Positions 1-64,000 are shown, counted from the stretch's first letter. The stretch: 64,000 nucleotides of DNA from Myxococcales bacterium (GCA_016703425.1 JADJCA010000011.1:186050-250049); one strand, 5' to 3'. The notes: generated by a model not told the origin, from the sequence alone. A program made the numbers and translations.

Positions 1-386
1 CCACCGTGGCTCCTCAAGCGAGCCTCGATGGCGCGGGCGGCAGCGATGGACTTCTCGCCATCTGCCAACGTCACGATGGGCCTCTCCAAGACGATCTCCG
101 ACGGCGTCAGGCCCGAGAGCCGCACGCGCACGCGGTCGGCGTCGAAGGTCACCGAGGGCGCCGATGGATCGGTGCCGTGGAGGCGCGAGAAGCTCACCTC
201 CGCCCACGAGACCGAGGCGCTTTCGACGGTAAGGTCGATGCCGCGCGACTTCGCCTCCGAGGCGAGCCGCGCCTTGAGGAGCGCCGGCAGCACGGCGACG
301 AGGACCACGCCGCCCGCGAGCAGAAGGACGAGCAAGGCGACGGCCCAGCGCCGAGCACGACCGCGACCCCGCACCACAGACGCCAT
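1..386 (-). CDS. hypothetical membrane-anchored protein; only the N-terminal ~128 aa is inside the window (gene continues past position 1)
   Basis: Reverse-strand ATG at 384-386. Translation starts MASVVRGRGRARRWAVALLVLLLAGGVVLVAVLPALLKARL: basic N-terminus followed by one hydrophobic helix. Frame stays open to the window edge. Confidence 0.4.
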   Translation of the reverse strand, partial: MASVVRGRGRARRWAVALLVLLLAGGVVLVAVLPALLKARLASEAKSRGIDLTVESASVSWAEVSFSRLHGTDPSAPSVTFDADRVRVRLSGLTPSEIVLERPIVTLADGEKSIAAARAIEARLRSHG

Positions 387-445
387 GCCTCTTCTTACCT
401 CAACATCGCCCTCCGAGGGCCGACCTGGCCTACGATCGGGCGACC

Positions 446-1591
446 TTGCACCTCACGCGAAAGGCCCTCAGGCGGTACGCCATCGCACGCAGCTTGTTTT
501 CTCCGGTCTCGCTGCGGCTGGCGGTCGCACGGCTTGGCTTCGTGCAGGCTGATCCGATTCGCGCACCGGCGCGCGCCCAAGATCTGACGTTGCGACCGCG
601 CGTCGTAAACTATCGGGCTTTCGACCTCGATCGGGCCTATGGAGAGCTCGGCCTCGAAGAAGACTGCCTCGTCAACTACGGCTACTTGCCCCGCGAGCAC
701 CTCGCGCTCATGCACCCTCGGGTGCCACGTCGCGCGTGGGACGCGGCCACGGCGAAGCGAGCCAAGGCGCTCCTGCGATTCGCGCGCACGCGGCCCGAAG
801 TGCACCCGCGCGACGTGGAGGCGCGCTTCGGCAGCGCGAAGGTCAAGAACTACTGGGGCGGCACCTCGAACGCGACGACGCACTTGCTCGATGCGCTGCA
901 CTACCGCGGCCATCTGCGCGTCGTACGCCGCGAAGCCGGCGTGCGCGTCTATGCTCCACGCGACCTCGCGCCCATCGAGACGAGCGACGCGGCGCCAGAA
1001 GACCGAGCCAACGCGCTCCTCTGGCTGGCGGCGAAGAAGTACGCACCGCTCCCCGCGAGGAGCCTAGGCCAGCTCGCGAGCATGCTCCGCTACGGCGCGC
1101 CGCAGCTCGCCGCCTCGCTCAAGGCCGCGGCGACGCGGGCGAAGGCGACGTGGCCGCGGGTCACGCTCGATGGAACCGAATGGCTCTGGCCGCCCGATGA
1201 GGAGCCCCTCGATGCCGGCGAGCCGGAGACGCTGCACCTGCTCGCGCCTTTCGATCCCGTCGTCTGGGATCGGCGCCGCTTCGAACTGTTTTGGGGATGG
1301 GCGTACCGCTTCGAGGCGTACACGCCGGCGAAGAAGCGCGTGCGCGGCTACTACGCGTTGCCGCTCTTGTGGCGCGACGACGTCGTGGGCTGGGCGAACC
1401 TCTCCGCCGGAGGCGGCCAACTCGACGTCGACCTCGGCTTCGTGAGCGGTGCGGCGCCGCGGGGGCCGGCCTTTCGCCGCGCCTTGGAGGAAGAGGTGGA
1501 GAACATGCGGACCTTCCTTGGCCTCGCGTCGCCGTCGTCGACGCCGTCACCAAGCGAGGCGACGCGGCGGCGGCCAGCGACGGCTCGATGA
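446..1591 (+). CDS. YcaQ/AlkZ-family winged-helix DNA glycosylase (HTH_42 family, interstrand crosslink repair type)
   Basis: 381 aa. Segment [50 protein letters not shown] matches, as I recall it, E. coli YcaQ [49 protein letters not shown]. N-terminal QADP-containing winged-helix region also present. Confidence 0.8.
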   Translation: [381 protein letters not shown]

Positions 1592-1598
1592 CGACCGC

Positions 1599-2537
1599 TC
1601 AGTTGCCGCAGAGCTTGCCGTTGTATTTGGTGATGGCGTCGGACACGAAGACGTTGATGGCGTTCTCGCGCTCCGGCGTGAGCACGAACTTGGGGTGGGA
1701 GTAGTCGGGGCCGACGGCCACGGCTTGGGCCTTGATGCGCACGCCATACGACGGCACCGGCTGCGTGCCGCTCAAGCCGATGTAGCGCGTGATGAACGGC
1801 GTCTTCTTGGTTCCTTCAAAGGTCTTGATGTCCGGTTCGACACCCGAGGCCACCCCCATGTAGAAGCCATTGTCGCCGGCCGTGTGGCACGTCGCGCAGC
1901 GCGCGTCGTTGCAATCGGTGCATTGGTCGGGGTTCTCGTTCGTGCGCGCGACCGTCTTCAGCGCGCCCCACTGAATCGCTTCGAAGAGCCCTTGGCTGAA
2001 GCAAGAGCCGACCTTCTCGAGGATGTTCACGGGCGCCGCCTGCCCCACGCGCTCCTTGGCTTCGAGGGCGAGCCACTCCTGAATCGTGGCGGCCTGCGCG
2101 GGAGCGAGCGCCGGCGCCGCGCCGCCGGCGTGAGTGCCCTTTGAGAGGAGCGAGCTCGAGGTCACGATCATCCCGCGAGCGTCGAGGCTCTGGTAGGCGG
2201 TGTCGGCTGTGCCCTGGAGGAACATGGGCGCGCCCGCCGTGCCGGTCGCGTGGCACGCGCCACACGTGGTTTGGATCGCCGGGTAGACCTTCGCGACGAA
2301 GAACTGATGCGCGGAAGACGACGCGCTGCCCGGCCCGCTGCTCGGCGGCGCGCCGAAGGGTTGAGGCGCCGAGGTGGAGCCGCTCGGCGCGGCGGTCGGG
2401 GCGGGCGCGGTGCCGGTCGGCGCGGTGGCGCCGGGATTCAACGTGTTGCTCGCCGCGTCGCTACACGCGGCTGCATGCGCCACGAGCACGATGGCACCGA
2501 GCCCTCCGAGGTAGCAGCGCGAGACGCGGTCCATCAT
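1599..2537 (-). CDS. c-type cytochrome-like lipoprotein with two CXXCH haem-binding motifs
   Basis: Start MMDRVSRCYLGGLGAIVLVAHAAACS (signal peptide plus lipobox) at 2535-2537. Motifs CGACH and CATCH present. Start overlaps the stop of the upstream gene by 4 nt. The long N-terminal extension in the ORF track is Arg-rich junk. Confidence 0.6.
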   Translation of the reverse strand: MMDRVSRCYLGGLGAIVLVAHAAACSDAASNTLNPGATAPTGTAPAPTAAPSGSTSAPQPFGAPPSSGPGSASSSAHQFFVAKVYPAIQTTCGACHATGTAGAPMFLQGTADTAYQSLDARGMIVTSSSLLSKGTHAGGAAPALAPAQAATIQEWLALEAKERVGQAAPVNILEKVGSCFSQGLFEAIQWGALKTVARTNENPDQCTDCNDARCATCHTAGDNGFYMGVASGVEPDIKTFEGTKKTPFITRYIGLSGTQPVPSYGVRIKAQAVAVGPDYSHPKFVLTPERENAINVFVSDAITKYNGKLCGN

Positions 2538-4408
2538 GACGATTGGGTCTCCCGACGGCGGAGGCGACGCGCGACGGTCGCCACCGCGAAGAGTAACCCG
2601 ACGAGACCGGCGCGCCCATCGGCGGCATTGGCGGCAGTGGTGCGACACGAGCAGCCGTCGTTCGTGGCGCCCAGGTCGGCGCCAGCAATGCCCTGCAAAT
2701 TCGCCGCGGGCGGGGTGCCGGGCGCCGCGGCGGCTCCAGAGGCGGCTGCGCTCGGAGAAGGCCCGGGCTTCACGTCGGCCGTCACGGGCCCGGGAACGGC
2801 GTCGATCTTCTCGTCCCACGTCGCCGGAACGAGCGAGATCCAAAGGCTCTCGCGGTTGGTGCCAGGAAACTGTCCCGGGTCTTTGGCGAAGCCCGGGAGC
2901 GTCGTCAGGAAGAACGTGCGCGCTTCGGGGATGAACCCGTTCGGCTTGCCGTAGCCGGGATTCTCGATGCCGCCGATGCCGTTCAGGAAGCCCGCGCCTT
3001 GGTTGTTGGGGTTTCGCTTTCCCCGCGCCGGCAGGTTGGCCACGTCGGAAAAGAGCGACACCTCGAGCCGCAGGTTCGGGTTCACGCTCGGCTTGCCGAC
3101 GGCGTCGACCTCCACGATCTGGAGCTTGCCCTTGCCGATACCCGTCGACGACCCGCCCATGACGCCGATGGCCGGCTTGCCCATGCCTGCACCGAAGATC
3201 ATCGGAAAGCTGAAGGCGTGCCGCTGGTAGGGCGCCACGTTGTCGACGGCCTCGAGCACTTGCAGATCGGCGAGGCGAACGGTGACGAGGGACGACAGGT
3301 TCACGCCGCCCGAGTGACCGTCTTGGTTGTTGTTGTTGTTCTTCGCGTTGGCGGACTTCTGAAAGCCCATGGCGCCGAGGCCGCCGCCCAAGTGAATCAG
3401 CCCCGAGTTCTGCACGGCGTGCATCTTCGTGCCGGTGTTGGTGCCGTTCGGATCCGACTCCACGATGTTCTTCGACTGGATCACGTTGCCGGTGCGCGCG
3501 TCGAACTTCACGAGCGCGATGGCGTCGGCGGGCTGGTTGTTGCCCTCGACGGTGGTCATGTAAGCCTCGTACGAACCGGGCAAGGGGCAGGTCACCTGCG
3601 GGCGGCAGTGTTTGGCGTCCTGCACGAGCTGCTTGAAGTACGGGACCGTGACCTTCGCGCCGCCGGGCGCCGCCTCCACGAGGATCTTCATGACCATCGC
3701 GTTGGCGTTGTTGCGCTGCATGCCGACGAGAAAGGCTTCGCCGGTGCCTTCGAGCCCCAGCGGACAGATGCTGTGCGGCCCGAAGGTCTGGTCGTTGTTG
3801 GCTTGGTCGGTGAGCGACACGAGGTTCGTGGGCTTCGTGAGCCGATCGCCGCCGCGGGTGCTGTTGACGATGGGCACCATGGCCCCCGCCGGCATGCCCG
3901 GTTGCTCCAACGTGGTCGTGACGAAGGCCGACGTCTGCGGGTTGTTGTTCGCGCCGTTGTCTTCCGTCGCGAAGACGGCGAGGGCAAAGTTGAGCTGCTG
4001 GCCTAGTCCGAGCAGCGGCCGCATGAAGGCGCGCTCGCCATTCAAGATGGGCATGTCAACGCGGCCGAGGTGCACGAGCCCCTTGTCGGCCGTGAGGTCC
4101 GAAAAGAAGATCGACCCTTGCATGTGGCTGCCGTCGTTGTTCGCCGTCGGCGACGAGATCGTGAAGATCGTTCCGATGCGGACCTTGAAGCTTCCGTCAG
4201 GGTTCACGATCTTGCGAAACGTCGGCTTCGCATCCATGACGCCGGCGCCCGTGTTCTTCGCCACCGCGGCCGCCCCGTTCGGCGCTTCGTAGGCAAGCGA
4301 CGTCGCCGTGCGAAGCAGCACGGCGGGCTTGTTTTGTGCCGCCGCCGCCGAGGCCAAGAGGCCCGTCGTGAGAAGCGTGGTGAAGAAGGCGGTGCGGGTC
4401 ATCGACAT
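2534..4408 (-). CDS. secreted protein with C-terminal MYXO-CTERM-like sorting tail
   Basis: Start MSMTRTAFFTTLLTTGLLASAAAAQ at 4408 with GAGGAA ribosome binding site about 7 nt upstream. 624 aa, Asn/Gly/Thr-rich body. C-terminus GCSCRTTAANAADGRAGLVGLLFAVATVARRLRRRE has the Cys motif, hydrophobic stretch and Arg cluster typical of a MYXO-CTERM tail. Confidence 0.6.
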   Translation of the reverse strand: MSMTRTAFFTTLLTTGLLASAAAAQNKPAVLLRTATSLAYEAPNGAAAVAKNTGAGVMDAKPTFRKIVNPDGSFKVRIGTIFTISSPTANNDGSHMQGSIFFSDLTADKGLVHLGRVDMPILNGERAFMRPLLGLGQQLNFALAVFATEDNGANNNPQTSAFVTTTLEQPGMPAGAMVPIVNSTRGGDRLTKPTNLVSLTDQANNDQTFGPHSICPLGLEGTGEAFLVGMQRNNANAMVMKILVEAAPGGAKVTVPYFKQLVQDAKHCRPQVTCPLPGSYEAYMTTVEGNNQPADAIALVKFDARTGNVIQSKNIVESDPNGTNTGTKMHAVQNSGLIHLGGGLGAMGFQKSANAKNNNNNQDGHSGGVNLSSLVTVRLADLQVLEAVDNVAPYQRHAFSFPMIFGAGMGKPAIGVMGGSSTGIGKGKLQIVEVDAVGKPSVNPNLRLEVSLFSDVANLPARGKRNPNNQGAGFLNGIGGIENPGYGKPNGFIPEARTFFLTTLPGFAKDPGQFPGTNRESLWISLVPATWDEKIDAVPGPVTADVKPGPSPSAAASGAAAAPGTPPAANLQGIAGADLGATNDGCSCRTTAANAADGRAGLVGLLFAVATVARRLRRRETQSS

Positions 4409-4442
4409 GGCAGGTTCCTCGCGAGCGTGAAGTGGCGATGAG

Positions 4443-5498
4443 TCAGTCGGCGGTGGCGAGCGTGAGCAGGTCGTCCGCCGACGCCAAGGACGACGCGTCC
4501 TCCACGGCGACGAGGGCGCGCTGGGTGGTGGCGCGAGCGGGCGCGGTGGTGACGGAGACGGCGGTGATGTCGACGTCGCGCTCTTCGGGTTTGCCGTGAG
4601 GCGCCTGAAAAGCGGCGGGGAGCCCGACGACGATGCGACCGTGCTGGTGGTTCGGGAGCCCGAAGCTAACCCGCGCCGAGAGCACCTCCGCACCGGTCGC
4701 GCGGGCGACGAGATCGTCGCCGGCCGTTAGCTCGACGGAGGCCGCGGCGCCGACCGCGACGCCGTGTTTCTGAAGGAGCTTGCCGAGGTCGTAGCGCGCT
4801 CCACCTTGCGACGTTTCGAAGGCGACGTCGGCGCCGATGCGGCGGCGCTTCACTTGCCCCACGAGGCGACCATCCAGGTAGAGGCGCGTCCCCTTTTCGA
4901 GGGTGCCCTCGAGGTAGGGAATGGCCTCGGAGCAGGTGCGATCGTCGGCGCCCGCGTAGCAGCTCCTCTTTGCATGGAGCGCCGGCACGGCGCGATCGAC
5001 GTAGACGAGCAGTTGGCGAATCTCGTCGACGCGGAAGGTGTTCTTTAGGCCGCTGGTCCACCAGCCGGTGCGGGGAATGCCGGTCCGCTCGAGACGAAAG
5101 TCGAAGAGGAAGCGGTTCGGCTCGCGGCGAAGTTCGGTGCCTTCGATGCTCGCGAAGCGGTGGCCGTTGCCGCCGACGTGAACGGCGCGGACGCGGGCCA
5201 CGTCGACACCGAGCGCGGCGAGGTATTCGCCGAGCCGGTAGTAGCGAGCCTTGGGCTTGCCATCGAGCGGCGACGTCGTCGGGGCGAGCGTGGCCGGCAC
5301 CTCACCAAAGCGGAGGAACGCCATGAGCTTGCCGTCGACGACGACCGGCGCGTCAACTTGCGCGCGGCGCCGAACACCGTGAACGGCGGTACCGGACTCT
5401 TCGACAGCGCTCCCGACGGGCGCGCTGGACTTCGGCTCTGCCGTCGCTGGCTTGCATCCCGCCACGGCAGCGAGCAGCACGAGAGGGAAGCGCGTCAT
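4443..5498 (-). CDS. hypothetical lipoprotein
   Basis: Start MTRFPLVLLAAVAGCKPATA (lipobox AGC) at 5496-5498. 351 aa with ordinary composition. The upstream 36 codons in the track ORF look non-coding. Confidence 0.5.
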   Translation of the reverse strand: MTRFPLVLLAAVAGCKPATAEPKSSAPVGSAVEESGTAVHGVRRRAQVDAPVVVDGKLMAFLRFGEVPATLAPTTSPLDGKPKARYYRLGEYLAALGVDVARVRAVHVGGNGHRFASIEGTELRREPNRFLFDFRLERTGIPRTGWWTSGLKNTFRVDEIRQLLVYVDRAVPALHAKRSCYAGADDRTCSEAIPYLEGTLEKGTRLYLDGRLVGQVKRRRIGADVAFETSQGGARYDLGKLLQKHGVAVGAAASVELTAGDDLVARATGAEVLSARVSFGLPNHQHGRIVVGLPAAFQAPHGKPEERDVDITAVSVTTAPARATTQRALVAVEDASSLASADDLLTLATAD

Positions 5499-5720
5499 CG
5501 AACGAGAGCGTTGCACTCGTCGTGCCCACGGCGCCGTTCCGCCGACGGCAAAAAACGCCGCCGAAGATGGCCGATTTTTCAACGAGTTGGCGGCGAAGGC
5601 GAGCACCACCCAAAGCGCGAAAACGTTGCGCCGTCGAGGGGCCGCCTCGCTGGATCCGAAGCGCGGTCGAGTGTCGCCTCAGGGTGCGAGTAGGTGGCGA
5701 GCCGACACGCCGAAGCGCCT

Positions 5721-6452
5721 ATGCTGCGGGCGATGCTTCGCCATTCGCTTCGGTGCGCCTTCACCCCCTCCGTTCTCGTGGTTGTCATCGCCACCGCCGC
5801 CGGCTGCGCGGCGCCGCCGCCGCCGCCGCCGCATGACCACCGGGAGCATCACGCGGAGGACCACCACCCCGGCACGGTCCACCATTCGTTCGCCGACGCC
5901 GAACGCTGGAGCCGCGAGTTCGACGCCGTCGATCGCGACGGCTGGCAGAAGCCCGACGAGGTCGTATCGCTGATGGCCATCACCGCGGGCCAGACGGTCG
6001 TCGATCTGGGCGCCGGCACCGGCTACTTCCTCGCGCGCTTGTCGAAGGCCGCGGGGCCCAGCGGCAAGGTCATCGGCCTCGACATCGAACCCAACATGGT
6101 CGATCACATGGCGAAGCGCGCATCCCGCGACGGACTGATGAACGTCGAGGCGCGCCGCGTCGCCCTCGACGGGTCCGACCTCCCGCAAGGCGTCGACCGA
6201 TTCCTCATCGTCGACACGTGGCATCACATCGACGCCCGCGGCGCCTACGCGAAGAGGCTCGCGGCGGCGCTGAAGCCCGGCGGCGCCGTGATTGTTGTCG
6301 ACTTCACGCGTGACGCCCCGAAAGGGCCGCCAGCGAAGCACCGGCTCTCACCGGAATCCGTGATGGCCGAGCTCGCAGCGGGCGGCTTCGAGAGCCGCCT
6401 CGCCGAGGAGTCGCTACCGCATCAATACGTCGTGGTCGCGAAGAAGCGGTGA
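5721..6452 (+). CDS. class I SAM-dependent methyltransferase, lipoprotein-anchored, with His-rich N-terminal region
   Basis: SAM-binding motif VVDLGAGTGYF and later VVDF motif. N-terminus MLRAMLRHSLRCAFTPSVLVVVIATAAGCAAPPPPPPHDHREHHAEDHH has a lipobox followed by a His-rich stretch. Confidence 0.8.
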   Translation: MLRAMLRHSLRCAFTPSVLVVVIATAAGCAAPPPPPPHDHREHHAEDHHPGTVHHSFADAERWSREFDAVDRDGWQKPDEVVSLMAITAGQTVVDLGAGTGYFLARLSKAAGPSGKVIGLDIEPNMVDHMAKRASRDGLMNVEARRVALDGSDLPQGVDRFLIVDTWHHIDARGAYAKRLAAALKPGGAVIVVDFTRDAPKGPPAKHRLSPESVMAELAAGGFESRLAEESLPHQYVVVAKKR

Positions 6453-6496
6453 CGCTGACCGAGCGGCGGCTTCGCCCCGCCGCTCGACGGCGGGCG

Positions 6497-7543
6497 TTAG
6501 TTCTTCGTGCCGTCGGCGTCGGCGAGCCACCAGGGCTTCGTGACGAGGCCGTGCCACGCTGCCTCGATGGCGCCGTCGATGATGAAGTCGCGGTGCCGAT
6601 CGACGCGAACGGCGCCGCCGGCGTTGCTCTTGCCATCGGGCCCGATGGTGCCCCACGCGTAGACGCCGAGGACGCGCGGGAACTTCTTGTCGAACTTCTT
6701 TTGGTCAAAGACCGCGGAGCCCGAGTCGCCGCTACCGCCGCCGGGGCCCACCAGGAATTGCCCCGTCGTCAGCGTGTAGGAGTGCGTCGTGAGGACCGAG
6801 TGATCGGCGACGGTGCACTTGCCGGCCTTGTTCGAGGCACACTTGAACGGCACGTGCTCTGCGACGCGGCGCTGCAAGTCGCCGCGGTCCACGTTCGCGG
6901 TGCCGGTCACGTCGAGCGTCACGGGATCAACGGAGAACTCCTCCGTCACGACGCCGCGCCCAACGAGGGCCACTTCCTTCGGCGGGTGCTTGGCGATGTC
7001 ACGCGAGAAGTCGACGCCGGCATACCGCGCCTCGGCGTAGGGCACCGGCTTAGCGAGGATCAAGAGCGCGATGTCGTCGTCGCAGAACGAGTTCGTCGCC
7101 GGAAAGAGGATCTTGTCGACGTCGTACCACTTGGGGCTTCCGACGAACAAAGACGAGCTGGTGGTGACTCGCGTGCCGCCCTCGCGGAACGCCGTCTCGG
7201 TGAAGTGTTGCTCGCAGAACAGCGGCGGCGTCGCGGCGCCGACGTTCGGCTCCGCCGTGTGCACGCAATGGCGCGCGGTGAGCACGAGGTTCGGCCCAAT
7301 GAGCGTGCCGGAGCACTTCACGGCGCCCGTCCGGCACGTGCCAACGGGACCCACGGTCGCGTCGGTCACGAGAGGCCCGGTGCAAACGCCGACGTCAAAC
7401 GTGTTGTTCGTGTCGAGGGCGCCACCGAGGATCGCCTCCTCGGATTCACCGAGATCGCGCGCCTCGCTGCTGCAGCCGGCGAGGAGCGCGGCGGCGGTGA
7501 GGACGAGCTTCGAGACAGAGGCGGAGGTGTTCCGTACGTTCAT
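6497..7543 (-). CDS. trypsin-like (S1 family) serine protease, lipoprotein
   Basis: Catalytic triad contexts TARHC (His), DIALL (Asp) and GDSGS (Ser). Signal peptide with lipobox LLAGCSS. Confidence 0.85.
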   Translation of the reverse strand: MNVRNTSASVSKLVLTAAALLAGCSSEARDLGESEEAILGGALDTNNTFDVGVCTGPLVTDATVGPVGTCRTGAVKCSGTLIGPNLVLTARHCVHTAEPNVGAATPPLFCEQHFTETAFREGGTRVTTSSSLFVGSPKWYDVDKILFPATNSFCDDDIALLILAKPVPYAEARYAGVDFSRDIAKHPPKEVALVGRGVVTEEFSVDPVTLDVTGTANVDRGDLQRRVAEHVPFKCASNKAGKCTVADHSVLTTHSYTLTTGQFLVGPGGGSGDSGSAVFDQKKFDKKFPRVLGVYAWGTIGPDGKSNAGGAVRVDRHRDFIIDGAIEAAWHGLVTKPWWLADADGTKN

Positions 7544-7692
7544 GGCGCGACTTCTACTCGCCTCGTCTGTTGCGAGTAGGGACTAAGCCGGAACGCTGGC
7601 AAGAAGTCCCCGGTCAAAGCGGGGGGCGCAACCCTTGCGCATCTGTGTCCAGAGGAGCGAGCGCGAGCGGCTTGGCGCGTTCGGGCGCGCCG

Positions 7693-7965
7693 TCAGCCGC
7701 CGTCGATCTTCGTGAGCGAGGCGCGGATCAGGTCGACGCTGGTGGCGAAGCGCTTGGTGAACTGTGTCTTCAAGGCCTTCGACTCTTCGTCGAGGGTGTC
7801 GATGATTTCGGCATAGTCGGCGAACTTCCGTCGCGCGGCGGCGATGGCGATGGTGCGCTCATCGCCTTCGATGGTGTTGCCAGCGGCCGCCTCGGCACCC
7901 TCGGCGATGCTCACCAAGTCCTTGCCGAAACGCACGAGAAGCTCGGAATACGCGACGGTGTCCAT
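7693..7965 (-). CDS. hypothetical small protein (90 aa)
   Basis: Clean ORF with low Arg content and Lys/Glu/Asp-rich composition unlike the surrounding antisense ORFs. Confidence 0.4.
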   Translation of the reverse strand: MDTVAYSELLVRFGKDLVSIAEGAEAAAGNTIEGDERTIAIAAARRKFADYAEIIDTLDEESKALKTQFTKRFATSVDLIRASLTKIDGG

Positions 7966-8106
7966 GGCTGTGTCTCTCGCGAAGCGCGCGACGCGTCAAA
8001 GGGAACCGACGAAATTCGCACATCGCGGGGGGGTGGCGACGAGCTCGGCGGGATTCAAAGGCTGGAACGGGAGGCCGCCCAGCGCGATTCCCAGTAGTGT
8101 CACCCG

Positions 8107-8517
8107 ATGAAGATCGCGCGCCTTCACGGCATCGTGCTCTTCTTCGTCGCGTTCGCAATCCCCGCTGCCTCGTACCTCGATGGCAGCGGCCGCTTGGCCT
8201 ACTCGATGTTCGCCGACATCGCCGAGTCGAGGATTGAGATCCGCGGCGAGGACGCGGCGGAACGCGCGTTTCCCATTGCGGCGACCAAGGTCGCGACGGC
8301 CCTCACGGGCGCCGCGCGAACGGCGATGGTTGGCGCGGATCACTTCCACACGGGCCCCGTGCACCGGATGATGCGCATGCACCTGGATGATCTCGCGGGC
8401 GCCGCGTGCCTCGTCGAGCCGACCGCTCGCTTCGTCACTGTGAGGCTCGTCGAGCGCCACGACGTGTTGGCGACGACGCAAACCTTCGAGAGTCGAAGGC
8501 GCCCATGTTCGCGGTAA
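8107..8517 (+). CDS. hypothetical protein with N-terminal signal/TM segment
   Basis: MKIARLHGIVLFFVAFAIPAASY hydrophobic N-terminus. The end overlaps the start of the next gene by 13 nt, suggesting an operon. Confidence 0.35.
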   Translation: MKIARLHGIVLFFVAFAIPAASYLDGSGRLAYSMFADIAESRIEIRGEDAAERAFPIAATKVATALTGAARTAMVGADHFHTGPVHRMMRMHLDDLAGAACLVEPTARFVTVRLVERHDVLATTQTFESRRRPCSR

Positions 8518-9311
8518 CGGCCTTCGAGGCTCGACGCCTGGGCGCGATTCGCGCTGTCGTCGGCGCGTTCTTCGTGGTCCGAACGACACCACTGCTCGAG
8601 TGGGTCCCGGGTCTGCTTCGCCATCACGGCGGACCCCTCTACGGGTGGCCCGATGAGCAGGCGTACCGCATGGGCCTCTTTGGCGTGCTCTTGCCCATCG
8701 CGCTCGTGAAGGCCCTCTGTGTCGTCCGAACGGGGGCGGCACTGCTCTTCGCTTTGGGCGTGCACGCTCGGGTGGCGGGCGTCACGGCTGCGCTTGCCGG
8801 TTACCTCGTCTGGTCGCAAGAGCCGCTGTCGTTCATCTTCACGTACAACACGTTGCTGGTGGCCACGCTGCTCGTGGCCCTCGGTGACGGAGCGGAGGTG
8901 CACACGCTGCTGGGTCAGAGAGGCCAGGCTACCGCATCGCCCGTGTCGAGCGTTTGGCTCCTTCGAGGCTTCGTGGTCTCGATTTACGTGTGGGGCGGCA
9001 TCGCGAAATTGAACGCCGCGTGGCTCGCCGGCGAGACCTTGAGGCGCCTCGCCACCCATCGCTTTATCGACGGAGCCTTTAGCCACCTCGTGCTCGCTTC
9101 ATCAGGGGCACGTGTGGCGGCGGCGTGGGGCACCGTGGCCGCCGAGCTTGGGCTCGCCGTCCTGCTGCTCGTCCCTCGGACCCGCGTCGTCGCCGTCATT
9201 GGTGCGTGCGGTCTGCACGCGATCTTCGAGACGACGGCGCACCCGGACATTTTTGGCTGGCTGATGGTGACGCTCCTCGCGGCATTTTGGCCGCCGCGGA
9301 GGACTACTTGA
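8505..9311 (+). CDS. polytopic membrane protein (HTTM/DoxX-like topology, family unassigned)
   Basis: ATG at 8505. 268 aa with at least 6 hydrophobic helices (LFGVLLPIALVKALCVV, LVATLLVALG, LAVLLLVP, WLMVTLLAAFW). Confidence 0.5.
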   Translation: MFAVTAFEARRLGAIRAVVGAFFVVRTTPLLEWVPGLLRHHGGPLYGWPDEQAYRMGLFGVLLPIALVKALCVVRTGAALLFALGVHARVAGVTAALAGYLVWSQEPLSFIFTYNTLLVATLLVALGDGAEVHTLLGQRGQATASPVSSVWLLRGFVVSIYVWGGIAKLNAAWLAGETLRRLATHRFIDGAFSHLVLASSGARVAAAWGTVAAELGLAVLLLVPRTRVVAVIGACGLHAIFETTAHPDIFGWLMVTLLAAFWPPRRTT

Positions 9312-9810
9312 CGAGGACGCGACCGCTGCCCTGACACCCCTCTTCTGGGGAGCAGTACCCGCCGGTCGATTCGCAGTCGCTGACGAGCGCCGTGTACTGA
9401 CAGGTGAACGGTGCACGACTCGTGTACCTGAGGCAAAACGGAGACTCGGCGAAGTACTCGACGAGCCACCCCCCGACGCACGTGGTGGGCCAGTGCGGGC
9501 ATAGAACCTCGCGCCAGACGCCGGTCTCCTCGTCGACCACACTGGCGTCGCACAAGACGGTTTGAGGAGGGGCTCGGGGCGGCACCCTGGACGTGCCCTC
9601 TGGTGCCGCCCCTGCTTCTGAGGAGCTGTCCCTACCGACCGCGTCCATGTCCGCGTCACCCGCGTCGTCGGGGCCCTGCGTGGCGCCGCCGCAGCCTTCG
9701 CCGCCGACCGACAGCGCCACCAGCGCAAAGCCGAGCGACGCCAGCCAAACGACGGGTAGCGAGCGTCGAGGCCGCGCGATCGTCGAAGACCCCTCGCTCA
9801 TGGGCGACAT
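9304..9810 (-). CDS. secreted Cys-rich protein
   Basis: MSPMSEGSSTIARPRRSLPVVWLASLGFALVALSVGG signal-like N-terminus. Ten Cys in the mature part (CDASVV, CPHW, TCVGGW, FCLRY, FTCQY, DCESTGGYCSPEEGCQG). Confidence 0.45.
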   Translation of the reverse strand: MSPMSEGSSTIARPRRSLPVVWLASLGFALVALSVGGEGCGGATQGPDDAGDADMDAVGRDSSSEAGAAPEGTSRVPPRAPPQTVLCDASVVDEETGVWREVLCPHWPTTCVGGWLVEYFAESPFCLRYTSRAPFTCQYTALVSDCESTGGYCSPEEGCQGSGRVLVK

Positions 9811-9868
9811 ACTCTCCTCCGACGGCGCGATGGACAAGATGTCGCTGTCCCGCCATGCGCGCATCGCG

Positions 9869-10459
9869 TCACCGCGCGGGGAACGCCGGTGGCCAAGCGG
9901 CGGCGGCGTCCGGCCCCACCGGCGTGCCGGGCCCGAGCCGCGCGATTCGCTCGCCCACGCGCATTACGGCGCCACGAAGCTCGGACACCACGTGCCCGGG
10001 CGGCAACTTTCCCAGATCGGCCTCCCAGACCGTAACGCGTTGAAGCTTGCCGCCACTGTCGCGATAGTCGACGAGCACGCTCACTTCATCGGGGATCCCC
10101 ATCCGCTCTGGCACCACGGCACCGGCGCTCGAGAGCCGCGTATGGATGGCCGCGAGGGTTGCGGCGTCGCTCGCCTCGAGCGTGACCTCCCACCGAAGCA
10201 AGCGGTCGGCCTTGAGCCGCTCGTAGAACACGCGGCCATCGCGCGCGAACGCGAGGCGTTCACCGTCGCCGTGAAAGAAGCTCAGGTTGTGCCACGCAAG
10301 GTCGGGGGCGGCGCTCATGGCTGGGGTGGGTTTGGCGACGCTCACGGTGGCCGCGGCGCTTGGCGCATCAACGCCCTTCGCTTCGCTCGGCGCCGTACGC
10401 TGGCACGCCGCGAGCACACAAGCGGTCGCCACTACGAAGGCCCGTCGAGCGCCGAGCAT
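9869..10459 (-). CDS. hypothetical lipoprotein
   Basis: MLGARRAFVVATACVLAACQRTAP lipobox signal. 196 aa. Confidence 0.5.
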   Translation of the reverse strand: MLGARRAFVVATACVLAACQRTAPSEAKGVDAPSAAATVSVAKPTPAMSAAPDLAWHNLSFFHGDGERLAFARDGRVFYERLKADRLLRWEVTLEASDAATLAAIHTRLSSAGAVVPERMGIPDEVSVLVDYRDSGGKLQRVTVWEADLGKLPPGHVVSELRGAVMRVGERIARLGPGTPVGPDAAAAWPPAFPAR

Positions 10460-10633
10460 GGAGGAATGTTGGCTCGCTTCAAACCGAGGAGCAACACTCA
10501 TGTCCCGCGGTAACTGAGCGTCGGCTGGAGCAGCACGGCCCGCAACGCAAGGGGCCTCGGGCAGCCCGACGCAAGACGAAAGCGCGCCGGCTCACGAGGA
10601 GCACGGCGCGCTTCGTTCAGCGTGACACTGCGC

Positions 10634-11584
10634 TCAGCCGCGCGGCATGTTCGCGAGGATTCCCGTCACCGTCTGGATGCCTTCGATGGCACCTTCGCAG
10701 GTCGTGAACGTTGTCGCACTCGAGGCCAGCTTCTTGGTGTCACCGGCTCCGGGAACGAGTTGCGCGATGTGGTAGCGATAGCCGGTCGTTTCGGCGGTCA
10801 AGACGAAGCTGTCGCTGATCCACGCCTCGACGCCGTTTTCGCCCATGGCGCGGCAGATCGTGCCCGCCGGAGAGCGCAGCGTCGCCGCCCGGTCGGCGGC
10901 GCCGATCTCGTGCGTGCCGAAGATCGCGTCGTTGAACGCGCCGTCGTCACCGTCCACGCGCGGGGATTGGAGAACGACCTTGCCGTTGCCGGCGACGAGC
11001 GAGAACGTCCGCGCCCTGTAGTCGGCGCGCCACGCACCGCGGTATTCGCTCATGAGGCCCGAGAGGTCTGCCGACGCGAGCGCCTTGCGAACCGAGTTGG
11101 TCACGCGCTTGACGTCGCCGTCTTTGACGTACGTCGTGCGGGCGAGGACGACGTTGTTGGCACCGGAGATGGTTAGGTACTGGCCGCCGGCCTCTTGGGC
11201 CCGCTTGAAGTTCTTGGCGTCAAGGCCAGCACGCAGCAGCGCGGCGGCGCCCTTCTGCGCGTCCTTCTCGGACGCGTACGGCTTGTCCGCGAACACGAAG
11301 ACTTGCCTCGACCCGCGCACGTCGACGGTCACGCCAAAGGTGAACCCTTCACCGCTCTCGGTCGGCTCGATCACCACGAAGGAACGAGCCGTGTCGAGGT
11401 CGCTTGGCTCCACGCAGCGTGACTGCTCGCGCGCGCCCCTCGGCGCCGTGGGCGGTCCGCAGCGGGTCGCAACCTCGCCGCCAATGACGGCGCCTTGGTC
11501 GACGTCCTCTTCCGACTGCGCGCCGGAGCACCCAACGACCAACGAGACAACGAAACCCGCGACGAGATAAGAAAGACCTTTCAT
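10634..11584 (-). CDS. hypothetical lipoprotein
   Basis: MKGLSYLVAGFVVSLVVGCSGAQ lipobox. Start at 11582-11584. 316 aa. Confidence 0.55.
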   Translation of the reverse strand: MKGLSYLVAGFVVSLVVGCSGAQSEEDVDQGAVIGGEVATRCGPPTAPRGAREQSRCVEPSDLDTARSFVVIEPTESGEGFTFGVTVDVRGSRQVFVFADKPYASEKDAQKGAAALLRAGLDAKNFKRAQEAGGQYLTISGANNVVLARTTYVKDGDVKRVTNSVRKALASADLSGLMSEYRGAWRADYRARTFSLVAGNGKVVLQSPRVDGDDGAFNDAIFGTHEIGAADRAATLRSPAGTICRAMGENGVEAWISDSFVLTAETTGYRYHIAQLVPGAGDTKKLASSATTFTTCEGAIEGIQTVTGILANMPRG

Positions 11585-11776
11585 GACCAGCCTCCAATGC
11601 GGGCTGGAGGGTGCACGGCGCGTGCCGGCGCCAATCACGGGGATCTTTATCGGCGCGCGTCGTCGCCTGCGCGAGCTGAGATCGCCTCATGAGTCACGAG
11701 GGCGCGTGGGAGCCTCAAGGTTGTTTCGGGGGCGGAGCCTCTTTCCTGGCCCGCCCAACTGAGCCATGGTGCACGC

Positions 11777-12250
11777 ATGGCCCTCGATGCGGAGTTCGTC
11801 GCCGACTGCCCCTATGCGCCCGACGGACTCCTGCTCGAGGAGATCGTGTCTGTCGAACGCGAGGCGGGCCGCGTTGTCGCGCGAATGCCCACTCACGACG
11901 AGCTTCCGCTGACGCGAACGCAACGCGCCGACCCGGTCTTTCATCCGCGCCACGTCTCCGGCGGATTGATGGTCCACATGACCGGCATGATGGGCTTCGT
12001 TCACGCGTACTACGTGCTCGACCTGCGCCACCGCGCCGGCTGGATCGGCTACGGCGGCCGCATCCACGGCGCGCGGTTCAAGGCCCTCGCGAAGCCCGGC
12101 GAGCCCATGCTCCTCGAGTGCACACACAAGCAACTCCGGCAAACGCCGGAGAACGTGCTGGCGCGATACGACTTCCGCTTCACGCAAAGCGGCACGCTCG
12201 TCTACGAAGGCGACCAGACGGCGATGTGGATGAAGATCCCGGGGCGGTGA
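11777..12250 (+). CDS. hotdog-fold protein (FabZ/MaoC-like dehydratase or thioesterase fold)
   Basis: 157 aa. Resemblance to hotdog dehydratases is by overall pattern only; no catalytic residues assigned. Confidence 0.45.
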   Translation: MALDAEFVADCPYAPDGLLLEEIVSVEREAGRVVARMPTHDELPLTRTQRADPVFHPRHVSGGLMVHMTGMMGFVHAYYVLDLRHRAGWIGYGGRIHGARFKALAKPGEPMLLECTHKQLRQTPENVLARYDFRFTQSGTLVYEGDQTAMWMKIPGR

Positions 12251-12358
12251 AGTCGAGGGAGCGTTGGGCGGCGCCCTGTCTTGCCGCGTCCCGTGGCCGC
12301 GGGTAGACCCGGTTCTACCGCGCGACGACAGGCGTTGCGCGCTCCACAGGGGGATCCC

Positions 12359-12694
12359 ATGAAGAAGTTTCTCGTTCTCTACAAAGCGCCGAACTCCGCC
12401 TTCGAGCAAATGAAGAACTCCACGCCGGAGCAGCAGAAGGCCGGCATGGACGCGTGGATGGCCTGGAGCAAGAAGGCTCAAACGAACCTCGTCGATATGG
12501 GCGCACCGCTCGGCAAGAGCCTGCGCGTTACCCCCGGCGGCAGCTCGCCGTCGACCAACGACCTGGGTGGCTACTCGGTGATGCAAGCCGAGTCGAAGGA
12601 AGCGCTTGCTGAGACCATGAAGGGCCACCCGCACTTCATGATGCCCGACGGCGCCATCGAGATCGTCGAGATCATGCCGCTCCCCGGCATGTGA
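12359..12694 (+). CDS. hypothetical small protein (111 aa), possibly YciI/dimeric alpha-beta-barrel-like
   Basis: ATG at 12359 preceded by GGGGGA. MKKFLVLYKAPNSAFEQMKNSTPEQQKAGMDAWMAWSKK. Lys-containing, low Arg. Confidence 0.5.
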   Translation: MKKFLVLYKAPNSAFEQMKNSTPEQQKAGMDAWMAWSKKAQTNLVDMGAPLGKSLRVTPGGSSPSTNDLGGYSVMQAESKEALAETMKGHPHFMMPDGAIEIVEIMPLPGM

Positions 12695-12843
12695 GGCCCC
12701 GGCCTTTGCGCCGCGGCATGTGACGTGGGCGCCGAGCCACGTTCGCGAGACTTCTAGTCAACGCGAACGTGGCGGACGCGCCATCGACCGACGGGGGGGC
12801 CGGACTGCAATAACGCGGCCGCCCTCGACGCGCGACGTTGCGC

Positions 12844-13199
12844 TCAGATGTCGATGAAGGTGTCGCTCGCGACGTTCGAGCAGGTCTGGCTGCCGCCGAG
12901 CCCTACAGCGATGCAGAAGCAGTAGGAATCGCACCATCCGCGGCTCAGGTGGTCTTTCCTGCAGCTCGACATGCAAGCGTTGTAGACGCACATCCGGTCG
13001 CACTTGGGCTTCTCGGCCACGGTGCCGGTGGACGTGTCAGTGCTCCCAGCACCGTCCCCCGAGATCGCCTGTTCGTTGACCGTTGCCTCTTCCGTTGCCG
13101 GCACATCGCCCGCTTCGACGTTGGCCGAACATCCGGTGGCGGCGAGCAGAGCGAGCGTGGCGAAGGCGATGGCGCTGGTGAGACCGTTGCGGAGGGACA
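12844..13199 (-). CDS. small Cys-rich lipoprotein (118 aa, 8 Cys within the last 50 aa)
   Basis: MSLRNGLTSAIAFATLALLAATGCSANV lipobox. C-terminus CDRMCVYNACMSSCRKDHLSRGWCDSYCFCIAVG. Confidence 0.45.
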
Positions 13200-13341
13200 T
13201 GACGGGATCCTTTCGAGGGTGTGACCCGCCAATGAGCAATGCGAGTGCCATCGCTGGCGCCGCCGCGGCCTGCGCCTCCGCCCGCCGCGTCAATGGCGCG
13301 AGCGCGGCTGGCGCGCGCGCGCGCTCACGCATGGAGTCCGC

Positions 13342-14117
13342 CTATGGAGTCAGCGTGTTCATGGTGAACCACGCGATGGGATCGGCGTTCGTCGGCGCCA
13401 CGTTCCCGAGCATCAGGACGATGTGATAGACGGCTCCGACGCCGCTCGCGTGGACCTTGCCGAGGTAGGTGGCCTTCCCGCCAGAGGGCGGGAACTTGAG
13501 CGACTTGATCGCGTACTTGTTGTCCGTGGGGTGCTTGACGAGCTCCCACCCGCACGCCGCTTCCTGTCCGGGGTAAGGCGAAGGTGTCGGCAAGTCTTGG
13601 CCGCCAATGACGCCCAAAATGTAGCCCTTGTTCGTGCCCGTGTTCTCCACGGCGCAGAGCATGTTCACGGGCGAGTGCAGGCTCGTCCACCAGACGGGGT
13701 AACCGGTACCGTCGCCCGGCAGCGGCGTCTCGCTGCGACCCCAAAAAGTGTACTGGAGGGCCAGATTGGTGCGGTCGAGAGTGCCCATCTCCACAGCCGC
13801 CCGGTACTGACCTGATTGGATCCCACTCTCGAAGTCCTTGTCGATCCCATAGGGCTTCACCAGGGCCGTCGGAATCGCATCGAGTGGGAACTGGAGCCCC
13901 CCGAGGATGGGGCCGACGGGAGGTGGGGGCGGCGGCGCTGAGTCGGGCAAGACGTTGCTGGCGGTCCCGGCGTCGGACACGACCGCGCTGTCGAAGGTGC
14001 CGCTGTCCGTCGCGGGCTGACTCGTTTGGTTGTCGTCATCCTTGCACGCGACGAGGGCCAGAGACGTTAAGGCCGTCACGCACACCACCGCGCTCCGCAA
14101 ACCCCTCGAACGATCCA
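13342..14117 (-). CDS. hypothetical lipoprotein
   Basis: MDRSRGLRSAVVCVTALTSLALVACKDDD lipobox followed by a PPPPPP linker. 258 aa. Confidence 0.5.
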
Positions 14118-14340
14118 TGGCGCAGACTCTAGTCGGCAGCGTGGCTCGTGCCAATTCAACGAGAACCGTTGACGAGTCTGGGGCTCTTTGTGCGTGTTGC
14201 CCTCTCAGTTCCGTTTCGAAGCGCGTCAGCTCTACGAGCCGGACCTCGCACGTTCTCGACTCGCGGTGGAAGCAGGACTTGTTTGCCCGCCCACTCCAAG
14301 GCGTTTGCGCGAGCGCGATGCGCGTGCCACCCCAACCCGC

Positions 14341-14946
14341 GTGATTCGAACGACCCCAGCCGCGATTGCCTGTCTAGCGCTCGCCACGGGCTGTTCGTCC
14401 TTTTCACAGATCGCTGCGGGTCCGGTCATCGGCCGGGAGCGGAGCGACGGTTTCTCCGGGGGCGCCGTCTCGGTTCACCACGGGCTCGGCGGTCGCTTTC
14501 ACCACGACGGCTCGCCCTCGGCCACTGCGCGCCACTTTCTCATGCCCCTTGGCCTCGAGATGATGGCTCGCGTCGCCGTCACAACGCGGCTCACCTCCGT
14601 GGCCATTGGCGAGGGGTATTACCTCACGGGCGACGTCGGCAAGCACGTGGCCTTCGGTCGCGTCACCGGGCTCCTCTTGTGCAACGCCTCGGAGGCGCTG
14701 TTGTGCGGCGGCGGCGTCCGCGCGGAGGCCGCGTTTGGCTTCTCGCTCGGCGAAGAACAGGCCTTCGTCCCCGGCTATCTCGTTCACGAGCAGCGTCGCT
14801 ACCGGCGGTTCGTCACGGCGGGCGTCTTCGGTGAATACACCGGTGAGTTCACCCGACGCGCCGAGGTTCCCATGGCCGGCGTACTCGTGGGCTATGCCTT
14901 CGAATCGGTGCTGCTGGACTTCTCGCGAGGGCAGCTCCTTCGGTAG
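14341..14946 (+). CDS. hypothetical lipoprotein (GTG start)
   Basis: In-frame GTG at 14341 gives (M)IRTTPAAIACLALATGCSSF lipobox. The upstream part of the track ORF lacks any signal peptide. Confidence 0.45.
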   Translation: MIRTTPAAIACLALATGCSSFSQIAAGPVIGRERSDGFSGGAVSVHHGLGGRFHHDGSPSATARHFLMPLGLEMMARVAVTTRLTSVAIGEGYYLTGDVGKHVAFGRVTGLLLCNASEALLCGGGVRAEAAFGFSLGEEQAFVPGYLVHEQRRYRRFVTAGVFGEYTGEFTRRAEVPMAGVLVGYAFESVLLDFSRGQLLR

Positions 14947-15011
14947 CGCCCTGCCCCGAAGCCCGTGCCCGACGCATCCCGCAACCAAGCCCGTGCGACG
15001 AGAGCGGGAAG

Positions 15012-15458
15012 TCACTTCGTCGCCTGGTGCTCGGGCTCGCGGAACGCCGTGATGGGGTGCTCGCGCAGGAGAGCCGTGACTTCGTCCTCTTGGGGCTCGA
15101 AGACGCTCGCGTAGGGTTGGGGCGGGCGCCCGCCGAGCGCGCGGTAGACGACGAGGAGCGTGTAGCCACCAGTGACGAACGGCAAGAGCGGCACGTAGCG
15201 TAGCGCGAGGCGGTCACTGAGCAGCGTTGGGTAAGTCACGTTGAGCCAGATGCCCATGGCGAACGACGACGCGGCGACGACCAGCGCCGCGAGCCAAGAG
15301 ACGACGAGGGTGCGGCGCCGCGACCGCATCTTGCGGACGACGAGGGCCCATTCTTCTGCGATCTCGGGGTCGATGCGGGCGGCGAGACGGGGGCCACGGC
15401 GGGTGTCGAGGCCGGGGTCGATGCGCGGGTCACGGCGGGCGTGGACGGAGGGTGCCAT
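15012..15458 (-). CDS. hypothetical small membrane protein
   Basis: MAPSVHARRDPRIDPGLDTRRGPRLAARIDPEI, then two hydrophobic helices (LVVSWLAALVVAASSFAMGIWL, VPLLPFVTGGYTLLVVY). Confidence 0.35.
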   Translation of the reverse strand: MAPSVHARRDPRIDPGLDTRRGPRLAARIDPEIAEEWALVVRKMRSRRRTLVVSWLAALVVAASSFAMGIWLNVTYPTLLSDRLALRYVPLLPFVTGGYTLLVVYRALGGRPPQPYASVFEPQEDEVTALLREHPITAFREPEHQATK

Positions 15459-15548
15459 GAAGTCCCTATCGGCGAAGGGACGGGAGAAGTTGCGTGGGGC
15501 CTGGCGGCGCGGCGATTGGGCAGCCGACGGTGCTAGCCTCGACGCGTC

Positions 15549-16703
15549 GTGCGCCCCCTTTGCCCCATCGACATCGAGCGTGTCCGCGTTCGCGCTGAAC
15601 TGGACGCGTACGCCGTCCTCGAGCGCGAGGAGCGACAAACGAAGCTCACGTTCAAGCGGCAAGACAACGCCGAGCGGCGGCGGGGGCTGATGGCCGCCTC
15701 GCTCCTTCTGACCAAGTCCATGGCGTCCGAGGCGTACGAAGCGGCCGAGGAGGCTCTCCTCGCGCTTGGCATCGACGACGACATCGAGCTCTTTCAGACC
15801 TCAACGGGCGGCCACGACACCGCGCGCTTGGTGCTCTACGGCGACCCGCTCGGGGTGGAGTTTATCAACGGCTACCTCGGCCAACTGGATCGTGGTGCGC
15901 TGTTGGCGGTTCTCGGGCACGAGTTCGGGCACGCCGTAGCGCACGCCGGTCACGCGGAGCACGCGTGGACGGCCGCCGTTTCGTCGCATCGAAACGCTGC
16001 AAACAAGCGCGCCCACCAGCTCGCGAAGGAGTTCACGGCAGACCGCTTTGGACTGTTGGCGTGCCGCGACCTGGATGCCGCTTTGCGTCTCGAGATGCGG
16101 ACCATGGCAGGGCGATCGGCGGGAAGTATCGTGTTCGACACCACGAGCTACCTCGAGCAGAGTCGCACCGTCGTGGAAGACCTCTTGGCTCGAGGCGAAA
16201 CACTGAGCGGAAGTAGCCACCCCGAGCACTACGTGCGCGCCTACGCCGAGTGGCTATTCACGCAGAGCGACCTGTACGTAGACATCACGGGTCAAGGACC
16301 CGCGACGAGGAGCATGGAGGAGGTGGACTCCGTTCTTGGGGCACTCCTAGGCATTCGGCCGCGAGTGCCGGCCCCGTCGGTTGCGACTCAATCAACCATC
16401 ACACCACTCGCGGGTCCGACGACGGCCACCGCGATGACCGGAGCCACCACCGAGCACGAACGCGCGGGTCTGCTTACCGACGGTGCGCGCCAGACACTCT
16501 CCGCCGCCGGGAGTGCCATCTCGCACGTGGCCCGCGCGGTCGCCCCATCGCTGCACCGAGCGGCTGAGAGACTTCGTGGTGGTCTGAGTCCGGAGAACCA
16601 ACCTTCGCAGCCGGCCCCGAGAGAGGTAGACCCGCTCGAAGAAGACCGCCGGGCTCTCGAGGCTCGCTTCGAGCAACTCGAGCGTGAGTGGAAGGACAAG
16701 TAG
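15549..16703 (+). CDS. putative zinc metalloprotease (HExxH)
   Basis: LAVLGHEFGHAVAHAGH zincin motif. 384 aa. C-terminal region Thr/Ala-rich, then coiled-coil-like. Confidence 0.5.
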   Translation: MRPLCPIDIERVRVRAELDAYAVLEREERQTKLTFKRQDNAERRRGLMAASLLLTKSMASEAYEAAEEALLALGIDDDIELFQTSTGGHDTARLVLYGDPLGVEFINGYLGQLDRGALLAVLGHEFGHAVAHAGHAEHAWTAAVSSHRNAANKRAHQLAKEFTADRFGLLACRDLDAALRLEMRTMAGRSAGSIVFDTTSYLEQSRTVVEDLLARGETLSGSSHPEHYVRAYAEWLFTQSDLYVDITGQGPATRSMEEVDSVLGALLGIRPRVPAPSVATQSTITPLAGPTTATAMTGATTEHERAGLLTDGARQTLSAAGSAISHVARAVAPSLHRAAERLRGGLSPENQPSQPAPREVDPLEEDRRALEARFEQLEREWKDK

Positions 16704-16750
16704 CGGCGCTCGGATAGCGCGCGCTCCGCTTTCGGCTACGCTTTCTCGAC

Positions 16751-17209
16751 GTGACCACGCCGCACTGGACCACGGGCCCCGTGCCTTTCCTGTCGGACCG
16801 CGCTCGCCAGCGCGCGCCTCAGATCCTCGCGTACGCGGCCGTCACCGGCGCGGCGATGCTCATCTCTCCTGCCGGTGAGGTCGTGCTCTTTCACGGGAGC
16901 GCCGTCGACGTCGACGCGACGGCCTTGGCGCGGCGCGTAGCCCGTGCCGCCGCTCGGGGAGACGGTGAGGTCGCCACGTTGGCCTACGAGGGCGCGTGCG
17001 TCCACGCCACGGCGCTCACCATGGGGTGGACTCTCTGCGTAGTCTCAAACCTCGGTTCGGCGCCGCCGACCGTGCTCGATCGATTGCAGCGCGCTGGCAA
17101 GGCGATGCGGCTGGCGCTGCTCGATGTACCTCCGCCGAGCGGAGGGGGCTCCGCGAGCGGCTCCGGCGGCGCACCAGCGGAGATGGTGCTCTTCAAGCGA
17201 AGGAACTAG
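16751..17209 (+). CDS. Roadblock/LC7 (MglB-like) domain protein, GTG start
   Basis: 152 aa. ILAYAAVTGAAMLISPAGEVVLFHGS and GACVHATALTMGWTLCVVSN fit the Roadblock pattern loosely. Gly/Ser-rich tail. Confidence 0.4.
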   Translation: MTTPHWTTGPVPFLSDRARQRAPQILAYAAVTGAAMLISPAGEVVLFHGSAVDVDATALARRVARAAARGDGEVATLAYEGACVHATALTMGWTLCVVSNLGSAPPTVLDRLQRAGKAMRLALLDVPPPSGGGSASGSGGAPAEMVLFKRRN

Positions 17210-17223
17210 CGGGGCACCGTGCG

Positions 17224-18003
17224 TCACGCGCCTCCCATCAAGTGCTTCCACATCCTCCGTGCGGCCTCGCGAGCGTGCACAACGGTCACGTCAGTGCCCG
17301 CCGGCAGGTCGACGCCAGCGCCCGCAGCTTCGCCACGCTTTCGTACGGAGAGCAGCAGGGTCGCGACGTAACGCCCAGGAGCCGCCTTGTGCGAAGGCCA
17401 GCCGGCTGGCCGCGTCTTCTCGAGCGTCGGCACCGCAAGGTACTCGAACGCGTGCCCATCGCACTCGAACGCGGTCCACTGGACTTGCGCGACGGCGGCG
17501 TCATCCGCGTTGATGAGTGGGCGCTCGCGCACGGCCCTAGGAACTGCATCGCGTCGCTGATCTCGGATGGCTCTTGCGATGCCCGCCAGGCACCCGGGCT
17601 TACGGGCAGCAGCCAGGAGCGCGACCCTCAGAGCGGTCGGGTGCACCCGCGGAGCTTCCGCGACGATCGTTGTCGCTGCGAGTCTGATCGCCTCGCCGTG
17701 GCACCGCATTTCTTCGAATGCCACGGCCAAGTCGCGACCCGCTTGCGGCTCGTCTCCTAAGGCCCCCATCAGCTTTCCGACGGTTGCGTCGATGGACGTT
17801 GGCTCTGTGGATCGTTCGCTTGCAGGCACGACGAACCACGAAGCCAACATCGCATCGGAAGATAGGACAAGCAGGCGAGCCACATCCACCGCACACGGCG
17901 GGCAAACGAACGCGTCGCCCGGCGCGATCGCAAGAAGGCCCTCGAGACCGCCGCAGACGAAGCAGGCGTCCCTTCGGATCGCCGGGTCGACCGCGAGAAC
18001 CAT
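17224..18003 (-). CDS. protein with N-terminal ClpX-type C4 zinc finger
   Basis: CFVCGGLEGLLAIAPGDAFVCPPC matches the ClpX zinc-binding-domain spacing (compare CSFCGK..LIAGP.VYICDEC). Remaining 220 aa unassigned. Confidence 0.5.
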   Translation of the reverse strand: MVLAVDPAIRRDACFVCGGLEGLLAIAPGDAFVCPPCAVDVARLLVLSSDAMLASWFVVPASERSTEPTSIDATVGKLMGALGDEPQAGRDLAVAFEEMRCHGEAIRLAATTIVAEAPRVHPTALRVALLAAARKPGCLAGIARAIRDQRRDAVPRAVRERPLINADDAAVAQVQWTAFECDGHAFEYLAVPTLEKTRPAGWPSHKAAPGRYVATLLLSVRKRGEAAGAGVDLPAGTDVTVVHAREAARRMWKHLMGGA

Positions 18004-18098
18004 GCGTCAGTGTGACACGAGCGAGGTCGAGCGAAAGTGGCGGCGCGGCTGGCGCACGCTCCTCCGTCGGCCACGTCTCTCCGCGCACCCGTGAGGGT

Positions 18099-18422
18099 TC
18101 ACCGAGTACCAAACAGCCGGCGCTGGGCGTCATTGATGGCCGACGACACCACGGCCGCCTCGCGCTTCTCCGGGTACCACTCCTTGTAGCGCTGCAGCCC
18201 GTAGAGCAGCGTGCCGTGAATGCCCATCGCGTCGGCCTTCCGGATCGGACGCTCCCAGATCGCTTGAAGCACGCGCAGGATCTCGGGCGTCTCCGGAAGG
18301 TCTTCGGAGTACTCCATGTCCTGGCCATCGCCTGGAAAGAGCAGGGCGAACTCGGGCTCGGTCGCCTGGAAGATGCTGAACGTCGCGTTCTGGGCGCCGT
18401 CGATGACCTGGATGTTCTTCAT
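18099..18422 (-). CDS. hypothetical small protein (107 aa)
   Basis: MKNIQVIDGAQNATFSIFQATEPEFALLFPGDGQDMEYSEDLPE. Acidic, Lys-containing and protein-like. Confidence 0.45.
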   Translation of the reverse strand: MKNIQVIDGAQNATFSIFQATEPEFALLFPGDGQDMEYSEDLPETPEILRVLQAIWERPIRKADAMGIHGTLLYGLQRYKEWYPEKREAAVVSSAINDAQRRLFGTR

Positions 18423-18525
18423 CGCTCTCGGCGACCGATACCACGAGCTTCTGTTTCGGCGGCGGTTCCGGTGTTGCACTCAGAGGCGCCACGGACACCG
18501 CGGGAGCTGACGTACGCTGCGCCGA

Positions 18526-19557
18526 ATGTTCCGCCACCTCGCGCTCGTACTTCCGCTACTCGGGTGCAATGCGTCGTCATCCTCCGTCGTGCGTATTGAG
18601 GCAGCATCGATGTCAGTTGACGGCGCGCGAGTGGACCTCGCAGAGCTCCAACGAGCGGTCCGAGAGAAGGCAGGCGCACCAATTCAGCTCTTCACGGCTC
18701 CTGGGGTCTCAAACTCGCGGGTCACGCACGCACTCTTTGCTGCGGCCTTCGCTGGCGTACGCGACGTGGATTTCGAGTTCGACGGCAGCAGGTTCTCCGG
18801 CCGGTTCGACGACACGGGCGCGTCGACCCGCAGCGCGGGCACAGCGCTCTATCTGACCCTGTCCGACAGCATTCGGCTCACCTGGCAGAGCCGCAGTGCC
18901 TGCAGCATCGTTCCGGAGTCCACGTCCGTCCCGCTCACCTCCACTCGACAAGAACTGCAGGACGCGCTTGCGGGGCGATGCGCAGGCGGCGCTGGCCGTT
19001 GCTTCGACTACATCGTCCTCGACGCGGCGCCAGATGTGCCCTTCGAACGAAGCGCCCGCGCTCTCGTAGCCGCAGCGCCGTTCGGGGCGGGAACGCGCTT
19101 GCCCTTTCGGCTTGGAACACCGGTCATGCGCGCGGTCGGTGTCCCGATGAAGCGGGAGCCCCCCGTGGTTCCTCCGCGGCTCGCCATCGACCGCCTCTGC
19201 GAGCAACCGATCGCATGGCTCGGCGTCGACGAGATCGTCAAGGCCCTCGAAGATCGACGCGCCGACCTAGGAGCTTGCTTCGCGGGCCGCCCTTCAGCGG
19301 AGGCCACCTACGTCAGCCTCGCGCTCACGGTGCGGACCGACGGGCGCTCCACGGACATCGTCACAGACACGCGGGAGCTGCTCACGCGTGCCGCGGACGG
19401 CGGCACGGCGCCGACCGCCCTAACGGACGCTGCGACCCTCTCCTGCGTCATCGACGTTCACCGGACGCTCACCTTCCCTAAACACGGCGGACCGCCCCTC
19501 CGAATCATGTACCCCCTCATCCGCGAGGCCTCCTACGGGAAGGCCGCCGCCCCGTGA
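18526..19557 (+). CDS. hypothetical lipoprotein
   Basis: MFRHLALVLPLLGCNASSSS lipobox. 343 aa. Confidence 0.5.
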   Translation: MFRHLALVLPLLGCNASSSSVVRIEAASMSVDGARVDLAELQRAVREKAGAPIQLFTAPGVSNSRVTHALFAAAFAGVRDVDFEFDGSRFSGRFDDTGASTRSAGTALYLTLSDSIRLTWQSRSACSIVPESTSVPLTSTRQELQDALAGRCAGGAGRCFDYIVLDAAPDVPFERSARALVAAAPFGAGTRLPFRLGTPVMRAVGVPMKREPPVVPPRLAIDRLCEQPIAWLGVDEIVKALEDRRADLGACFAGRPSAEATYVSLALTVRTDGRSTDIVTDTRELLTRAADGGTAPTALTDAATLSCVIDVHRTLTFPKHGGPPLRIMYPLIREASYGKAAAP

Positions 19558-19593
19558 GTCCGCTCCAGCGCCGCCTCCCCCTTCTCGCCAGCC

Positions 19594-20865
19594 TCACCGC
19601 ACCGCGATGCGCGTTCCGTCGCTCACGCGCTCGCTCGGGTGGAGGACCACGCGCTCGTTGTCGGAGAGACCCTTCGTGATCTCCACCTCCGCCTCGCTGC
19701 GCGCGCCGAGCTCTACCGCCGCGAGCTTCGCCACGTCACCACGAATCACGTACGTCGCCCATCCGGCCTCATGACGAAACACGGCCCCGAGCGGCAGCGA
19801 CAACACGTTCTTCTGCTCGGCCACCACGATGCGCACTTCAACCCGGTAGCCGTCGCCGAGCGCTGACCACTTCTCCTTCGGCTCGTCGAGGTCGAGGACC
19901 ACCGTCGCGCGTTGCTCCTCGACGCCGAGCGCCGAGAGGCGCGTGACCGCCGACGGCTCGACGAGCTTCACGTGCGCCATCAGCGGCGCGCCGCCCCATC
20001 GCATCACCGCAGCTCGTGCCCCGGGCCGCAATCGCACGGCGTCGGCGGTCAGCAAGTCGCTCACGATCTCGAGCCGCGCCGGGTCGCCCAGCTCGAAGAG
20101 TGGCGTCGCCGGTTGCACGACGCCGGCGCTCTCCCGCACCACGCGAAGGACGCGTCCCGACACCGGCGCCGTGACGTCGAAGCGCTCCTCGGCCGCGCCA
20201 CCGTCGAAACGCTTCAACGCGGCCGCCGCCATCTGAGCCTCGTGGGCCGCCATCTGCGTCGCAAAACGCGCCGACAGAACCTCCTGCGCGCGCATCTGCG
20301 CCTCCAGCTCCGCGTCGCGCAATCGATCGGGTGGGAGACTGCCGCTCTCGACGAGCTTCTTCGTGCGCGACAGCTCATCGGCCGCGTGGGACTCGGCCAA
20401 TGTGACGCGTGCCACCGACGCGCGCGACTGCCTTTCGGCGGCCGCCGCACCAAGGGAGCGCGCTTGGGCTTCCGCCCGCGTTCGCGCGTCGAGCAGGGCC
20501 GCACTCATGGGCACGATGCTCGCGAGCACGCTGCCCTCCTTGACAACGTCGCCGGGCCGCAGCTCGATGCGGAGCAAGCTCCCCGCCGTGGGAGCCGAAA
20601 CGACGTAGCGATCGCGAACGCGCGTCTTCGCCATCTCTTCGATGGTGACGACGAGATCGCCGCGACGAGCGGCCACGCCCTCTACTGACACGGGCGCTGT
20701 GCGGAGCGACAGAGCCGCGATGCTCACGACGCCGAGGACGGCCACGCCCCAGGCGACGCGCCGGATGAAGCGCGAACGCTTTTGGCGGCGCACGGCGACG
20801 TCGTGAGCAGTCGGGCCCGAAGTACCCGCGTGAGCGTTGGTGGAGGTGGCGGGCGTCATGATCAT
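19594..20865 (-). CDS. HlyD-family periplasmic adaptor (membrane fusion protein) of the ABC efflux system
   Basis: N-terminal TM (VAWGVAVLGVVSIAALSL), long coiled-coil region, C-terminal beta-barrel-like segment. Start overlaps the permease stop by 4 nt. Confidence 0.85.
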   Translation of the reverse strand: MIMTPATSTNAHAGTSGPTAHDVAVRRQKRSRFIRRVAWGVAVLGVVSIAALSLRTAPVSVEGVAARRGDLVVTIEEMAKTRVRDRYVVSAPTAGSLLRIELRPGDVVKEGSVLASIVPMSAALLDARTRAEAQARSLGAAAAERQSRASVARVTLAESHAADELSRTKKLVESGSLPPDRLRDAELEAQMRAQEVLSARFATQMAAHEAQMAAAALKRFDGGAAEERFDVTAPVSGRVLRVVRESAGVVQPATPLFELGDPARLEIVSDLLTADAVRLRPGARAAVMRWGGAPLMAHVKLVEPSAVTRLSALGVEEQRATVVLDLDEPKEKWSALGDGYRVEVRIVVAEQKNVLSLPLGAVFRHEAGWATYVIRGDVAKLAAVELGARSEAEVEITKGLSDNERVVLHPSERVSDGTRIAVR

Positions 20866-23225
20866 TCCCTCGTCTTGAGCACAGCGATGAGATCCAGTCG
20901 GTCGAGGCGACGACGCACGAGCAGCGCGCTCGTGACCCCGGCGAGGATCGTGATGAGCGCCGCGAACGCGTAGGTGCGCAGCGACATGTACGGCGGAAGC
21001 CGGTAGGTCTCGGGGTCGACGGAGCCCATGAGGAGCATGACGATGAGCTTCCCCAAGGCGAGGCCGAAGGGCAGACCCGCCAGCACGTAGAACGCCAGCT
21101 CCGAGAGGAGCATCGACGAGACCTCACGCCGCGTGAAGCCCAGGACCCGCAACGTCGCCAGATCACGGCCGCGCATGGAGAGGGCGATGCGCGCTTGGTT
21201 GTAGACCACACCGAATGCGATCACGGCACCAAACAGCGTGAGAACCGTCGTAGACACCCAAACGTGGGACGTCTGCTCCCAGAAGCGCCTCAGCATCTCT
21301 TTGCGTCGCGTGACGGCGAGCACGCGCGGCATCTTCTTGAAGCGCTCGACGACGAGCTCGTCTTGCGTGGGATCGGTTCGGACGAGCACCGACGAGACGT
21401 TGCCGTCTTCGCCGAGCAGGGGCGCCAGCGTGGTGATGGGCGCGTAGGCGAGGAGGCCGAAGACGTCAGGCAAGACGGCACTCACGTTCGCCGTGAGGTG
21501 TCGTCGGTCGCCCTCGAGAAGCTCGAGCTCGACGGCGCGACCGACGCCCGTGTGCAGCGCCCGTGCGAGCGCTTCGCTGAGCACGACGCCGGCGGGCGGG
21601 AACGGCAGCCGTTGCCGCGGCCAGGTGGCGACGCCGCGGAGCGGGTGAACCGCGTCGCTAAGTCCAATGATCGCGGTGTCTCGATAGCGTTGGTCGACTC
21701 GCATGCGAACGGGAACGACACGTTGCGGTTGCGCCTCCAACACGCCCGGCACGGCGGCGATCTCGCGCACGACGCCCTTGGTGAGGGGCCCCTGAAAGGT
21801 CACTTCGTAGTCCTCACGCTGCGCGCCTTCGAACTGCAGGTCGAGCATCAGGGGCATGGCGTCGTAGGTAAACCGCGAGCCACCAATGACCGACGCACCG
21901 AGCGCGATGCCGAGGCAAGAGAGCGCGGTGCGCCCGGGCCGCCGCATGAGCTCCCGGGCGACCATGCGCAGCGGTGCGCCGAGCGGCGAGAGGAGCCCGA
22001 GTCGCTCTAGCAGCGATGGTCGATACGACGGCGGCGCCTCGGGCATCATCGCCTCGGCCGCCGGCAGGCGCGCGGCGCGAAGGACGGTCGAGAGGGCACC
22101 TCCGACGCCCGCCGCGACGCTGACGAGGACGGCCGTAGCGACGATGCGCGGCGAGAGGGTGTGCTCCAGCGTGGCGAAGCGAAAGAACGGTCGATAGAGG
22201 GAGACCATGCCGCGGCCGAGGATGTCGCCGAGCAACGTGCCGAGGATCGCGCCGGCGGCCACCACGACGGCCACGAAGCTCACGTAGTGGAGGGCGATCT
22301 CGTGGCGAAAGTAGCCAACGGCCTTGAGCGTCGCGATCTGCGCGCGTTGAAGGTGGAGCATCCTCGCGAGCACGACGTTCACGAGGAAGGCCGCGACTCC
22401 GAGGAAGATCGCCGGCAGCACCACGGCGAAGCTCTGGAGTTGGCTGAGCTCGCTGCTCAAGACGTGGTTGGAGAGCTGCTTCTCGCGCCCCTCAACGGAG
22501 CGCACGCCGAAGGGCTCGAGAATGCGCCGCACGTCGGCAAGCACGGGCTCGACGGGCGCGCCGGGCTGCAGCGAAAAGGCCACGTCGTTGAAGCAGCCCT
22601 CCATGCGAAACGGCGCTGCGAGCGCCGCCCGCTCCATCCAGAGGATGCCGCTCCGGCGGTCGTCTTGGACGAAGCTGCCGGCCCCCACAGCGAAGACGAA
22701 CTCGGGCGAGAGGCCGATGCCCACGACGCGCAGCGTGCGGAGCGTCCCGTTGATGACCGCGGGCAAGGCGTCGCCGGGCGCGAGCCGATGGGCCGCAGCG
22801 AAGGGCTCCGACACAACGACCTCGTCGCTGCGGCCTGGTTCGGGCGTTCGGCCGAGCCGCAAGTGAAGCGCGTTGAGGGGCGCTTCGCCCGAGGGTGGCA
22901 GGCTCACGAGCTGCGCCACCGCCGGCTCGGCCATATCGGCGAGGGGCAACATCACCGCCTCGACCACGCGCGTGTAGACGCGCGAGACGTGGGGCACCGC
23001 CTCGAGTCGTGACGCGAGCGAGTCAGGCGCGCGCTCGAGGTGCGCGAAGACGTCGGCGAAGCGGCGATCGGCGTAGTACGCGTCTCGCGCGACGAGGAGC
23101 GAGTCGTAGGCCGAGCGCATGGCGACGAACGACGCGATACCGCAAGCGACGACGAGCGCGATGGTCACGGCTTGGCCCCACATGAGGAGCAGATCCTTCG
23201 TGAGCTTTCGCGTGAGGGCCTTCAC
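20862..23225 (-). CDS. ABC transporter permease, FtsX/MacB type with two FtsX domains
   Basis: 788 aa from a GTG that overlaps the ATPase stop (GTGA). N-terminus [34 protein letters not shown] is a typical FtsX start. Two groups of four TM helices. Confidence 0.85.
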
Positions 23226-23953
23226 CAGACCACCTCGCTCGGAGGCACGCGCGCCGAGTTTGGCCGATCTTCGACGATACGACCGTTGCTCATGCGCACG
23301 ATGCGATCGGCCATCTGCGCGATGGGAGCGTTGTGCGTAATGAGCGCCGTTGTGGTGCCGAGCGTTCGGTTGATGTTCTCGATGACCTCGAGAACGATGC
23401 GGCCTGTTTGGCAATCGAGCGCGCCGGTCGGCTCATCGCACAAAAGCAGGTCGGGCCGCTTGGCGATGGCCCGCGCGATGGCGACGCGCTGTTGCTCGCC
23501 GCCGGAGAGCTGCGACGGAAAGTGATCGACGCGATCGCCGAGGCCGACGAGCTCAAGGGCTTCCTTGGCGTCGAGCGGCGCGTCGGCGATGTCCGTCACG
23601 AGCGCGACGTTCTCACGGGCCGTGAGGCTCGGGATCAGGTTGTAGAACTGGAAGACGAAGCCGACGTGCTCGCGACGATAGGCCGTGAGGTTCGCTTCGT
23701 CGGTGGCGGTCAGGTCGTGATCACCGTAAGTGACGGCGCCGGCTGTGGGCGTATCGAGCCCGCCCAAGATGTTGAGCAAGGTTGACTTGCCGCTGCCCGA
23801 GGCGCCGAGGAGCGCCATGAGCTCGCCGGCGTGGAGGTCGAGGTCGACGCCCCTTAGTGCGATGACGTCGACCTCCCCCATGCGGTACACCTTCGTCAGC
23901 CCGCGGGCCGTGAGGACGACGCGCCGCTCGGGCACTTTGGCGGCGAAGACCAT
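23222..23953 (-). CDS. ABC transporter ATP-binding protein (MacB/LolD-like)
   Basis: Walker [10 protein letters not shown], signature [14 protein letters not shown], Walker [14 protein letters not shown]-loop ITHN. Confidence 0.9.
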
Positions 23954-24115
23954 CGCGCCGTGTCCAGCAAGTGGTATGCCGTCTCGCGAGGCGGGTTATT
24001 CCTTGGGCAGCGTGACGCGCGCGCACCGTCTGCATCAGGCGGCAGCGCTTGCACGAAGGTGCCGTGAAGGATTTCTTCGTTTCTCGCCCCTCGGCCCCTT
24101 CGATATTCTCCGGCG

Positions 24116-24340
24116 ATGAGCGCCGCTAAAAAGGGAACCATCGTCGGCTTTCAACGCGAGCAGGGCTTCGGCAAGGTGAACGTGGAGGGCGAAGGCGAGC
24201 TGCCGTTTGACGCCGTCGTCGCGGGCCCGCCGCCGGAGCAGCTCGTGGCCGGCGCCTCCGTCTGGGTCGAAACCGGACCGTCACGCATCCCCGGCCGCAC
24301 GAAGGTGACGAAGCTCTGGATCGGCGACACGCCTCCCTGA
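24116..24340 (+). CDS. hypothetical small protein (74 aa)
   Basis: ORF with plausible composition (GTIVGFQREQGFGKVNVEGEGELPFD). No motif seen. Confidence 0.3.
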   Translation: MSAAKKGTIVGFQREQGFGKVNVEGEGELPFDAVVAGPPPEQLVAGASVWVETGPSRIPGRTKVTKLWIGDTPP

Positions 24341-24358
24341 GCCGGTCGCCTCGATGAG

Positions 24359-26416
24359 TTAGTCGAGCGAGAACCGCCCGACGGCGCGCTCGCCACACTT
24401 CTCGCCCGCGACGACTTCGCCACCGCGGAGGCACACGACCGCCTGTTCGGCGTCGCCGAAGATCTCTAGCGCTCCGTCTTCGAAGCGCGCCACCGCACCG
24501 AAGGACCACGCGTACAGACGCGCCGAGCGCTTGCCCGTGAGCACGTCGAAGAGGGTCGCCGAACGCGCGCCCAACGAATCGTCGAGGGCGACGGCGCGGC
24601 GGCCGCCGCCGATGACGTTGGCCACGCGCTCCGGCGCATCCACGCGCCGCACCGGCTCGAGCGTCTTCGCCGAGAGGAGCTCCAGGTAGGTCGCGCCTTT
24701 CGTGCGGAAGGGCCGACAGAGGACCGCGACGAGCTCGTGGGCCATGGCCGCGCTGTAGCAAGCGTCCGGCAGCTCACGCGACGGCGCGCGCGCGCCGTCG
24801 GGGCTCACCAAGCGGACCGTCGTCGTGCCGGAGCGCGACGCCATCTCGAGCACGCGCGCGCCGGCACCGTCGACGACAAGTCCGTAGTCCGCGGGCGGCG
24901 GAAGGCGGGCACACTTCGCTTGCGTACAAAGGCAGGCGCCCTCGGAGCTGAAGTAGAGGTCGTGCTCGTCGAGCGCTCGATGCTCCGTGAAGCGGGGCGA
25001 GCACGGCGCCCGGCGCGGAAAGGGCGAGCGAGCCGCGCCCGCGTCGTCACGCGTCAGGCGCCGCGGCGGCGCGTCTCTGTTGACGTAGTCGCGAACCTCG
25101 AAGACGCCGCGCTGAACGCCCAACGCGAGAGGCTGCGTGTCTCGCGTTTGCGGAACACCCAAGTTTGCGCGCGTCTCGCCGCTCGCGAGGTCGAGTACCG
25201 ACAGGCCCCCGTCGACGCCGAAGGCCGCGGCGTAGCGGTCATCGGGCGACGGGACCGCACTGCACAGGGCCGACACGTCGCTCGTCTTCGGTCCGATGAC
25301 ACACGGCCGATCGTCACCGGAGTGTTGCGCGCTCACGCCGCTCCTTAGGACTGGTCGCTCCAACGCGGTCAAGCCACGGACCGCGTGCGTGGCGGGATCG
25401 AGGGCAACGTACGCGACCCTTCCCGCGCTCCGCCGAACGACGACGGTGTCGTCACCACGAACAAGGAGCGGCATCAGCGGTTCGAACCCCTCGGGCGGCT
25501 CGCCGGGCCCCGTGTGCACGCGATCGCGGTGCACGAAGGGCTCCGGCAGCGGGAACGAGCGACGCGCCGGAGGAGCGGCAAGCGTCACGACCGTCACCGA
25601 CGTCCCACAATCCACAACGACGCGCCGGCCGATGGTGTCGAGCGTCTCGCGCACGGTGATGCCTCCCGACTTGCACGACGTGGGGACCTCCTCTGTGACC
25701 TCCGCGACCGGATCGAGGACCCGAACCATCTCGTGACGAACGCCGACCAACACGTCGCCCACCCAGACGCCGCCCGCGTGCTCGTGGGACCAGCCGGGCA
25801 CGCGTCGCCCATCGCTCACGCGAAAGACACCGCTGTCGGTTGCGACGAATCGAGCCTTGCCATCGAAGCGCGCCCCCTTGCCCGGTAGCGTTCGAAGCGG
25901 AGCGCCCGTTGCGACGTCCACGAGGCTCGTCGCGTCGCCCGCGTCGCCACTGCCGGAGGTCGCAGCGATGGAGCCGTCGGCGCTGAGCGCGAGTTCGAAC
26001 GACTGCGCCCCTTTCGTGGCAACCCATGAGCGCTTGCGGCGACCGCCCTCGACGACGTGAACGTCACCCGTGTTCGCGTAGACGACGGCAACGTCCGCGC
26101 CTTTGGCCGCCGCGAGCGCGACGAGACGGTCGCCCGGCGGCAGCGCGACGAGCGTCGTCTTTCCGCTTGGGAGCTCGAGGCGCCAGAGGTCCTCCTGGCT
26201 GTAAGCATAGAGACGCGATGAGCCGGCCCACGCCACGCCGACGATGGCGTGCTCGCCGCCCATCACGAGCGCCGCGAGCGGCGGCGGCACGACCGGACCG
26301 GCGTCGACGACCGGCCGCGGCGCTGTCTTTTGGGCTCGGCACGACGCGAGGCTGAGCGCGACCGCGATGAGGACCGCCGGCGCGCCGAGGCTTGACCTCG
26401 TTACGCCTTGCTTCAA
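24359..26416 (-). CDS. large hypothetical lipoprotein (685 aa), probably beta-rich/propeller-like
   Basis: MKQGVTRSSLGAPAVLIAVALSLASCRAQ lipobox. Repeated Val/Gly/Asp-rich beta-strand-like segments. Confidence 0.5.
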   Translation of the reverse strand: MKQGVTRSSLGAPAVLIAVALSLASCRAQKTAPRPVVDAGPVVPPPLAALVMGGEHAIVGVAWAGSSRLYAYSQEDLWRLELPSGKTTLVALPPGDRLVALAAAKGADVAVVYANTGDVHVVEGGRRKRSWVATKGAQSFELALSADGSIAATSGSGDAGDATSLVDVATGAPLRTLPGKGARFDGKARFVATDSGVFRVSDGRRVPGWSHEHAGGVWVGDVLVGVRHEMVRVLDPVAEVTEEVPTSCKSGGITVRETLDTIGRRVVVDCGTSVTVVTLAAPPARRSFPLPEPFVHRDRVHTGPGEPPEGFEPLMPLLVRGDDTVVVRRSAGRVAYVALDPATHAVRGLTALERPVLRSGVSAQHSGDDRPCVIGPKTSDVSALCSAVPSPDDRYAAAFGVDGGLSVLDLASGETRANLGVPQTRDTQPLALGVQRGVFEVRDYVNRDAPPRRLTRDDAGAARSPFPRRAPCSPRFTEHRALDEHDLYFSSEGACLCTQAKCARLPPPADYGLVVDGAGARVLEMASRSGTTTVRLVSPDGARAPSRELPDACYSAAMAHELVAVLCRPFRTKGATYLELLSAKTLEPVRRVDAPERVANVIGGGRRAVALDDSLGARSATLFDVLTGKRSARLYAWSFGAVARFEDGALEIFGDAEQAVVCLRGGEVVAGEKCGERAVGRFSLD

Positions 26417-27402
26417 GCGGAAGGCCGAGCGCTCGGCGCCGGCAGCTTGAGGTTCCGACGAATGCGAGCGATGGGGGCTTCAACGTCGGGCACGAAGGCC
26501 GTCCCCGTGATGCGCTCGAAGGCCTCGGCGTAACGGAGCGCCGCGCCAACGCGCACGTCGTCGGGCAAGGGCGGCGGTACGCCATCGCCCATGTACCCGA
26601 GCAAGGTGTAGTGACGACGCACGAAGTCCTTGTCGAGCGGCTCGGGATCTTGCCCGGCGGCGAAGCGCTCGTCGTAGCTCCCGGCGAGCCAGAACCGTGA
26701 CGAGTCGGGCGTGTGGATCTCGTCGATGACGACGATGCGTCCATCTTTCGTGCGCCCGAACTCGTATTTGGTGTCGACGAGGATGAGCCCCTGCGCGGCG
26801 CAGTGTTTCTGCCCCTCCGCGAACAGCGTGAAGGCGAGCTCCGCCGCGGCGTCGAAGTCCGAAGGTGTCACGTTACCGGTCTTGAGCATGTCGTCACGCG
26901 ATCCGCTCACGTCGTGCTGTCCCTTCGGCGCCTTCGTCGCGGGCGTGAGGATCGGTTCGGCGAGCTTCTGGTTCTTCTTCATGCCATCGGGCAGACGGTG
27001 ACCGCAGAAGACGCGCTCGCCGCGCTCGTAGTGCGTCCAAATGCTCGTCGAGGTGGTGCCCGTCAGATACGACCGAACGACCATCTCGACCAAGAGCGGC
27101 TCGCACTCGATGCACTCGAGGACGTTCGGGTCCGGCACCGTCAAGAGATGGTTGGGCACCGCGCCCTTGGTCTTCTCGAACCAAAAGGCGGCGAGGCGGT
27201 TCAGGATCTGGCCTTTGAAGGGGATGGTCCCGAGCACGTGATCGAAGGCGCTAATGCGATCGGTCACGACGATGAAGCGCTTGCCCTCGGCAGAGGAGTA
27301 GTTGTCGCGCACCTTCCCTTCGTATTTGGCGCCGAGCTCCGGGAAGTCGGTCGCGTCGAGGGTCATGCGGAGCGCTTTTTGGGCCGCGTCTTCGGTCAAC
27401 AT
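26413..27402 (-). CDS. purC: phosphoribosylaminoimidazole-succinocarboxamide synthase (SAICAR synthetase)
   Basis: MLTEDAAQKALRMTLDATDFPELGAKYEGKVRDNY...FIVVTDRISAFD...LILVDTKYEFG are conserved PurC blocks. 329 aa. The track ORF N-terminal extension is junk. Confidence 0.9.
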   Translation of the reverse strand: MLTEDAAQKALRMTLDATDFPELGAKYEGKVRDNYSSAEGKRFIVVTDRISAFDHVLGTIPFKGQILNRLAAFWFEKTKGAVPNHLLTVPDPNVLECIECEPLLVEMVVRSYLTGTTSTSIWTHYERGERVFCGHRLPDGMKKNQKLAEPILTPATKAPKGQHDVSGSRDDMLKTGNVTPSDFDAAAELAFTLFAEGQKHCAAQGLILVDTKYEFGRTKDGRIVVIDEIHTPDSSRFWLAGSYDERFAAGQDPEPLDKDFVRRHYTLLGYMGDGVPPPLPDDVRVGAALRYAEAFERITGTAFVPDVEAPIARIRRNLKLPAPSARPSA

Positions 27403-27543
27403 GGCCCGAGGATATCGCGCGCGCGCCGATGCGGAACGTTCCATCGCGACGAAGCGCTGCAGGGGCGCAACGGAGGGGCAAGACGAGCGGCCGCCGGCCG
27501 TGTCATCCTGGCGCCGTGTTCCTGGAGACGTTTTTCTGGAGCC

Positions 27544-28770
27544 GTGCCGAACGGTGAGCCTGTGGTAGCGAAGGAAAGCGCCGCGGCGTCGCCGCCGATC
27601 CTTGAACGTTGGGGCGTTCGCTACTTTCGCAACCTCTCGCGCGACGTCAAAGTCGTCGACGTCGACGGCGTCAACTACCTGAACCCGGAGGAGCGCAAAG
27701 CCCTGGCGGCGGTGGCACGAGGCGCCATCGTCCGCGCCGGCGTGGCGGGCACCCTCTCGACGCTCGTCTCGGCGACCGCCGAGGTTCTCGCGAACCCGCT
27801 CATCGCCTCTTCCGGTGGCGCGCCCACGCCCTGGTCGATGACGCTCCGCTTCTGGCTCATCGTCCTCGGCGCCACGACGCTCGCATCGATCATCGAGATT
27901 GCTTACCTCTACTGGGACGGCCTTCGCGCCGTGCATCGCATGGCCGTCGTCGCGGGCCTCGACCTCTTCGGCGAGGTCTCGAGCGAAGCGGGCCCCACGG
28001 ACGACGAGCGCGCCGCCGTCGCCGCGGGGCTGGCGCGCGCGGCTCTCGAGCTGCCGAACCCCGCCGGCCACGTCTTCGGCGTAAACCCCCACCGCCACGC
28101 GTCGCGGCTCCAGCTCGTGCTCGCCTCGCTCGTCTACAAGCTCAAGATCAGCGTCACGAGCTTTCTCGTGAAGGCCCTCGTGCGCCGCGCCCTGGGCCGC
28201 ACGGCGCTGCGCGGATGGCTCGACGCCCTCGTGCCCTTCGCCGCCGTGCCCGTAACGGCCGCTTGGAACGCCATCGTGGCGTGGCTCGTCTTGCGAGAAG
28301 CGCGGATTCGCACCATGGGTCCGTCGGCCGCCGCCGAGCTCACCGGCATCGTGCTCGATGACGCGGCCGCGCTCACCGAACCATGCCGGCAGACGCTCTT
28401 TCGGGCCGTCGCCTCGTCGATGGTGCGCACCGAGGACTTGCATCCGAACCTGGTCGCCCTCCTGGCGCACGTCGCGAAACGCCTCGATCTCGTGGCCATC
28501 GTCGAGAGTGACCACCTCGATCTAGGCGATCCAGCGCGCTTCTTGAGCGCGCTCCGCGACCTCGACGACGAGGAGCGCAAGCTATGCCTTCGCATGCTTT
28601 GCGTTGCCGCCATTCTCGACGGACGCGTCACGCGCAAGGAGCGCGCGCTCATCGAACAAGCCTTCGCGATGAGCGGGCTCGCGCCGAAGCTGGGCGTCCT
28701 TTCGAGCCTTCGCCGGTCCTTCGTGCGTGGCGACAAGATCCCCAAAGAGCGCGTGTTGTCATTGGCCTAG
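27544..28770 (+). CDS. hypothetical membrane protein (GTG start), divergent from purC
   Basis: In-frame GTG at 27544. Hydrophobic helices (LRFWLIVLGATTLASIIEIAYLYW, LVLASLVYKL, AVPVTAAWNAIVAWLVL). C-terminal soluble region. The 5-prime 830 nt of the track ORF is antisense to purC and was rejected. Confidence 0.45.
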   Translation: MPNGEPVVAKESAAASPPILERWGVRYFRNLSRDVKVVDVDGVNYLNPEERKALAAVARGAIVRAGVAGTLSTLVSATAEVLANPLIASSGGAPTPWSMTLRFWLIVLGATTLASIIEIAYLYWDGLRAVHRMAVVAGLDLFGEVSSEAGPTDDERAAVAAGLARAALELPNPAGHVFGVNPHRHASRLQLVLASLVYKLKISVTSFLVKALVRRALGRTALRGWLDALVPFAAVPVTAAWNAIVAWLVLREARIRTMGPSAAAELTGIVLDDAAALTEPCRQTLFRAVASSMVRTEDLHPNLVALLAHVAKRLDLVAIVESDHLDLGDPARFLSALRDLDDEERKLCLRMLCVAAILDGRVTRKERALIEQAFAMSGLAPKLGVLSSLRRSFVRGDKIPKERVLSLA

Positions 28771-28839
28771 CGCGGTCCGCGCGAGAGCGCGCCGGCAAAA
28801 GCGCGCCGTTTCTCGCCGCCGCGGTATACTCCGCGCGCG

Positions 28840-29292
28840 ATGGGCGTTGAGGAAGAGCGCGGGTTTCGTTCGATGCGCGGCGGCGCGTTGGTGCTGGCTT
28901 CGGGGGCGACGCTCGCGGGCACGGCGATGCTTGAGCCTGACGCACGCGGCTACGGCACCATCGAGCAGCTCGGCCTCGTCGACGCGTGCCCCGCGTCGAA
29001 GGCCCCCGAGTGCCCAAGCTGCGGACTCCTGACGAGCGTGGTCCACGGCGTCCGCGGTGAGTTCGTCTCTTCGGTTCGCACGCACGGCGCCGGCCTTCCG
29101 CTCGTGTTGTGCTTCGTGTGGGCCTTCGTCTTCGGCGTGACTGAGCTCTTGCCGCGCCCGCTCTTCACGCGACGCCTTCGTCGACGGATCTCCTTCGGGC
29201 TCGCGCTCGCCGTCGGCCTCGGCGCGGTCGTCACCGCCGGCACGCGCACGTGGGAGCACACCCCCATGGGCGCGCTCCACCACGGACACTGA
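28840..29292 (+). CDS. hypothetical small membrane protein with CPxC motif
   Basis: CPASKAPECPSCG and a hydrophobic helix LPLVLCFVWAFVFGV. Confidence 0.3.
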   Translation: MGVEEERGFRSMRGGALVLASGATLAGTAMLEPDARGYGTIEQLGLVDACPASKAPECPSCGLLTSVVHGVRGEFVSSVRTHGAGLPLVLCFVWAFVFGVTELLPRPLFTRRLRRRISFGLALAVGLGAVVTAGTRTWEHTPMGALHHGH

Positions 29293-29311
29293 CCCGCCTC
29301 GGTGAGGAGCG

Positions 29312-30560
29312 TCACATCGGTCGCGCCGGGCACGCTCCCGCCGGCTGAGCCAAGGACTTCGAGGCGCAGCCGCGGTTGTGCCTGAAGTAGAGCTGTCGGT
29401 CGCCCCATTTCGACGGCAAGAACGCCGACGTGGCCACGAGGCGGCCGATGACGGCGCCTCCCGCTTCGTGCAGCGACGCGACGCGAACGGTGTGCAGCAC
29501 CACGGGCGCTGCTTCCGACGCGTCCTTCGTGAGCTCCGCGAGCACGATGCGGTAGTCGGTCTTGGGATCGGCAGCGAGGATGCTCGCCGCGCGGCTCTTG
29601 AGCTCCGGGTTGGGCTCGAAGGTCAGGTGTTTCGGCGTGTTCATGGAGAGCGACGAAGTGCCGCTGGCGACCATGCGATAGCCGAGGTGGTCGAGCGGCA
29701 AGAACCGCGGGCTCGGCTGCACGAAGCCCAAGAGCTCGACGCCAGCGCGGATCGCCGCGCCGCTGATGCCCGTGCCGTCGGTGAGAAACTCGTTGGAGAA
29801 GGGGCGCTCGAAGACGTTGTAGCTCGGCGCTCCGTCACGGGACTCTTGCGGGCGCATCCCGTTCATCACGTGCAGGTCAACGGACGCTCCTTGATCGGTG
29901 AACAGCTTGATGCCCATGCCCGGCACAAATCCGATCATCGCTTCCGCACCGCCCGACGAGACGCGCGCGAGGCCTCGCACGCGCGACTCGGAGAAACCTG
30001 GCGCCGGGGCCGATAGGACCCCCGTGTAAGGCGTGCCGGGGTCGATGCGAAGCTCGATCTTCGCCGTCGAACCGAACGGGTGAAAGAGCTTCTTGCGGCC
30101 CACCGGAAGCTCATCGCCACCTGTGTGATCGAAGGCCGGCGAGAGCAACTTCGAGTGCGACAGGATGCTCATCATCACTTGGTAGTCGGCGCGGCCGAGG
30201 CTACCAAGCAGGGTCGGCGATGCGAAGCCCCCCATCACCGGCGGGGCAACGCCTGAGCGCAGCGACGAGCGCCTCGCCTGAGATGGAGCCGCCGAGACCG
30301 CAGCGCAACTCACCGGGCGACGAGAGCCGATCCCACGCTGCCTTCTGCTTCTCATCGGCGGGCTTCGCGTCGAAGTTCGCGCCCAGGCTCGGCCCGCGGG
30401 ACACCTCACCCACGATCGACTCGACGACTTCGTCGTCGCTCATGTTGAGCAGCGCGCCCTCGTCGGCGTCGGCCGGCTCTTCGGAGGCGGGGGCGGAGCA
30501 GGCGATGGACGCGGCGGCCAACGCGAGCGGAAGGAGGGTACGAAGGGGGCGCATTCTCAT
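29312..30560 (-). pseudogene. secreted lipoprotein gene interrupted by a 1-nt frameshift at a C6/G6 homopolymer (30229-30234)
   Basis: Frame A gives MRPLRTLLPLALAAASIACSAPA (lipobox) and runs to a stop at 30201. Frame B continues with a protein-like sequence from GGFASPTLLGSLGRADYQVMMSIL. Removing one G joins them in frame. Confidence 0.5.
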
Positions 30561-30815
30561 GTTGGCTTCTCCGATTGAGAAGCGATTGCACCGGCCGTGC
30601 CGTTCAACCTGCGCAAATGGCGCAAGGTCGTGGCGCGCCGATCCATCGAAACAAGCCCACCACGGCCAGGCCCGATGTTAAGAAACGGGCGTCATTTCGC
30701 AAAACGTCCGGTCGGCGCTGGACAACGCTGAACCCACCTCCGCACTCCTTCGCGTGGACGCGCGCGATCCAAGGCCCCGACCATGGGTCGACGGTCACTC
30801 GCCGTCGACGGCGAC

Positions 30816-39928: not shown

Positions 39929-42900
39929 TTGCACGCCGCGGGCATGCCCAAACGCATCGGTTGGCTCAGCGCGAGTACGTCTTTGGTTGGGCTCTTTCTG
40001 GGACTCGCGTCATGCAGCGCCACGCCCGAAGTGGACGCGCGCCGCGATTTTGCTCGCGGCGCCACGGCGGACCAGCCTTCGTCGGTCTTCGTGGAGACCT
40101 GCGAGGTGCTCGACGCCACGAGCGCCGTGCCCGACGAGGGCGCCGCGTACCTCCTCGCAGGCGGCTTGGCAGGCGCGTTGGGCTCCGGCGGCGATCGCGA
40201 GAGGCAGCCGTTGCAGTCGACGCTTCGGCTCTTCGAAGACGGCGTCGAGATCGGCCCGCCTCACAGCATCCACGCCGACATCCGCGTGTTGGGCGGCGGT
40301 CGATTCTCTCACTGGGGAACCACGCTCCGCTGGTCGTCCTCGGACAACAGCGATCCGCGCCTGAATGGCCGCGTCTACGCCGCGATGGTGTCTCACCCGA
40401 TGGACGTCACCACCGCCGCGCACGACGAGGGCAAGAACTACATTCTGACGGCGGCCTTCGGTCTCCCAGGGGACAGCGTGCAAGGCCCGACGCAATCGTC
40501 GTTGCGCCTCTTCGAAGACGGCGTCGAGCTCGGCCCCGCCCACAGCCTCCACCAAGACATCCGCGAGCTCGGCGCCGGTCGCTTCTCTCACTGGGGCAAC
40601 GCGCTCTACTTCTCGAGTCGTGACGGCAGCGATCCGCGCACCAACGGCCGAGCGTACTCCTTCGTGCGATCCGACACCTGCCTCGAGCCGACCCGCCGAG
40701 CACCCGAGGTCTGCACGCCGCTATCCCCGGGCGGGATGAGCCCCGAGGTCGGCCAGGCCTTCGTGACGAGGCAGGGACCGGAGGGCCCGAGCGATGGGGC
40801 CTCCGCGCCCACGCGGTCTACCACGCGCATCTACGAAGACGGCCGTCCGCTAGGACCGGCCCACAGTTCGCACGAGGCCATACGTCAGGTTGGGCGCGGC
40901 CGATTCTCACACTGGGGCGAGACGCTCTACTTCTCGTCCTCCGACGGCACCGACCCGCGCAGCAACGGCCGCGCGTACACGACGGCAGCGGCTCACGTGC
41001 TCCCCACCGTGAACGCCAACGTCGATGAAGGTCGCGCCTTCGCCCTTCCGTTGCTCGCGGCTCCGAGCGACACGGCGAGCCGGCCGACGCTGTCGCAAGT
41101 CGTTCTCTTTGAAGATGGGGTGCCGCTTGGGCCTGCGCACAGCACCCACGACGCGATCCGCACGCTCGGGGGCGGACGCTTCTCGCATTGGAACGGGAGG
41201 CTCTACTTCTCTAGTTCCGATGGCTCGGACGTGCGCACCAACGGCCGGGTCTACTCGTACCTCGCGTCCCCCGATTGCGACGACGGCTTTCCCGAAGCGC
41301 AGCTCGAGACCTGCGACGCCCTCGATCTGTCGGAGGCGGTCTCCGATGGCGGGGTCGCTTGGCGGCTCTCGAAGGCGTTCAGCGAACCGGGCGACACGGC
41401 GAACAAGCCGGGGCGCTCGCGGCTCATGGTCTTCGAAGATGGCAGACCCCTTGGGTTGGGCCATCGCGTCCACGACGAGATCCGCACGCTCGGCGCCGGG
41501 CGCTTCTCGCACTGGTACGACAGCCTGATCTTCTCCGCGTCGGACAACACCGATCCGCGGACCAACGGGCGACGCTACTCCGTGAAGGCGAGTCACTTGG
41601 TCAAGGTCTCGGCGGCGGCCTCCGCGGAAGGTCACGCCCTTCTCTTGGAGGACGCCTTTGGTGCACCCGGTGACTTGCCCGGCAGCCCGGCGGCTTCGTC
41701 GATGCGCCTCTTCGAGGATGGCGTCGAGCTAGGGCCCGCGCACAGCGCGCACGCAGAGATTCGCGAGCGTGGTCAGGGACGTTTCTCTCACTGGAACAAC
41801 GCGCTGTATTTCTCGTCCAGCGACGGCACCGATCCGCGGACCAATGGGCGGACGTACACGTACGTATTGAGCAGCCGGTGCGAAGACCCGAGCGAGTCGT
41901 ACTTCCGCGAGAACTTCCTCGACACCTACGCGGCGTCCGGCGCTCTCGGTCCCTCTTGGCAGACGAGCGGAGCGTGGCAGCGGAGCGCCTTGCGCGGGAT
42001 CACGGGCGCGTCGGGTGATGCGTCAGGTGGCGCGTCGAATGAGAGCGCTGAAGCGCTCCTCGACGCGCAACACTTTACCGACGCGCGGATCTCGACTTGG
42101 GTCGACCTGAGCGACGCGCAGGTGGGCGATTCGCTGGCCCTCGTTGCGCGGCGTCAAGCGAGCGGTGCGCACTACGCTGCGCGCTTGGCGAAGGCGGCTG
42201 CGGGCTACCGCGCATCCATCGAGCGGTGCACCGCCACCGCTTGCGAGGAGTTGTCGGCCAACAGCTTCTCGCGCGGCTTGGGAGTCTTCACCTTCGACCT
42301 CCGCGCCGACAAGCTCACGCTCTCCATGGCCGGTGCGGCAGAAGCTTTTGCCCGCGACGCGACCCTGAACGGTGCGGGCCAGCTGGGCCTCCGGGCCAAG
42401 CTTCGCGGAGGGGCTGTCGCCCGCTTCGGCGTGCAGCAGCGAGGTCTCGAACCAACGAGCGCGATCCAGGTCTCGACGATCGCGAGGGCCGACACCGGCT
42501 ACGCGACGTTCCAGAGCATCAACCAGCGCGTGGTCGAGACCCCTTATGGCTGGTTCACGACGTGGCTCGAAAGCTCCGCCGAGCGCCCCGACGGCTCGGC
42601 GCCGGGCGTGTGGAAGCTCGCCCGAAGCAGAAACGGCGGCCAAAGTTGGGACATCGTCGATCGAGCGACGATCCCCGTGAGCACCAAGCCACCGGTGTTC
42701 GACGTCGACGCGAAGGGAAACCTCTACCTCGTCTACGTCGACTGGATGACCGGTGCGGGCTTCTTCCGAAAGTACGGTCCCCAAAATGACTTCGCTGGCC
42801 CGGCGCTGTCGACGACGTTGAGCGGCGGATTGGGGACCGGAAAGTACGCGGTGATCTACGACGCAGCCCGCGACGCGCTTTGGTACATGAACGGCTACGG

Positions 42901-43729
42901 CGGTCGCCTGTGGCGCCTCCGAACCGATGGGACGCTCGACGCGGGTTGGCCGCAGGGCGGCCTCGCGATCGTGGGCCCTGGCTCCGTCGCGGGCCCTCAG
43001 TACATGCTTGTCGAACTGGCGAACGGCTCGCTCATCGCGGCGTGGACCTCGAATCAAAACGACGGCTGCGGGGGCTTTGGCGGCGTTTGCTACTACGACA
43101 TCCGGTTCCTCCATTCCGCCGACGGAGTCACCTGGAGGAACGCCGCCGGGGAGGCCGTGAGCCTGCCCGTGGCCGCCGACGGCACCGGCACCGGACCGCA
43201 AGCAACGGTGGTCACTCGCGTCGACGAGCCCACGGCGTCGAGCCTCAACTGGTTGGCCAACATCCGCTACGCCGCGGGCAAGCTTCACTTCATGTACCGG
43301 TCCGCCGACGCGAACCCGAGTCTGAGCAAAAGCCGCATGGAGTACGTGCGGTGGGATTGGGGCCCCGGCGCGCGCGTCGAGGACAAGCGCGTGGCTCTCG
43401 AGCCGTGGGCCGGACGAGCGGTCTCGCTTCTGGGCTTGGACGGATTCTTCTCGGGGAGCGATCGGGCGACAGCACCGCTCGTCGCCGTCTCCCATGCGCC
43501 CAAGGGTGGCGACCGCGTCGGAGCCCTGATCAGTCGCGATGCAGGCAGCACGTGGAGCGACCTCGGCCTCGCCAACGCCGTGGGTCCAGAGCGTTGGGTC
43601 TACGCCGTCGGAGGCGCGCGTAAACCGACCGTCGATGGGTGGGTCTTGGGGACTTACACCGAGTTCCCGGTCAACGGCGCTGGCCCGGGGAGCTTCCTGG
43701 TGCGCTTTTTCAAGGTGCGCGCCCGGTAG
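39929..43729 (+). CDS. giant lipoprotein: six 93-aa tandem repeats plus C-terminal BNR/sialidase-like propeller
   Basis: Lipobox LFLGLASCSATPEV. Repeat consensus ...DEG.AY.L.AAFG.PGD....P..S.LRLFEDGVELGPAHS.H..IR.LG.GRFSHW...LYFSSSDGSDPRTNGR.Y occurs six times. Asp-box-like motifs SRNGGQSW, SADGVTW, SRDAGSTW in the last 450 aa. Confidence 0.7.
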   Translation: MHAAGMPKRIGWLSASTSLVGLFLGLASCSATPEVDARRDFARGATADQPSSVFVETCEVLDATSAVPDEGAAYLLAGGLAGALGSGGDRERQPLQSTLRLFEDGVEIGPPHSIHADIRVLGGGRFSHWGTTLRWSSSDNSDPRLNGRVYAAMVSHPMDVTTAAHDEGKNYILTAAFGLPGDSVQGPTQSSLRLFEDGVELGPAHSLHQDIRELGAGRFSHWGNALYFSSRDGSDPRTNGRAYSFVRSDTCLEPTRRAPEVCTPLSPGGMSPEVGQAFVTRQGPEGPSDGASAPTRSTTRIYEDGRPLGPAHSSHEAIRQVGRGRFSHWGETLYFSSSDGTDPRSNGRAYTTAAAHVLPTVNANVDEGRAFALPLLAAPSDTASRPTLSQVVLFEDGVPLGPAHSTHDAIRTLGGGRFSHWNGRLYFSSSDGSDVRTNGRVYSYLASPDCDDGFPEAQLETCDALDLSEAVSDGGVAWRLSKAFSEPGDTANKPGRSRLMVFEDGRPLGLGHRVHDEIRTLGAGRFSHWYDSLIFSASDNTDPRTNGRRYSVKASHLVKVSAAASAEGHALLLEDAFGAPGDLPGSPAASSMRLFEDGVELGPAHSAHAEIRERGQGRFSHWNNALYFSSSDGTDPRTNGRTYTYVLSSRCEDPSESYFRENFLDTYAASGALGPSWQTSGAWQRSALRGITGASGDASGGASNESAEALLDAQHFTDARISTWVDLSDAQVGDSLALVARRQASGAHYAARLAKAAAGYRASIERCTATACEELSANSFSRGLGVFTFDLRADKLTLSMAGAAEAFARDATLNGAGQLGLRAKLRGGAVARFGVQQRGLEPTSAIQVSTIARADTGYATFQSINQRVVETPYGWFTTWLESSAERPDGSAPGVWKLARSRNGGQSWDIVDRATIPVSTKPPVFDVDAKGNLYLVYVDWMTGAGFFRKYGPQNDFAGPALSTTLSGGLGTGKYAVIYDAARDALWYMNGYGGRLWRLRTDGTLDAGWPQGGLAIVGPGSVAGPQYMLVELANGSLIAAWTSNQNDGCGGFGGVCYYDIRFLHSADGVTWRNAAGEAVSLPVAADGTGTGPQATVVTRVDEPTASSLNWLANIRYAAGKLHFMYRSADANPSLSKSRMEYVRWDWGPGARVEDKRVALEPWAGRAVSLLGLDGFFSGSDRATAPLVAVSHAPKGGDRVGALISRDAGSTWSDLGLANAVGPERWVYAVGGARKPTVDGWVLGTYTEFPVNGAGPGSFLVRFFKVRAR
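40110..41880. repeat. six tandem 280-nt coding repeats inside the giant lipoprotein gene
   Basis: cttcgaagacggcgtcgag / ggtcgattctctcactgggg recur at regular spacing (40226, 40504, 41094, 41704 and others). Confidence 0.7.
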
Positions 43730-43853
43730 GTCTCGCCGCCGAGAGCCGAGCGGAAACTTCGGGGTACCACTCCGAAGGCGCTTGCCATCGCCAGGCTATC
43801 TGAACAGACTTCCGAAGGTCCGAGTGGGTCGGCCCCAAAGTTGCCCCACGAAG

Positions 43854-45179
43854 TCACCGCACGGGTGGCGAAATTGGCAGACGCAGCGGATTTAGGTTCC
43901 GCCGCCGCAAGGCGTGGGGGTTCAAGTCCCTTCCCGTGCACTTCTCGAGAGATGAGGGCTCCGACATGCCGCCCTCTCCAGCGCTTGCAGCCGCGAATGC
44001 AGCCGCTTTGACGGCTGCAAACTCAGGAATTGCTGCGTCGAGGGGAGCGAGGTCGCCGAGCTCGGTCTCGAGTGCGGTGCGCGCGGCGCGGCGGTAGCGA
44101 TTGATCATTTGCGAGGAGCGATGGCCCGTGCGGTCGGCGACCCATGTTTCGGAACGCCCGTTGGCCAGCGCGAGGGTGATGAACGTCGCGCGAAGATCGT
44201 GAATGCGGATTGGCTGGCGCGCGTCCGAGTCCTCGAAGAGCTCGGGACGGTCGACGCCCGCGGCTCGGAGATGCTCGCGGAGCTTGTCGGCCAAGTGGGT
44301 GCGGTCGACGAGGCCCTCGAAGACGAGGTCGCTCGAGGCTCGCATGTCGCGCCACGCGCTGAGAGCGTCGACGACGCCCGGGCTCATCTTCCACGCGCGA
44401 GCGTCGTCGGTCTTGTTCGTGTCGAGGCGAATCACGCCGCGCTCGAGGTCGACGTCGGCCCAGGTGAGGCGTTGTGCCTCGTCGCTCCGCATCCCCTCTC
44501 GCGCGAGGAACCCGTAGAAGACGCGGTGCGCGAGCGGCACGCTCGACGACGCGAGGAGCTTCGCGTCTTCGGCCGGATAGAGGTACGGCAACGCCTTCGC
44601 GCGTGGCGACTTGGGGAGAAAGCCGCGAGGGAGCGGCGAGCTCTTTAGTAAGCGGCACGGGTACACCGCGATCCCGAGGACGCGAATCATGAGCTGCGCA
44701 ACGTGCCGCCTCGAGGACGCCGACAGCTCGCCAGGAAGGCGGCGAAGAACCTCCGCCGCGTGGTCGATGGTGAACGCGTCGAGCGGCACCTCGCCGACGA
44801 CCGGATAGACGTGCTTCTCGAGGCGCCCCTCGTCGTCGTCGCTCGTTCGCTTGCGGCTCACATGGTCGGGGTAGCGGCGCGCCAGCTCGCCACTCGTCCA
44901 GTCTTCGGCGAACTTGCGGAAGGTGAGCGGGCCAGCCTTCGGGGGTTCGGCTTTTTTGACGATGACGCCGGCGACGATGCCTTCGACGGCACGACCAAGC
45001 TCGGCCATCTTCGCCTCGTCGGCGAGAGCGGCGCTCTCCGCAAGCTTCTCGACGAAGTCGACCGCGCCGGCCACGCGGAGGCGGTTCACGAGGGCCTGAA
45101 TGGCCTTCGCTCGCTGGTCGGCGGTCTCCGCGTCGACGCACCACGGGAGCGCTTCGTTGCGGCGCACACCAGGCGCCAC
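43854..45179 (-). CDS. tyrosine-type integrase (phage integrase family)
   Basis: C-terminal catalytic region HDLRATFITLALANGRSETWVADRTGHRSSQMINRYRR (R..H..R..Y). The last ~28 codons read through the antisense tRNA, so the true 3-prime end is uncertain. Confidence 0.85.
   Translation of the reverse strand: MAPGVRRNEALPWCVDAETADQRAKAIQALVNRLRVAGAVDFVEKLAESAALADEAKMAELGRAVEGIVAGVIVKKAEPPKAGPLTFRKFAEDWTSGELARRYPDHVSRKRTSDDDEGRLEKHVYPVVGEVPLDAFTIDHAAEVLRRLPGELSASSRRHVAQLMIRVLGIAVYPCRLLKSSPLPRGFLPKSPRAKALPYLYPAEDAKLLASSSVPLAHRVFYGFLAREGMRSDEAQRLTWADVDLERGVIRLDTNKTDDARAWKMSPGVVDALSAWRDMRASSDLVFEGLVDRTHLADKLREHLRAAGVDRPELFEDSDARQPIRIHDLRATFITLALANGRSETWVADRTGHRSSQMINRYRRAARTALETELGDLAPLDAAIPEFAAVKAAAFAAASAGEGGMSEPSSLEKCTGRDLNPHALRRRNLNPLRLPISPPVR
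43859..43940 (+). tRNA. tRNA-Leu (anticodon UAG), type II with long variable arm
   Basis: Manual fold: acceptor GCACGGG/CCCGTGC (7 bp), D-stem GCG/CGC, anticodon stem GCGGA/TCCGC, loop TTTAGGT giving anticodon TAG, 13-nt variable arm, T-loop GGTTCAAGTCC. CCA not encoded. Confidence 0.75.
43891..43944. repeat. attL core: 54-bp direct repeat, the 3-prime half of tRNA-Leu
   Basis: tttaggttccgccgccgcaaggcgtgggggttcaagtcccttcccgtgcacttc is identical to 59759-59812. Confidence 0.85.
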
Positions 45180-45240
45180 GACGATGCGGGCGAAGTAGCG
45201 GCCGCGGATGCAGCAAGCGCCTCCGCGCCGCGGGGTCGAC

Positions 45241-45426
45241 TTATTTCTTCGACTTCTTCTTGGTCAGCCCCGCACGCTCCGCTTCCTCGCGAATGAGTTG
45301 CCGGACGGCGTCCGTCATCGAGAGCCGCCTCGTCTCCGAGATGCGCTCGAGCTCGCCCCGCTCGTCGAGGCTGAGACGGAGGAAGATCCCCTTCGTGCGG
45401 TGTCGGTCGGGTTGGGCGGCGGGCAT
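45241..45426 (-). CDS. ribbon-helix-helix (CopG/Arc-like) DNA-binding protein
   Basis: MPAAQPDRHRTKGIFLRLSLDERGELERISETRRLSMTDAVRQLIREEAER shows the RHH beta-alpha-alpha pattern. Short 61-aa form chosen. Confidence 0.55.
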   Translation of the reverse strand: MPAAQPDRHRTKGIFLRLSLDERGELERISETRRLSMTDAVRQLIREEAERAGLTKKKSKK

Positions 45427-45565
45427 GTGGCTATCCATGCCTAGCACGCGCTTTCGACAATGGAAACGCTATTTCTGGCGATGCTTTTTCACATCGATGC
45501 GTTCCGTGGAAGGTCGCGGGGTTGCGGGGCCGCGTTCGTGATGCGAATAGGTCTCGCCGAAGCGG

Positions 45566-45985
45566 CTATTGCGCACCGCGTTCGAGGTTGGCCTGAAAGA
45601 CACCGACGACCTTGTCGCGCATCTCGCGTGACGAGATGTCCAAGAGGGACGCGTGCGCCGGCTTGAGTTCCGCGATTTGGCAGTCGTGTGACGAATATCG
45701 GACATCGACGCCGATCTTCCGAAGGGCAGAGGCAGCGAAGCGGGCCACTCCGTACCCCTTCCACGCCGGCTTCGCGGCCTCCAGCGACGCCAGGTCGTTC
45801 GGGAGGCGAGACGCGACATACACCGATGGCCCGTAGTTGCTCGGGGTCGGGGTACCCTCGAATTCCTTCGTCGGAAGCGACGCGGTTTTCACCACTCGTC
45901 CCTCGATATGGGTGGGGTGAATCAGGCGCAACACAGCTTCTTCGTCACCGACCGGCACAAGGTCGGACGCCGGCGGACGAATCAC
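45566..45985 (-). CDS. hypothetical protein (139 aa), GTG start overlapping the upstream stop (GTGA)
   Basis: Protein-like from VIRPPASDLVPVGDEEAVLRLIHPTHIEGRVVKT. The track ORF N-terminal 60 aa is Arg-rich junk. Confidence 0.4.
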   Translation of the reverse strand: MIRPPASDLVPVGDEEAVLRLIHPTHIEGRVVKTASLPTKEFEGTPTPSNYGPSVYVASRLPNDLASLEAAKPAWKGYGVARFAASALRKIGVDVRYSSHDCQIAELKPAHASLLDISSREMRDKVVGVFQANLERGAQ

Positions 45986-46494
45986 TTGCCGCGTCGCTGG
46001 TCGAGCAGCCGGGTTGTACGCAACAGAAGATCGCCAAGCGACGAGAACGTCTCTTCGGTGCGCTCCGACGGGCTCGACGCGGACACGACATGTTTCGCAT
46101 CCCCAAGCTCCGCAAGTACGGTCCGCTCGCCATCGCGCCATTCGAAGTGGATGTACCCATCTCCGCACGGCGAGATCATCGGCCGGGGGACATCGAACAA
46201 CACGACCATCGCGACGAACGAGCGCGCCGATTCCCAGCGTGACGCTGGAAAAGCTTCAGCCCCCTCATCGTCCCATCCCGGCAACCGGGTAACGACCTCG
46301 AGCCGCTTCAGTGTTTCGCGCGCCTCATCAAGCCACGGCTGTCGCCGCGCCGTGCGGGGCCCGGTGGGCTTCGGACGCGCGACTACGGGCAGCGGCGGCG
46401 GCTCCAGCTTACGCTCGACGCCGCTCTCCGGCGGCGGCGGCACGCGCCACCGTTGACCTTGCGTCTGTCGACGGTCGTAGGCGTGTTCGCTCAC
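45982..46494 (-). CDS. hypothetical protein (170 aa)
   Basis: WDDEGAEAFPASRWESARSFVAMVVLFDVPRPMISPCGDGYIHFEWRDGERTVLAELGDAKHVV has good composition. ATGA overlap with the upstream gene. Confidence 0.45.
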   Translation of the reverse strand: MSEHAYDRRQTQGQRWRVPPPPESGVERKLEPPPLPVVARPKPTGPRTARRQPWLDEARETLKRLEVVTRLPGWDDEGAEAFPASRWESARSFVAMVVLFDVPRPMISPCGDGYIHFEWRDGERTVLAELGDAKHVVSASSPSERTEETFSSLGDLLLRTTRLLDQRRGK

Positions 46495-46778
46495 TGAATC
46501 CTCCCTGAGGTTGGGCTTGGCTGAACAAGATCCATGACCATCGCCACGAGTTGGAGGGCCTGCCCTTTGCCCATGATGACCCGCGTCCTCACGAGCGCAG
46601 GTAGCACTTGCTTGCCGCCCTCCTCACGGATGGCTTGCGGCTGCACGGAGCAGAAGTCGAGGTAAACCTCGTCATCCGACGCCGACAGCGCCACATGGTT
46701 CGAGTGGACCTCGGGCAAGTCGCGCGGGTCGGCAGGGTAGATCGGCTTGAACTCCTGGATGTTTATCCGGTCGGCCAC
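46491..46778 (-). CDS. hypothetical protein (95 aa)
   Basis: MADRINIQEFKPIYPADPRDLPEVHSNHVALSASDDEVYLDFCSVQPQAI. First gene of a three-gene translationally coupled cassette. Confidence 0.45.
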   Translation of the reverse strand: MADRINIQEFKPIYPADPRDLPEVHSNHVALSASDDEVYLDFCSVQPQAIREEGGKQVLPALVRTRVIMGKGQALQLVAMVMDLVQPSPTSGRIQ

Positions 46779-46893
46779 GGGGTCTCCTCGGGCGGGAAGA
46801 TATGCGCTCCGGAGGGAACACGCACGTTCGGCGTAGTATGCCCCGCCCGCATGCTCTACGGGGGTTCAGTGGCGCCTTGCTGAGCACCGTCGC

Positions 46894-48003
46894 TCACGCC
46901 CTCACCTTCGACGCGCCGGTGAGGATGACGCCGGTGATCGGAACGGGCGCGAGAAGCACGCTCTCGAATGCGCCCGCCGTTGGTGAAACCCCCGAGAACG
47001 GCGTCCCGGGCGGGATGGTGCACGACACGACATCGCCAACGCGCGCGACCGCTTGGAGGCCGCCGCCGAGCGATAGCTCAGTCACGCCGCCGGCGGCGTC
47101 GAACGAAACAACGCGAGGCTTGGCGGGGTCGCCATTCTTCCAGGTGACACCGACGCGCGTCCCTCGAGGCACCTTCGCGGTCGTGCCCGGGGTGCCGAAG
47201 TCAATCGGGACGCCGGCGAGGTCCGGAAAGCGGGGGTCCTCGAGGTCGAGCTCGAGCGTCCCGTCGGCCGCTTGGAGGATGACGGTCGCGGCGTAGGTGC
47301 CGAAATAGTCGACGTGTGAGACCGCCCGACGGATGAGGGCGTCGAGGGTCGCGCGGTCGCCGACCTCGAGGACCATCGCGGTCCCCTGGTCTCCGACCGA
47401 GGCCGTCGCTCGAGCGACGCGCTCGCCGGCGACCGTCGTGCCCGGGAGGGCCCATCGCCGCACCTCGACGCGCCCGGTCGCGCTGTCGCGGTTGAGGATG
47501 TCGAGGTCGACGAGGCCGGCGTCGGGCCACGTCGGGGCCTTGAGCAGGAGCGATCCCGCCGGGGTCATGCGCCACGCGAGGCCGAGGGAGCGGGCGAGCG
47601 AGGAGAGCGCGAGGGCGGCGTGCGAGCCCTCGCGGGTCCAGTGCTCGAGCTCGACGTCGACGTCGCTCGCGGGGTCGAGTGTCTCGCCTGCCTCCGTTGC
47701 GATGTCATTCGCGACCGTGCGCGCGGAGACGCGGCGATAGTGTCGAGCGGCGAGGACCTTCGGCATGCCGCCGCCACCGCCGACGATGCGAGCCTCGACG
47801 GTGCCGGCAAACGACGCGCCACGGCGCGCGGCGCCGCGGAACGTGCCAACGCCTTCCCACTCGAGCGACACGGCTCCGGCGACGACGGACGCGTCGGAGC
47901 CCTCGACCTCGACGTCGGCCCACCACGCGCCCTCGAGGGGCACGACGAGGCGAGCGCGCACCACACGGGCGCCGTTGAGGGTGACGAGTGAGTTGTTACG
48001 CAT
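46894..48003 (-). CDS. phage tail-associated protein (370 aa) downstream of the tape measure; possibly a distal tail protein
   Basis: Start MRNNSLVTLNGARVVRARLVVPLEGAWWADVEVEG at 48001-48003, overlapping the TMP end. Beta-rich. Function inferred from position only. Confidence 0.45.
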   Translation of the reverse strand: MRNNSLVTLNGARVVRARLVVPLEGAWWADVEVEGSDASVVAGAVSLEWEGVGTFRGAARRGASFAGTVEARIVGGGGGMPKVLAARHYRRVSARTVANDIATEAGETLDPASDVDVELEHWTREGSHAALALSSLARSLGLAWRMTPAGSLLLKAPTWPDAGLVDLDILNRDSATGRVEVRRWALPGTTVAGERVARATASVGDQGTAMVLEVGDRATLDALIRRAVSHVDYFGTYAATVILQAADGTLELDLEDPRFPDLAGVPIDFGTPGTTAKVPRGTRVGVTWKNGDPAKPRVVSFDAAGGVTELSLGGGLQAVARVGDVVSCTIPPGTPFSGVSPTAGAFESVLLAPVPITGVILTGASKVRA

Positions 48004-49792
48004 GACCTGCCTCCAACGCTGATCCCTCAAGTGCGGACGCGAACTCTTCGCCGAGACTTCGGCCGAGTCGGCGGCCGTAGCTCTCCGCGCTCTCGCCCTC
48101 GCGCCGCCCATCGGCATTGACCGTGACGGTGACGTTGTTGGTGCTTCGAGCCCCGGAAGGCCTCCCGAGGTCGTGTGGCGCGGACGCGGAGACGGCGCGC
48201 GGCGCCGTGTCGGCCGCATCGAGGCGCGTCGCGAGGTTCTCGAGGCTGAACGCGTCACTTCCCGCCTGGACCTGGGAGAGCAAGGAACTCTCAGCGCCTC
48301 CGGTCGCGAACTCCGCCGCGCCTGGTCCGGTCTTGATTCCCAGGGCGCTCCTCACCGCGGGCGGGAGCTGGTCAACCAGACTTCCGAGGCGAGAGAGCAA
48401 GCCGGCCCACGCCGACGACAAGCCTTGCCAAATGCCCTCGACGATGTCGGTCCCGACCTTCACGAAACGATCCCAGGACATGCCGAGCTCGAGCGGGAGG
48501 CTCCGCCAGAAGTCGAGGAACTTTTGCCAGCGGTCGACGACCCAACCGGCAGCGGCCGCGACCACGGCGCCGCCGACTACAATCGCGCCGAAGACGAGGC
48601 CGACGACAGTGCCGACGCTCTCGAAGCCGCGTGTGAGGCGGTCGAGGTGGTCGGTGCCGCTGATTCCCAACATGGCGAGGATGTCGGAGAAGCGCTCGAA
48701 GGTTGCGAGCGCTCCCTTCCCGCCGGCGGCTAGCCCATCGATGAAGGCGGCCCCCATCTTCGACAGCGGCTCGAGAACGTCGAGGACGCGCGACAGCCCC
48801 TTCGTCGCGTCGGGGTTCCCGAAGGCGCGCGTGATGGCGTCGCCGATGGTCTCGATGATGCGAACGACGCGGCCCCCCGTGTCGCTCTTTGGGTTTAGGG
48901 CGTTGCCGAGGTCCTCGAGGAACTTCATGCCCCCGCCGCCCTTGAAGTTGGCGGCGGTCACGAGCTCGAAGGGCCTCGACGCGAGCGTCGACGTGAGGCC
49001 GGTCATCGTCTTGGCCATCTTCGCCTGAAGCGAGCCGGCGTTCCCGCCGCTCATTCCGACCGTGATGGCCTCGAGGATGGCGCCGACGCCTTGGTCGGCC
49101 GTGATCTTCCCGGCTTGCTGTAGCTTGTCGAGCTCGTTCCGCGTCTTCCCGAGCGTCTTCCCGAGCGAGTCATAAACGAGCTTTTGCGAGACGCCCGCCT
49201 CCGCGAGCTGCATCATCTCTTCGCCAGAGAGCTTGCCCTTCGCCTTGATTTGGCCGAGCGCGCGAACGACGCTCTCAATGCCCTCTTGACCCTTGAGGAC
49301 GCCGACGTCGCCGACGACGTTGAGGACGTCGAACACCTCGCCCTGCTTGAAGCCGGCGATGAGGAGCTTTTGGATGTTCCCGACGACGTCCTTCGTCGCG
49401 AAGGGTGTCACCGCGGCGAAGTCGACGGCCTTGTTATAGATGTCGGCCGCGGCTTCCTTGGTGCCGAGCATGACCTCGAAGCCGACGAGCGTGTTCTCCT
49501 TGAAGGCGAGCGACTCGGCCGCGAACTTCGCGCCGAGCACAGCGCCGCCGACAGCGACGGCGCCCGCAACAAGGGCGACCGACTTGAGGCCGCCGGCGAC
49601 GTTCTTGAGGAATTCGCCCGAGCCGGAATTTAGTTCCTTGATGCCCTTCGCCGCGCCCGGCATGAATTGCCCTTGGGCGTTGCGGAGGGGGCGCATCGCT
49701 CGATCCAACCCGTCGAGAGAGGCCGTGGCCTTGCGGGCCGGGCCGCTCACGCGGTCGAGGAGCTCGAGGACAAAGGTGAGGGTGTCAGCCAT
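47996..49792 (-). CDS. phage tail tape measure protein
   Basis: 598 aa. Tape-measure domain VVRALGQIKAKGKLSGEEMMQLAEAGVSQKLVYDSLGKTLGKTRNELDKLQQAGKITADQG. Gly/Ala-rich hydrophobic segments. Confidence 0.8.
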   Translation of the reverse strand: MADTLTFVLELLDRVSGPARKATASLDGLDRAMRPLRNAQGQFMPGAAKGIKELNSGSGEFLKNVAGGLKSVALVAGAVAVGGAVLGAKFAAESLAFKENTLVGFEVMLGTKEAAADIYNKAVDFAAVTPFATKDVVGNIQKLLIAGFKQGEVFDVLNVVGDVGVLKGQEGIESVVRALGQIKAKGKLSGEEMMQLAEAGVSQKLVYDSLGKTLGKTRNELDKLQQAGKITADQGVGAILEAITVGMSGGNAGSLQAKMAKTMTGLTSTLASRPFELVTAANFKGGGGMKFLEDLGNALNPKSDTGGRVVRIIETIGDAITRAFGNPDATKGLSRVLDVLEPLSKMGAAFIDGLAAGGKGALATFERFSDILAMLGISGTDHLDRLTRGFESVGTVVGLVFGAIVVGGAVVAAAAGWVVDRWQKFLDFWRSLPLELGMSWDRFVKVGTDIVEGIWQGLSSAWAGLLSRLGSLVDQLPPAVRSALGIKTGPGAAEFATGGAESSLLSQVQAGSDAFSLENLATRLDAADTAPRAVSASAPHDLGRPSGARSTNNVTVTVNADGRREGESAESYGRRLGRSLGEEFASALEGSALEAGHA

Positions 49793-50081
49793 TGCGCGCC
49801 TCCGCGACGTTGAAGATCAGCGCTTCGTCACCGAGCCCGACGAGGCCCACGACGGAGCTGGGGCGTGCGGCGCTCCTCGCGCTCTCGTACCGCTGAGCCA
49901 ACGCTGGCCACTTCTCGCGCAGCTCCCGAAGCAGGTCGCGTGCGAGCACGACCGACGCTTCGCAGTCTTCTCGCACAAGCACGGCGAGACTGGCCGGCCT
50001 GTGCCCTAGCGCCATCATCGCGAACAGCTTCGGTCGAAGCGCTTGCTCCCATCGTTCAAAGTCGGTCGGCGTCGGATTCAT
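49785..50081 (-). CDS. hypothetical phage protein (98 aa)
   Basis: Clean small ORF immediately upstream of the TMP; position suggests a tail assembly chaperone. Confidence 0.4.
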   Translation of the reverse strand: MNPTPTDFERWEQALRPKLFAMMALGHRPASLAVLVREDCEASVVLARDLLRELREKWPALAQRYESARSAARPSSVVGLVGLGDEALIFNVAEARNG

Positions 50082-50094
50082 CGTCGACCTCCCT

Positions 50095-50913
50095 TCACTC
50101 CGCCGCCGTGGGGGGCTCGTTGTTGAATGTCACTGGCGCGAGCCTCTCGACGACCGCCGAGAAGAACGCCGCCGTGGGCTCGCTCTCCCACGGCCACGCG
50201 AACCCTTGCGAGAACCCGACGGCGGGGGCTTCGCGCGGCTGAACCCACGCCCCGAGCCGCATGAAGTTCGGGTCACCGGGCGGAGGCGGCGTCTCGCCTC
50301 GAGCGTGGGCGAGCTCAGCGATGGTGCGCTGACTCAAGTGGAGAGCACGCGCGACGAGCGCCTCGAGCGCGCCGAAGCCGGAGATGTTCGTCTCCCGCGA
50401 TGACGCTCGCAGGTCGAGCGCGTCGGTGGCACCAAGCTCCGTCGCCCGCGTAGCCATGGCATGAAACACGCGTGCCTTCGTCGAGAGCCTCGCGCGTATC
50501 GCCGCGAGGCGGTCGGACAGCTCGGCGACCTCGAGGACATCCTCAGCGACGAGCTCGTCGAACGCCTGCGCCGTCACTTGGGGCGCGAGGATGGCCAGCG
50601 CGGCAGCGTTCGCGTTTGCCGTTGCGAGTTCAAGCGCCCGAGTTGCTTTCGCCACAACCGCACGCTTCCAGCGCGCCATGGCCTCGAGACGGGAGAGCTC
50701 GAGCTCGAGCGGCTCGACGTTCTTGGTCCAGGCCTTTGGGTCGGCCATGTGGGCATCCCTTGCGCGCTCGAGCGCGGCGCGTGCGGCGTCGACCTCGCTG
50801 GCGGCCTGTCGTGCGGCGGTCTCCGCGCCCTCGAGCGCGGCGCGTGCTTCGCGCACCTTCGCCTCGTCGTCGTCGTGGCGCTTCTCTCTGGCGATCGGCG
50901 TGAGCGCGTTCAT
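50095..50913 (-). CDS. hypothetical coiled-coil phage protein (272 aa)
   Basis: Start MNALTPIAREKRHDDDE at 50913. Long Ala/Glu/Arg helical region. The N-terminal 76 codons of the track ORF were rejected. Confidence 0.45.
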   Translation of the reverse strand: MNALTPIAREKRHDDDEAKVREARAALEGAETAARQAASEVDAARAALERARDAHMADPKAWTKNVEPLELELSRLEAMARWKRAVVAKATRALELATANANAAALAILAPQVTAQAFDELVAEDVLEVAELSDRLAAIRARLSTKARVFHAMATRATELGATDALDLRASSRETNISGFGALEALVARALHLSQRTIAELAHARGETPPPPGDPNFMRLGAWVQPREAPAVGFSQGFAWPWESEPTAAFFSAVVERLAPVTFNNEPPTAAE

Positions 50914-51122
50914 GAGCGGGGCTCCTTGACTTGGGGGGCCTTCATGTCCGCGAGGGCGCGTTCCGTTTCCGCATCCTCGTGTGACGTGGCGAGATGGCAG
51001 AGGACGGCGAAACGACGGAGGCCTTCCCCAACGGTCCGCGCGCCGGTGGCGGACCTCAGCACGTCGTGAACGAGCCCAACGCGCTGCGCAGCCTGCTCGG
51101 CGGTCATGGCGGGAGTTCCCAT
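50910..51122 (-). CDS. hypothetical small phage protein (70 aa)
   Basis: ATGA overlap downstream and TGATG overlap upstream. Confidence 0.35.
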   Translation of the reverse strand: MGTPAMTAEQAAQRVGLVHDVLRSATGARTVGEGLRRFAVLCHLATSHEDAETERALADMKAPQVKEPRS

Positions 51123-51616
51123 CAGAGCACCCCTTCGTCAATCATCCGTTTTTGCGTGGCGACGTAGACGTCGGCCGACAGGCCGAGAACCCTCAGCGTC
51201 GCCTCGTCGGGGACGTCGATGGTGCGCGCGCCGTGGTGAACGACGCGCGTCGCCGGTGACGCGCTTTCGCGCTGAAGCGTTGCTACCTGCCGCTCGAGCG
51301 GCACCGGATGAAGCGTGCCGTCGGCGATCTGCTTCCGCTGTACCTCGATGAACTCGTCGCGCGTCATGCCGAGGAGCCGCAGGGTCGCGGCGGGAGGCAC
51401 TTCGACGCCGTCGGCGGTGAAGGTGGTTCGGTCGTTGGTGTTCATGGTTTGGGCTCTTTCTTCTGTCGGCACGAAGGGCGCCGAGTGGTTTGAGGGTGGG
51501 CCAGCGGGTGAGCGTGAAGCGGGGCCGTCGTCGCCGGATGACGGCGAGAGCACGATGGGAATGAAGAGAGCGTCGACGACGACCGTGCCCTCGACGTTGA
51601 AGCGTCGGTCGGTCAT
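51122..51616 (-). CDS. hypothetical phage protein with internal duplicated 26-aa motif
   Basis: ATLRLLGMTRDEFIEVQRKQIADGTL and ATLRVLGLSADVYVATQKRMIDEGVL. Start ATG overlaps the TerL stop (ATGA). Confidence 0.4.
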   Translation of the reverse strand: MTDRRFNVEGTVVVDALFIPIVLSPSSGDDGPASRSPAGPPSNHSAPFVPTEERAQTMNTNDRTTFTADGVEVPPAATLRLLGMTRDEFIEVQRKQIADGTLHPVPLERQVATLQRESASPATRVVHHGARTIDVPDEATLRVLGLSADVYVATQKRMIDEGVL

Positions 51617-53058
51617 AGGGATCGGTCTCCTCCGTTGGTTCCGCCCTCTCCGTCGACGAAACGGAGGGAGTGATCGCGGTCGTCGTCAGAAGCATCATCG
51701 ATGGCCAGAAGCGGCCCCCACTTGTCGTGAGCACCACGGAGGGACTGACTGAAGGCCTGGCCGATGCCGGTCATACGGAGCGGCGACGACGCGAAGGCAC
51801 CCGGGGAAGCGGCGAACGCGCCGGCAAGCGCATCGACCTGGTCGTCGTGCACGTCGCCGGCCCCGGTGAACGAGACGATCTCGCTCACGAACGCGTCGAG
51901 CCACGGGGCCGAGTTCGGCAGGAGCACGCGACCCGCATTCCACTTCGCGGCCACGGGCTGGGCTCGGGTGAACTTGTCCCCAATGGCAGGCCGGGCGTCG
52001 ATGCTGAGGCCTTGGCTTCGCATCATGTCGACGGTCCCCTTCTCCGTGCCACTCACGAACGCCGTAGCCCGCGCGCCGCCCCATCGATCGCGAAGGCCCT
52101 TGAGCGCGCCCATGAACTCGGGAGCGCGCACTTGCAGACGAAGCACCTCAAGCACGAAGTGAAGCGAGTCGCGGCCGCGGCCCGTCGTGCCGAGGACAAC
52201 GGCGACGGAGTAGTCGGCCCGCGTCTTCGTCGAATAGGCGAGGTCGACGCCAATTCGCACGTCGAGGCCATCGCGCGGAGGCGCGGCGTCGAAGACGTGA
52301 ACGTCTTGGAACAAGGCGCCGCCGCGGGGCATCGGCTGCCCCTGGTAGAGCGACGCCCATCCGTACGCGCCAATCTGCTCTTGGATGGCCCGAAGGCGCT
52401 CGACAGAGAACCGCTCGGGCCAGAGGGCACGGCCATGACCGTCGATTGCGGGGAGGCACACGTTCGCCCATCCGTCGCGGATGAGAGAGCCGGCCAGGTC
52501 GTCGGGATGCCACCGCGTTTGAATGACAATCGCGGAGCCGTTGGGCTCGAGCCGGGTGAAGGCGACGTCGTCGAACCACTCGCGCGTCTGTTGACGGCGG
52601 AGCGAGCTCTCCGCTTCGACGCGGTCCTTTACCGGGTCGTCGACGAGGAGGACGTCGAAGCCCTCGCCAGTGATGCCGCCGCCAATGCTCGTCGCCCACA
52701 CCCCGCCGTCCTCGACGCCCGTGCGCCAGTCGTGCTTGGACGCGGAATCCTCGGAGACGGTGACGTGTGCCGCGATGGCGAGCTCACGGGCCTTGCGGGA
52801 CTTCTTCTCGGCGAGCCGCTGGGCATAGCTCACATACGCGATCTGGGCGTCGGGCCGCTGTAAGAGCCACCAAGGGATCGCGTGGAGTACAGACTCCGTC
52901 TTCGCGTGGCGCGGAGGCACCGACACGACAGCGCGAACGGGCTCGACGAGGGCGCGCTCAAGGACCTCGAGGAACGGGCGAAGGTGCGTCGGCGCGACGT
53001 AGCGCGGCGAGAGAAGCGGAATGAACCGCTCAAGCGAAGCGATGCGGCGGGCCTTCAC
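51613..53058 (-). CDS. phage terminase large subunit (GTA/PBSX-type family)
   Basis: P-loop-like VSVPPRHAKTE, Walker B LLVDDP, TRWHPDDL, nuclease motifs GVDLAYS and HDDQVDAL. Confidence 0.85.
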   Translation of the reverse strand: MKARRIASLERFIPLLSPRYVAPTHLRPFLEVLERALVEPVRAVVSVPPRHAKTESVLHAIPWWLLQRPDAQIAYVSYAQRLAEKKSRKARELAIAAHVTVSEDSASKHDWRTGVEDGGVWATSIGGGITGEGFDVLLVDDPVKDRVEAESSLRRQQTREWFDDVAFTRLEPNGSAIVIQTRWHPDDLAGSLIRDGWANVCLPAIDGHGRALWPERFSVERLRAIQEQIGAYGWASLYQGQPMPRGGALFQDVHVFDAAPPRDGLDVRIGVDLAYSTKTRADYSVAVVLGTTGRGRDSLHFVLEVLRLQVRAPEFMGALKGLRDRWGGARATAFVSGTEKGTVDMMRSQGLSIDARPAIGDKFTRAQPVAAKWNAGRVLLPNSAPWLDAFVSEIVSFTGAGDVHDDQVDALAGAFAASPGAFASSPLRMTGIGQAFSQSLRGAHDKWGPLLAIDDASDDDRDHSLRFVDGEGGTNGGDRSL

Positions 53059-53633
53059 GGCTTCCCCTCCGTTTCGCCACTCGTCGCCTCAAACCATGGC
53101 GGGAGCGCACCGCCGTGCGTGGCCTTGCGCGCCTGCGCCTCGCGCACCGCGAGCTCGTAAGCCGCCAACAGGTTCTGCCGGCTAGCGTTCGCTAGCTGGC
53201 TCGCAGTCTGAAGCGTGGCCGCGTCGCCGCTGACCGCACCGCGCGCGAACAGGAAGCGCGAACTCGCAAGCTGAAGGGCGGCGCTGGCCACCATGGTCGA
53301 CGGGCCCGGACCACATGTGCCACCGGCCTGAAGCGCGAGCGCTTCGACGTGGCTGCGAAAAAACTCGTCGGCGGCGACCTGGAACGGGCGGAAGTCCGAC
53401 TCGGCGGCGAGCTCAGCGAGGCCAAGCCCAGCCACGAGGCGCGCCTTGTAGGCCTTCTTGAAGCCCCCCAGGGAGCCCAGGCGCTTGGCGGACTCTGGAT
53501 CGGCGACCGTGCCATCCCGGCGACGACGCACCGGCTCCGGCACACCCGGCACCGGCGCCGGAAGCTCGTCGGGCGGCAAGACCTCGATGCGGGGCACGCC
53601 CGCTCCGTTTCCGTGGCCAGTGCGAAGTGTCAT
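53055..53633 (-). CDS. hypothetical protein; position suggests the terminase small subunit
   Basis: Start MTLRTGHGNGAGVPRIEVLPP at 53633. Stop overlaps the TerL start. No motif recognised. Confidence 0.4.
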   Translation of the reverse strand: MTLRTGHGNGAGVPRIEVLPPDELPAPVPGVPEPVRRRRDGTVADPESAKRLGSLGGFKKAYKARLVAGLGLAELAAESDFRPFQVAADEFFRSHVEALALQAGGTCGPGPSTMVASAALQLASSRFLFARGAVSGDAATLQTASQLANASRQNLLAAYELAVREAQARKATHGGALPPWFEATSGETEGKP

Positions 53634-53938
53634 CAATGCCTCCGCGCATCGATGCGCTCGACGGGCAACCACCAAAGGCCCGCGTCGTCGTCGGCGACGA
53701 CGAAGACGGGGAGCGAGCGCGGACGGCGCGCGCCGAGATGTCGGGCGTAGCTGTCGAAACCGGCCGAACGAAGCCAACCGATGAACTCAGCGCGGGGAAG
53801 CACGCGAACGCCCTCGGGTTCGGCGCTGTCGATGTAGCAGGCGAGCGTCTCGACCGCGGCGCCGCGTCGCATGAAGGCTGCGAGCTGCCGCCGGAGCGAA
53901 GCGAGACGGGCGACGGCCAGGTGGGGACCCGTGGTCAT
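53633..53938 (-). CDS. hypothetical small phage protein (101 aa)
   Basis: MTTGPHLAVARLASLRRQLAAFMRRGAAVETLACYIDSAEPEGVRVLPRAEFIGWLRSAGFDSYARHLG. ATGA overlap downstream. Confidence 0.35.
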   Translation of the reverse strand: MTTGPHLAVARLASLRRQLAAFMRRGAAVETLACYIDSAEPEGVRVLPRAEFIGWLRSAGFDSYARHLGARRPRSLPVFVVADDDAGLWWLPVERIDARRH

Positions 53939-53972
53939 CGTCGCGCCTCCACACCAGCGCAACGGGCGGCGG

Positions 53973-54293
53973 TCACGGCCAAAGCTCCTTCTCGAGCCGT
54001 TGGCGAAGGGCCTTGAGACGGAACCGGTCGCCAGCCCCAGGCTTCTCGAGCTCGAGCCAATCCTCGACCCGCGCGAGCGCGACCGACATGGCTTCCCGCG
54101 CGCGGCGCCTCGTCCCGAAGTCGGCGGGCGTGAACCCCGAGGCGCGGTAGCGCTCCGTGACACGTAGACGCGTCTCGGCGGCCAGGACGGCCCGGAGTAC
54201 CTCCGGCCATGCGATCGGCGTTCCTGGCGAGGGGGTCGACTTTTGCGAGCTTGTTTTCTCGAGGCGCCGTGAGGGCGCCGGATCGGTGTTCAT
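53973..54293 (-). CDS. hypothetical small phage protein (106 aa)
   Basis: MNTDPAPSRRLEKTSSQKSTPSPGTPIAWPEVLRAVLAAETRLRVTERYRASGFTPADFG. Confidence 0.35.
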   Translation of the reverse strand: MNTDPAPSRRLEKTSSQKSTPSPGTPIAWPEVLRAVLAAETRLRVTERYRASGFTPADFGTRRRAREAMSVALARVEDWLELEKPGAGDRFRLKALRQRLEKELWP

Positions 54294-54575
54294 GCTGCCC
54301 TCCGTCGCGGTGACGCGGGGGAGGCCCGGACCGCATGTAAGTGCTCGAAAGCTCGTCGCCCGGGGAAGAGCAGGCCACCGGAGCAGCCGCAAAGCGGCCG
54401 CCGGTGAGCCGGCTAGCCTCGGTTCCTCGACGCCGCAGCGGACTGCTCATCCGGTGAATCCGGCTGAAACGACCCTCCCCGCTTGGCACGAACGTGAGCC
54501 AGAGCAGGCCAAGTGCAGAATGCACGGGTTTACTGAAGCCAGATTCCGGGGCTCCCGTGACTTGTGCCACCGGGC

Positions 54576-56198
54576 TCATTGCGCGACTCCTTCCACGAGG
54601 AGGTCGTCGAAGAAGCCCGGCTCGTCTTCCGTGGGGGTGTGGGGACGCGTGAGGTCCGGATCCCGGTTAGGCCGATCATGTGGAACTTCGTCTTGGGAAC
54701 TAACCGGAACATGGTCACCACAGGACCCCACGTCCCCAACGGCTCGAAGCCCCGAGGTCCGCTCGGCCTCCGACAGGAGGCGTACTCCGCGCCAAGCGTC
54801 CAGGAACTTCGCGCCGTCGCGCTTGGTGGCGTCGGTGACTCCTTGTTCCCTGAGCTTTGCCGCGAACTTCTTCGCGTCCACTGGTCGGAAACCGTTCTCT
54901 TCGCACCACTCCGTGTAGACTGCACGAAGTAGCTTGCGGGTCTCAACGTCGCCGCGTGCACCGAAGACGCACCGGAGCCGGAAGAACTCGCCCACGAGGT
55001 CGCTCTCGTCGCGGTAGTCGGCCGTCGCCTTGGTCACCTCGGGAGGCTCACCGAGGCCACTGGCCTGCCACTCGAGACAACCGCGGACAGCCCACGCGAG
55101 GATGCCCGGCAGCTCCTCGCGCAGCTTGTCTACGAGGAGCGGATCGCGCTCGGCGGCGGGGATCGTCACGGTCCACGGGATGAGCCGTATGCGCCGCCAG
55201 ATCCCCTCATCGTCGCCGCGAACGCTCGGCCGATGGTTGCCCGCGATGAAGAGCTTGTGTGAGGCGCGAAGGACCAGAAGTCTTCCGACATGCGGCGAGC
55301 GCTGATTTCGTCGCCCCCGGTGAGGTCCTTCACGAGGCCCTCGTCGAAGGCACGGCCCTCTTCGATTTCGGCGCAGGCCACGAAGCGCGCCCCGAAGAGC
55401 ACCGTTAGCTCCGTCGGGTGTCGCTCCCCTCGAGAGCGAAAAAGGAGCCCGCGCGGGGCCGTGACGGCGTAGTCGCCCATCATGGCGCGCGTCGTCGCGA
55501 TGTACGTCGACTTGCCGTTGGCGCCGCCACCGAACAGGAAGCCGAGAACGTGCTCGCGGATGACGCCCGTCAGGGCGTAGCCCGCCATGCGCCGGAGGAA
55601 GGCGATCATTCCCGCGTTGGCGCCCATCGCGCGCCCGAGAAACGCATCCCACGCCGGGCACTTTGCTCTCGGGTCGTAGGCCACCGGTGAGAGCTTCGTG
55701 ATGAGGTCGTCGCGACTGTGGGCGCGGAGCTTGCCGCTGCGTAGGTCCAGGGTTCCGTTCGCCACGTTGAGGAGCCACGGATCGGCGTCGAGCCGGTCGT
55801 GCGTGACAGCCACGGCCTCATCGGCGCGGGCGAGATCAACCATCGCGTGGAGGCGCGGAGCGGCCTGCGACTTCAGCGCCCACTTCCAACCATCTTCGGC
55901 CGAGCGGTGCCGCTTCTCAGCGCGTCGCTTCGCCTTGTCGTCGTCGCGGCCGACCTGCTCGAGTTCGGCCATCGCCGCCGTGACAGCGCCGCGCGCGTCA
56001 CTGGCCATGGTGCGCGCGGTGTCGGCCGCGAGTCGTAGCGCCGCGTCGGTCTCGTCGAGTCGCCACCGGCGGCCGTCATAGACGAGCCAGCGCGACCACT
56101 TCGCGACGTGACGAACGTCGGCCCCGTGGAGCTCCACGAAGCGTTCAGCGTTGCGGAGGTCGGTGCCTTCGATGGTGAGCCGACTCATGACGCGCGCC
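54576..56198 (-). pseudogene. P4/D5-family primase-helicase (helicase/NTPase domain), interrupted by a frameshift near 55268-55276
   Basis: Frame A: MSRLTIEGTD...LGFLFGGGANGKSTYIATTRAMMGDYAV (Walker A)...ISARRMSEDFWSF. Frame B continues HKLFIAGNHRPSVRGDDEGIWRRIRLIPWTVTIPAAERDPLLVDKLREELPGILAWAVRG, the canonical P4-family continuation. The frames differ by one nt within a CACACA run. Confidence 0.7.
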
Positions 56199-57015
56199 TC
56201 CCCTCGAGGAGGGCGCCGTGCGGCATCGTCCCGCGCTCGCGCGCTTGCCGAACCTTTCGCCGAAGCTCGTGCTCGGACCACGGCGGGGAGCACGACTTGT
56301 TCCAATTACGGAGAAGCTCCAGCGACTCTCCGTCGGAAAGCCCGAATCCCCTCACGAGACGTTGGGCGACGACGAACGTATGGGCGTGCCCGTTGGCGCC
56401 CGAGATCGCGGGGGCAATCTTCTCGAGGTAGCGGCGCGCCCGATCAAACGCGTCCGGCGACGATGGCGATGCGGGGGCGCACGGCGCCGGCTCGACGCTG
56501 CGCCGAGTGGCCAGCTCCACAAGCCAGGCGGGCGCCTTGGCGATGGGTGTCCCAGGGGGCGAGTCCCACGCATAGCTTGCCGCGGTCACGCTCGGAGCAA
56601 CGAGGATGTAGCGCCTCGCGAACCCCTGCTCGTCGGCGCCGTGCAAGAAGTCGAGTCCCGGCCCGAGCTTGCCGCGGCAGTCGACGCCGCTTGGCATGAG
56701 AAACAAGTGATGCGCGCCGCCGCCGCCCGTGCGCGCGGTCTTGGTTGCGGGGAGCGGGCCATGCGCCTCGAGGATGCGCGCGAGCGTCTTGTCGCCCCCG
56801 CTCCGAGGGTCGACGTCGAGGACGGCAAGGGGCGGCGTGACCGCTATCGCGAGATTCGCGGACGGCCATCGTCGCGCCCACTCTTCGATGCGCGGCTCGA
56901 GCCGAGTGGCGTCCTTGACGCCGTGCTTCAGGAGCGGACGCTTCCCGCCCGGTTCGACGGGGAGAACGAAGAAGCCGAAACGCGCGTAACGCAGCGCGGC
57001 GACGAACCAGTTCAT
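56185..57015 (-). CDS. bifunctional DNA primase/polymerase (Prim-Pol) N-terminal domain plus PriCT-like C-terminal domain
   Basis: MNWFVAALRYARFGFFVLPVEPGGKRPLLKHGVKDAT is the Prim-Pol signature. HHLFLMPSGVDC follows. C-terminal HAHTFVVAQRLVRGFGLSDGESLELLRNWN. Stop overlaps the helicase start. Confidence 0.7.
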   Translation of the reverse strand: MNWFVAALRYARFGFFVLPVEPGGKRPLLKHGVKDATRLEPRIEEWARRWPSANLAIAVTPPLAVLDVDPRSGGDKTLARILEAHGPLPATKTARTGGGGAHHLFLMPSGVDCRGKLGPGLDFLHGADEQGFARRYILVAPSVTAASYAWDSPPGTPIAKAPAWLVELATRRSVEPAPCAPASPSSPDAFDRARRYLEKIAPAISGANGHAHTFVVAQRLVRGFGLSDGESLELLRNWNKSCSPPWSEHELRRKVRQARERGTMPHGALLEGRRAS

Positions 57016-57461
57016 GCCGCGGCTCCGCTCTTCGTGAGCTCGAGCTCTTCCCAGCGCGAGAGAATTCCGAAGGCCAGCCGAGCCGCGACCTCGGGATTCT
57101 CGGCGAAGAGAACGGGGCACGCATGGCGACCGACGAGGGAGGCGACGGTCCCGAGAATCGCGTTCGGATGAATGCGCCCGCGAAGCTCGACGAGGTCCGA
57201 GAGCTTCGCCTCGACAATGATGGCCCGACGCTCGAGAGAGGCGAGGCGCTCGAGCTGCCGGTCACGCCGCTCGGCGTCAAAGAACGTTCCCAGGAAATCC
57301 GCGGGCGCCTTCCTCTCTACTGCCGCGCGAGGCGCGAGGATGGGCGTCGAGTAGTCGCCCGCGGGCAACGCGACGCGGACGATCTCGACGATGTCGCCGA
57401 ACGTCCAAGGCGTTTGCTCGCGCGTGTCGACGACGACGGCGCGAAGGAGGTGGGGCATCAC
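57012..57461 (-). CDS. ERCC4/XPF-Mus81-type nuclease domain protein
   Basis: VVVDTREQ...LPAGDY...VERKAPADF is the ERCC4 catalytic signature (D..E...GDY...ERK..D). ATGA overlap with Prim-Pol. Confidence 0.6.
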   Translation of the reverse strand: MMPHLLRAVVVDTREQTPWTFGDIVEIVRVALPAGDYSTPILAPRAAVERKAPADFLGTFFDAERRDRQLERLASLERRAIIVEAKLSDLVELRGRIHPNAILGTVASLVGRHACPVLFAENPEVAARLAFGILSRWEELELTKSGAAA

Positions 57462-57646
57462 CGGACCTCCGCGGTCGAGGCCACCGCGCGGGACAGGTCG
57501 AGGCGTCGCTCGAGGAGCGCTATGCGCTCCTCAATGGCGTCGGCGAACTCGACGTGCCCTTCACCGTCGACCACGAAGAACGCGGCGCGGAGCGATGCCA
57601 GTTCGGCGCGGATGTCGAACCCGAAGAACGCGACATCGACCCTCAT
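57458..57646 (-). CDS. hypothetical small protein (62 aa)
   Basis: MRVDVAFFGFDIRAELASLRAAFFVVDGEGHVEFADAIEERIALLERRLD. ATGA overlaps on both sides. Confidence 0.3.
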   Translation of the reverse strand: MRVDVAFFGFDIRAELASLRAAFFVVDGEGHVEFADAIEERIALLERRLDLSRAVASTAEVR

Positions 57647-57996
57647 CGCCCGCCTCCCGCGACCTTGGTCGCCCCGAGCTCCGCGAGCACGTCGGCGAAG
57701 GCGTCGCGCGGGCCACTCGCTGGCGCCGCTGGCGCTTTCGCTTGAGGCTCGGCGGCATGGGCCGCGAGCCAAGCGTCGAGGTCCTCGCGACGCACAAGGA
57801 CCCGCTTGCCGGCTTTTACCGCGGGCAGCTCGCCCGAGCGAACGAGCCGAAGGTGCTTCGACTTGCCGAGAGGCGATGCATGCTGGTCTACGAGCTCGGG
57901 CGGCGGGGTCACCTCTGCGACGAGGGTGCCGCACACTTCGAGCAAGCCAGCGCGCCGCCGACAACGACCGCCACGATTGCACCGGTGCACTCGCAC
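57643..57996 (-). CDS. excisionase-family helix-turn-helix DNA-binding protein; start uncertain
   Basis: ASPLGKSKHLRLVRSGELPAVKAGKRVLVRREDLDAWLAAH matches the Xis/MerR-type HTH pattern LGVSRSTIYRLVRRGELPA.KIGRRWRFRREDLDAWL. Confidence 0.6.
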   Translation of the reverse strand: MRVHRCNRGGRCRRRAGLLEVCGTLVAEVTPPPELVDQHASPLGKSKHLRLVRSGELPAVKAGKRVLVRREDLDAWLAAHAAEPQAKAPAAPASGPRDAFADVLAELGATKVAGGGR

Positions 57997-58379
57997 GTGA
58001 GCCTCACGGCGCCCGCAGCCTTGATGTTATTCCGTATCGATGTAGAGTTCATGGGTCCTCGTTGGTGTCGAGGGCTCGGAGGCGTCGGGGGTCGAGTCCC
58101 GGCGCCTTCGGCGTTTGTGGTTTAGGCCGCTCGTTCACTCGCGGGCGGCAGGCCGGCGGGAGGGGCGAGACCGAGCTCGGTCATCGCGGCGGCAAGCTTC
58201 TGGCCGGCCCGGCCGCGAACAGCGTGAGCGCCTTCGGTGAGCGCTTTGGCGGCGGAGCGTGGGTCCACGTCCGCGGCGGCAGCGAGCTTGAGGACTGCGA
58301 TTCGGTCGGCGGTGCCCATGGCGAGCACAGTGGGCGCCATGCGGCTCGAATCAAAACAGCTTGCCGGCGGCCGGCATTG

Positions 58380-59396
58380 CTAACGCTTTTTGAGACGTCG
58401 TGATTTCTCGACCCGAAGCGCCGCCGGGGTAGTGCGCGGCATCTCGAGACGTTCAGCCATCACTTCAATGATCGCGCGTTCGATTTCGCCAGCGGCCGAG
58501 GGCACCCCGTCGAGGGCTCCCGATCGCCTCGGTGGCCGGCCACGCCGAACCTTCACGCGCAACACGCGGCGGATCGCTTCCAGCCCGATCTTGCGGGCCT
58601 CCTCGAGAAAAGGCCCCCCCGCGCCGATGTGGTTCAGCACAGCTCTCGCGGCCCGTTCCTCGTCGTGCACGCCATCCCGGTGAGATTGCCGAACCGCCTC
58701 GAGGAACCGCTGCCGAACCTGCGTGAGACGCCGTTCGCGCGGGCGGAACCAAGATCGCGTGGACGCTACGAACGCGCTCAAGCTCCTCGAGAGCGGGCAG
58801 GGTGTCGATCGGCCCATCCACGCGAGCCTCGAGGTCTTCGAGCCATCGTCGAAGGCTGGGCAGCATTCGGGCGATCTCGCCGGCCCGAAGGAGTTCGACG
58901 GTTGTGCGGCGCGCCGCCTCGTCGGACGCCACGCCCTCGCGCTTCGCGCGTTCCTCCACGGGCGTCGAGCCCGCGCTCGACGCGGCTCGCTTGGAAGTCA
59001 CCTCGCGCGCCTTCCGCTCTTTCGCCATCGCCCTTGCCCCCGCACCGGGAATGGTATCGCTCCACACAAGAGAAAGCGCGGCGCTCACGCATCACCCCGC
59101 GCACCGCGGGGTCCGCCTCGAGCTCGGCGACACGGGCCCCGAGGGCGCCCGCGATGGCTTCGTGCGCGGCGAGAAGGAGCTTCAGCTTCGATTGGGTGAG
59201 GAGGACGAGGTCGGCCACCGTGCCATCGTTGACGTTCTCGGACTCGTGCACGGCGCCGATGGCGTCGACGAGGCTCTCGACTTCGGCAAACGCGCCGGCG
59301 ACATCCCCCCGAATAGGAGACGGCCCGCCTCAGCGAAATGGGCGCCTCGAGGGCAACGGTCTCGAGTTCGAGCGCGCAGGTCGTACTGGTCTTCAT
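58380..59396 (-). pseudogene. hypothetical phage gene of about 335 aa, readable only by joining three frames at homopolymer runs (59305-59310, 59037-59041, 58736-58745)
   Basis: MKTSTTCALELETVALEAPISLRRAVSYSG / DVAGAFAEVESLVDAIGAVHESENVNDGTVADLVLLTQSKLKLLLAAHEAIAGALGARVAELEADPAVRGVMRERRAF / AMAKERKAREVTSKRAASS...ELERVRSVHAILVPPAR / ERRLTQVRQRFLEAVRQSHRDGVHDEE...RVEKSRRLKKR. Each junction sits at a C/G homopolymer or GCGCGC run. Confidence 0.35.
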
Positions 59397-59475
59397 GGTC
59401 GGATCGCTTTCTGCGGCGTCGTAGGCCGCCGTCGACGTCCCTCCACGGAGAGGCGCCGAAGGCGGACCACGCCGC

Positions 59476-59709
59476 CTATCCCGACCGCCCCTTTCGCCTC
59501 GCCGTCGCGAGGTCGGCCACGCCTTCGCGCGCGAGCCTCCTTGCCTTGAGCTCCTCGGCCACTTGTGCGACGACATCGAAGCGACCCGCCGCCGTCGCTG
59601 CTTCGAGCGCCCTCGCGAGACCCTCCTCGACGCGGTCCCCGAACGTGGCTGCGCTTTGCGGCTGCTCACCGACCGGCAGCTCGCTACCGACGGCAACACG
59701 GTTGGCCAT
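59476..59709 (-). CDS. hypothetical small protein (77 aa) at the attR-proximal end
   Basis: MANRVAVGSELPVGEQPQSAATFGDRVEEGLARALEAATAAGRFDVVAQVAEELKARRLAREG. Confidence 0.3.
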   Translation of the reverse strand: MANRVAVGSELPVGEQPQSAATFGDRVEEGLARALEAATAAGRFDVVAQVAEELKARRLAREGVADLATARRKGRSG

Positions 59710-59758
59710 CTTCCGGATATCGTTAGCGTCGACTCCCGATGCGTCGTCCTCCGAGGGC

Positions 59759-59812
59759 TTTAGGTTCCGCCGCCGCAAGGCGTGGGGGTTCAAGTCCCTT
59801 CCCGTGCACTTC
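59759..59812. repeat. attR core: 54-bp direct repeat, a partial tRNA-Leu 3-prime half
   Basis: Identical to 43891-43944. No 5-prime tRNA half is present here, so this is an integration scar and not a second tRNA gene. Confidence 0.85.
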
Positions 59813-59838
59813 CCTTGAGGCAACTCAGCCCGACACGC

Positions 59839-60396
59839 TCACTGCAAGAGCACGTCGACCCTTCGATCCATCATCCAGCCCATCTCATCGGTGCCCGTGG
59901 CGTCGAGCTTGCCGCGGGACGTCTCGAGAAGGCTCCCGTCGGGAACGCCGAGGCGCCCCAGGTAGTCGCGCACGCTGCTCGCGCGACGCTCGCCTAGCGC
60001 CATGTTGTATTCAACTTCGCCGCGCGGATCGGCGCGGCCCACCAGCGTGAGACGACGCCCTTGGAGCGGGCCCGTCGTGACACACGTCGCGATCTGAGAG
60101 AGCACGTCGCCGTCTTGCGAGGCGAGGACGCTCTCGTCGAAGGCGAACTTCGGCGCCGTGCCGACATCGTTGAAGTGCAGATTGCACACTCTGGCGATCT
60201 CCTCCGAGACGTTGAGGTTCGGCGAGACCGGCTCAACCTTCGGCGGGACCACGAGCTTCGCCGACGTGAAGACCGGCGCCTCCACGACCGGCACCACCGC
60301 TTTCGGGCTCGCACAACCCGCTACGACGGCGAACGACATCGCCACGCCCCACGCAACCGACCCACTCGATGAATTGTTGAACATGTTCCGTTCCAA
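59839..60396 (-). CDS. OmpA/Pal-family peptidoglycan-associated lipoprotein
   Basis: Lipobox FAVVAGCASP. OmpA C-terminal-like motif LVGRADPRGEVEYNMALGERRASSVRDYL. Confidence 0.8.
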   Translation of the reverse strand: MERNMFNNSSSGSVAWGVAMSFAVVAGCASPKAVVPVVEAPVFTSAKLVVPPKVEPVSPNLNVSEEIARVCNLHFNDVGTAPKFAFDESVLASQDGDVLSQIATCVTTGPLQGRRLTLVGRADPRGEVEYNMALGERRASSVRDYLGRLGVPDGSLLETSRGKLDATGTDEMGWMMDRRVDVLLQ

Positions 60397-60435
60397 AGCA
60401 TTCGCTGTGCCGCGTAGGGCTCGTGTCTCCCGTTC

Positions 60436-60819
60436 TCAGTGCAACCGCGTTTGGAGGCCAAACGACGTCTTCGCGTACGCAGCGAGCTGCTTGTCCGTCG
60501 GATGGTCGGACGTCTCCATGCCGATGATCTTGGGCTCGAGGGCGTGATCGTGCCGATGCACGTACCTCAGAAACTCGAGCTTCGCGGAGCCCGGTCCGAC
60601 GACGAGGATCTCCTCGGCGCCATCGAGGCCCCGCCCCACGTCACGGAAGAACCGCTTCACGTCGTCGGGATGCTCCTTGTCTCCGTCCGCGCCACGAGGG
60701 TGCTTGTGATGCAGGTTCGGCAACGCGGCCACGACCACGGCCTCGTCGACGCCGTCCATGTGGATGTGAAAGATGCGCGCTTCCTTGTGATCGAGCCAAA
60801 CGGCGGCGTACCTGCTCAT
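60436..60819 (-). CDS. hypothetical protein (127 aa), His/Asp-rich
   Basis: Start ATG at 60817-60819 with GGAGG 6 nt upstream. MSRYAAVWLDHKEARIFHIHMDGVDEAVVVAALPNLHHKHPRGADGDKEHPDD. The N-terminal extension in the track ORF was rejected. Confidence 0.5.
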   Translation of the reverse strand: MSRYAAVWLDHKEARIFHIHMDGVDEAVVVAALPNLHHKHPRGADGDKEHPDDVKRFFRDVGRGLDGAEEILVVGPGSAKLEFLRYVHRHDHALEPKIIGMETSDHPTDKQLAAYAKTSFGLQTRLH

Positions 60820-60825
60820 GCGAGA

Positions 60826-60830
60826 CCTCC
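60826..60830 (-). promoter_or_regulatory. Shine-Dalgarno GGAGG for the 60436-60819 gene
   Basis: cctcc on the plus strand 6 nt from the start codon complement. Confidence 0.5.
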
Positions 60831-61184
60831 GATTTTTCCAGAAGAGACGGGCGACACGACCACGTGACATGGGGGACGGCACGCACGACGCGTGCCGCGA
60901 CGCCGGCGTGGCCCCAAGGACGCGCAAGAACAACGCTCGAGAAGCCATGACTCGCTTGGTTACAGCCCCTCTGCAGCGAGAGCGCTGGCAACCTGCGAAG
61001 CCTTCGCAGGATGCGAACGCCTCATGGCGGCGGCCACGCGCGCCGGTCGCCGACGGTCTCAGGACTCCCCCACCCGATGGACCGCTGTTGGGTTCTCATC
61101 AGCCCATCGGCGGGGCGCGTTTCCGCGGAGTTGCGGCGCTCCCGGCCACTCGACCGCGGGCACACGCGATGCAGCGCCCGGCGC

Positions 61185-62342
61185 ATGCGCTTTGCAGGTC
61201 GATCAGGCTCGAATCACTTCCCCTCTCCCCGCGCGGTGCCGCTCCTCCTTGGTTGCGCGCTGTTGGCGTGCGGCGGCGCTGACGACGCTCAGGTCGACGC
61301 CGACGAGGGCGCCCTCGAAGCAGGTGGCACCGTCGAGAGCTACGCCTTCGTGCGAAGCCGGAACGTCAGCCCGAGCGAGGACGCGCCCGATCCCGAGCTC
61401 CACCGCAAGCTTTGCCCTCCCGGCGAAGCCGTGTGCCCACTCTACGGGCTGCTCATCTCGCAGGAGCACGACCGGGCGCTCGCCAAGACGGTCTTCACGG
61501 GTCGCTACAACGCGCCGCTGCCTATGCTCGATCAGGGCGCCATGGTCGCGCCATCGGCCGTCCGGAAGACGCCGCCGTACTCGGATCCGCTAGCGATGAC
61601 GCTCTTGGGAAAGAAGATCTACCACGGCGATTGGGTACGGATTCGTTACGGCAAGCTCCTCGCGGGTCGCCCCTACGGGCAAGGCAACTTTGGCGACGCG
61701 AGCGTCGCGTACTGGATGGATGACGTGACCTCCGTTGACGTCACCTACGCGCGCCCGCGGCTTCAGTGTGTCAGCGCGCCGCAAGCGAACGGTCGAAACT
61801 ACGTGCTCGTCACCGAGAGCGGCCGCGCCCCTTTGACCTATGGGCCCGGCACCCGCTTGAAGTTGCATTCGTGTAGCGCCACGCCGGGTGAGCTGTGCAG
61901 CGTCGAAGCGACGGCGGAGCTCAACGTGACCGAGGCCAACAAGAGCCCGCTGTCGTTCGTTGGCCACCACGAGCGCTGGGCGCTGAGCGGCCCGGAGAAC
62001 GAGCTCCGCGCCGCCTTCGGCGAGCGCTACTGGAGCATGCGGCCCGTGGCCATCCGAGAGAAAGACCGACTCGGCATGGAGGACGGCCGGAACAACCGCG
62101 TCCGCGACGTCGACCTGTCGACCCGGGCGGAGCTCGACTTCAACATGCAGATTGGGTCGCCGCTCGCGCTAAGCGGTCTCCCCCTCGCCACGCACCTGAG
62201 CGTTGAGCCGAAGGATCGAGCGGCGGTGCGCGCCGACGCCGAACGCGTCCCCAACGCGGAGCTTCAGTGGACGTGCGGCCTCCGCGCCACCGACGTCGTC
62301 ATGGAGAAGAGGGTCCCGATGTTCTGCTCGCGCTTCGAATAG
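61185..62342 (+). CDS. hypothetical lipoprotein
   Basis: MRFAGRSGSNHFPSPRAVPLLLGCALLACGGADD lipobox. 385 aa. Confidence 0.5.
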   Translation: MRFAGRSGSNHFPSPRAVPLLLGCALLACGGADDAQVDADEGALEAGGTVESYAFVRSRNVSPSEDAPDPELHRKLCPPGEAVCPLYGLLISQEHDRALAKTVFTGRYNAPLPMLDQGAMVAPSAVRKTPPYSDPLAMTLLGKKIYHGDWVRIRYGKLLAGRPYGQGNFGDASVAYWMDDVTSVDVTYARPRLQCVSAPQANGRNYVLVTESGRAPLTYGPGTRLKLHSCSATPGELCSVEATAELNVTEANKSPLSFVGHHERWALSGPENELRAAFGERYWSMRPVAIREKDRLGMEDGRNNRVRDVDLSTRAELDFNMQIGSPLALSGLPLATHLSVEPKDRAAVRADAERVPNAELQWTCGLRATDVVMEKRVPMFCSRFE

Positions 62343-62452
62343 CAAGGGCTGCCCCGCCCTCGCGGGGCTTCCTCGTTGGTTGGTCGTCGCTCACGTTGAA
62401 CGACACCCAAAGATGTGATCCCCGCCCTATCGGGGCCCGCTAGCCTCTCGCG

Positions 62453-63448
62453 ATGCGCACTCCCCGCTCCTTGTTCGCGTCCAGCCTTCTCCTCGCCTCG
62501 TCGGTTGCCGTCGCCGCCGCGTCTGGCTGCTCCGACGACGAGACCACGCCTTCGCCAGCGGCCGCGACCGATGCGTCAACCAGCGGCGACGCGCCCACGG
62601 GGGCGGACTCCTCAAGCGCGAGCGACGGCTCGACGGCGAACGACGGTGGCAGCGGCGACGCCGGCGGACTCGACGCGACGCCAAGCGCGGACGCCGCCCC
62701 CGACAGTGCGACCGCCACCGGTGGTCCCTTCGGACTCGTCTACTCGGGCAAGTTCAACGGTATCGACAACCGCGTCGTCACCGCGACGCTGAACGGCGCC
62801 GGCGAATTGCGCGGGTACACGTTCAGCGCCAACGAAGCGCCTGTCGTCCTCACGGCCAGCGTCGGCGACGTCTTCGCCGACGGCTTCGCCAACGCGGGAC
62901 GCTGGCACAGCGGCACCGTCGGCGGACCGTTCTACGATGACGGCGGCGTGAAGACGCTCTCGGCGACGGAGGCGCAACACTACGGCCTCGCGCGTGTGAA
63001 GCCCGCGTTTCCAGCGACCGGCAGCGCAACCTACACGCTCGTTGGCTCGACCAAGCCCACGATCGGTGACGGCTCAAAGCCCGTCGGCAACGTCACCGCC
63101 GGGAGCCTCACGGCGACCTTTGGCGGTGCCGCCGGCACCGTCGTCGGCTTCTCGCTCAGCCTGACGATGGACGACGGCTCCTTCGACCTCGTTGGCAATG
63201 GCGGCTCGAGCAATGTCGGCGACGCTGGCACGCCGTACACCTCCGGCGACGCTGGCTTCTACTTCGCGGCGCCCGGAATGGTCGTCTCGACCGACGCCGG
63301 CGCGTGTCCCTCCGGCACGTGCACCTCGACGGCAAGTCGCATCACCTTCGCCGGTCCGAACCTGGAGCGCATCGTCCTCGCGTTCGTCTTCGGTCCGGGG
63401 TCGCTGACGGGAGCGCGTCGCGGGGTCGCCGTGTTCCAGCGACAATAG
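62453..63448 (+). CDS. hypothetical lipoprotein with Ser/Asp/Gly/Ala-rich low-complexity linker
   Basis: MRTPRSLFASSLLLASSVAVAAASGCSDDE lipobox. 60-aa acidic low-complexity region, then a beta-rich domain. Confidence 0.5.
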   Translation: MRTPRSLFASSLLLASSVAVAAASGCSDDETTPSPAAATDASTSGDAPTGADSSSASDGSTANDGGSGDAGGLDATPSADAAPDSATATGGPFGLVYSGKFNGIDNRVVTATLNGAGELRGYTFSANEAPVVLTASVGDVFADGFANAGRWHSGTVGGPFYDDGGVKTLSATEAQHYGLARVKPAFPATGSATYTLVGSTKPTIGDGSKPVGNVTAGSLTATFGGAAGTVVGFSLSLTMDDGSFDLVGNGGSSNVGDAGTPYTSGDAGFYFAAPGMVVSTDAGACPSGTCTSTASRITFAGPNLERIVLAFVFGPGSLTGARRGVAVFQRQ

Positions 63449-63565
63449 GCCCAGCGTGCCGAGCGGGACCGCGCAGATCGTGCTCGCCCGGAGGTGCGTC
63501 GCGCCAAATTCGCGCGCGCCTCGGGACGCGTCGATTCCGCGTTGTCGCCGACGTACACTGAGCGA

Positions 63566-64000
63566 GTGGGCGCGGAGAGCGAAAGAGGAGGGGCTAGCCC
63601 GTCGAGCGTCGGGTCTCCGCGGACGGCTGCGGAGATCCGCGAGCGCATCCTGGCCGAGCACCGGGAGCTTCGCGAACTCTTGGCCGAGGTGCTCACGCTC
63701 TCGCGTACCGTGGCCTCGCGCGACGACGAGGAGTCGCTCAAACTCGCCGTGCGAGCCCTCGTCTTGGTCTTCGGAGAGCACCTGCGCTCCGAAGAAGCGG
63801 TCCTCGTGCCGACGCTCGAGCGCGTCGAGCCGTGGGGCCCCGCGCGCGTGGAACGGCTCGACGAAGAGCACGCAACGCAACGGGCGATGCTGAAGGACAT
63901 CTTTGCCAGCATCGGCAAGCTCGACGATCGGACGCAGCTCGCCGAACGGGCCGCGGCCTTCGCCACGCGCCTCCTCGACGACATGAACGAAGAAGAGGCG
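63566..64000 (+). CDS. hemerythrin-like (HHE cation-binding) domain protein, 3-prime truncated by the window end; putative GTG start
   Basis: AEIRERILAEHRELRELL...FGEHLRSEE...LDEEHATQRAMLKDI carries H/E motifs at hemerythrin spacing. Frame open to position 64000. Confidence 0.5.
   Translation, partial: MGAESERGGASPSSVGSPRTAAEIRERILAEHRELRELLAEVLTLSRTVASRDDEESLKLAVRALVLVFGEHLRSEEAVLVPTLERVEPWGPARVERLDEEHATQRAMLKDIFASIGKLDDRTQLAERAAAFATRLLDDMNEEEA

Follow-up and report, generated by a model that had tools for sequence, protein, structure and literature searches.

The nearest described systems are phage satellites of several kinds. The PLE satellites of Vibrio cholerae carry genes for TAC, TMP and the baseplate hub BhuB, and their tails are chimeras made with their helper, the myophage ICP1, which supplies the capsid and the rest of the contractile tail (PMC12987554). 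Chimeric tails built from a satellite's TMP and hub were shown only in 2025-26, and only for the Vibrio PLEs (PMC12987554). Predicted tmp genes have also been reported in some cf-PICIs (PMC12987554), satellites with their own TerS and TerL whose TerLs group in clades made up of satellites alone, separate from the phage clades (10.1101/2022.09.08.507074). EPIP satellites, those of the Mycolicibacterium prophage HerbertWM, encode a TMP that has been proposed to alter the helper's tails (PMC12822802). Among the satellites compared here, a satellite-encoded TerL is reported only for the cf-PICIs, which also own a portal (10.1101/2022.09.08.507074).

The locus compared with these systems is an island of 15,868 bp (about 15.9 kb) in a tRNA-Leu(UAG) gene of an uncultured myxobacterium (Myxococcales), bracketed by a direct repeat; positions refer to the 64,000-nt stretch analysed, called the window. 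The best explanation for the island, with a probability of about 0.55 as judged from sequence, is an integrative phage satellite that depends on a helper, or something derived from such a satellite very recently, equipped with its own terminase and a PLE-like module of a possible chaperone, a TMP and a hub. The tRNA gene is intact (43859..43941, plus strand), with ARAGORN, which also gave the anticodon, and the Rfam tRNA model (RF00005; 49.7 bits, gathering score 29) in agreement, and its 3' part forms attL. The 54-nt attL core (43891..43944) recurs exactly as attR (59759..59812), the copy of the tRNA 3' end. Chance cannot account for a perfect 54-mer in 16 kb. The earlier note had assigned all 54 nt to the tRNA; the repeat is indeed perfect, but comprises the last 51 nt of the tRNA and 3 nt downstream.

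Directly beside the tRNA lies a tyrosine integrase, a 441-aa ORF (43854..45179) matching Pfam Phage_integrase (E=1.2e-16) and Phage_int_M, with the catalytic domain at residues 212-366 and a tail that runs through the att core and the antisense of the tRNA. As read from these features, the island is integrated by this enzyme into the 3' end of tRNA-Leu(UAG), with the tRNA regenerated. The island (0.683) does not differ from its flanks (0.681) in GC content. All credible coding, including the integrase and every ORF described below, is on the minus strand, the plus-strand ORFs displaying an antisense-type GC distribution over codon positions. Overlaps of 4-8 nt of the ATGA/GTGA type link four gene blocks, namely Xis-p62-ERCC4-PrimPol-helicase, TerS-TerL-p164, p65-p272 and p98-TMP-hub. 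The earlier description of a tRNA-integrated, att-flanked, phage-derived element with coupled genes on one strand and an integrase next to the tRNA is thereby borne out.

The best-defined packaging gene encodes a 481-aa TerL (51613..53058; phrog_38, 3.5e-81; Terminase_6C and Terminase_6N), in which Walker A K53, Walker B D140-D141 and the acidic residues of the nuclease occupy invariant alignment columns. The putative TerS of 192 aa (53055..53633), proposed in the earlier note, matched no family in Pfam, PHROG or PDB; its assignment comes from position and co-inheritance, the gene always standing directly upstream of TerL and overlapping it, with 20-61% identity across 10 relatives. The retained genes look functional, as TerL has its catalytic residues, the hub is modelled with a confident fold and the genes are coupled in translation by their overlaps. 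Upstream of the TerS gene, there is a 101-aa ORF (53633..53938), and no convincing gene was seen in the roughly 640 nt beyond it.

The tail-core module starts with the candidate tail assembly chaperone p98, an ORF of 98 aa (49785..50081) so proposed from position and size, which overlaps the TMP gene directly downstream and had no family or PDB match; ORFs of 92-97 aa also stand before TMP-sized genes in the relatives L001 and L008. The tail tape measure protein (TMP; 598 aa, 47996..49792) was identified by Pfam TMP_3 (7.6e-18) and by 14 PHROG matches, 10 of them annotated as tape measure protein (phrog_12798, 1.7e-20). The next gene (46894..48003), which the earlier note had called simply a 370-aa tail protein, proved to encode a 369-aa baseplate hub with a gp5/gpV-type OB-fold spike domain, according to an AF2 model (pLDDT 76) and Foldseek. 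The protein is VgrG-like but without the beta-helix needle, its PDB matches being VgrG, Afp8 and Pvc8 (1e-13 to 1e-11) and Mu gp44 (1wru, 1.3e-9), and its profile matches the OB region of VgrG. In myophage contigs, homologues of this hub lie between the TMP gene and the gp25-like and Baseplate_J genes.

HMM, fold and tblastn searches of the island revealed no portal, MCP, protease, tube, sheath, baseplate wedge, fibre or lysis gene. The absence of portal, capsid and prohead protease noted earlier therefore stands, p272, the largest candidate, being all-alpha rather than an HK97 fold and none of the ORFs having the size of a portal. The accompanying claim that tail functions are kept was too broad, as only the TMP, the central hub-spike and perhaps a chaperone remain. 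With tube, sheath, wedge and fibre genes missing, not only the head but also the greater part of the tail would have to come from a helper. A complete temperate phage would have portal and MCP, a complete tail and a lysis cassette, none of which the island contains.

The replication module comprises an ERCC4-type nuclease of 149 aa (57012..57461; Pfam ERCC4, 1.2e-12), with a homologue in the relative L009, a Prim-Pol or bifunctional primase/polymerase (56185..57015; Pfam Prim-Pol, 1.1e-31) and a D5/P4-alpha-type primase-helicase (54576..56188; D5_N, 6.5e-38; DUF5906) with a weak Pox_D5 match in its C-terminal part. The helicase had previously been taken as one gene, which overlooked a 1-nt deletion near 55262 (cacacaag) that splits it; the frame switch was read directly, and the lesion is probably a change of AAA to AA. 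In L001 and L009 the helicase is intact as single ORFs of 544-645 aa that span both halves. The frameshift could be decay of this copy or a homopolymer error in MAG assembly.

Measured against PLEs, the island is similar in its partial tail pathway (TMP of 598 aa, compared with 582 aa in PLE11), its size class (about 15-18 kb), its own replication module and its integrative lifestyle. It differs in its integrase, a tyrosine recombinase directed at a tRNA, whereas the PLE-type integrase is a large serine recombinase. Its host belongs to the Myxococcota, chimeric tails are inferred for it and experimentally shown for PLEs, and no sequence relationship between the two was detected, PLE proteins having been compared by description only. 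The island also has a full TerL, while terminase goes unmentioned in the PLE description (PMC12987554). With cf-PICIs the island shares an integrase, an AlpA-type regulator, a primase/replication module, its own TerL and, by position, a TerS. However, cf-PICIs bring a portal, protease, MCP and head-tail connectors of their own and take just the tails from a helper, whereas the island, which has no capsid module, would have to steal heads and carries a TMP and a hub; an HNH gene was not found in the island. EPIPs are likewise small and TMP-encoding, but measure about 11 kb, use a serine integrase, encode TerS but no TerL, possess genes for MCP, scaffold and connector, and lack a hub and a Prim-Pol/helicase module of the island's type. 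P4-like satellites and classical PICIs resemble the island in occupying a tRNA or other unique site, in size (about 10-16 kb), in an AlpA/Xis-type HTH, in a D5_N/P4-alpha-type primase-helicase (frameshifted in the island) and, probably, in dependence on helper virions. They are not known to carry TerL, TMP or hub. Capsid-size redirection proteins (Sid, Psu, Delta, CpmAB, Ppi) were not recognisable in the island by Pfam or PHROG.

Comparison with relatives placed the island, as far as sequence can tell, in a lineage from Myxococcota (Polyangia). L009 (14,920 bp) lies at tRNA-Met with a 46-nt flanking repeat, L001 (15,964 bp) at tRNA-Leu(CAG) with a 22-nt flanking repeat, and L021 at tRNA-Leu(UAA); the order helicase, TerS, TerL, small genes, integrase and tRNA is common to these and the island, and the integrase is 48% identical to that of L021. 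One Labilithrix genome contains two copies of such an island. Because complete relatives at other tRNA genes share this order, the headless layout is no one-off deletion. Among about 90 related TerLs, the roughly 80 from ordinary phages, which cluster apart from those of the islands, all have a portal beside them, seen as an ORF of 450-800 aa directly downstream of TerL and verified as the portal in phages L007 and L019. The TerLs of the portal-less islands form one NJ clade (bootstrap 66/100, a moderate support) with the myophage L085 nested inside. Beyond TerL, the relatives show no sequence conservation in the genes that come next. In L001, a TMP-sized gene and, after it, one for a baseplate hub (phrog_177, E=2.7e-36) stand where the island has its own TMP and hub, and neither has detectable sequence similarity to the island's genes, so that the same functional slot is held by different genes.

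The rival that best survives this comparison, though we consider it unlikely, is a defective prophage remnant, that is, a temperate myophage from which deletion removed the head genes, from portal to head completion, and most of the genes for tail and lysis, leaving something inert or only excisable. The frameshifted helicase fits such a history, as do TMP and hub being about 30% identical to those of the full prophage-like contig L036 (30% for TMP). The relatives, moreover, hold different scraps of the morphogenesis operon, L008 having only a prohead protease, L034 only an MCP, and the island and L001 TMP and hub, a pattern that also fits independent prophage erosion. Against this stand the three complete elements of 14.9-16.0 kb with the same gene order and exact att repeats at different tRNA sites, the perfect 54-mer repeat of the island itself, the intact catalytic residues of TerL and the clustering of the portal-less TerLs with each other rather than each beside a different intact phage. 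Nor does the island have ORFs cut short where the deletions would have joined, or relics of structural genes, tblastn probes including sheath, tube and Baseplate_J being negative. The earlier note had offered a deleted prophage or a satellite-like element as alternatives; the satellite-like reading is now favoured over the deleted prophage, as layout and size recur in diverged relatives and the TerLs group together, apart from portal-bearing phages.

If the island is a helper-dependent satellite, a contractile-tailed helper phage would induce or accompany it, leading to its excision as a 15,868-bp circle and its replication. Its terminase would then package the island's DNA into procapsids made of the helper's portal and capsid proteins. 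In the middle of the baseplate, the island's TMP and hub-spike would stand in for the corresponding helper proteins, and helper tube, sheath, wedges and fibres would assemble round this satellite core to give chimeric tails, as in the Vibrio PLEs. As the island has no portal of its own, its TerL must dock on a foreign one, which must be counted against the satellite reading. More tentatively, and at somewhat less than even odds, the island and its relatives may represent a previously unrecognised Myxococcota satellite lineage that would take from its helper no more than the capsid shell and the outer tail. In this reading every member has TerS and TerL, and at least two add the inner tail core of chaperone, TMP and hub-spike.

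A further alternative, considerably less probable than a prophage remnant, is a non-transducing integrative island, perhaps for defence or competition, whose TerL, TMP and hub interfere with packaging or tail assembly of invading phages. Interference with tail assembly is known from satellites and islands, for example through Rta in PLE11 (PMC12987554) and the Tai systems. The island also has three accessory ('cargo') ORFs (45566-46168, 45982-46494 and 46491-46778; span 45566..46778), which matched no Pfam or PHROG family apart from a weak DUF3467, and one of these, of 170 aa, weakly matches the PADLOC candidate defence protein PDC-M32A (E=3e-6). However, the full TerS-TerL pair, its ATPase and nuclease motifs intact, and the dedicated replication module are the equipment required by a replicon that gets packaged, and the conserved size of 15-16 kb suggests a packaging constraint.

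Between TerL and TMP there are, as the earlier note had counted, four small ORFs with about 600 codons, precisely 164, 65, 272 and 98 aa (599 codons). The first, p164 (51122..51616), has an internal duplication of about 30 aa. It is followed by p65 (50910..51107), which was independently called on a Logan contig and had no family match. The third, p272 (50095..50913), is an all-alpha ORFan with a long helical hairpin; its AF2 model contains only helices, with residues 7-110 at a pLDDT of about 90-97, searches among 5.8 and 1.8 billion proteins returned only p272 itself, and comparison with PDB structures gave coiled-coil noise only. A role for p272 as capsid (HK97 fold) or portal is incompatible with this predicted structure. 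An autonomous miniature virus hiding its capsid and portal among fast-evolving p164, p65, p272 and p98 is thus very improbable: although no homologues of these ORFs could be detected, they add up to just 599 residues, p272 is predicted to have no beta structure, and no tube, sheath or fibres are encoded. In the satellite reading, p272 is instead a candidate scaffold-like or hijack protein, and together with its small neighbours a candidate for capsid-size redirection or helper interference.

A literature search combining phage satellites with Myxococc- returned no satellite described from Myxococcota, and a tail-core module with its own TerL in the absence of any capsid gene was a division of labour not found in the satellite literature compared. 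If the satellite reading is true, the island would be the first TerL-bearing satellite type without capsid genes, and the PLE-style chimeric-tail strategy would have arisen a second time, independently. The same tail-core trio in an unrelated tRNA-integrating family from soil and wastewater Myxococcota would then make replacement of the tail core a general satellite strategy, and the unrelated genes that fill the TMP-hub slot in two members would suggest that it is the function that is selected. One possible benefit would be to bypass helper or host blocks aimed at TMP and hub during DNA entry. The island also raises the question of the way in which a satellite TerL docks on a foreign portal. 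Islands of this type get annotated as incomplete prophages, and satellite finders based on P4, PICI, cf-PICI and PLE gene sets would probably overlook them.

Regulatory and small genes lie towards both ends of the island. Next to the integrase, a 68-aa ribbon-helix-helix-like protein (45241..45447; weak NikA-like match, E=0.0023) has a homologue beside the integrase region in L021. At the other end, an excisionase/AlpA-type HTH protein (57643..57996, start approximate; Pfam HTH_17, 4.9e-9) is followed by the 62-aa ORF p62 (57458-57646). The excisionase is not the first gene from attR, as had been claimed, since about 1.7 kb of small unannotated ORFs come earlier, comprising early-region ORFs of about 72, 145, 157 and 77 aa (58122..59709). 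A hairpin with a 15-bp stem lies within the intergenic region 57997-58121.

The 15.9 kb island integrated at tRNA-Leu(UAG) (43859-59812) is read here, on an entirely computational basis and with a probability of roughly 55%, as a helper-dependent phage satellite that would bring its own integration, replication and terminase functions together with a tail core. This reading draws in part on its likeness to several known satellites. Vibrio PLE satellites encode a tail assembly chaperone, a tape measure protein (TMP) and the baseplate hub BhuB, of which the TMP and hub replace their helper counterparts within otherwise helper-built contractile tails (PMC12987554); the structural genes retained by the island match this tail set. 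Predicted tmp genes have been reported for cf-PICIs (PMC12987554), as has a TMP for mycobacterial EPIP satellites in a 2025 preprint (PMC12822802), and on the packaging side the island, with its TerL and putative TerS, resembles cf-PICIs, which are satellites able to carry their own TerS and TerL (10.1101/2022.09.08.507074). Judged by their defining features, the PLE, cf-PICI, P4 and classical PICI families do not include the island, which by analogy would work most like cf-PICI packaging combined with a PLE tail core. For its portal and capsid, for the tube, sheath, fibres and outer baseplate, and for lysis, the island would depend on a contractile-tailed helper.

An earlier note had described an intact tRNA-Leu(UAG), and ARAGORN called it at 43859-43941 as the sole tRNA in the window, in agreement with Rfam. 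The same note took the attachment sites to be a perfect repeat of the last 54 nt of this tRNA; the exact 54-nt direct repeat (43891-43944 and 59759-59812) was recovered by a repeat finder and by direct comparison, but only 51 nt of it are the end of the tRNA, the other 3 nt lying beyond. The start-to-start spacing of the repeats gives an excised circle of 15,868 bp. G+C content is equal inside and outside the island (0.683 versus 0.681), and the flanks are ordinary chromosomal genes, encoding a tRNA-guanine transglycosylase, a hydrolase and an OmpA-family protein. An empty site was sought by querying metagenomes once with the tRNA; the sole result, the 1-kb contig L038, has flanks that match neither side of the island and so can stand as a control for neither the empty nor the occupied site. 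The integrase ORF (minus strand) crosses the att core and the antisense of the entire tRNA (43854-43944) and has 441 aa in the integrated state; excision would extend it in frame into the 77-aa ORF at attR (in the stretch 59476-59812, minus strand), to 523 aa. The same run into the tRNA is seen in the window and in three related islands (L001, L009 and L021), and may be a simple effect of few stop codons in GC-rich DNA.

Every credible gene of the island lies on the minus strand, as had been proposed, and those from Xis to the hub are mostly coupled via start/stop overlaps of 4-8 nt. HMM searches identified a tyrosine integrase (E=1.2e-16), an HTH_17 excisionase/AlpA-type protein (57643-57996, E=4.9e-9), an ERCC4 nuclease (E=1.2e-12), a Prim-Pol (E=1.1e-31) and a D5_N helicase (E=6.5e-38), together with TerL (51613-53058; phrog_38, E=3.5e-81), the catalytic residues of which are intact, and the TMP (47996-49792; TMP_3, E=7.6e-18). 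No family matches the 192-aa ORF that lies upstream of TerL; it is conserved across the relatives, overlapping TerL in every one, and by its position is called the putative TerS. A 125-nt gap upstream of the Xis-to-helicase operon (57997-58121), containing a 15-pair GC-rich hairpin on the plus strand (58076-58111), may have a regulatory role or serve as an origin. A promoter scan yielded no sigma-70-like sites, a criterion that says little for Myxococcota, and terminator-like matches numbered 19 against a shuffle mean of 8.9 (about twofold), in no evident pattern. PADLOC returned weak or coiled-coil matches only; among the cargo of the island, a 170-aa ORF (45982-46494, minus strand) with a weak, partial match to the PADLOC candidate defence protein PDC-M32A (E=3e-6), and also to phrog_30544, may be an anti-phage accessory gene.

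The tail core is completed by a 369-aa protein encoded at 46894-48003 (minus strand), previously listed simply as a 370-aa tail protein and now specified as a central baseplate hub with a fused OB-fold spike domain. Nine homologues were found at 28-34% identity, one of which lies, on a Mu-like myophage contig, between the TMP and genes for a sheath initiator (gp25-like) and Baseplate_J, and another, on a second prophage contig, is likewise placed before a Baseplate_J gene. An AlphaFold2 model built from the homologue alignment (pLDDT 76) matched VgrG and eCIS spikes (1e-13 to 1e-11) and Mu gp44 (1.3e-9), and the sequence profile also matched the gp5-type OB region of VgrG. The hub-spike assignment is drawn from these homologue positions, model matches and the OB profile match.

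A portal and a major capsid protein had been reported missing, and this was borne out. The interval between TerL and the TMP holds four ORFs of 164, 65, 272 and 98 aa (p164, p65, p272 and p98), which have no Pfam, PHROG or PDB matches; PDB sequence and profile searches with p98, p164, p272 and the TerS family returned nothing. Both a search of 5.8 billion proteins and an exhaustive HMMER search of 1.8 billion returned p272 alone, and it was therefore folded without an alignment; the single-sequence prediction consists of helices throughout, those at the N-terminus forming a hairpin of high confidence, shows no beta elements, and matches generic coiled coils only, so p272 was rejected as an HK97-fold capsid protein or portal. 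The island contains no portal-sized ORF, no lysis gene was detected in it, and tblastn of portal, MCP, sheath, tube and Baseplate_J proteins of related phages against the whole window uncovered no relic. Within the p164 ORF, which follows TerL (51122-51616, minus strand), a segment of about 30 aa occurs twice, as VEVPPAATLRLLGMTRDEFIEVQRKQIADG and as IDVPDEATLRVLGLSADVYVATQKRMIDEG.

TerL has roughly 3,600 homologues. A 'Myxococcales bacterium' MAG has an identical TerL in its annotation, and the run ERR12160659 also contains one; the next closest (49-69% identity) belong to MAGs of Labilithrix, Polyangiaceae and other Myxococcota or to metagenome contigs, in loci sharing the order replicative helicase, a small gene or two, TerS-like gene, TerL and then small genes only. 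Set beside the window island (15,868 bp; exact 54-nt att), L009 occupies tRNA-Met with an exact 46-nt att (14,920 bp), L001 occupies tRNA-Leu(CAG) with a 22-nt att (15,964 bp), and L021, incomplete because its contig is cut, occupies tRNA-Leu(UAA) and has an integrase 48% identical to that of the window. In true phages with a related TerL, a portal gene follows directly (L007, Phage_portal, E=1.1e-45; L019, Portal_Mu, E=1e-45), and in nearly all of 80 IMG/VR contigs with related TerLs an ORF of at least 450 aa occupies this place. A neighbour-joining tree of 94 TerLs placed all portal-less islands in one clade (bootstrap 66/100), among which a sole portal-bearing myophage, L085 (IMGVR_UViG_3300050500_000138), is nested. 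This complete-looking phage has ORFs of 502, 487, 318, 490 and 176 aa after TerL, read, by size alone, as portal, capsid, sheath and tube, and is a candidate model of the helper lineage.

Prophage decay, which would make the island a defective remnant, is the main rival and is considered rather unlikely. In its favour is the D5-type helicase, in which the loss of 1 nt at 'cacacaag' near 55262 (minus strand) breaks the gene into two frames; each of the relatives L001 and L009 has one ORF spanning both halves. One added base mends the frame, most simply a longer A run (AA to AAA), and the frameshift reflects real inactivation or else an assembly homopolymer error, the latter being possible because the source is a MAG whose IPG50_ locus-tag series is presumably that of long-read wastewater MAGs. 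Exact-protein look-ups of the helicase, with one query starting one codon too far upstream, gave no match. Decay is also favoured by patchy structural remnants among the relatives. None of the proteins encoded past TerL shows sequence conservation between window and relatives, and a census of 72 post-TerL proteins gave just four informative assignments: an MCP directly after TerL in L034 (3320-4375; phrog_1005, E=1.8e-15), a prohead protease directly after TerL in L008 (11530-12387; phrog_617/phrog_80), a TMP in L008, and a baseplate hub in L001 (phrog_177, E=2.7e-36) just after a TMP-sized gene of 857 aa. A Phage_base_V match in this census (E=5e-4) was not tied to any particular protein. No portal follows TerL in L034 or L008, and their lone head genes suggest differing hijacking solutions or stages of decay within the lineage. 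The window and L001 thus share TMP then hub in the same slot, though the proteins have no detectable mutual similarity; vertical conservation of the tail module across the island family was rejected because BLASTP and hhalign linked neither the TMP nor the hub of the window to those of L001. The TMP and the hub of the window are each about 30% identical to their counterparts on one prophage contig, L036. Against decay stand the conserved size, exact att sites at different tRNAs, intact TerL catalytic residues, compact operon without junction pseudogenes and clustering of portal-less TerLs, which point to a mobile-element lineage, not a single decayed prophage. A GTA or a tailocin was rejected, as both lack the integrase, att sites and replication genes that the island carries, and the island has neither a GTA capsid nor a tailocin tube and sheath.

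Two chromosomal genes upstream of this putative satellite were also recorded. Directly upstream of the tRNA lies an ORF of 1,266 aa (39929-43729, plus strand) with good coding statistics and no Pfam domains. A 675-aa protein (30987-33014, plus strand), encoded some 11 kb before the island, combines a Vault_3 repeat with the shoulder domain of Major Vault Protein (E=3.8e-25) and is a bacterial vault-protein homologue.

Follow-up and report, generated by a model that had tools for sequence, protein, structure and literature searches.

The alpha protein of P4 combines primase, helicase and ori-binding functions in a single polypeptide that works with ori/crr iterons. It is built from the domains Zn_Ribbon_Prim, Toprim_3, D5_N, DUF5906 and Pox_D5, and its gene belongs to a left operon (Vis/ORF88 ... 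alpha ... int). Another class of fused proteins, of about 820-920 aa, joins an AEP-type Prim-Pol to a PriCT domain and a D5_N-SF3 helicase. It includes phrog_1156, phrog_2478 and phrog_6088, the metagenomic proteins P0114 and P0105, and the mycobacteriophage Taquito 'DNA primase/polymerase'; we take pRN1 ORF904, NrS-1 gp28 and poxvirus D5 to share this Prim-Pol-(PriCT)-D5_N-SF3 architecture. ERCC4 nucleases are represented by the archaeal proteins Hef and XPF (P. furiosus Hef, 1J22-1J25; A. pernix XPF, 2BGW/2BHN), in which an (HhH)2 domain is the DNA-binding part. Short ERCC4-only proteins are encoded by haloarchaeal tailed viruses (HSTV-2, HRTV, HJTV and HCTV; PHROG 3490), and the replication/repair genes listed for Bacillus phage vB_BteM-A9Y include both an ERCC4-type nuclease (ORF14) and a P4-family primase (PMC10535572). 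We found no biochemical characterisation of PHROG 3490-type viral proteins or of vB_BteM-A9Y ORF14 in the literature.

We analyzed a locus of a Myxococcales metagenome-assembled genome (MAG), contained in a 64-kb window (the whole stretch studied, 64,000 nucleotides), where members of these families are encoded side by side. Five translationally coupled genes occupy positions 54576-57912 of the minus strand, in the order excisionase (Xis), 62-aa ORF, ERCC4 nuclease, Prim-Pol and helicase. Start and stop codons overlap at every junction, as ATGA at three and as TGATG (or GTGA) at one, and Shine-Dalgarno sequences further support the coupling. A sequence-only reading had already described a coupled operon of Prim-Pol, D5/P4 helicase, ERCC4 and Xis genes; profile searches back all four identities, but the gene count was wrong, the fifth gene (57458-57646), between Xis and ERCC4, having been overlooked, as had the larger element around the operon. 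We consider it quite probable that 54576-57912 serves a phage-like element of 15.9 kb, inserted at a tRNA-Leu gene, as its early operon for excision and replication. This operon is mostly ordinary, because each of its parts falls in a known family. Furthermore, the order HTH_17 protein, small ORF, ERCC4, PriCT-bearing primase-like protein and D5 helicase recurs in two metagenomic loci (L013 and L014), whose helicases are 56% identical to that of the window. Beyond the operon, an ORF at 53935-54579 has an ATG overlapping the helicase stop codon and poor coding statistics (GC3 0.63).

The element extends from 43891 to 59812 between 54-bp att repeats that are identical at 54/54 positions. The left repeat (attL, 43891-43944) lies in the region 43859-43944, which holds the plus-strand tRNA-Leu gene (43859-43941; ARAGORN, Rfam), and attR (59759-59812) repeats the 3' part of this gene exactly and in direct orientation. 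A tyrosine integrase is encoded on the minus strand at 43854-45179 (Phage_integrase E 1e-16; phrog_1); it has 441 aa in the integrated form, with its tail encoded across attL, and reconstruction of the excised form gives an ORF of 523 aa. Also on the minus strand are a large terminase subunit (51613-53058; Terminase_6C and Terminase_6N; phrog_38 E 3.5e-81) and a 598-aa tape-measure-like protein (47996-49792; TMP_3 E 8e-18; phrog_12798), and the ORF preceding the large subunit (53055-53777) is, from its position, a putative small terminase subunit. TMP_3 was the only structural family found. An integrase, an AlpA/Xis protein and a replication module are thus present within the size range of satellites (about 10-18 kb) and no capsid, portal or tail-tube gene was recognised in the element by Pfam or PHROGs, a satellite assignment that rests on negative evidence. 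PHROGs found no relatives of the P4 family markers psu, delta and sid in the element. The co-occurrence of a large terminase gene and a tape-measure-like gene is atypical of P4, where both are missing, and of classical PICIs.

A close counterpart of the element is Virus Rctr16k (GenBank KX853514; 16,739 bp; 67.8% GC), an element of the same size class. The two share the order Xis-like gene, replication module, TerS-like gene, terminase, three small genes, TMP_3 protein, a protein of about 420 aa, small genes and integrase, with identities of 52% for Int, 38% for Xis, 30% for TMP, 29% for the ~420-aa protein and 31% for the TerS-like protein. The replication modules differ, that of Virus Rctr16k consisting of an IstB/DnaC-like ATPase and an HTH_36 protein and that of the window of ERCC4, Prim-Pol and D5 helicase, which argues that the window module is an exchangeable cassette in an otherwise common layout.

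The first gene of the operon (57643-57912, minus strand, 89 aa from a GTG at 57912) codes for an excisionase/AlpA-like HTH protein, located inside an element with integrase and att repeats. The excisionase-like identity proposed earlier holds above threshold, with matches to HTH_17 (E 5e-9, 36.8 bits against a cut-off of 27), to the TIGR01764 excisionase family (E 8e-10, 38.9 bits against 28.8) and to the excisionase families phrog_66 and phrog_1840; the protein also shares 46% identity with an HTH_17 protein from a Sorangium element. Its start had been placed at the upstream in-frame GTG at 57996. The GTG at 57912 is more likely from the sequence, since the HTH would begin only at about residue 31 of the longer ORF and the interval 57913-57996 holds a palindrome. 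This 12-bp palindrome, TGCACCGGTGCA at 57978-57989, was found by an inverted-repeat search and lies in a non-coding stretch (57913-58111) that also contains a hairpin with a 15-bp stem at 58076-58111. The stretch is a candidate for the promoter/operator region of the operon, and we call this role probable and no more, because no sigma-70 consensus promoter was found in it. The second gene, the 62-aa ORF (57458-57646, minus strand), is coupled on both sides; its ATG overlaps the Xis stop codon (ATGA) just after a GGGAGG Shine-Dalgarno sequence. It has no assigned function, with no match in Pfam, PHROG, NCBIfam or PADLOC searches; L013 and L014 carry a small ORF of 62-68 aa in the same position, of unlike sequence.

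The Prim-Pol gene lies at 56185-57015 of the minus strand, exactly where first placed, and codes for a 276-aa AEP-type primase/polymerase (NCBI MBK6694813.1, 'bifunctional DNA primase/polymerase'). It covers the whole PF09250 profile (1-158/158; E 1e-31, 110.9 bits against a cut-off of 22.8) and has a motif-I-like LDVD and a GGGAHH motif. Its C-terminal 115 aa are PriCT-1-like: the match to PriCT_1 itself is weak (13.3 bits, cut-off 21.1), and this region is 44% identical to the L014 homologue, which scores above the cut-off (23.4 bits). The helicase (54576-56188, minus strand; 537 aa after the repair of a frameshift described below) belongs to the P4/D5 family, as had been recognised from its Walker A GGGANGKST and its C-terminal block. 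It matches D5_N (E 6e-38; 1e-37 on the repaired protein) and phrog_6088 (E 7e-130), and after the repair it spans the whole profile (1-304/304) of TIGR01613, 'phage/plasmid primase, P4 family, C-terminal', scoring 306.9 bits where the cut-off is 108.7. Relatives of this helicase are carried by 855 phage records.

These two genes had been interpreted as a P4 alpha-like primase-helicase encoded in two parts, which proved correct for the helicase and incorrect for the primase. Both P4 alpha and the window helicase have the D5_N and DUF5906 (SF3 P-loop) core and TIGR01613 membership, although the alignment is restricted to alpha residues 413-743 (26% identity, E 2e-10, BLASTP) and Pox_D5 was not detected in the window helicase. 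The operons are alike in that an HTH_17/AlpA-type protein stands at the head and a replication protein at the end, with an integrase in the same element. The primases, however, are unrelated. Alpha uses a zinc-ribbon/Toprim primase, whereas the window primase has a PF09250 AEP domain in place of an N-terminal zinc ribbon and Toprim (DnaG-type) domain, and comparison of Prim-Pol with alpha brought out no similarity, the best match having an E of 3.1. Nor does the window have the single polypeptide and ori/crr iterons of P4; it has two genes, and no origin or iteron family was found across 53700-59820.

Judged by sequence, the Prim-Pol and helicase genes are instead unfused counterparts of a single polypeptide found in some relatives, namely the AEP-type Prim-Pol-PriCT-helicase proteins. 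P0114 (821 aa) is colinear with both window genes, with 38% identity to Prim-Pol in its N-terminus and 58% to the helicase in its C-terminus, and on the 855-position profile of phrog_1156 Prim-Pol aligns to 13-200 and the helicase to 364-834. What is one chain in the fused proteins is here divided between separate, translationally coupled genes. Among 70 IMG/VR loci, about 14 have a separate upstream Prim-Pol ORF and 8 a fused gene, and the coupled pair is also seen in L085, a normal phage fragment; no Prim-Pol precedes the closest helicase (L012 locus). The two-gene arrangement is common in viral contigs and not special, and the fused form is common too.

The third gene (57012-57461, minus strand) codes for a stand-alone ERCC4 (XPF/Mus81/Hef-type) nuclease domain of 148 aa from an ATG at 57458 or 149 aa from a GTG at 57461. 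Its earlier assignment from the motifs VVVDTRE, GDY and ERK is confirmed by PF02732 (E 1e-12, 48.4 bits against a cut-off of 24) and by phrog_3490, 'ERCC4-type nuclease'. The active site, GDY...VERKAPAD, fits GDXnERKX3D, and D12, R14, E15, D36, E49, R50, K51 and E84 are invariant in 29 homologues. A profile match to the P. furiosus Hef nuclease domain (1J22) is near full-length (E 2e-19); with an AlphaFold2 model of pLDDT 95.2, Foldseek retrieved 1J22 (TM 0.79, 30% identity) and A. pernix XPF (2BGW). Both the predicted fold and the catalytic signature are intact. While fold and active site are shared with archaeal Hef and XPF, the window protein is bacterial, borne by a mobile element and made of the nuclease domain alone, which spans all 148-149 aa and leaves no (HhH)2 domain and no fused SF2 helicase. 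Its scores fall far below the Hef (48.6 bits, cut-off 610) and Xpf (20.9, cut-off 300) equivalogs. The helicase-nuclease fusion of Hef is nevertheless mirrored by an ERCC4 gene adjoining a helicase gene. The haloviral PHROG 3490 proteins are likewise short and about 28-38% identical to it, but the one in HSTV-2 has a XerC/D-like recombinase for a neighbour instead of a helicase. That ERCC4 nucleases are unusual phage cargo, as had been suggested, is true of sequenced isolates (48/50,697 phage records, haloarchaeal viruses without exception) and untrue of uncultured elements, where at least 1,170 cluster representatives (50%-identity clusters, E ≤ 1e-30) and a PHROG family are found.

The helicase gene is interrupted by a frameshift, as previously noted for its CACACA run. 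The N-terminal frame stops at 55166 and the C-terminal frame runs from 55262 to 54576; at 55256-55264, the sequence is one base short between the ...FAP and (T/S)HKLF codons. In a DNA alignment with the closest homologue (P0051, L012 locus; 83% identical, intact), the sole non-triplet gap is this base, at 55262/55263 on the 5' edge of the run (TTCGCGCC-TCACACAAG against TTCGCGCCGACGCACAAG). P309, H311 and K312, around the site, are invariant in 24 homologues, and a 1-nt repair extends DUF5906 coverage from 1-94/114 to 1-114/114. All SF3 motifs are encoded, but the deletion parts Walker A/B (221-274; Walker B, 269-274) from motif C and WRRI (313-334; motif C, LFIAGN, 313-318). Since the intact closest homologue has the very base that is lacking here, the lesion is private to this sequence, which points to either a very recent mutation or an assembly error.

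That the MAG assembly or consensus is wrong here, and the module fully functional, is a realistic possibility, on a par with a genuine deletion. The single 1-nt gap falls where a C-rich stretch meets a CA repeat, the downstream frame is highly conserved and has no stops, and the source is a metagenome-assembled genome; we take the locus-tag series to come from long-read activated-sludge MAGs, in which residual indels are presumably common. However, a screen of the 64-kb window revealed no other frame switch splitting a recognisable domain and hence gives no local hint that indel errors are frequent. A suspicious ORF pair in this screen consists of two intact genes, ABC_tran and FtsX/MacB.

It is rather doubtful that the module is instead a decaying remnant, a prophage without head and tail genes now losing its replication functions by genuine inactivation. 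The shift does cost the helicase its SF3 motif C and arginine finger, and Pfam and PHROGs show no portal, protease, capsid or tail-tube genes between the large terminase (51613) and the tape-measure-like gene (49792) or elsewhere in the element, while the closest TerL relatives and L085 carry portal, protease and MCP after TerL. Against decay, a single lesion was found in the module, so that the further inactivating lesions which the sequence-only reading had named as the mark of a dead module were not seen: the other ORFs are open, the coupling overlaps and att repeats are intact, and the segment after the shift is better conserved (87%) than that before it (80%). Moreover, the compact gene order and size recur in the independent Virus Rctr16k (16.7 kb), which argues for a conserved design and not random decay.

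Under the reading of an early excision/replication operon, we infer the following order of events. Transcription would start upstream of 57912, and the HTH_17 protein, as an excisionase, an AlpA-like activator or both, would join the tyrosine integrase in excising the element across the 54-bp att repeats. The D5_N/SF3 helicase would then load on and unwind the origin, and primers would be made by AEP Prim-Pol, a separate protein with a PriCT-1-like tail. By analogy, ERCC4, which like the nuclease domain of Hef is probably homodimeric, would cleave forks, 3' flaps and nicked junctions, either converting theta intermediates to concatemer-producing forms or debranching DNA before terminase packaging, a role filled by RusA, RuvC or EndoVII-type resolvases in other phage replication modules.

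This replication role of ERCC4 is suggested by family biochemistry and gene neighbourhood. In 6 of the 8 contexts examined, relatives lie no more than three genes away from a replicative helicase or primase, mostly just upstream of varied helicases and often start/stop-coupled to the downstream gene: in a Sorangium genome, an Xis and an ERCC4 protein, each 46% identical to its window counterpart, precede a DnaB-type helicase, and other relatives are directly upstream of a RecD2-like helicase and AEP-TOTE primase or near a VapE/DUF5906 helicase. ERCC4 is absent from 69/70 IMG/VR loci with related helicases and from L012, which makes it an accessory that the window helicase does not require. Mobile elements often carry nucleases for defence, and such a sporadic linkage would also suit an anti-phage or host-DNA-degrading cargo nuclease, but this we find improbable given the neighbourhoods just described, the lack of a PADLOC match and the position of the gene inside a coupled early operon and not in a cargo hotspot.

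A programmed shift, by +1 ribosomal frameshifting or transcriptional slippage, yielding two helicase isoforms has its sole support in the short CA repeat and is hardly credible, since none of 23 aligned homologues, the 83%-identical one included, needs a shift there, a slippery homopolymer is lacking, re-pairing from CCU to CUC is not cognate and the zero-frame product would be without essential SF3 motifs. Because the helicase is broken in the sequence as it stands, the module may have no function; should the deletion prove genuine, motif C and the arginine finger would be missing from the helicase and the module could not replicate itself.

Tentatively, we propose two linked readings: that the ~150-aa stand-alone ERCC4 protein is a widespread replisome accessory of mobile elements, and that the host element belongs to an undescribed satellite-like class. 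If so, ERCC4 would pair with whichever helicase the element has (D5/SF3, DnaB, RecD2-like or VapE), the two being in effect a bacterial 'split Hef' fork-processing pair. The class, exemplified so far by the window element and Virus Rctr16k, would consist of elements of ~16-17 kb, satellite-like and resident in GC-rich bacteria of soil and sludge. They would have no capsid genes yet retain their own terminase along with scaffold/protease-like and tape-measure-like genes, and would carry attP inside the integrase gene, as in myxophage Mx8.

The operon lies in a metagenome-assembled Myxococcales genome, in a window of 68% GC, and comprises five genes that follow one another on the minus strand from 57912 to 54576. 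The first (57643-57912) codes for an 89-aa excisionase-family/HTH_17 protein (HTH_17, E 5e-9; TIGR01764, 38.9 bits against a cut-off of 28.8), and the second (57458-57646) is a 62-aa ORF that matches no family and is preceded by a strong Shine-Dalgarno sequence, GGGAGG. They are followed by an ERCC4 protein of 148/149 aa (57012-57461; PF02732, E 1e-12; phrog_3490), a 276-aa Prim-Pol (56185-57015; PF09250, E 1e-31 over the whole profile) and a D5_N/SF3 helicase (54576-56188; D5_N, E 1e-37). The junctions are, in order, ATGA, TGATG (or GTGA), ATGA and ATGA. Start and stop codons thus overlap at all of them, which bears out the translational coupling proposed in the sequence-only reading; the domains listed there were also recovered, but the 62-aa gene between Xis and ERCC4 had been overlooked. 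NCBI products identical to those of the window are MBK6694814.1 (ERCC4), MBK6694813.1 (Prim-Pol) and MBK6694812.1 (N-terminal part of the helicase), all on one contig of 496 kb. Gene identities, intact active-site motifs, coupling, boundaries and conservation of gene order are established here.

The primase and helicase had been described as a P4 alpha-like primase-helicase encoded as two genes. This description holds for the helicase: residues 413-743 of P4 alpha (NC_001609; domains Zn_Ribbon_Prim, Toprim_3, D5_N, DUF5906 and Pox_D5) align with it at 26% identity (E 2e-10). It fails for the primase, as alpha has no similarity to the window Prim-Pol. Therefore only the helicase belongs to the P4/D5 family, and the window primase is of the archaeo-eukaryotic (AEP) type, unrelated to that of alpha. 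The true single-polypeptide counterparts of the two genes are Prim-Pol-PriCT-D5_N-SF3 proteins. Both genes match the phrog_1156 profile, the Prim-Pol at 13-200 and the helicase at 364-834; in one fused protein of 821 aa (P0114) the N-terminus is 38% identical to the Prim-Pol and the C-terminus 58% identical to the helicase, and in another protein (P0122) a segment 41% identical to the Prim-Pol C-terminal domain lies immediately ahead of the helicase part. This C-terminal domain is PriCT-1-like, weakly so in the window (13.3 bits) and above threshold in the homologue from L014, a metagenomic element of similar gene order (23.4 bits). The unfused arrangement is not unusual. The best 120 helicase matches are mostly unfused proteins 490-580 aa long; of 70 IMG/VR loci, about 14 have a separate Prim-Pol ORF ahead of the helicase and 8 have a fused gene; and a normal phage fragment (L085) carries an equivalent coupled pair. 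The helicase family is found in 855 sequenced phage records.

The helicase is read in two frames, MSRL...EDFWSFAP in one and (S/T)HKLFIAGNHRP...GVAQ in the other. One base added after GCGCC yields a 537-aa helicase that matches TIGR01613 ('phage/plasmid primase, P4 family, C-terminal domain') over positions 1-304 of 304 (306.9 bits) and DUF5906 over its full length. The closest relative in a set of 5.8 billion proteins is P0051, an uninterrupted protein of 545 aa with 83% identity, and the DNA alignment of the two contains one non-triplet gap, a single base, in which TTCGCGCC-TCACACAAG is aligned with TTCGCGCCGACGCACAAG (window 55262/55263). The site reads GCGCCTCACACAAG in the window, and the forms longer by one base are GCGCCNTCACAC or CCTACACAC. 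Residues P309, H311 and K312, which flank the frameshift, are invariant across 24 homologues. The break separates Walker B from motif C of the SF3 fold, so that the 340-aa product annotated by NCBI would be without motif C and the arginine finger. Because the frame downstream of the break is open, with no stops, and 87% identical to P0051 (versus 80% upstream), the frameshift is either a very recent lesion or an assembly error. As a proxy for the assembly indel rate, the whole 64-kb window was searched for other frame switches, and no convincing second case was found; an ABC_tran/FtsX pair was rejected as two intact genes, and the remaining candidate pairs have no Pfam domains. A scan of genome contigs with the helicase turned up nothing close: the matches were an Acetobacteraceae locus with 39% identity and distant ones in Clostridia. 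Programmed frameshifting was rejected as very unlikely, because the shift is absent from all homologues and the site is not slippery.

The family profile of the ERCC4 protein matches the nuclease domain of Pyrococcus furiosus Hef (1J22-1J25) over nearly the whole length (E 2e-19) and Aeropyrum XPF at about 1e-9, and its AlphaFold2 model (mean pLDDT 95) superposes on 1J22 with a TM of 0.79 (normalised to the target), and also on the nuclease domains of XPF, Mus81 and FANCM. The protein has the catalytic signature GDXnERKX3D, in the form GDY...VERKAPAD, and D12, R14, E15, D36, E49, R50, K51 and E84 are invariant in 29 homologues. Unlike Hef and XPF, it consists of the nuclease domain alone, without an (HhH)2 domain or a helicase, and its scores are far under the equivalog cut-offs for Hef and Xpf. 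Such nucleases had been considered unusual phage cargo. This is so for GenBank phage records, where tblastn found relatives in 48 of 50,697, all of them haloarchaeal tailed viruses, but not overall: a profile search of 1.84 billion cluster representatives gave 1,170 matches at E<=1e-30, and 5,966 when the limit was E<=1e-10; nearly all of the 150 best are 140-200 aa long. The ERCC4-type nuclease has its own PHROG family (phrog_3490), and in a Bacillus phage it has been listed together with a P4-family primase (PMC10535572). Among the many nuclease-only ERCC4 proteins of uncultured phages and mobile elements, we found no characterised one.

The genes next to ERCC4 differ from one element to another. 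In L014 and a second metagenomic element, L013, the genes run HTH_17 or small ORFs, an ORF of 62-68 aa, ERCC4, a PriCT-bearing protein of 286-298 aa and a D5 helicase 56% identical to that of the window. In Sorangium sp. So ce315 the Xis and ERCC4 proteins are each 46% identical to ours, and the next gene, overlapping by 4 nt, codes for a DnaB-type helicase. On other contigs ERCC4 stands immediately ahead of a RecD2-like helicase and an AEP-TOTE primase, or near a VapE/DUF5906 helicase, and in two further contexts no helicase was found near it. Conversely, an ERCC4 gene lies within 7 kb of the helicase at 1 of the 70 IMG/VR helicase loci, and both ERCC4 and Prim-Pol are missing from the closest helicase locus, L012. 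These mixed neighbourhoods argue that the nuclease is an exchangeable accessory of early replication/recombination regions, not bound to one helicase type. Resolvases of the RusA, RuvC and EndoVII types have a branch-processing role in other phage replication modules, and none was detected in the element with Pfam or PHROGs. The ERCC4 protein is best regarded as a probable structure-specific endonuclease acting on branched replication intermediates, which would take the part of those resolvases; its repeated position beside unrelated replicative helicases predicts fork or branch processing for the replication or packaging of mobile elements.

In L013 (2789-3649) and L014 (9108-10004), the PriCT-1-like domain is still found at the C-terminus of the protein between ERCC4 and the helicase. 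The first ~170 aa of this protein have no Pfam match but an LDFD motif aligned with the Prim-Pol LDVD, and may be a divergent or different primase domain; at this spot L014 also encodes a PC4-like protein of 76 aa (E 3e-5). The 62-aa ORF of the window shows no similarity to the small ORFs that occupy its place in the two elements. Its one match, a weak one, is to the N-terminal domain of the 286-aa primase-like protein of L013: the two are 37% identical across 51 aa and have the string ELASLRAAF in common (E 1e-5, the database being tiny). This resemblance could be due to chance among Ala/Leu/Arg-rich proteins or be a vestige of module exchange.

The start of Xis had been placed at 57996, which is an upstream in-frame GTG. 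We favour the GTG at 57912, because the HTH begins about 30 residues into the longer ORF and a 12-bp palindrome lies between the two codons. This perfect palindrome, TGCACCGGTGCA (57978-57989), just 5' of the probable start, is a candidate operator, and a GC-rich hairpin with a 15-bp stem (58076-58111), between the preceding 72-aa ORF and Xis, is a candidate terminator. A search of 53000-60000 for origin iterons, promoters and terminators gave only the palindrome and this one hairpin upstream of Xis, and no consensus promoter was found in the AT-richer stretch upstream of 57912. At the other end of the operon, some 180 nt 3' of the helicase stop (54392-54576) have no clear coding frame and a locally lower GC; the ORF that starts at the ATG overlapping the stop (53935-54579) has poor codon statistics, its GC3 being 0.63. 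The 54392-54576 stretch, in which no repeats were found, may not code for protein and might be, for instance, an origin or a regulatory region. A PADLOC run on ERCC4 and its neighbours matched none of the module proteins.

The operon is part of a 15.9-kb element, cleanly inserted at a tRNA-Leu gene and bounded by 54-bp exact direct repeats (attL, 43891-43944, and attR, 59759-59812), of which the left one is the 3' portion of this gene; in the whole window Rfam found only the tRNA. The genes of the element all share the minus strand. Downstream of the helicase there are two or three ORFs without assignment, a putative small terminase (named from its position alone), a large terminase (phrog_38, E 3.5e-81), three ORFs that are small or coiled-coil, a tape-measure-like protein of 598 aa (TMP_3), a protein of ~360-450 aa, small ORFs, and a tyrosine integrase adjoining the tRNA. 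A 170-aa ORF (45982-46494, minus strand) between the tail-like genes and the integrase has a partial PADLOC match to the candidate defence protein PDC-M32A (E 3e-6, profile positions 260-338 of 375) and may be defence cargo at the integrase-proximal end. Just upstream of the tRNA-Leu, and unrelated to the element, a host gene (39929-43729, plus strand) encodes a 1,266-aa protein with a signal-peptide-like N-terminus and about seven tandem repeats, RLFEDG..LGPAHS.H..IR..G.GRFSHW...L.FSSSDG.DPR.NGR.Y.

The integrase frame contains the attachment core, the int gene being at 43854-45179 and its other end at 59476-59823. As integrated, the gene codes for 441 aa, with a tail read through the tRNA; when the ends are joined as in an excised circle, it codes for a 523-aa integrase, whose extra C-terminus, now beside attR, aligns with that of a 536-aa relative in L014. 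The joined form aligns with residues 79-523 of this relative and the integrated form with residues 79-380. An attachment core inside the integrase frame has likewise been described for myxophage Mx8 (PMC6070905).

Neither Pfam nor PHROGs revealed a family of portal, protease, major capsid or tail-tube proteins in the element, which suggests either a deletion remnant or a satellite-like element. Virus Rctr16k (GenBank KX853514; 16,739 bp, 67.8% GC) has the same gene order and gene sizes, with similarity in Int (52%), Xis, the TerS-like and TMP-like proteins and the following ~420-aa protein. It differs in having a Mu-like_Pro protein after TerL and a replication module of IstB/DnaC-like and HTH_36 proteins, which makes the module under study a swappable cassette. 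The element and Rctr16k may represent a satellite-like element class. Integrase relatives with 46-53% identity to the window Int occur on the metagenome contigs L149 (1119-5050), L150 (932-4878) and L158 (701-6196), those of L149 and L150 being 57-58% identical to the Rctr16k Int. In L149 and L150 the layout is Xis (51-53%), Prim-Pol (43%), ~2 kb and Int, and in L158 it is TerS-like, TerL, ~2.4 kb and Int. These even more compact layouts suggest that small elements defined by their integrase form a diverse group, whose modules are exchangeable. Three observations, namely the Rctr16k synteny, the module swap and the compact integrase relatives, favour a conserved design of the element. A family of complete ~16-kb elements, inferred from the sizes of helicase-matching contigs, was rejected on that basis, one of these contigs, L085 (16,113 bp), being a fragment of a normal phage that has portal, protease and MCP. 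Only the Rctr16k comparison, made separately, still supports the idea. Relatives of TerL in IMG/VR share only TerL with the element and look like ordinary phages, and viral contigs scanned with the ~450-aa protein that follows the TMP gave no relatives.

All activities of the operon, and whether the helicase works, are what we infer in the following scheme. Upon induction the operon would be transcribed from the AT-richer stretch upstream of 57912, and the HTH protein and integrase would excise the element at the att repeats. The SF3 helicase would then open an origin, for which no iterons were found, the Prim-Pol would prime synthesis, and an ERCC4 dimer would trim forks and branches. Finally, the element's own terminase would package the product, presumably in the capsids of another phage.

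Taken as annotated, the operon is a routine replication module of a mobile element, of value mainly for its correct annotation: of two 'hypothetical proteins', MBK6694812 is a frameshifted D5/P4-family helicase and MBK6694814 an ERCC4 nuclease. More novel possible readings are an ERCC4-helicase partnership and a satellite-like nature of the element. A fork or branch role of nuclease-only ERCC4 proteins is a specific and testable prediction, and the 16-kb element is a candidate for a type of phage satellite in Myxococcota-like hosts.
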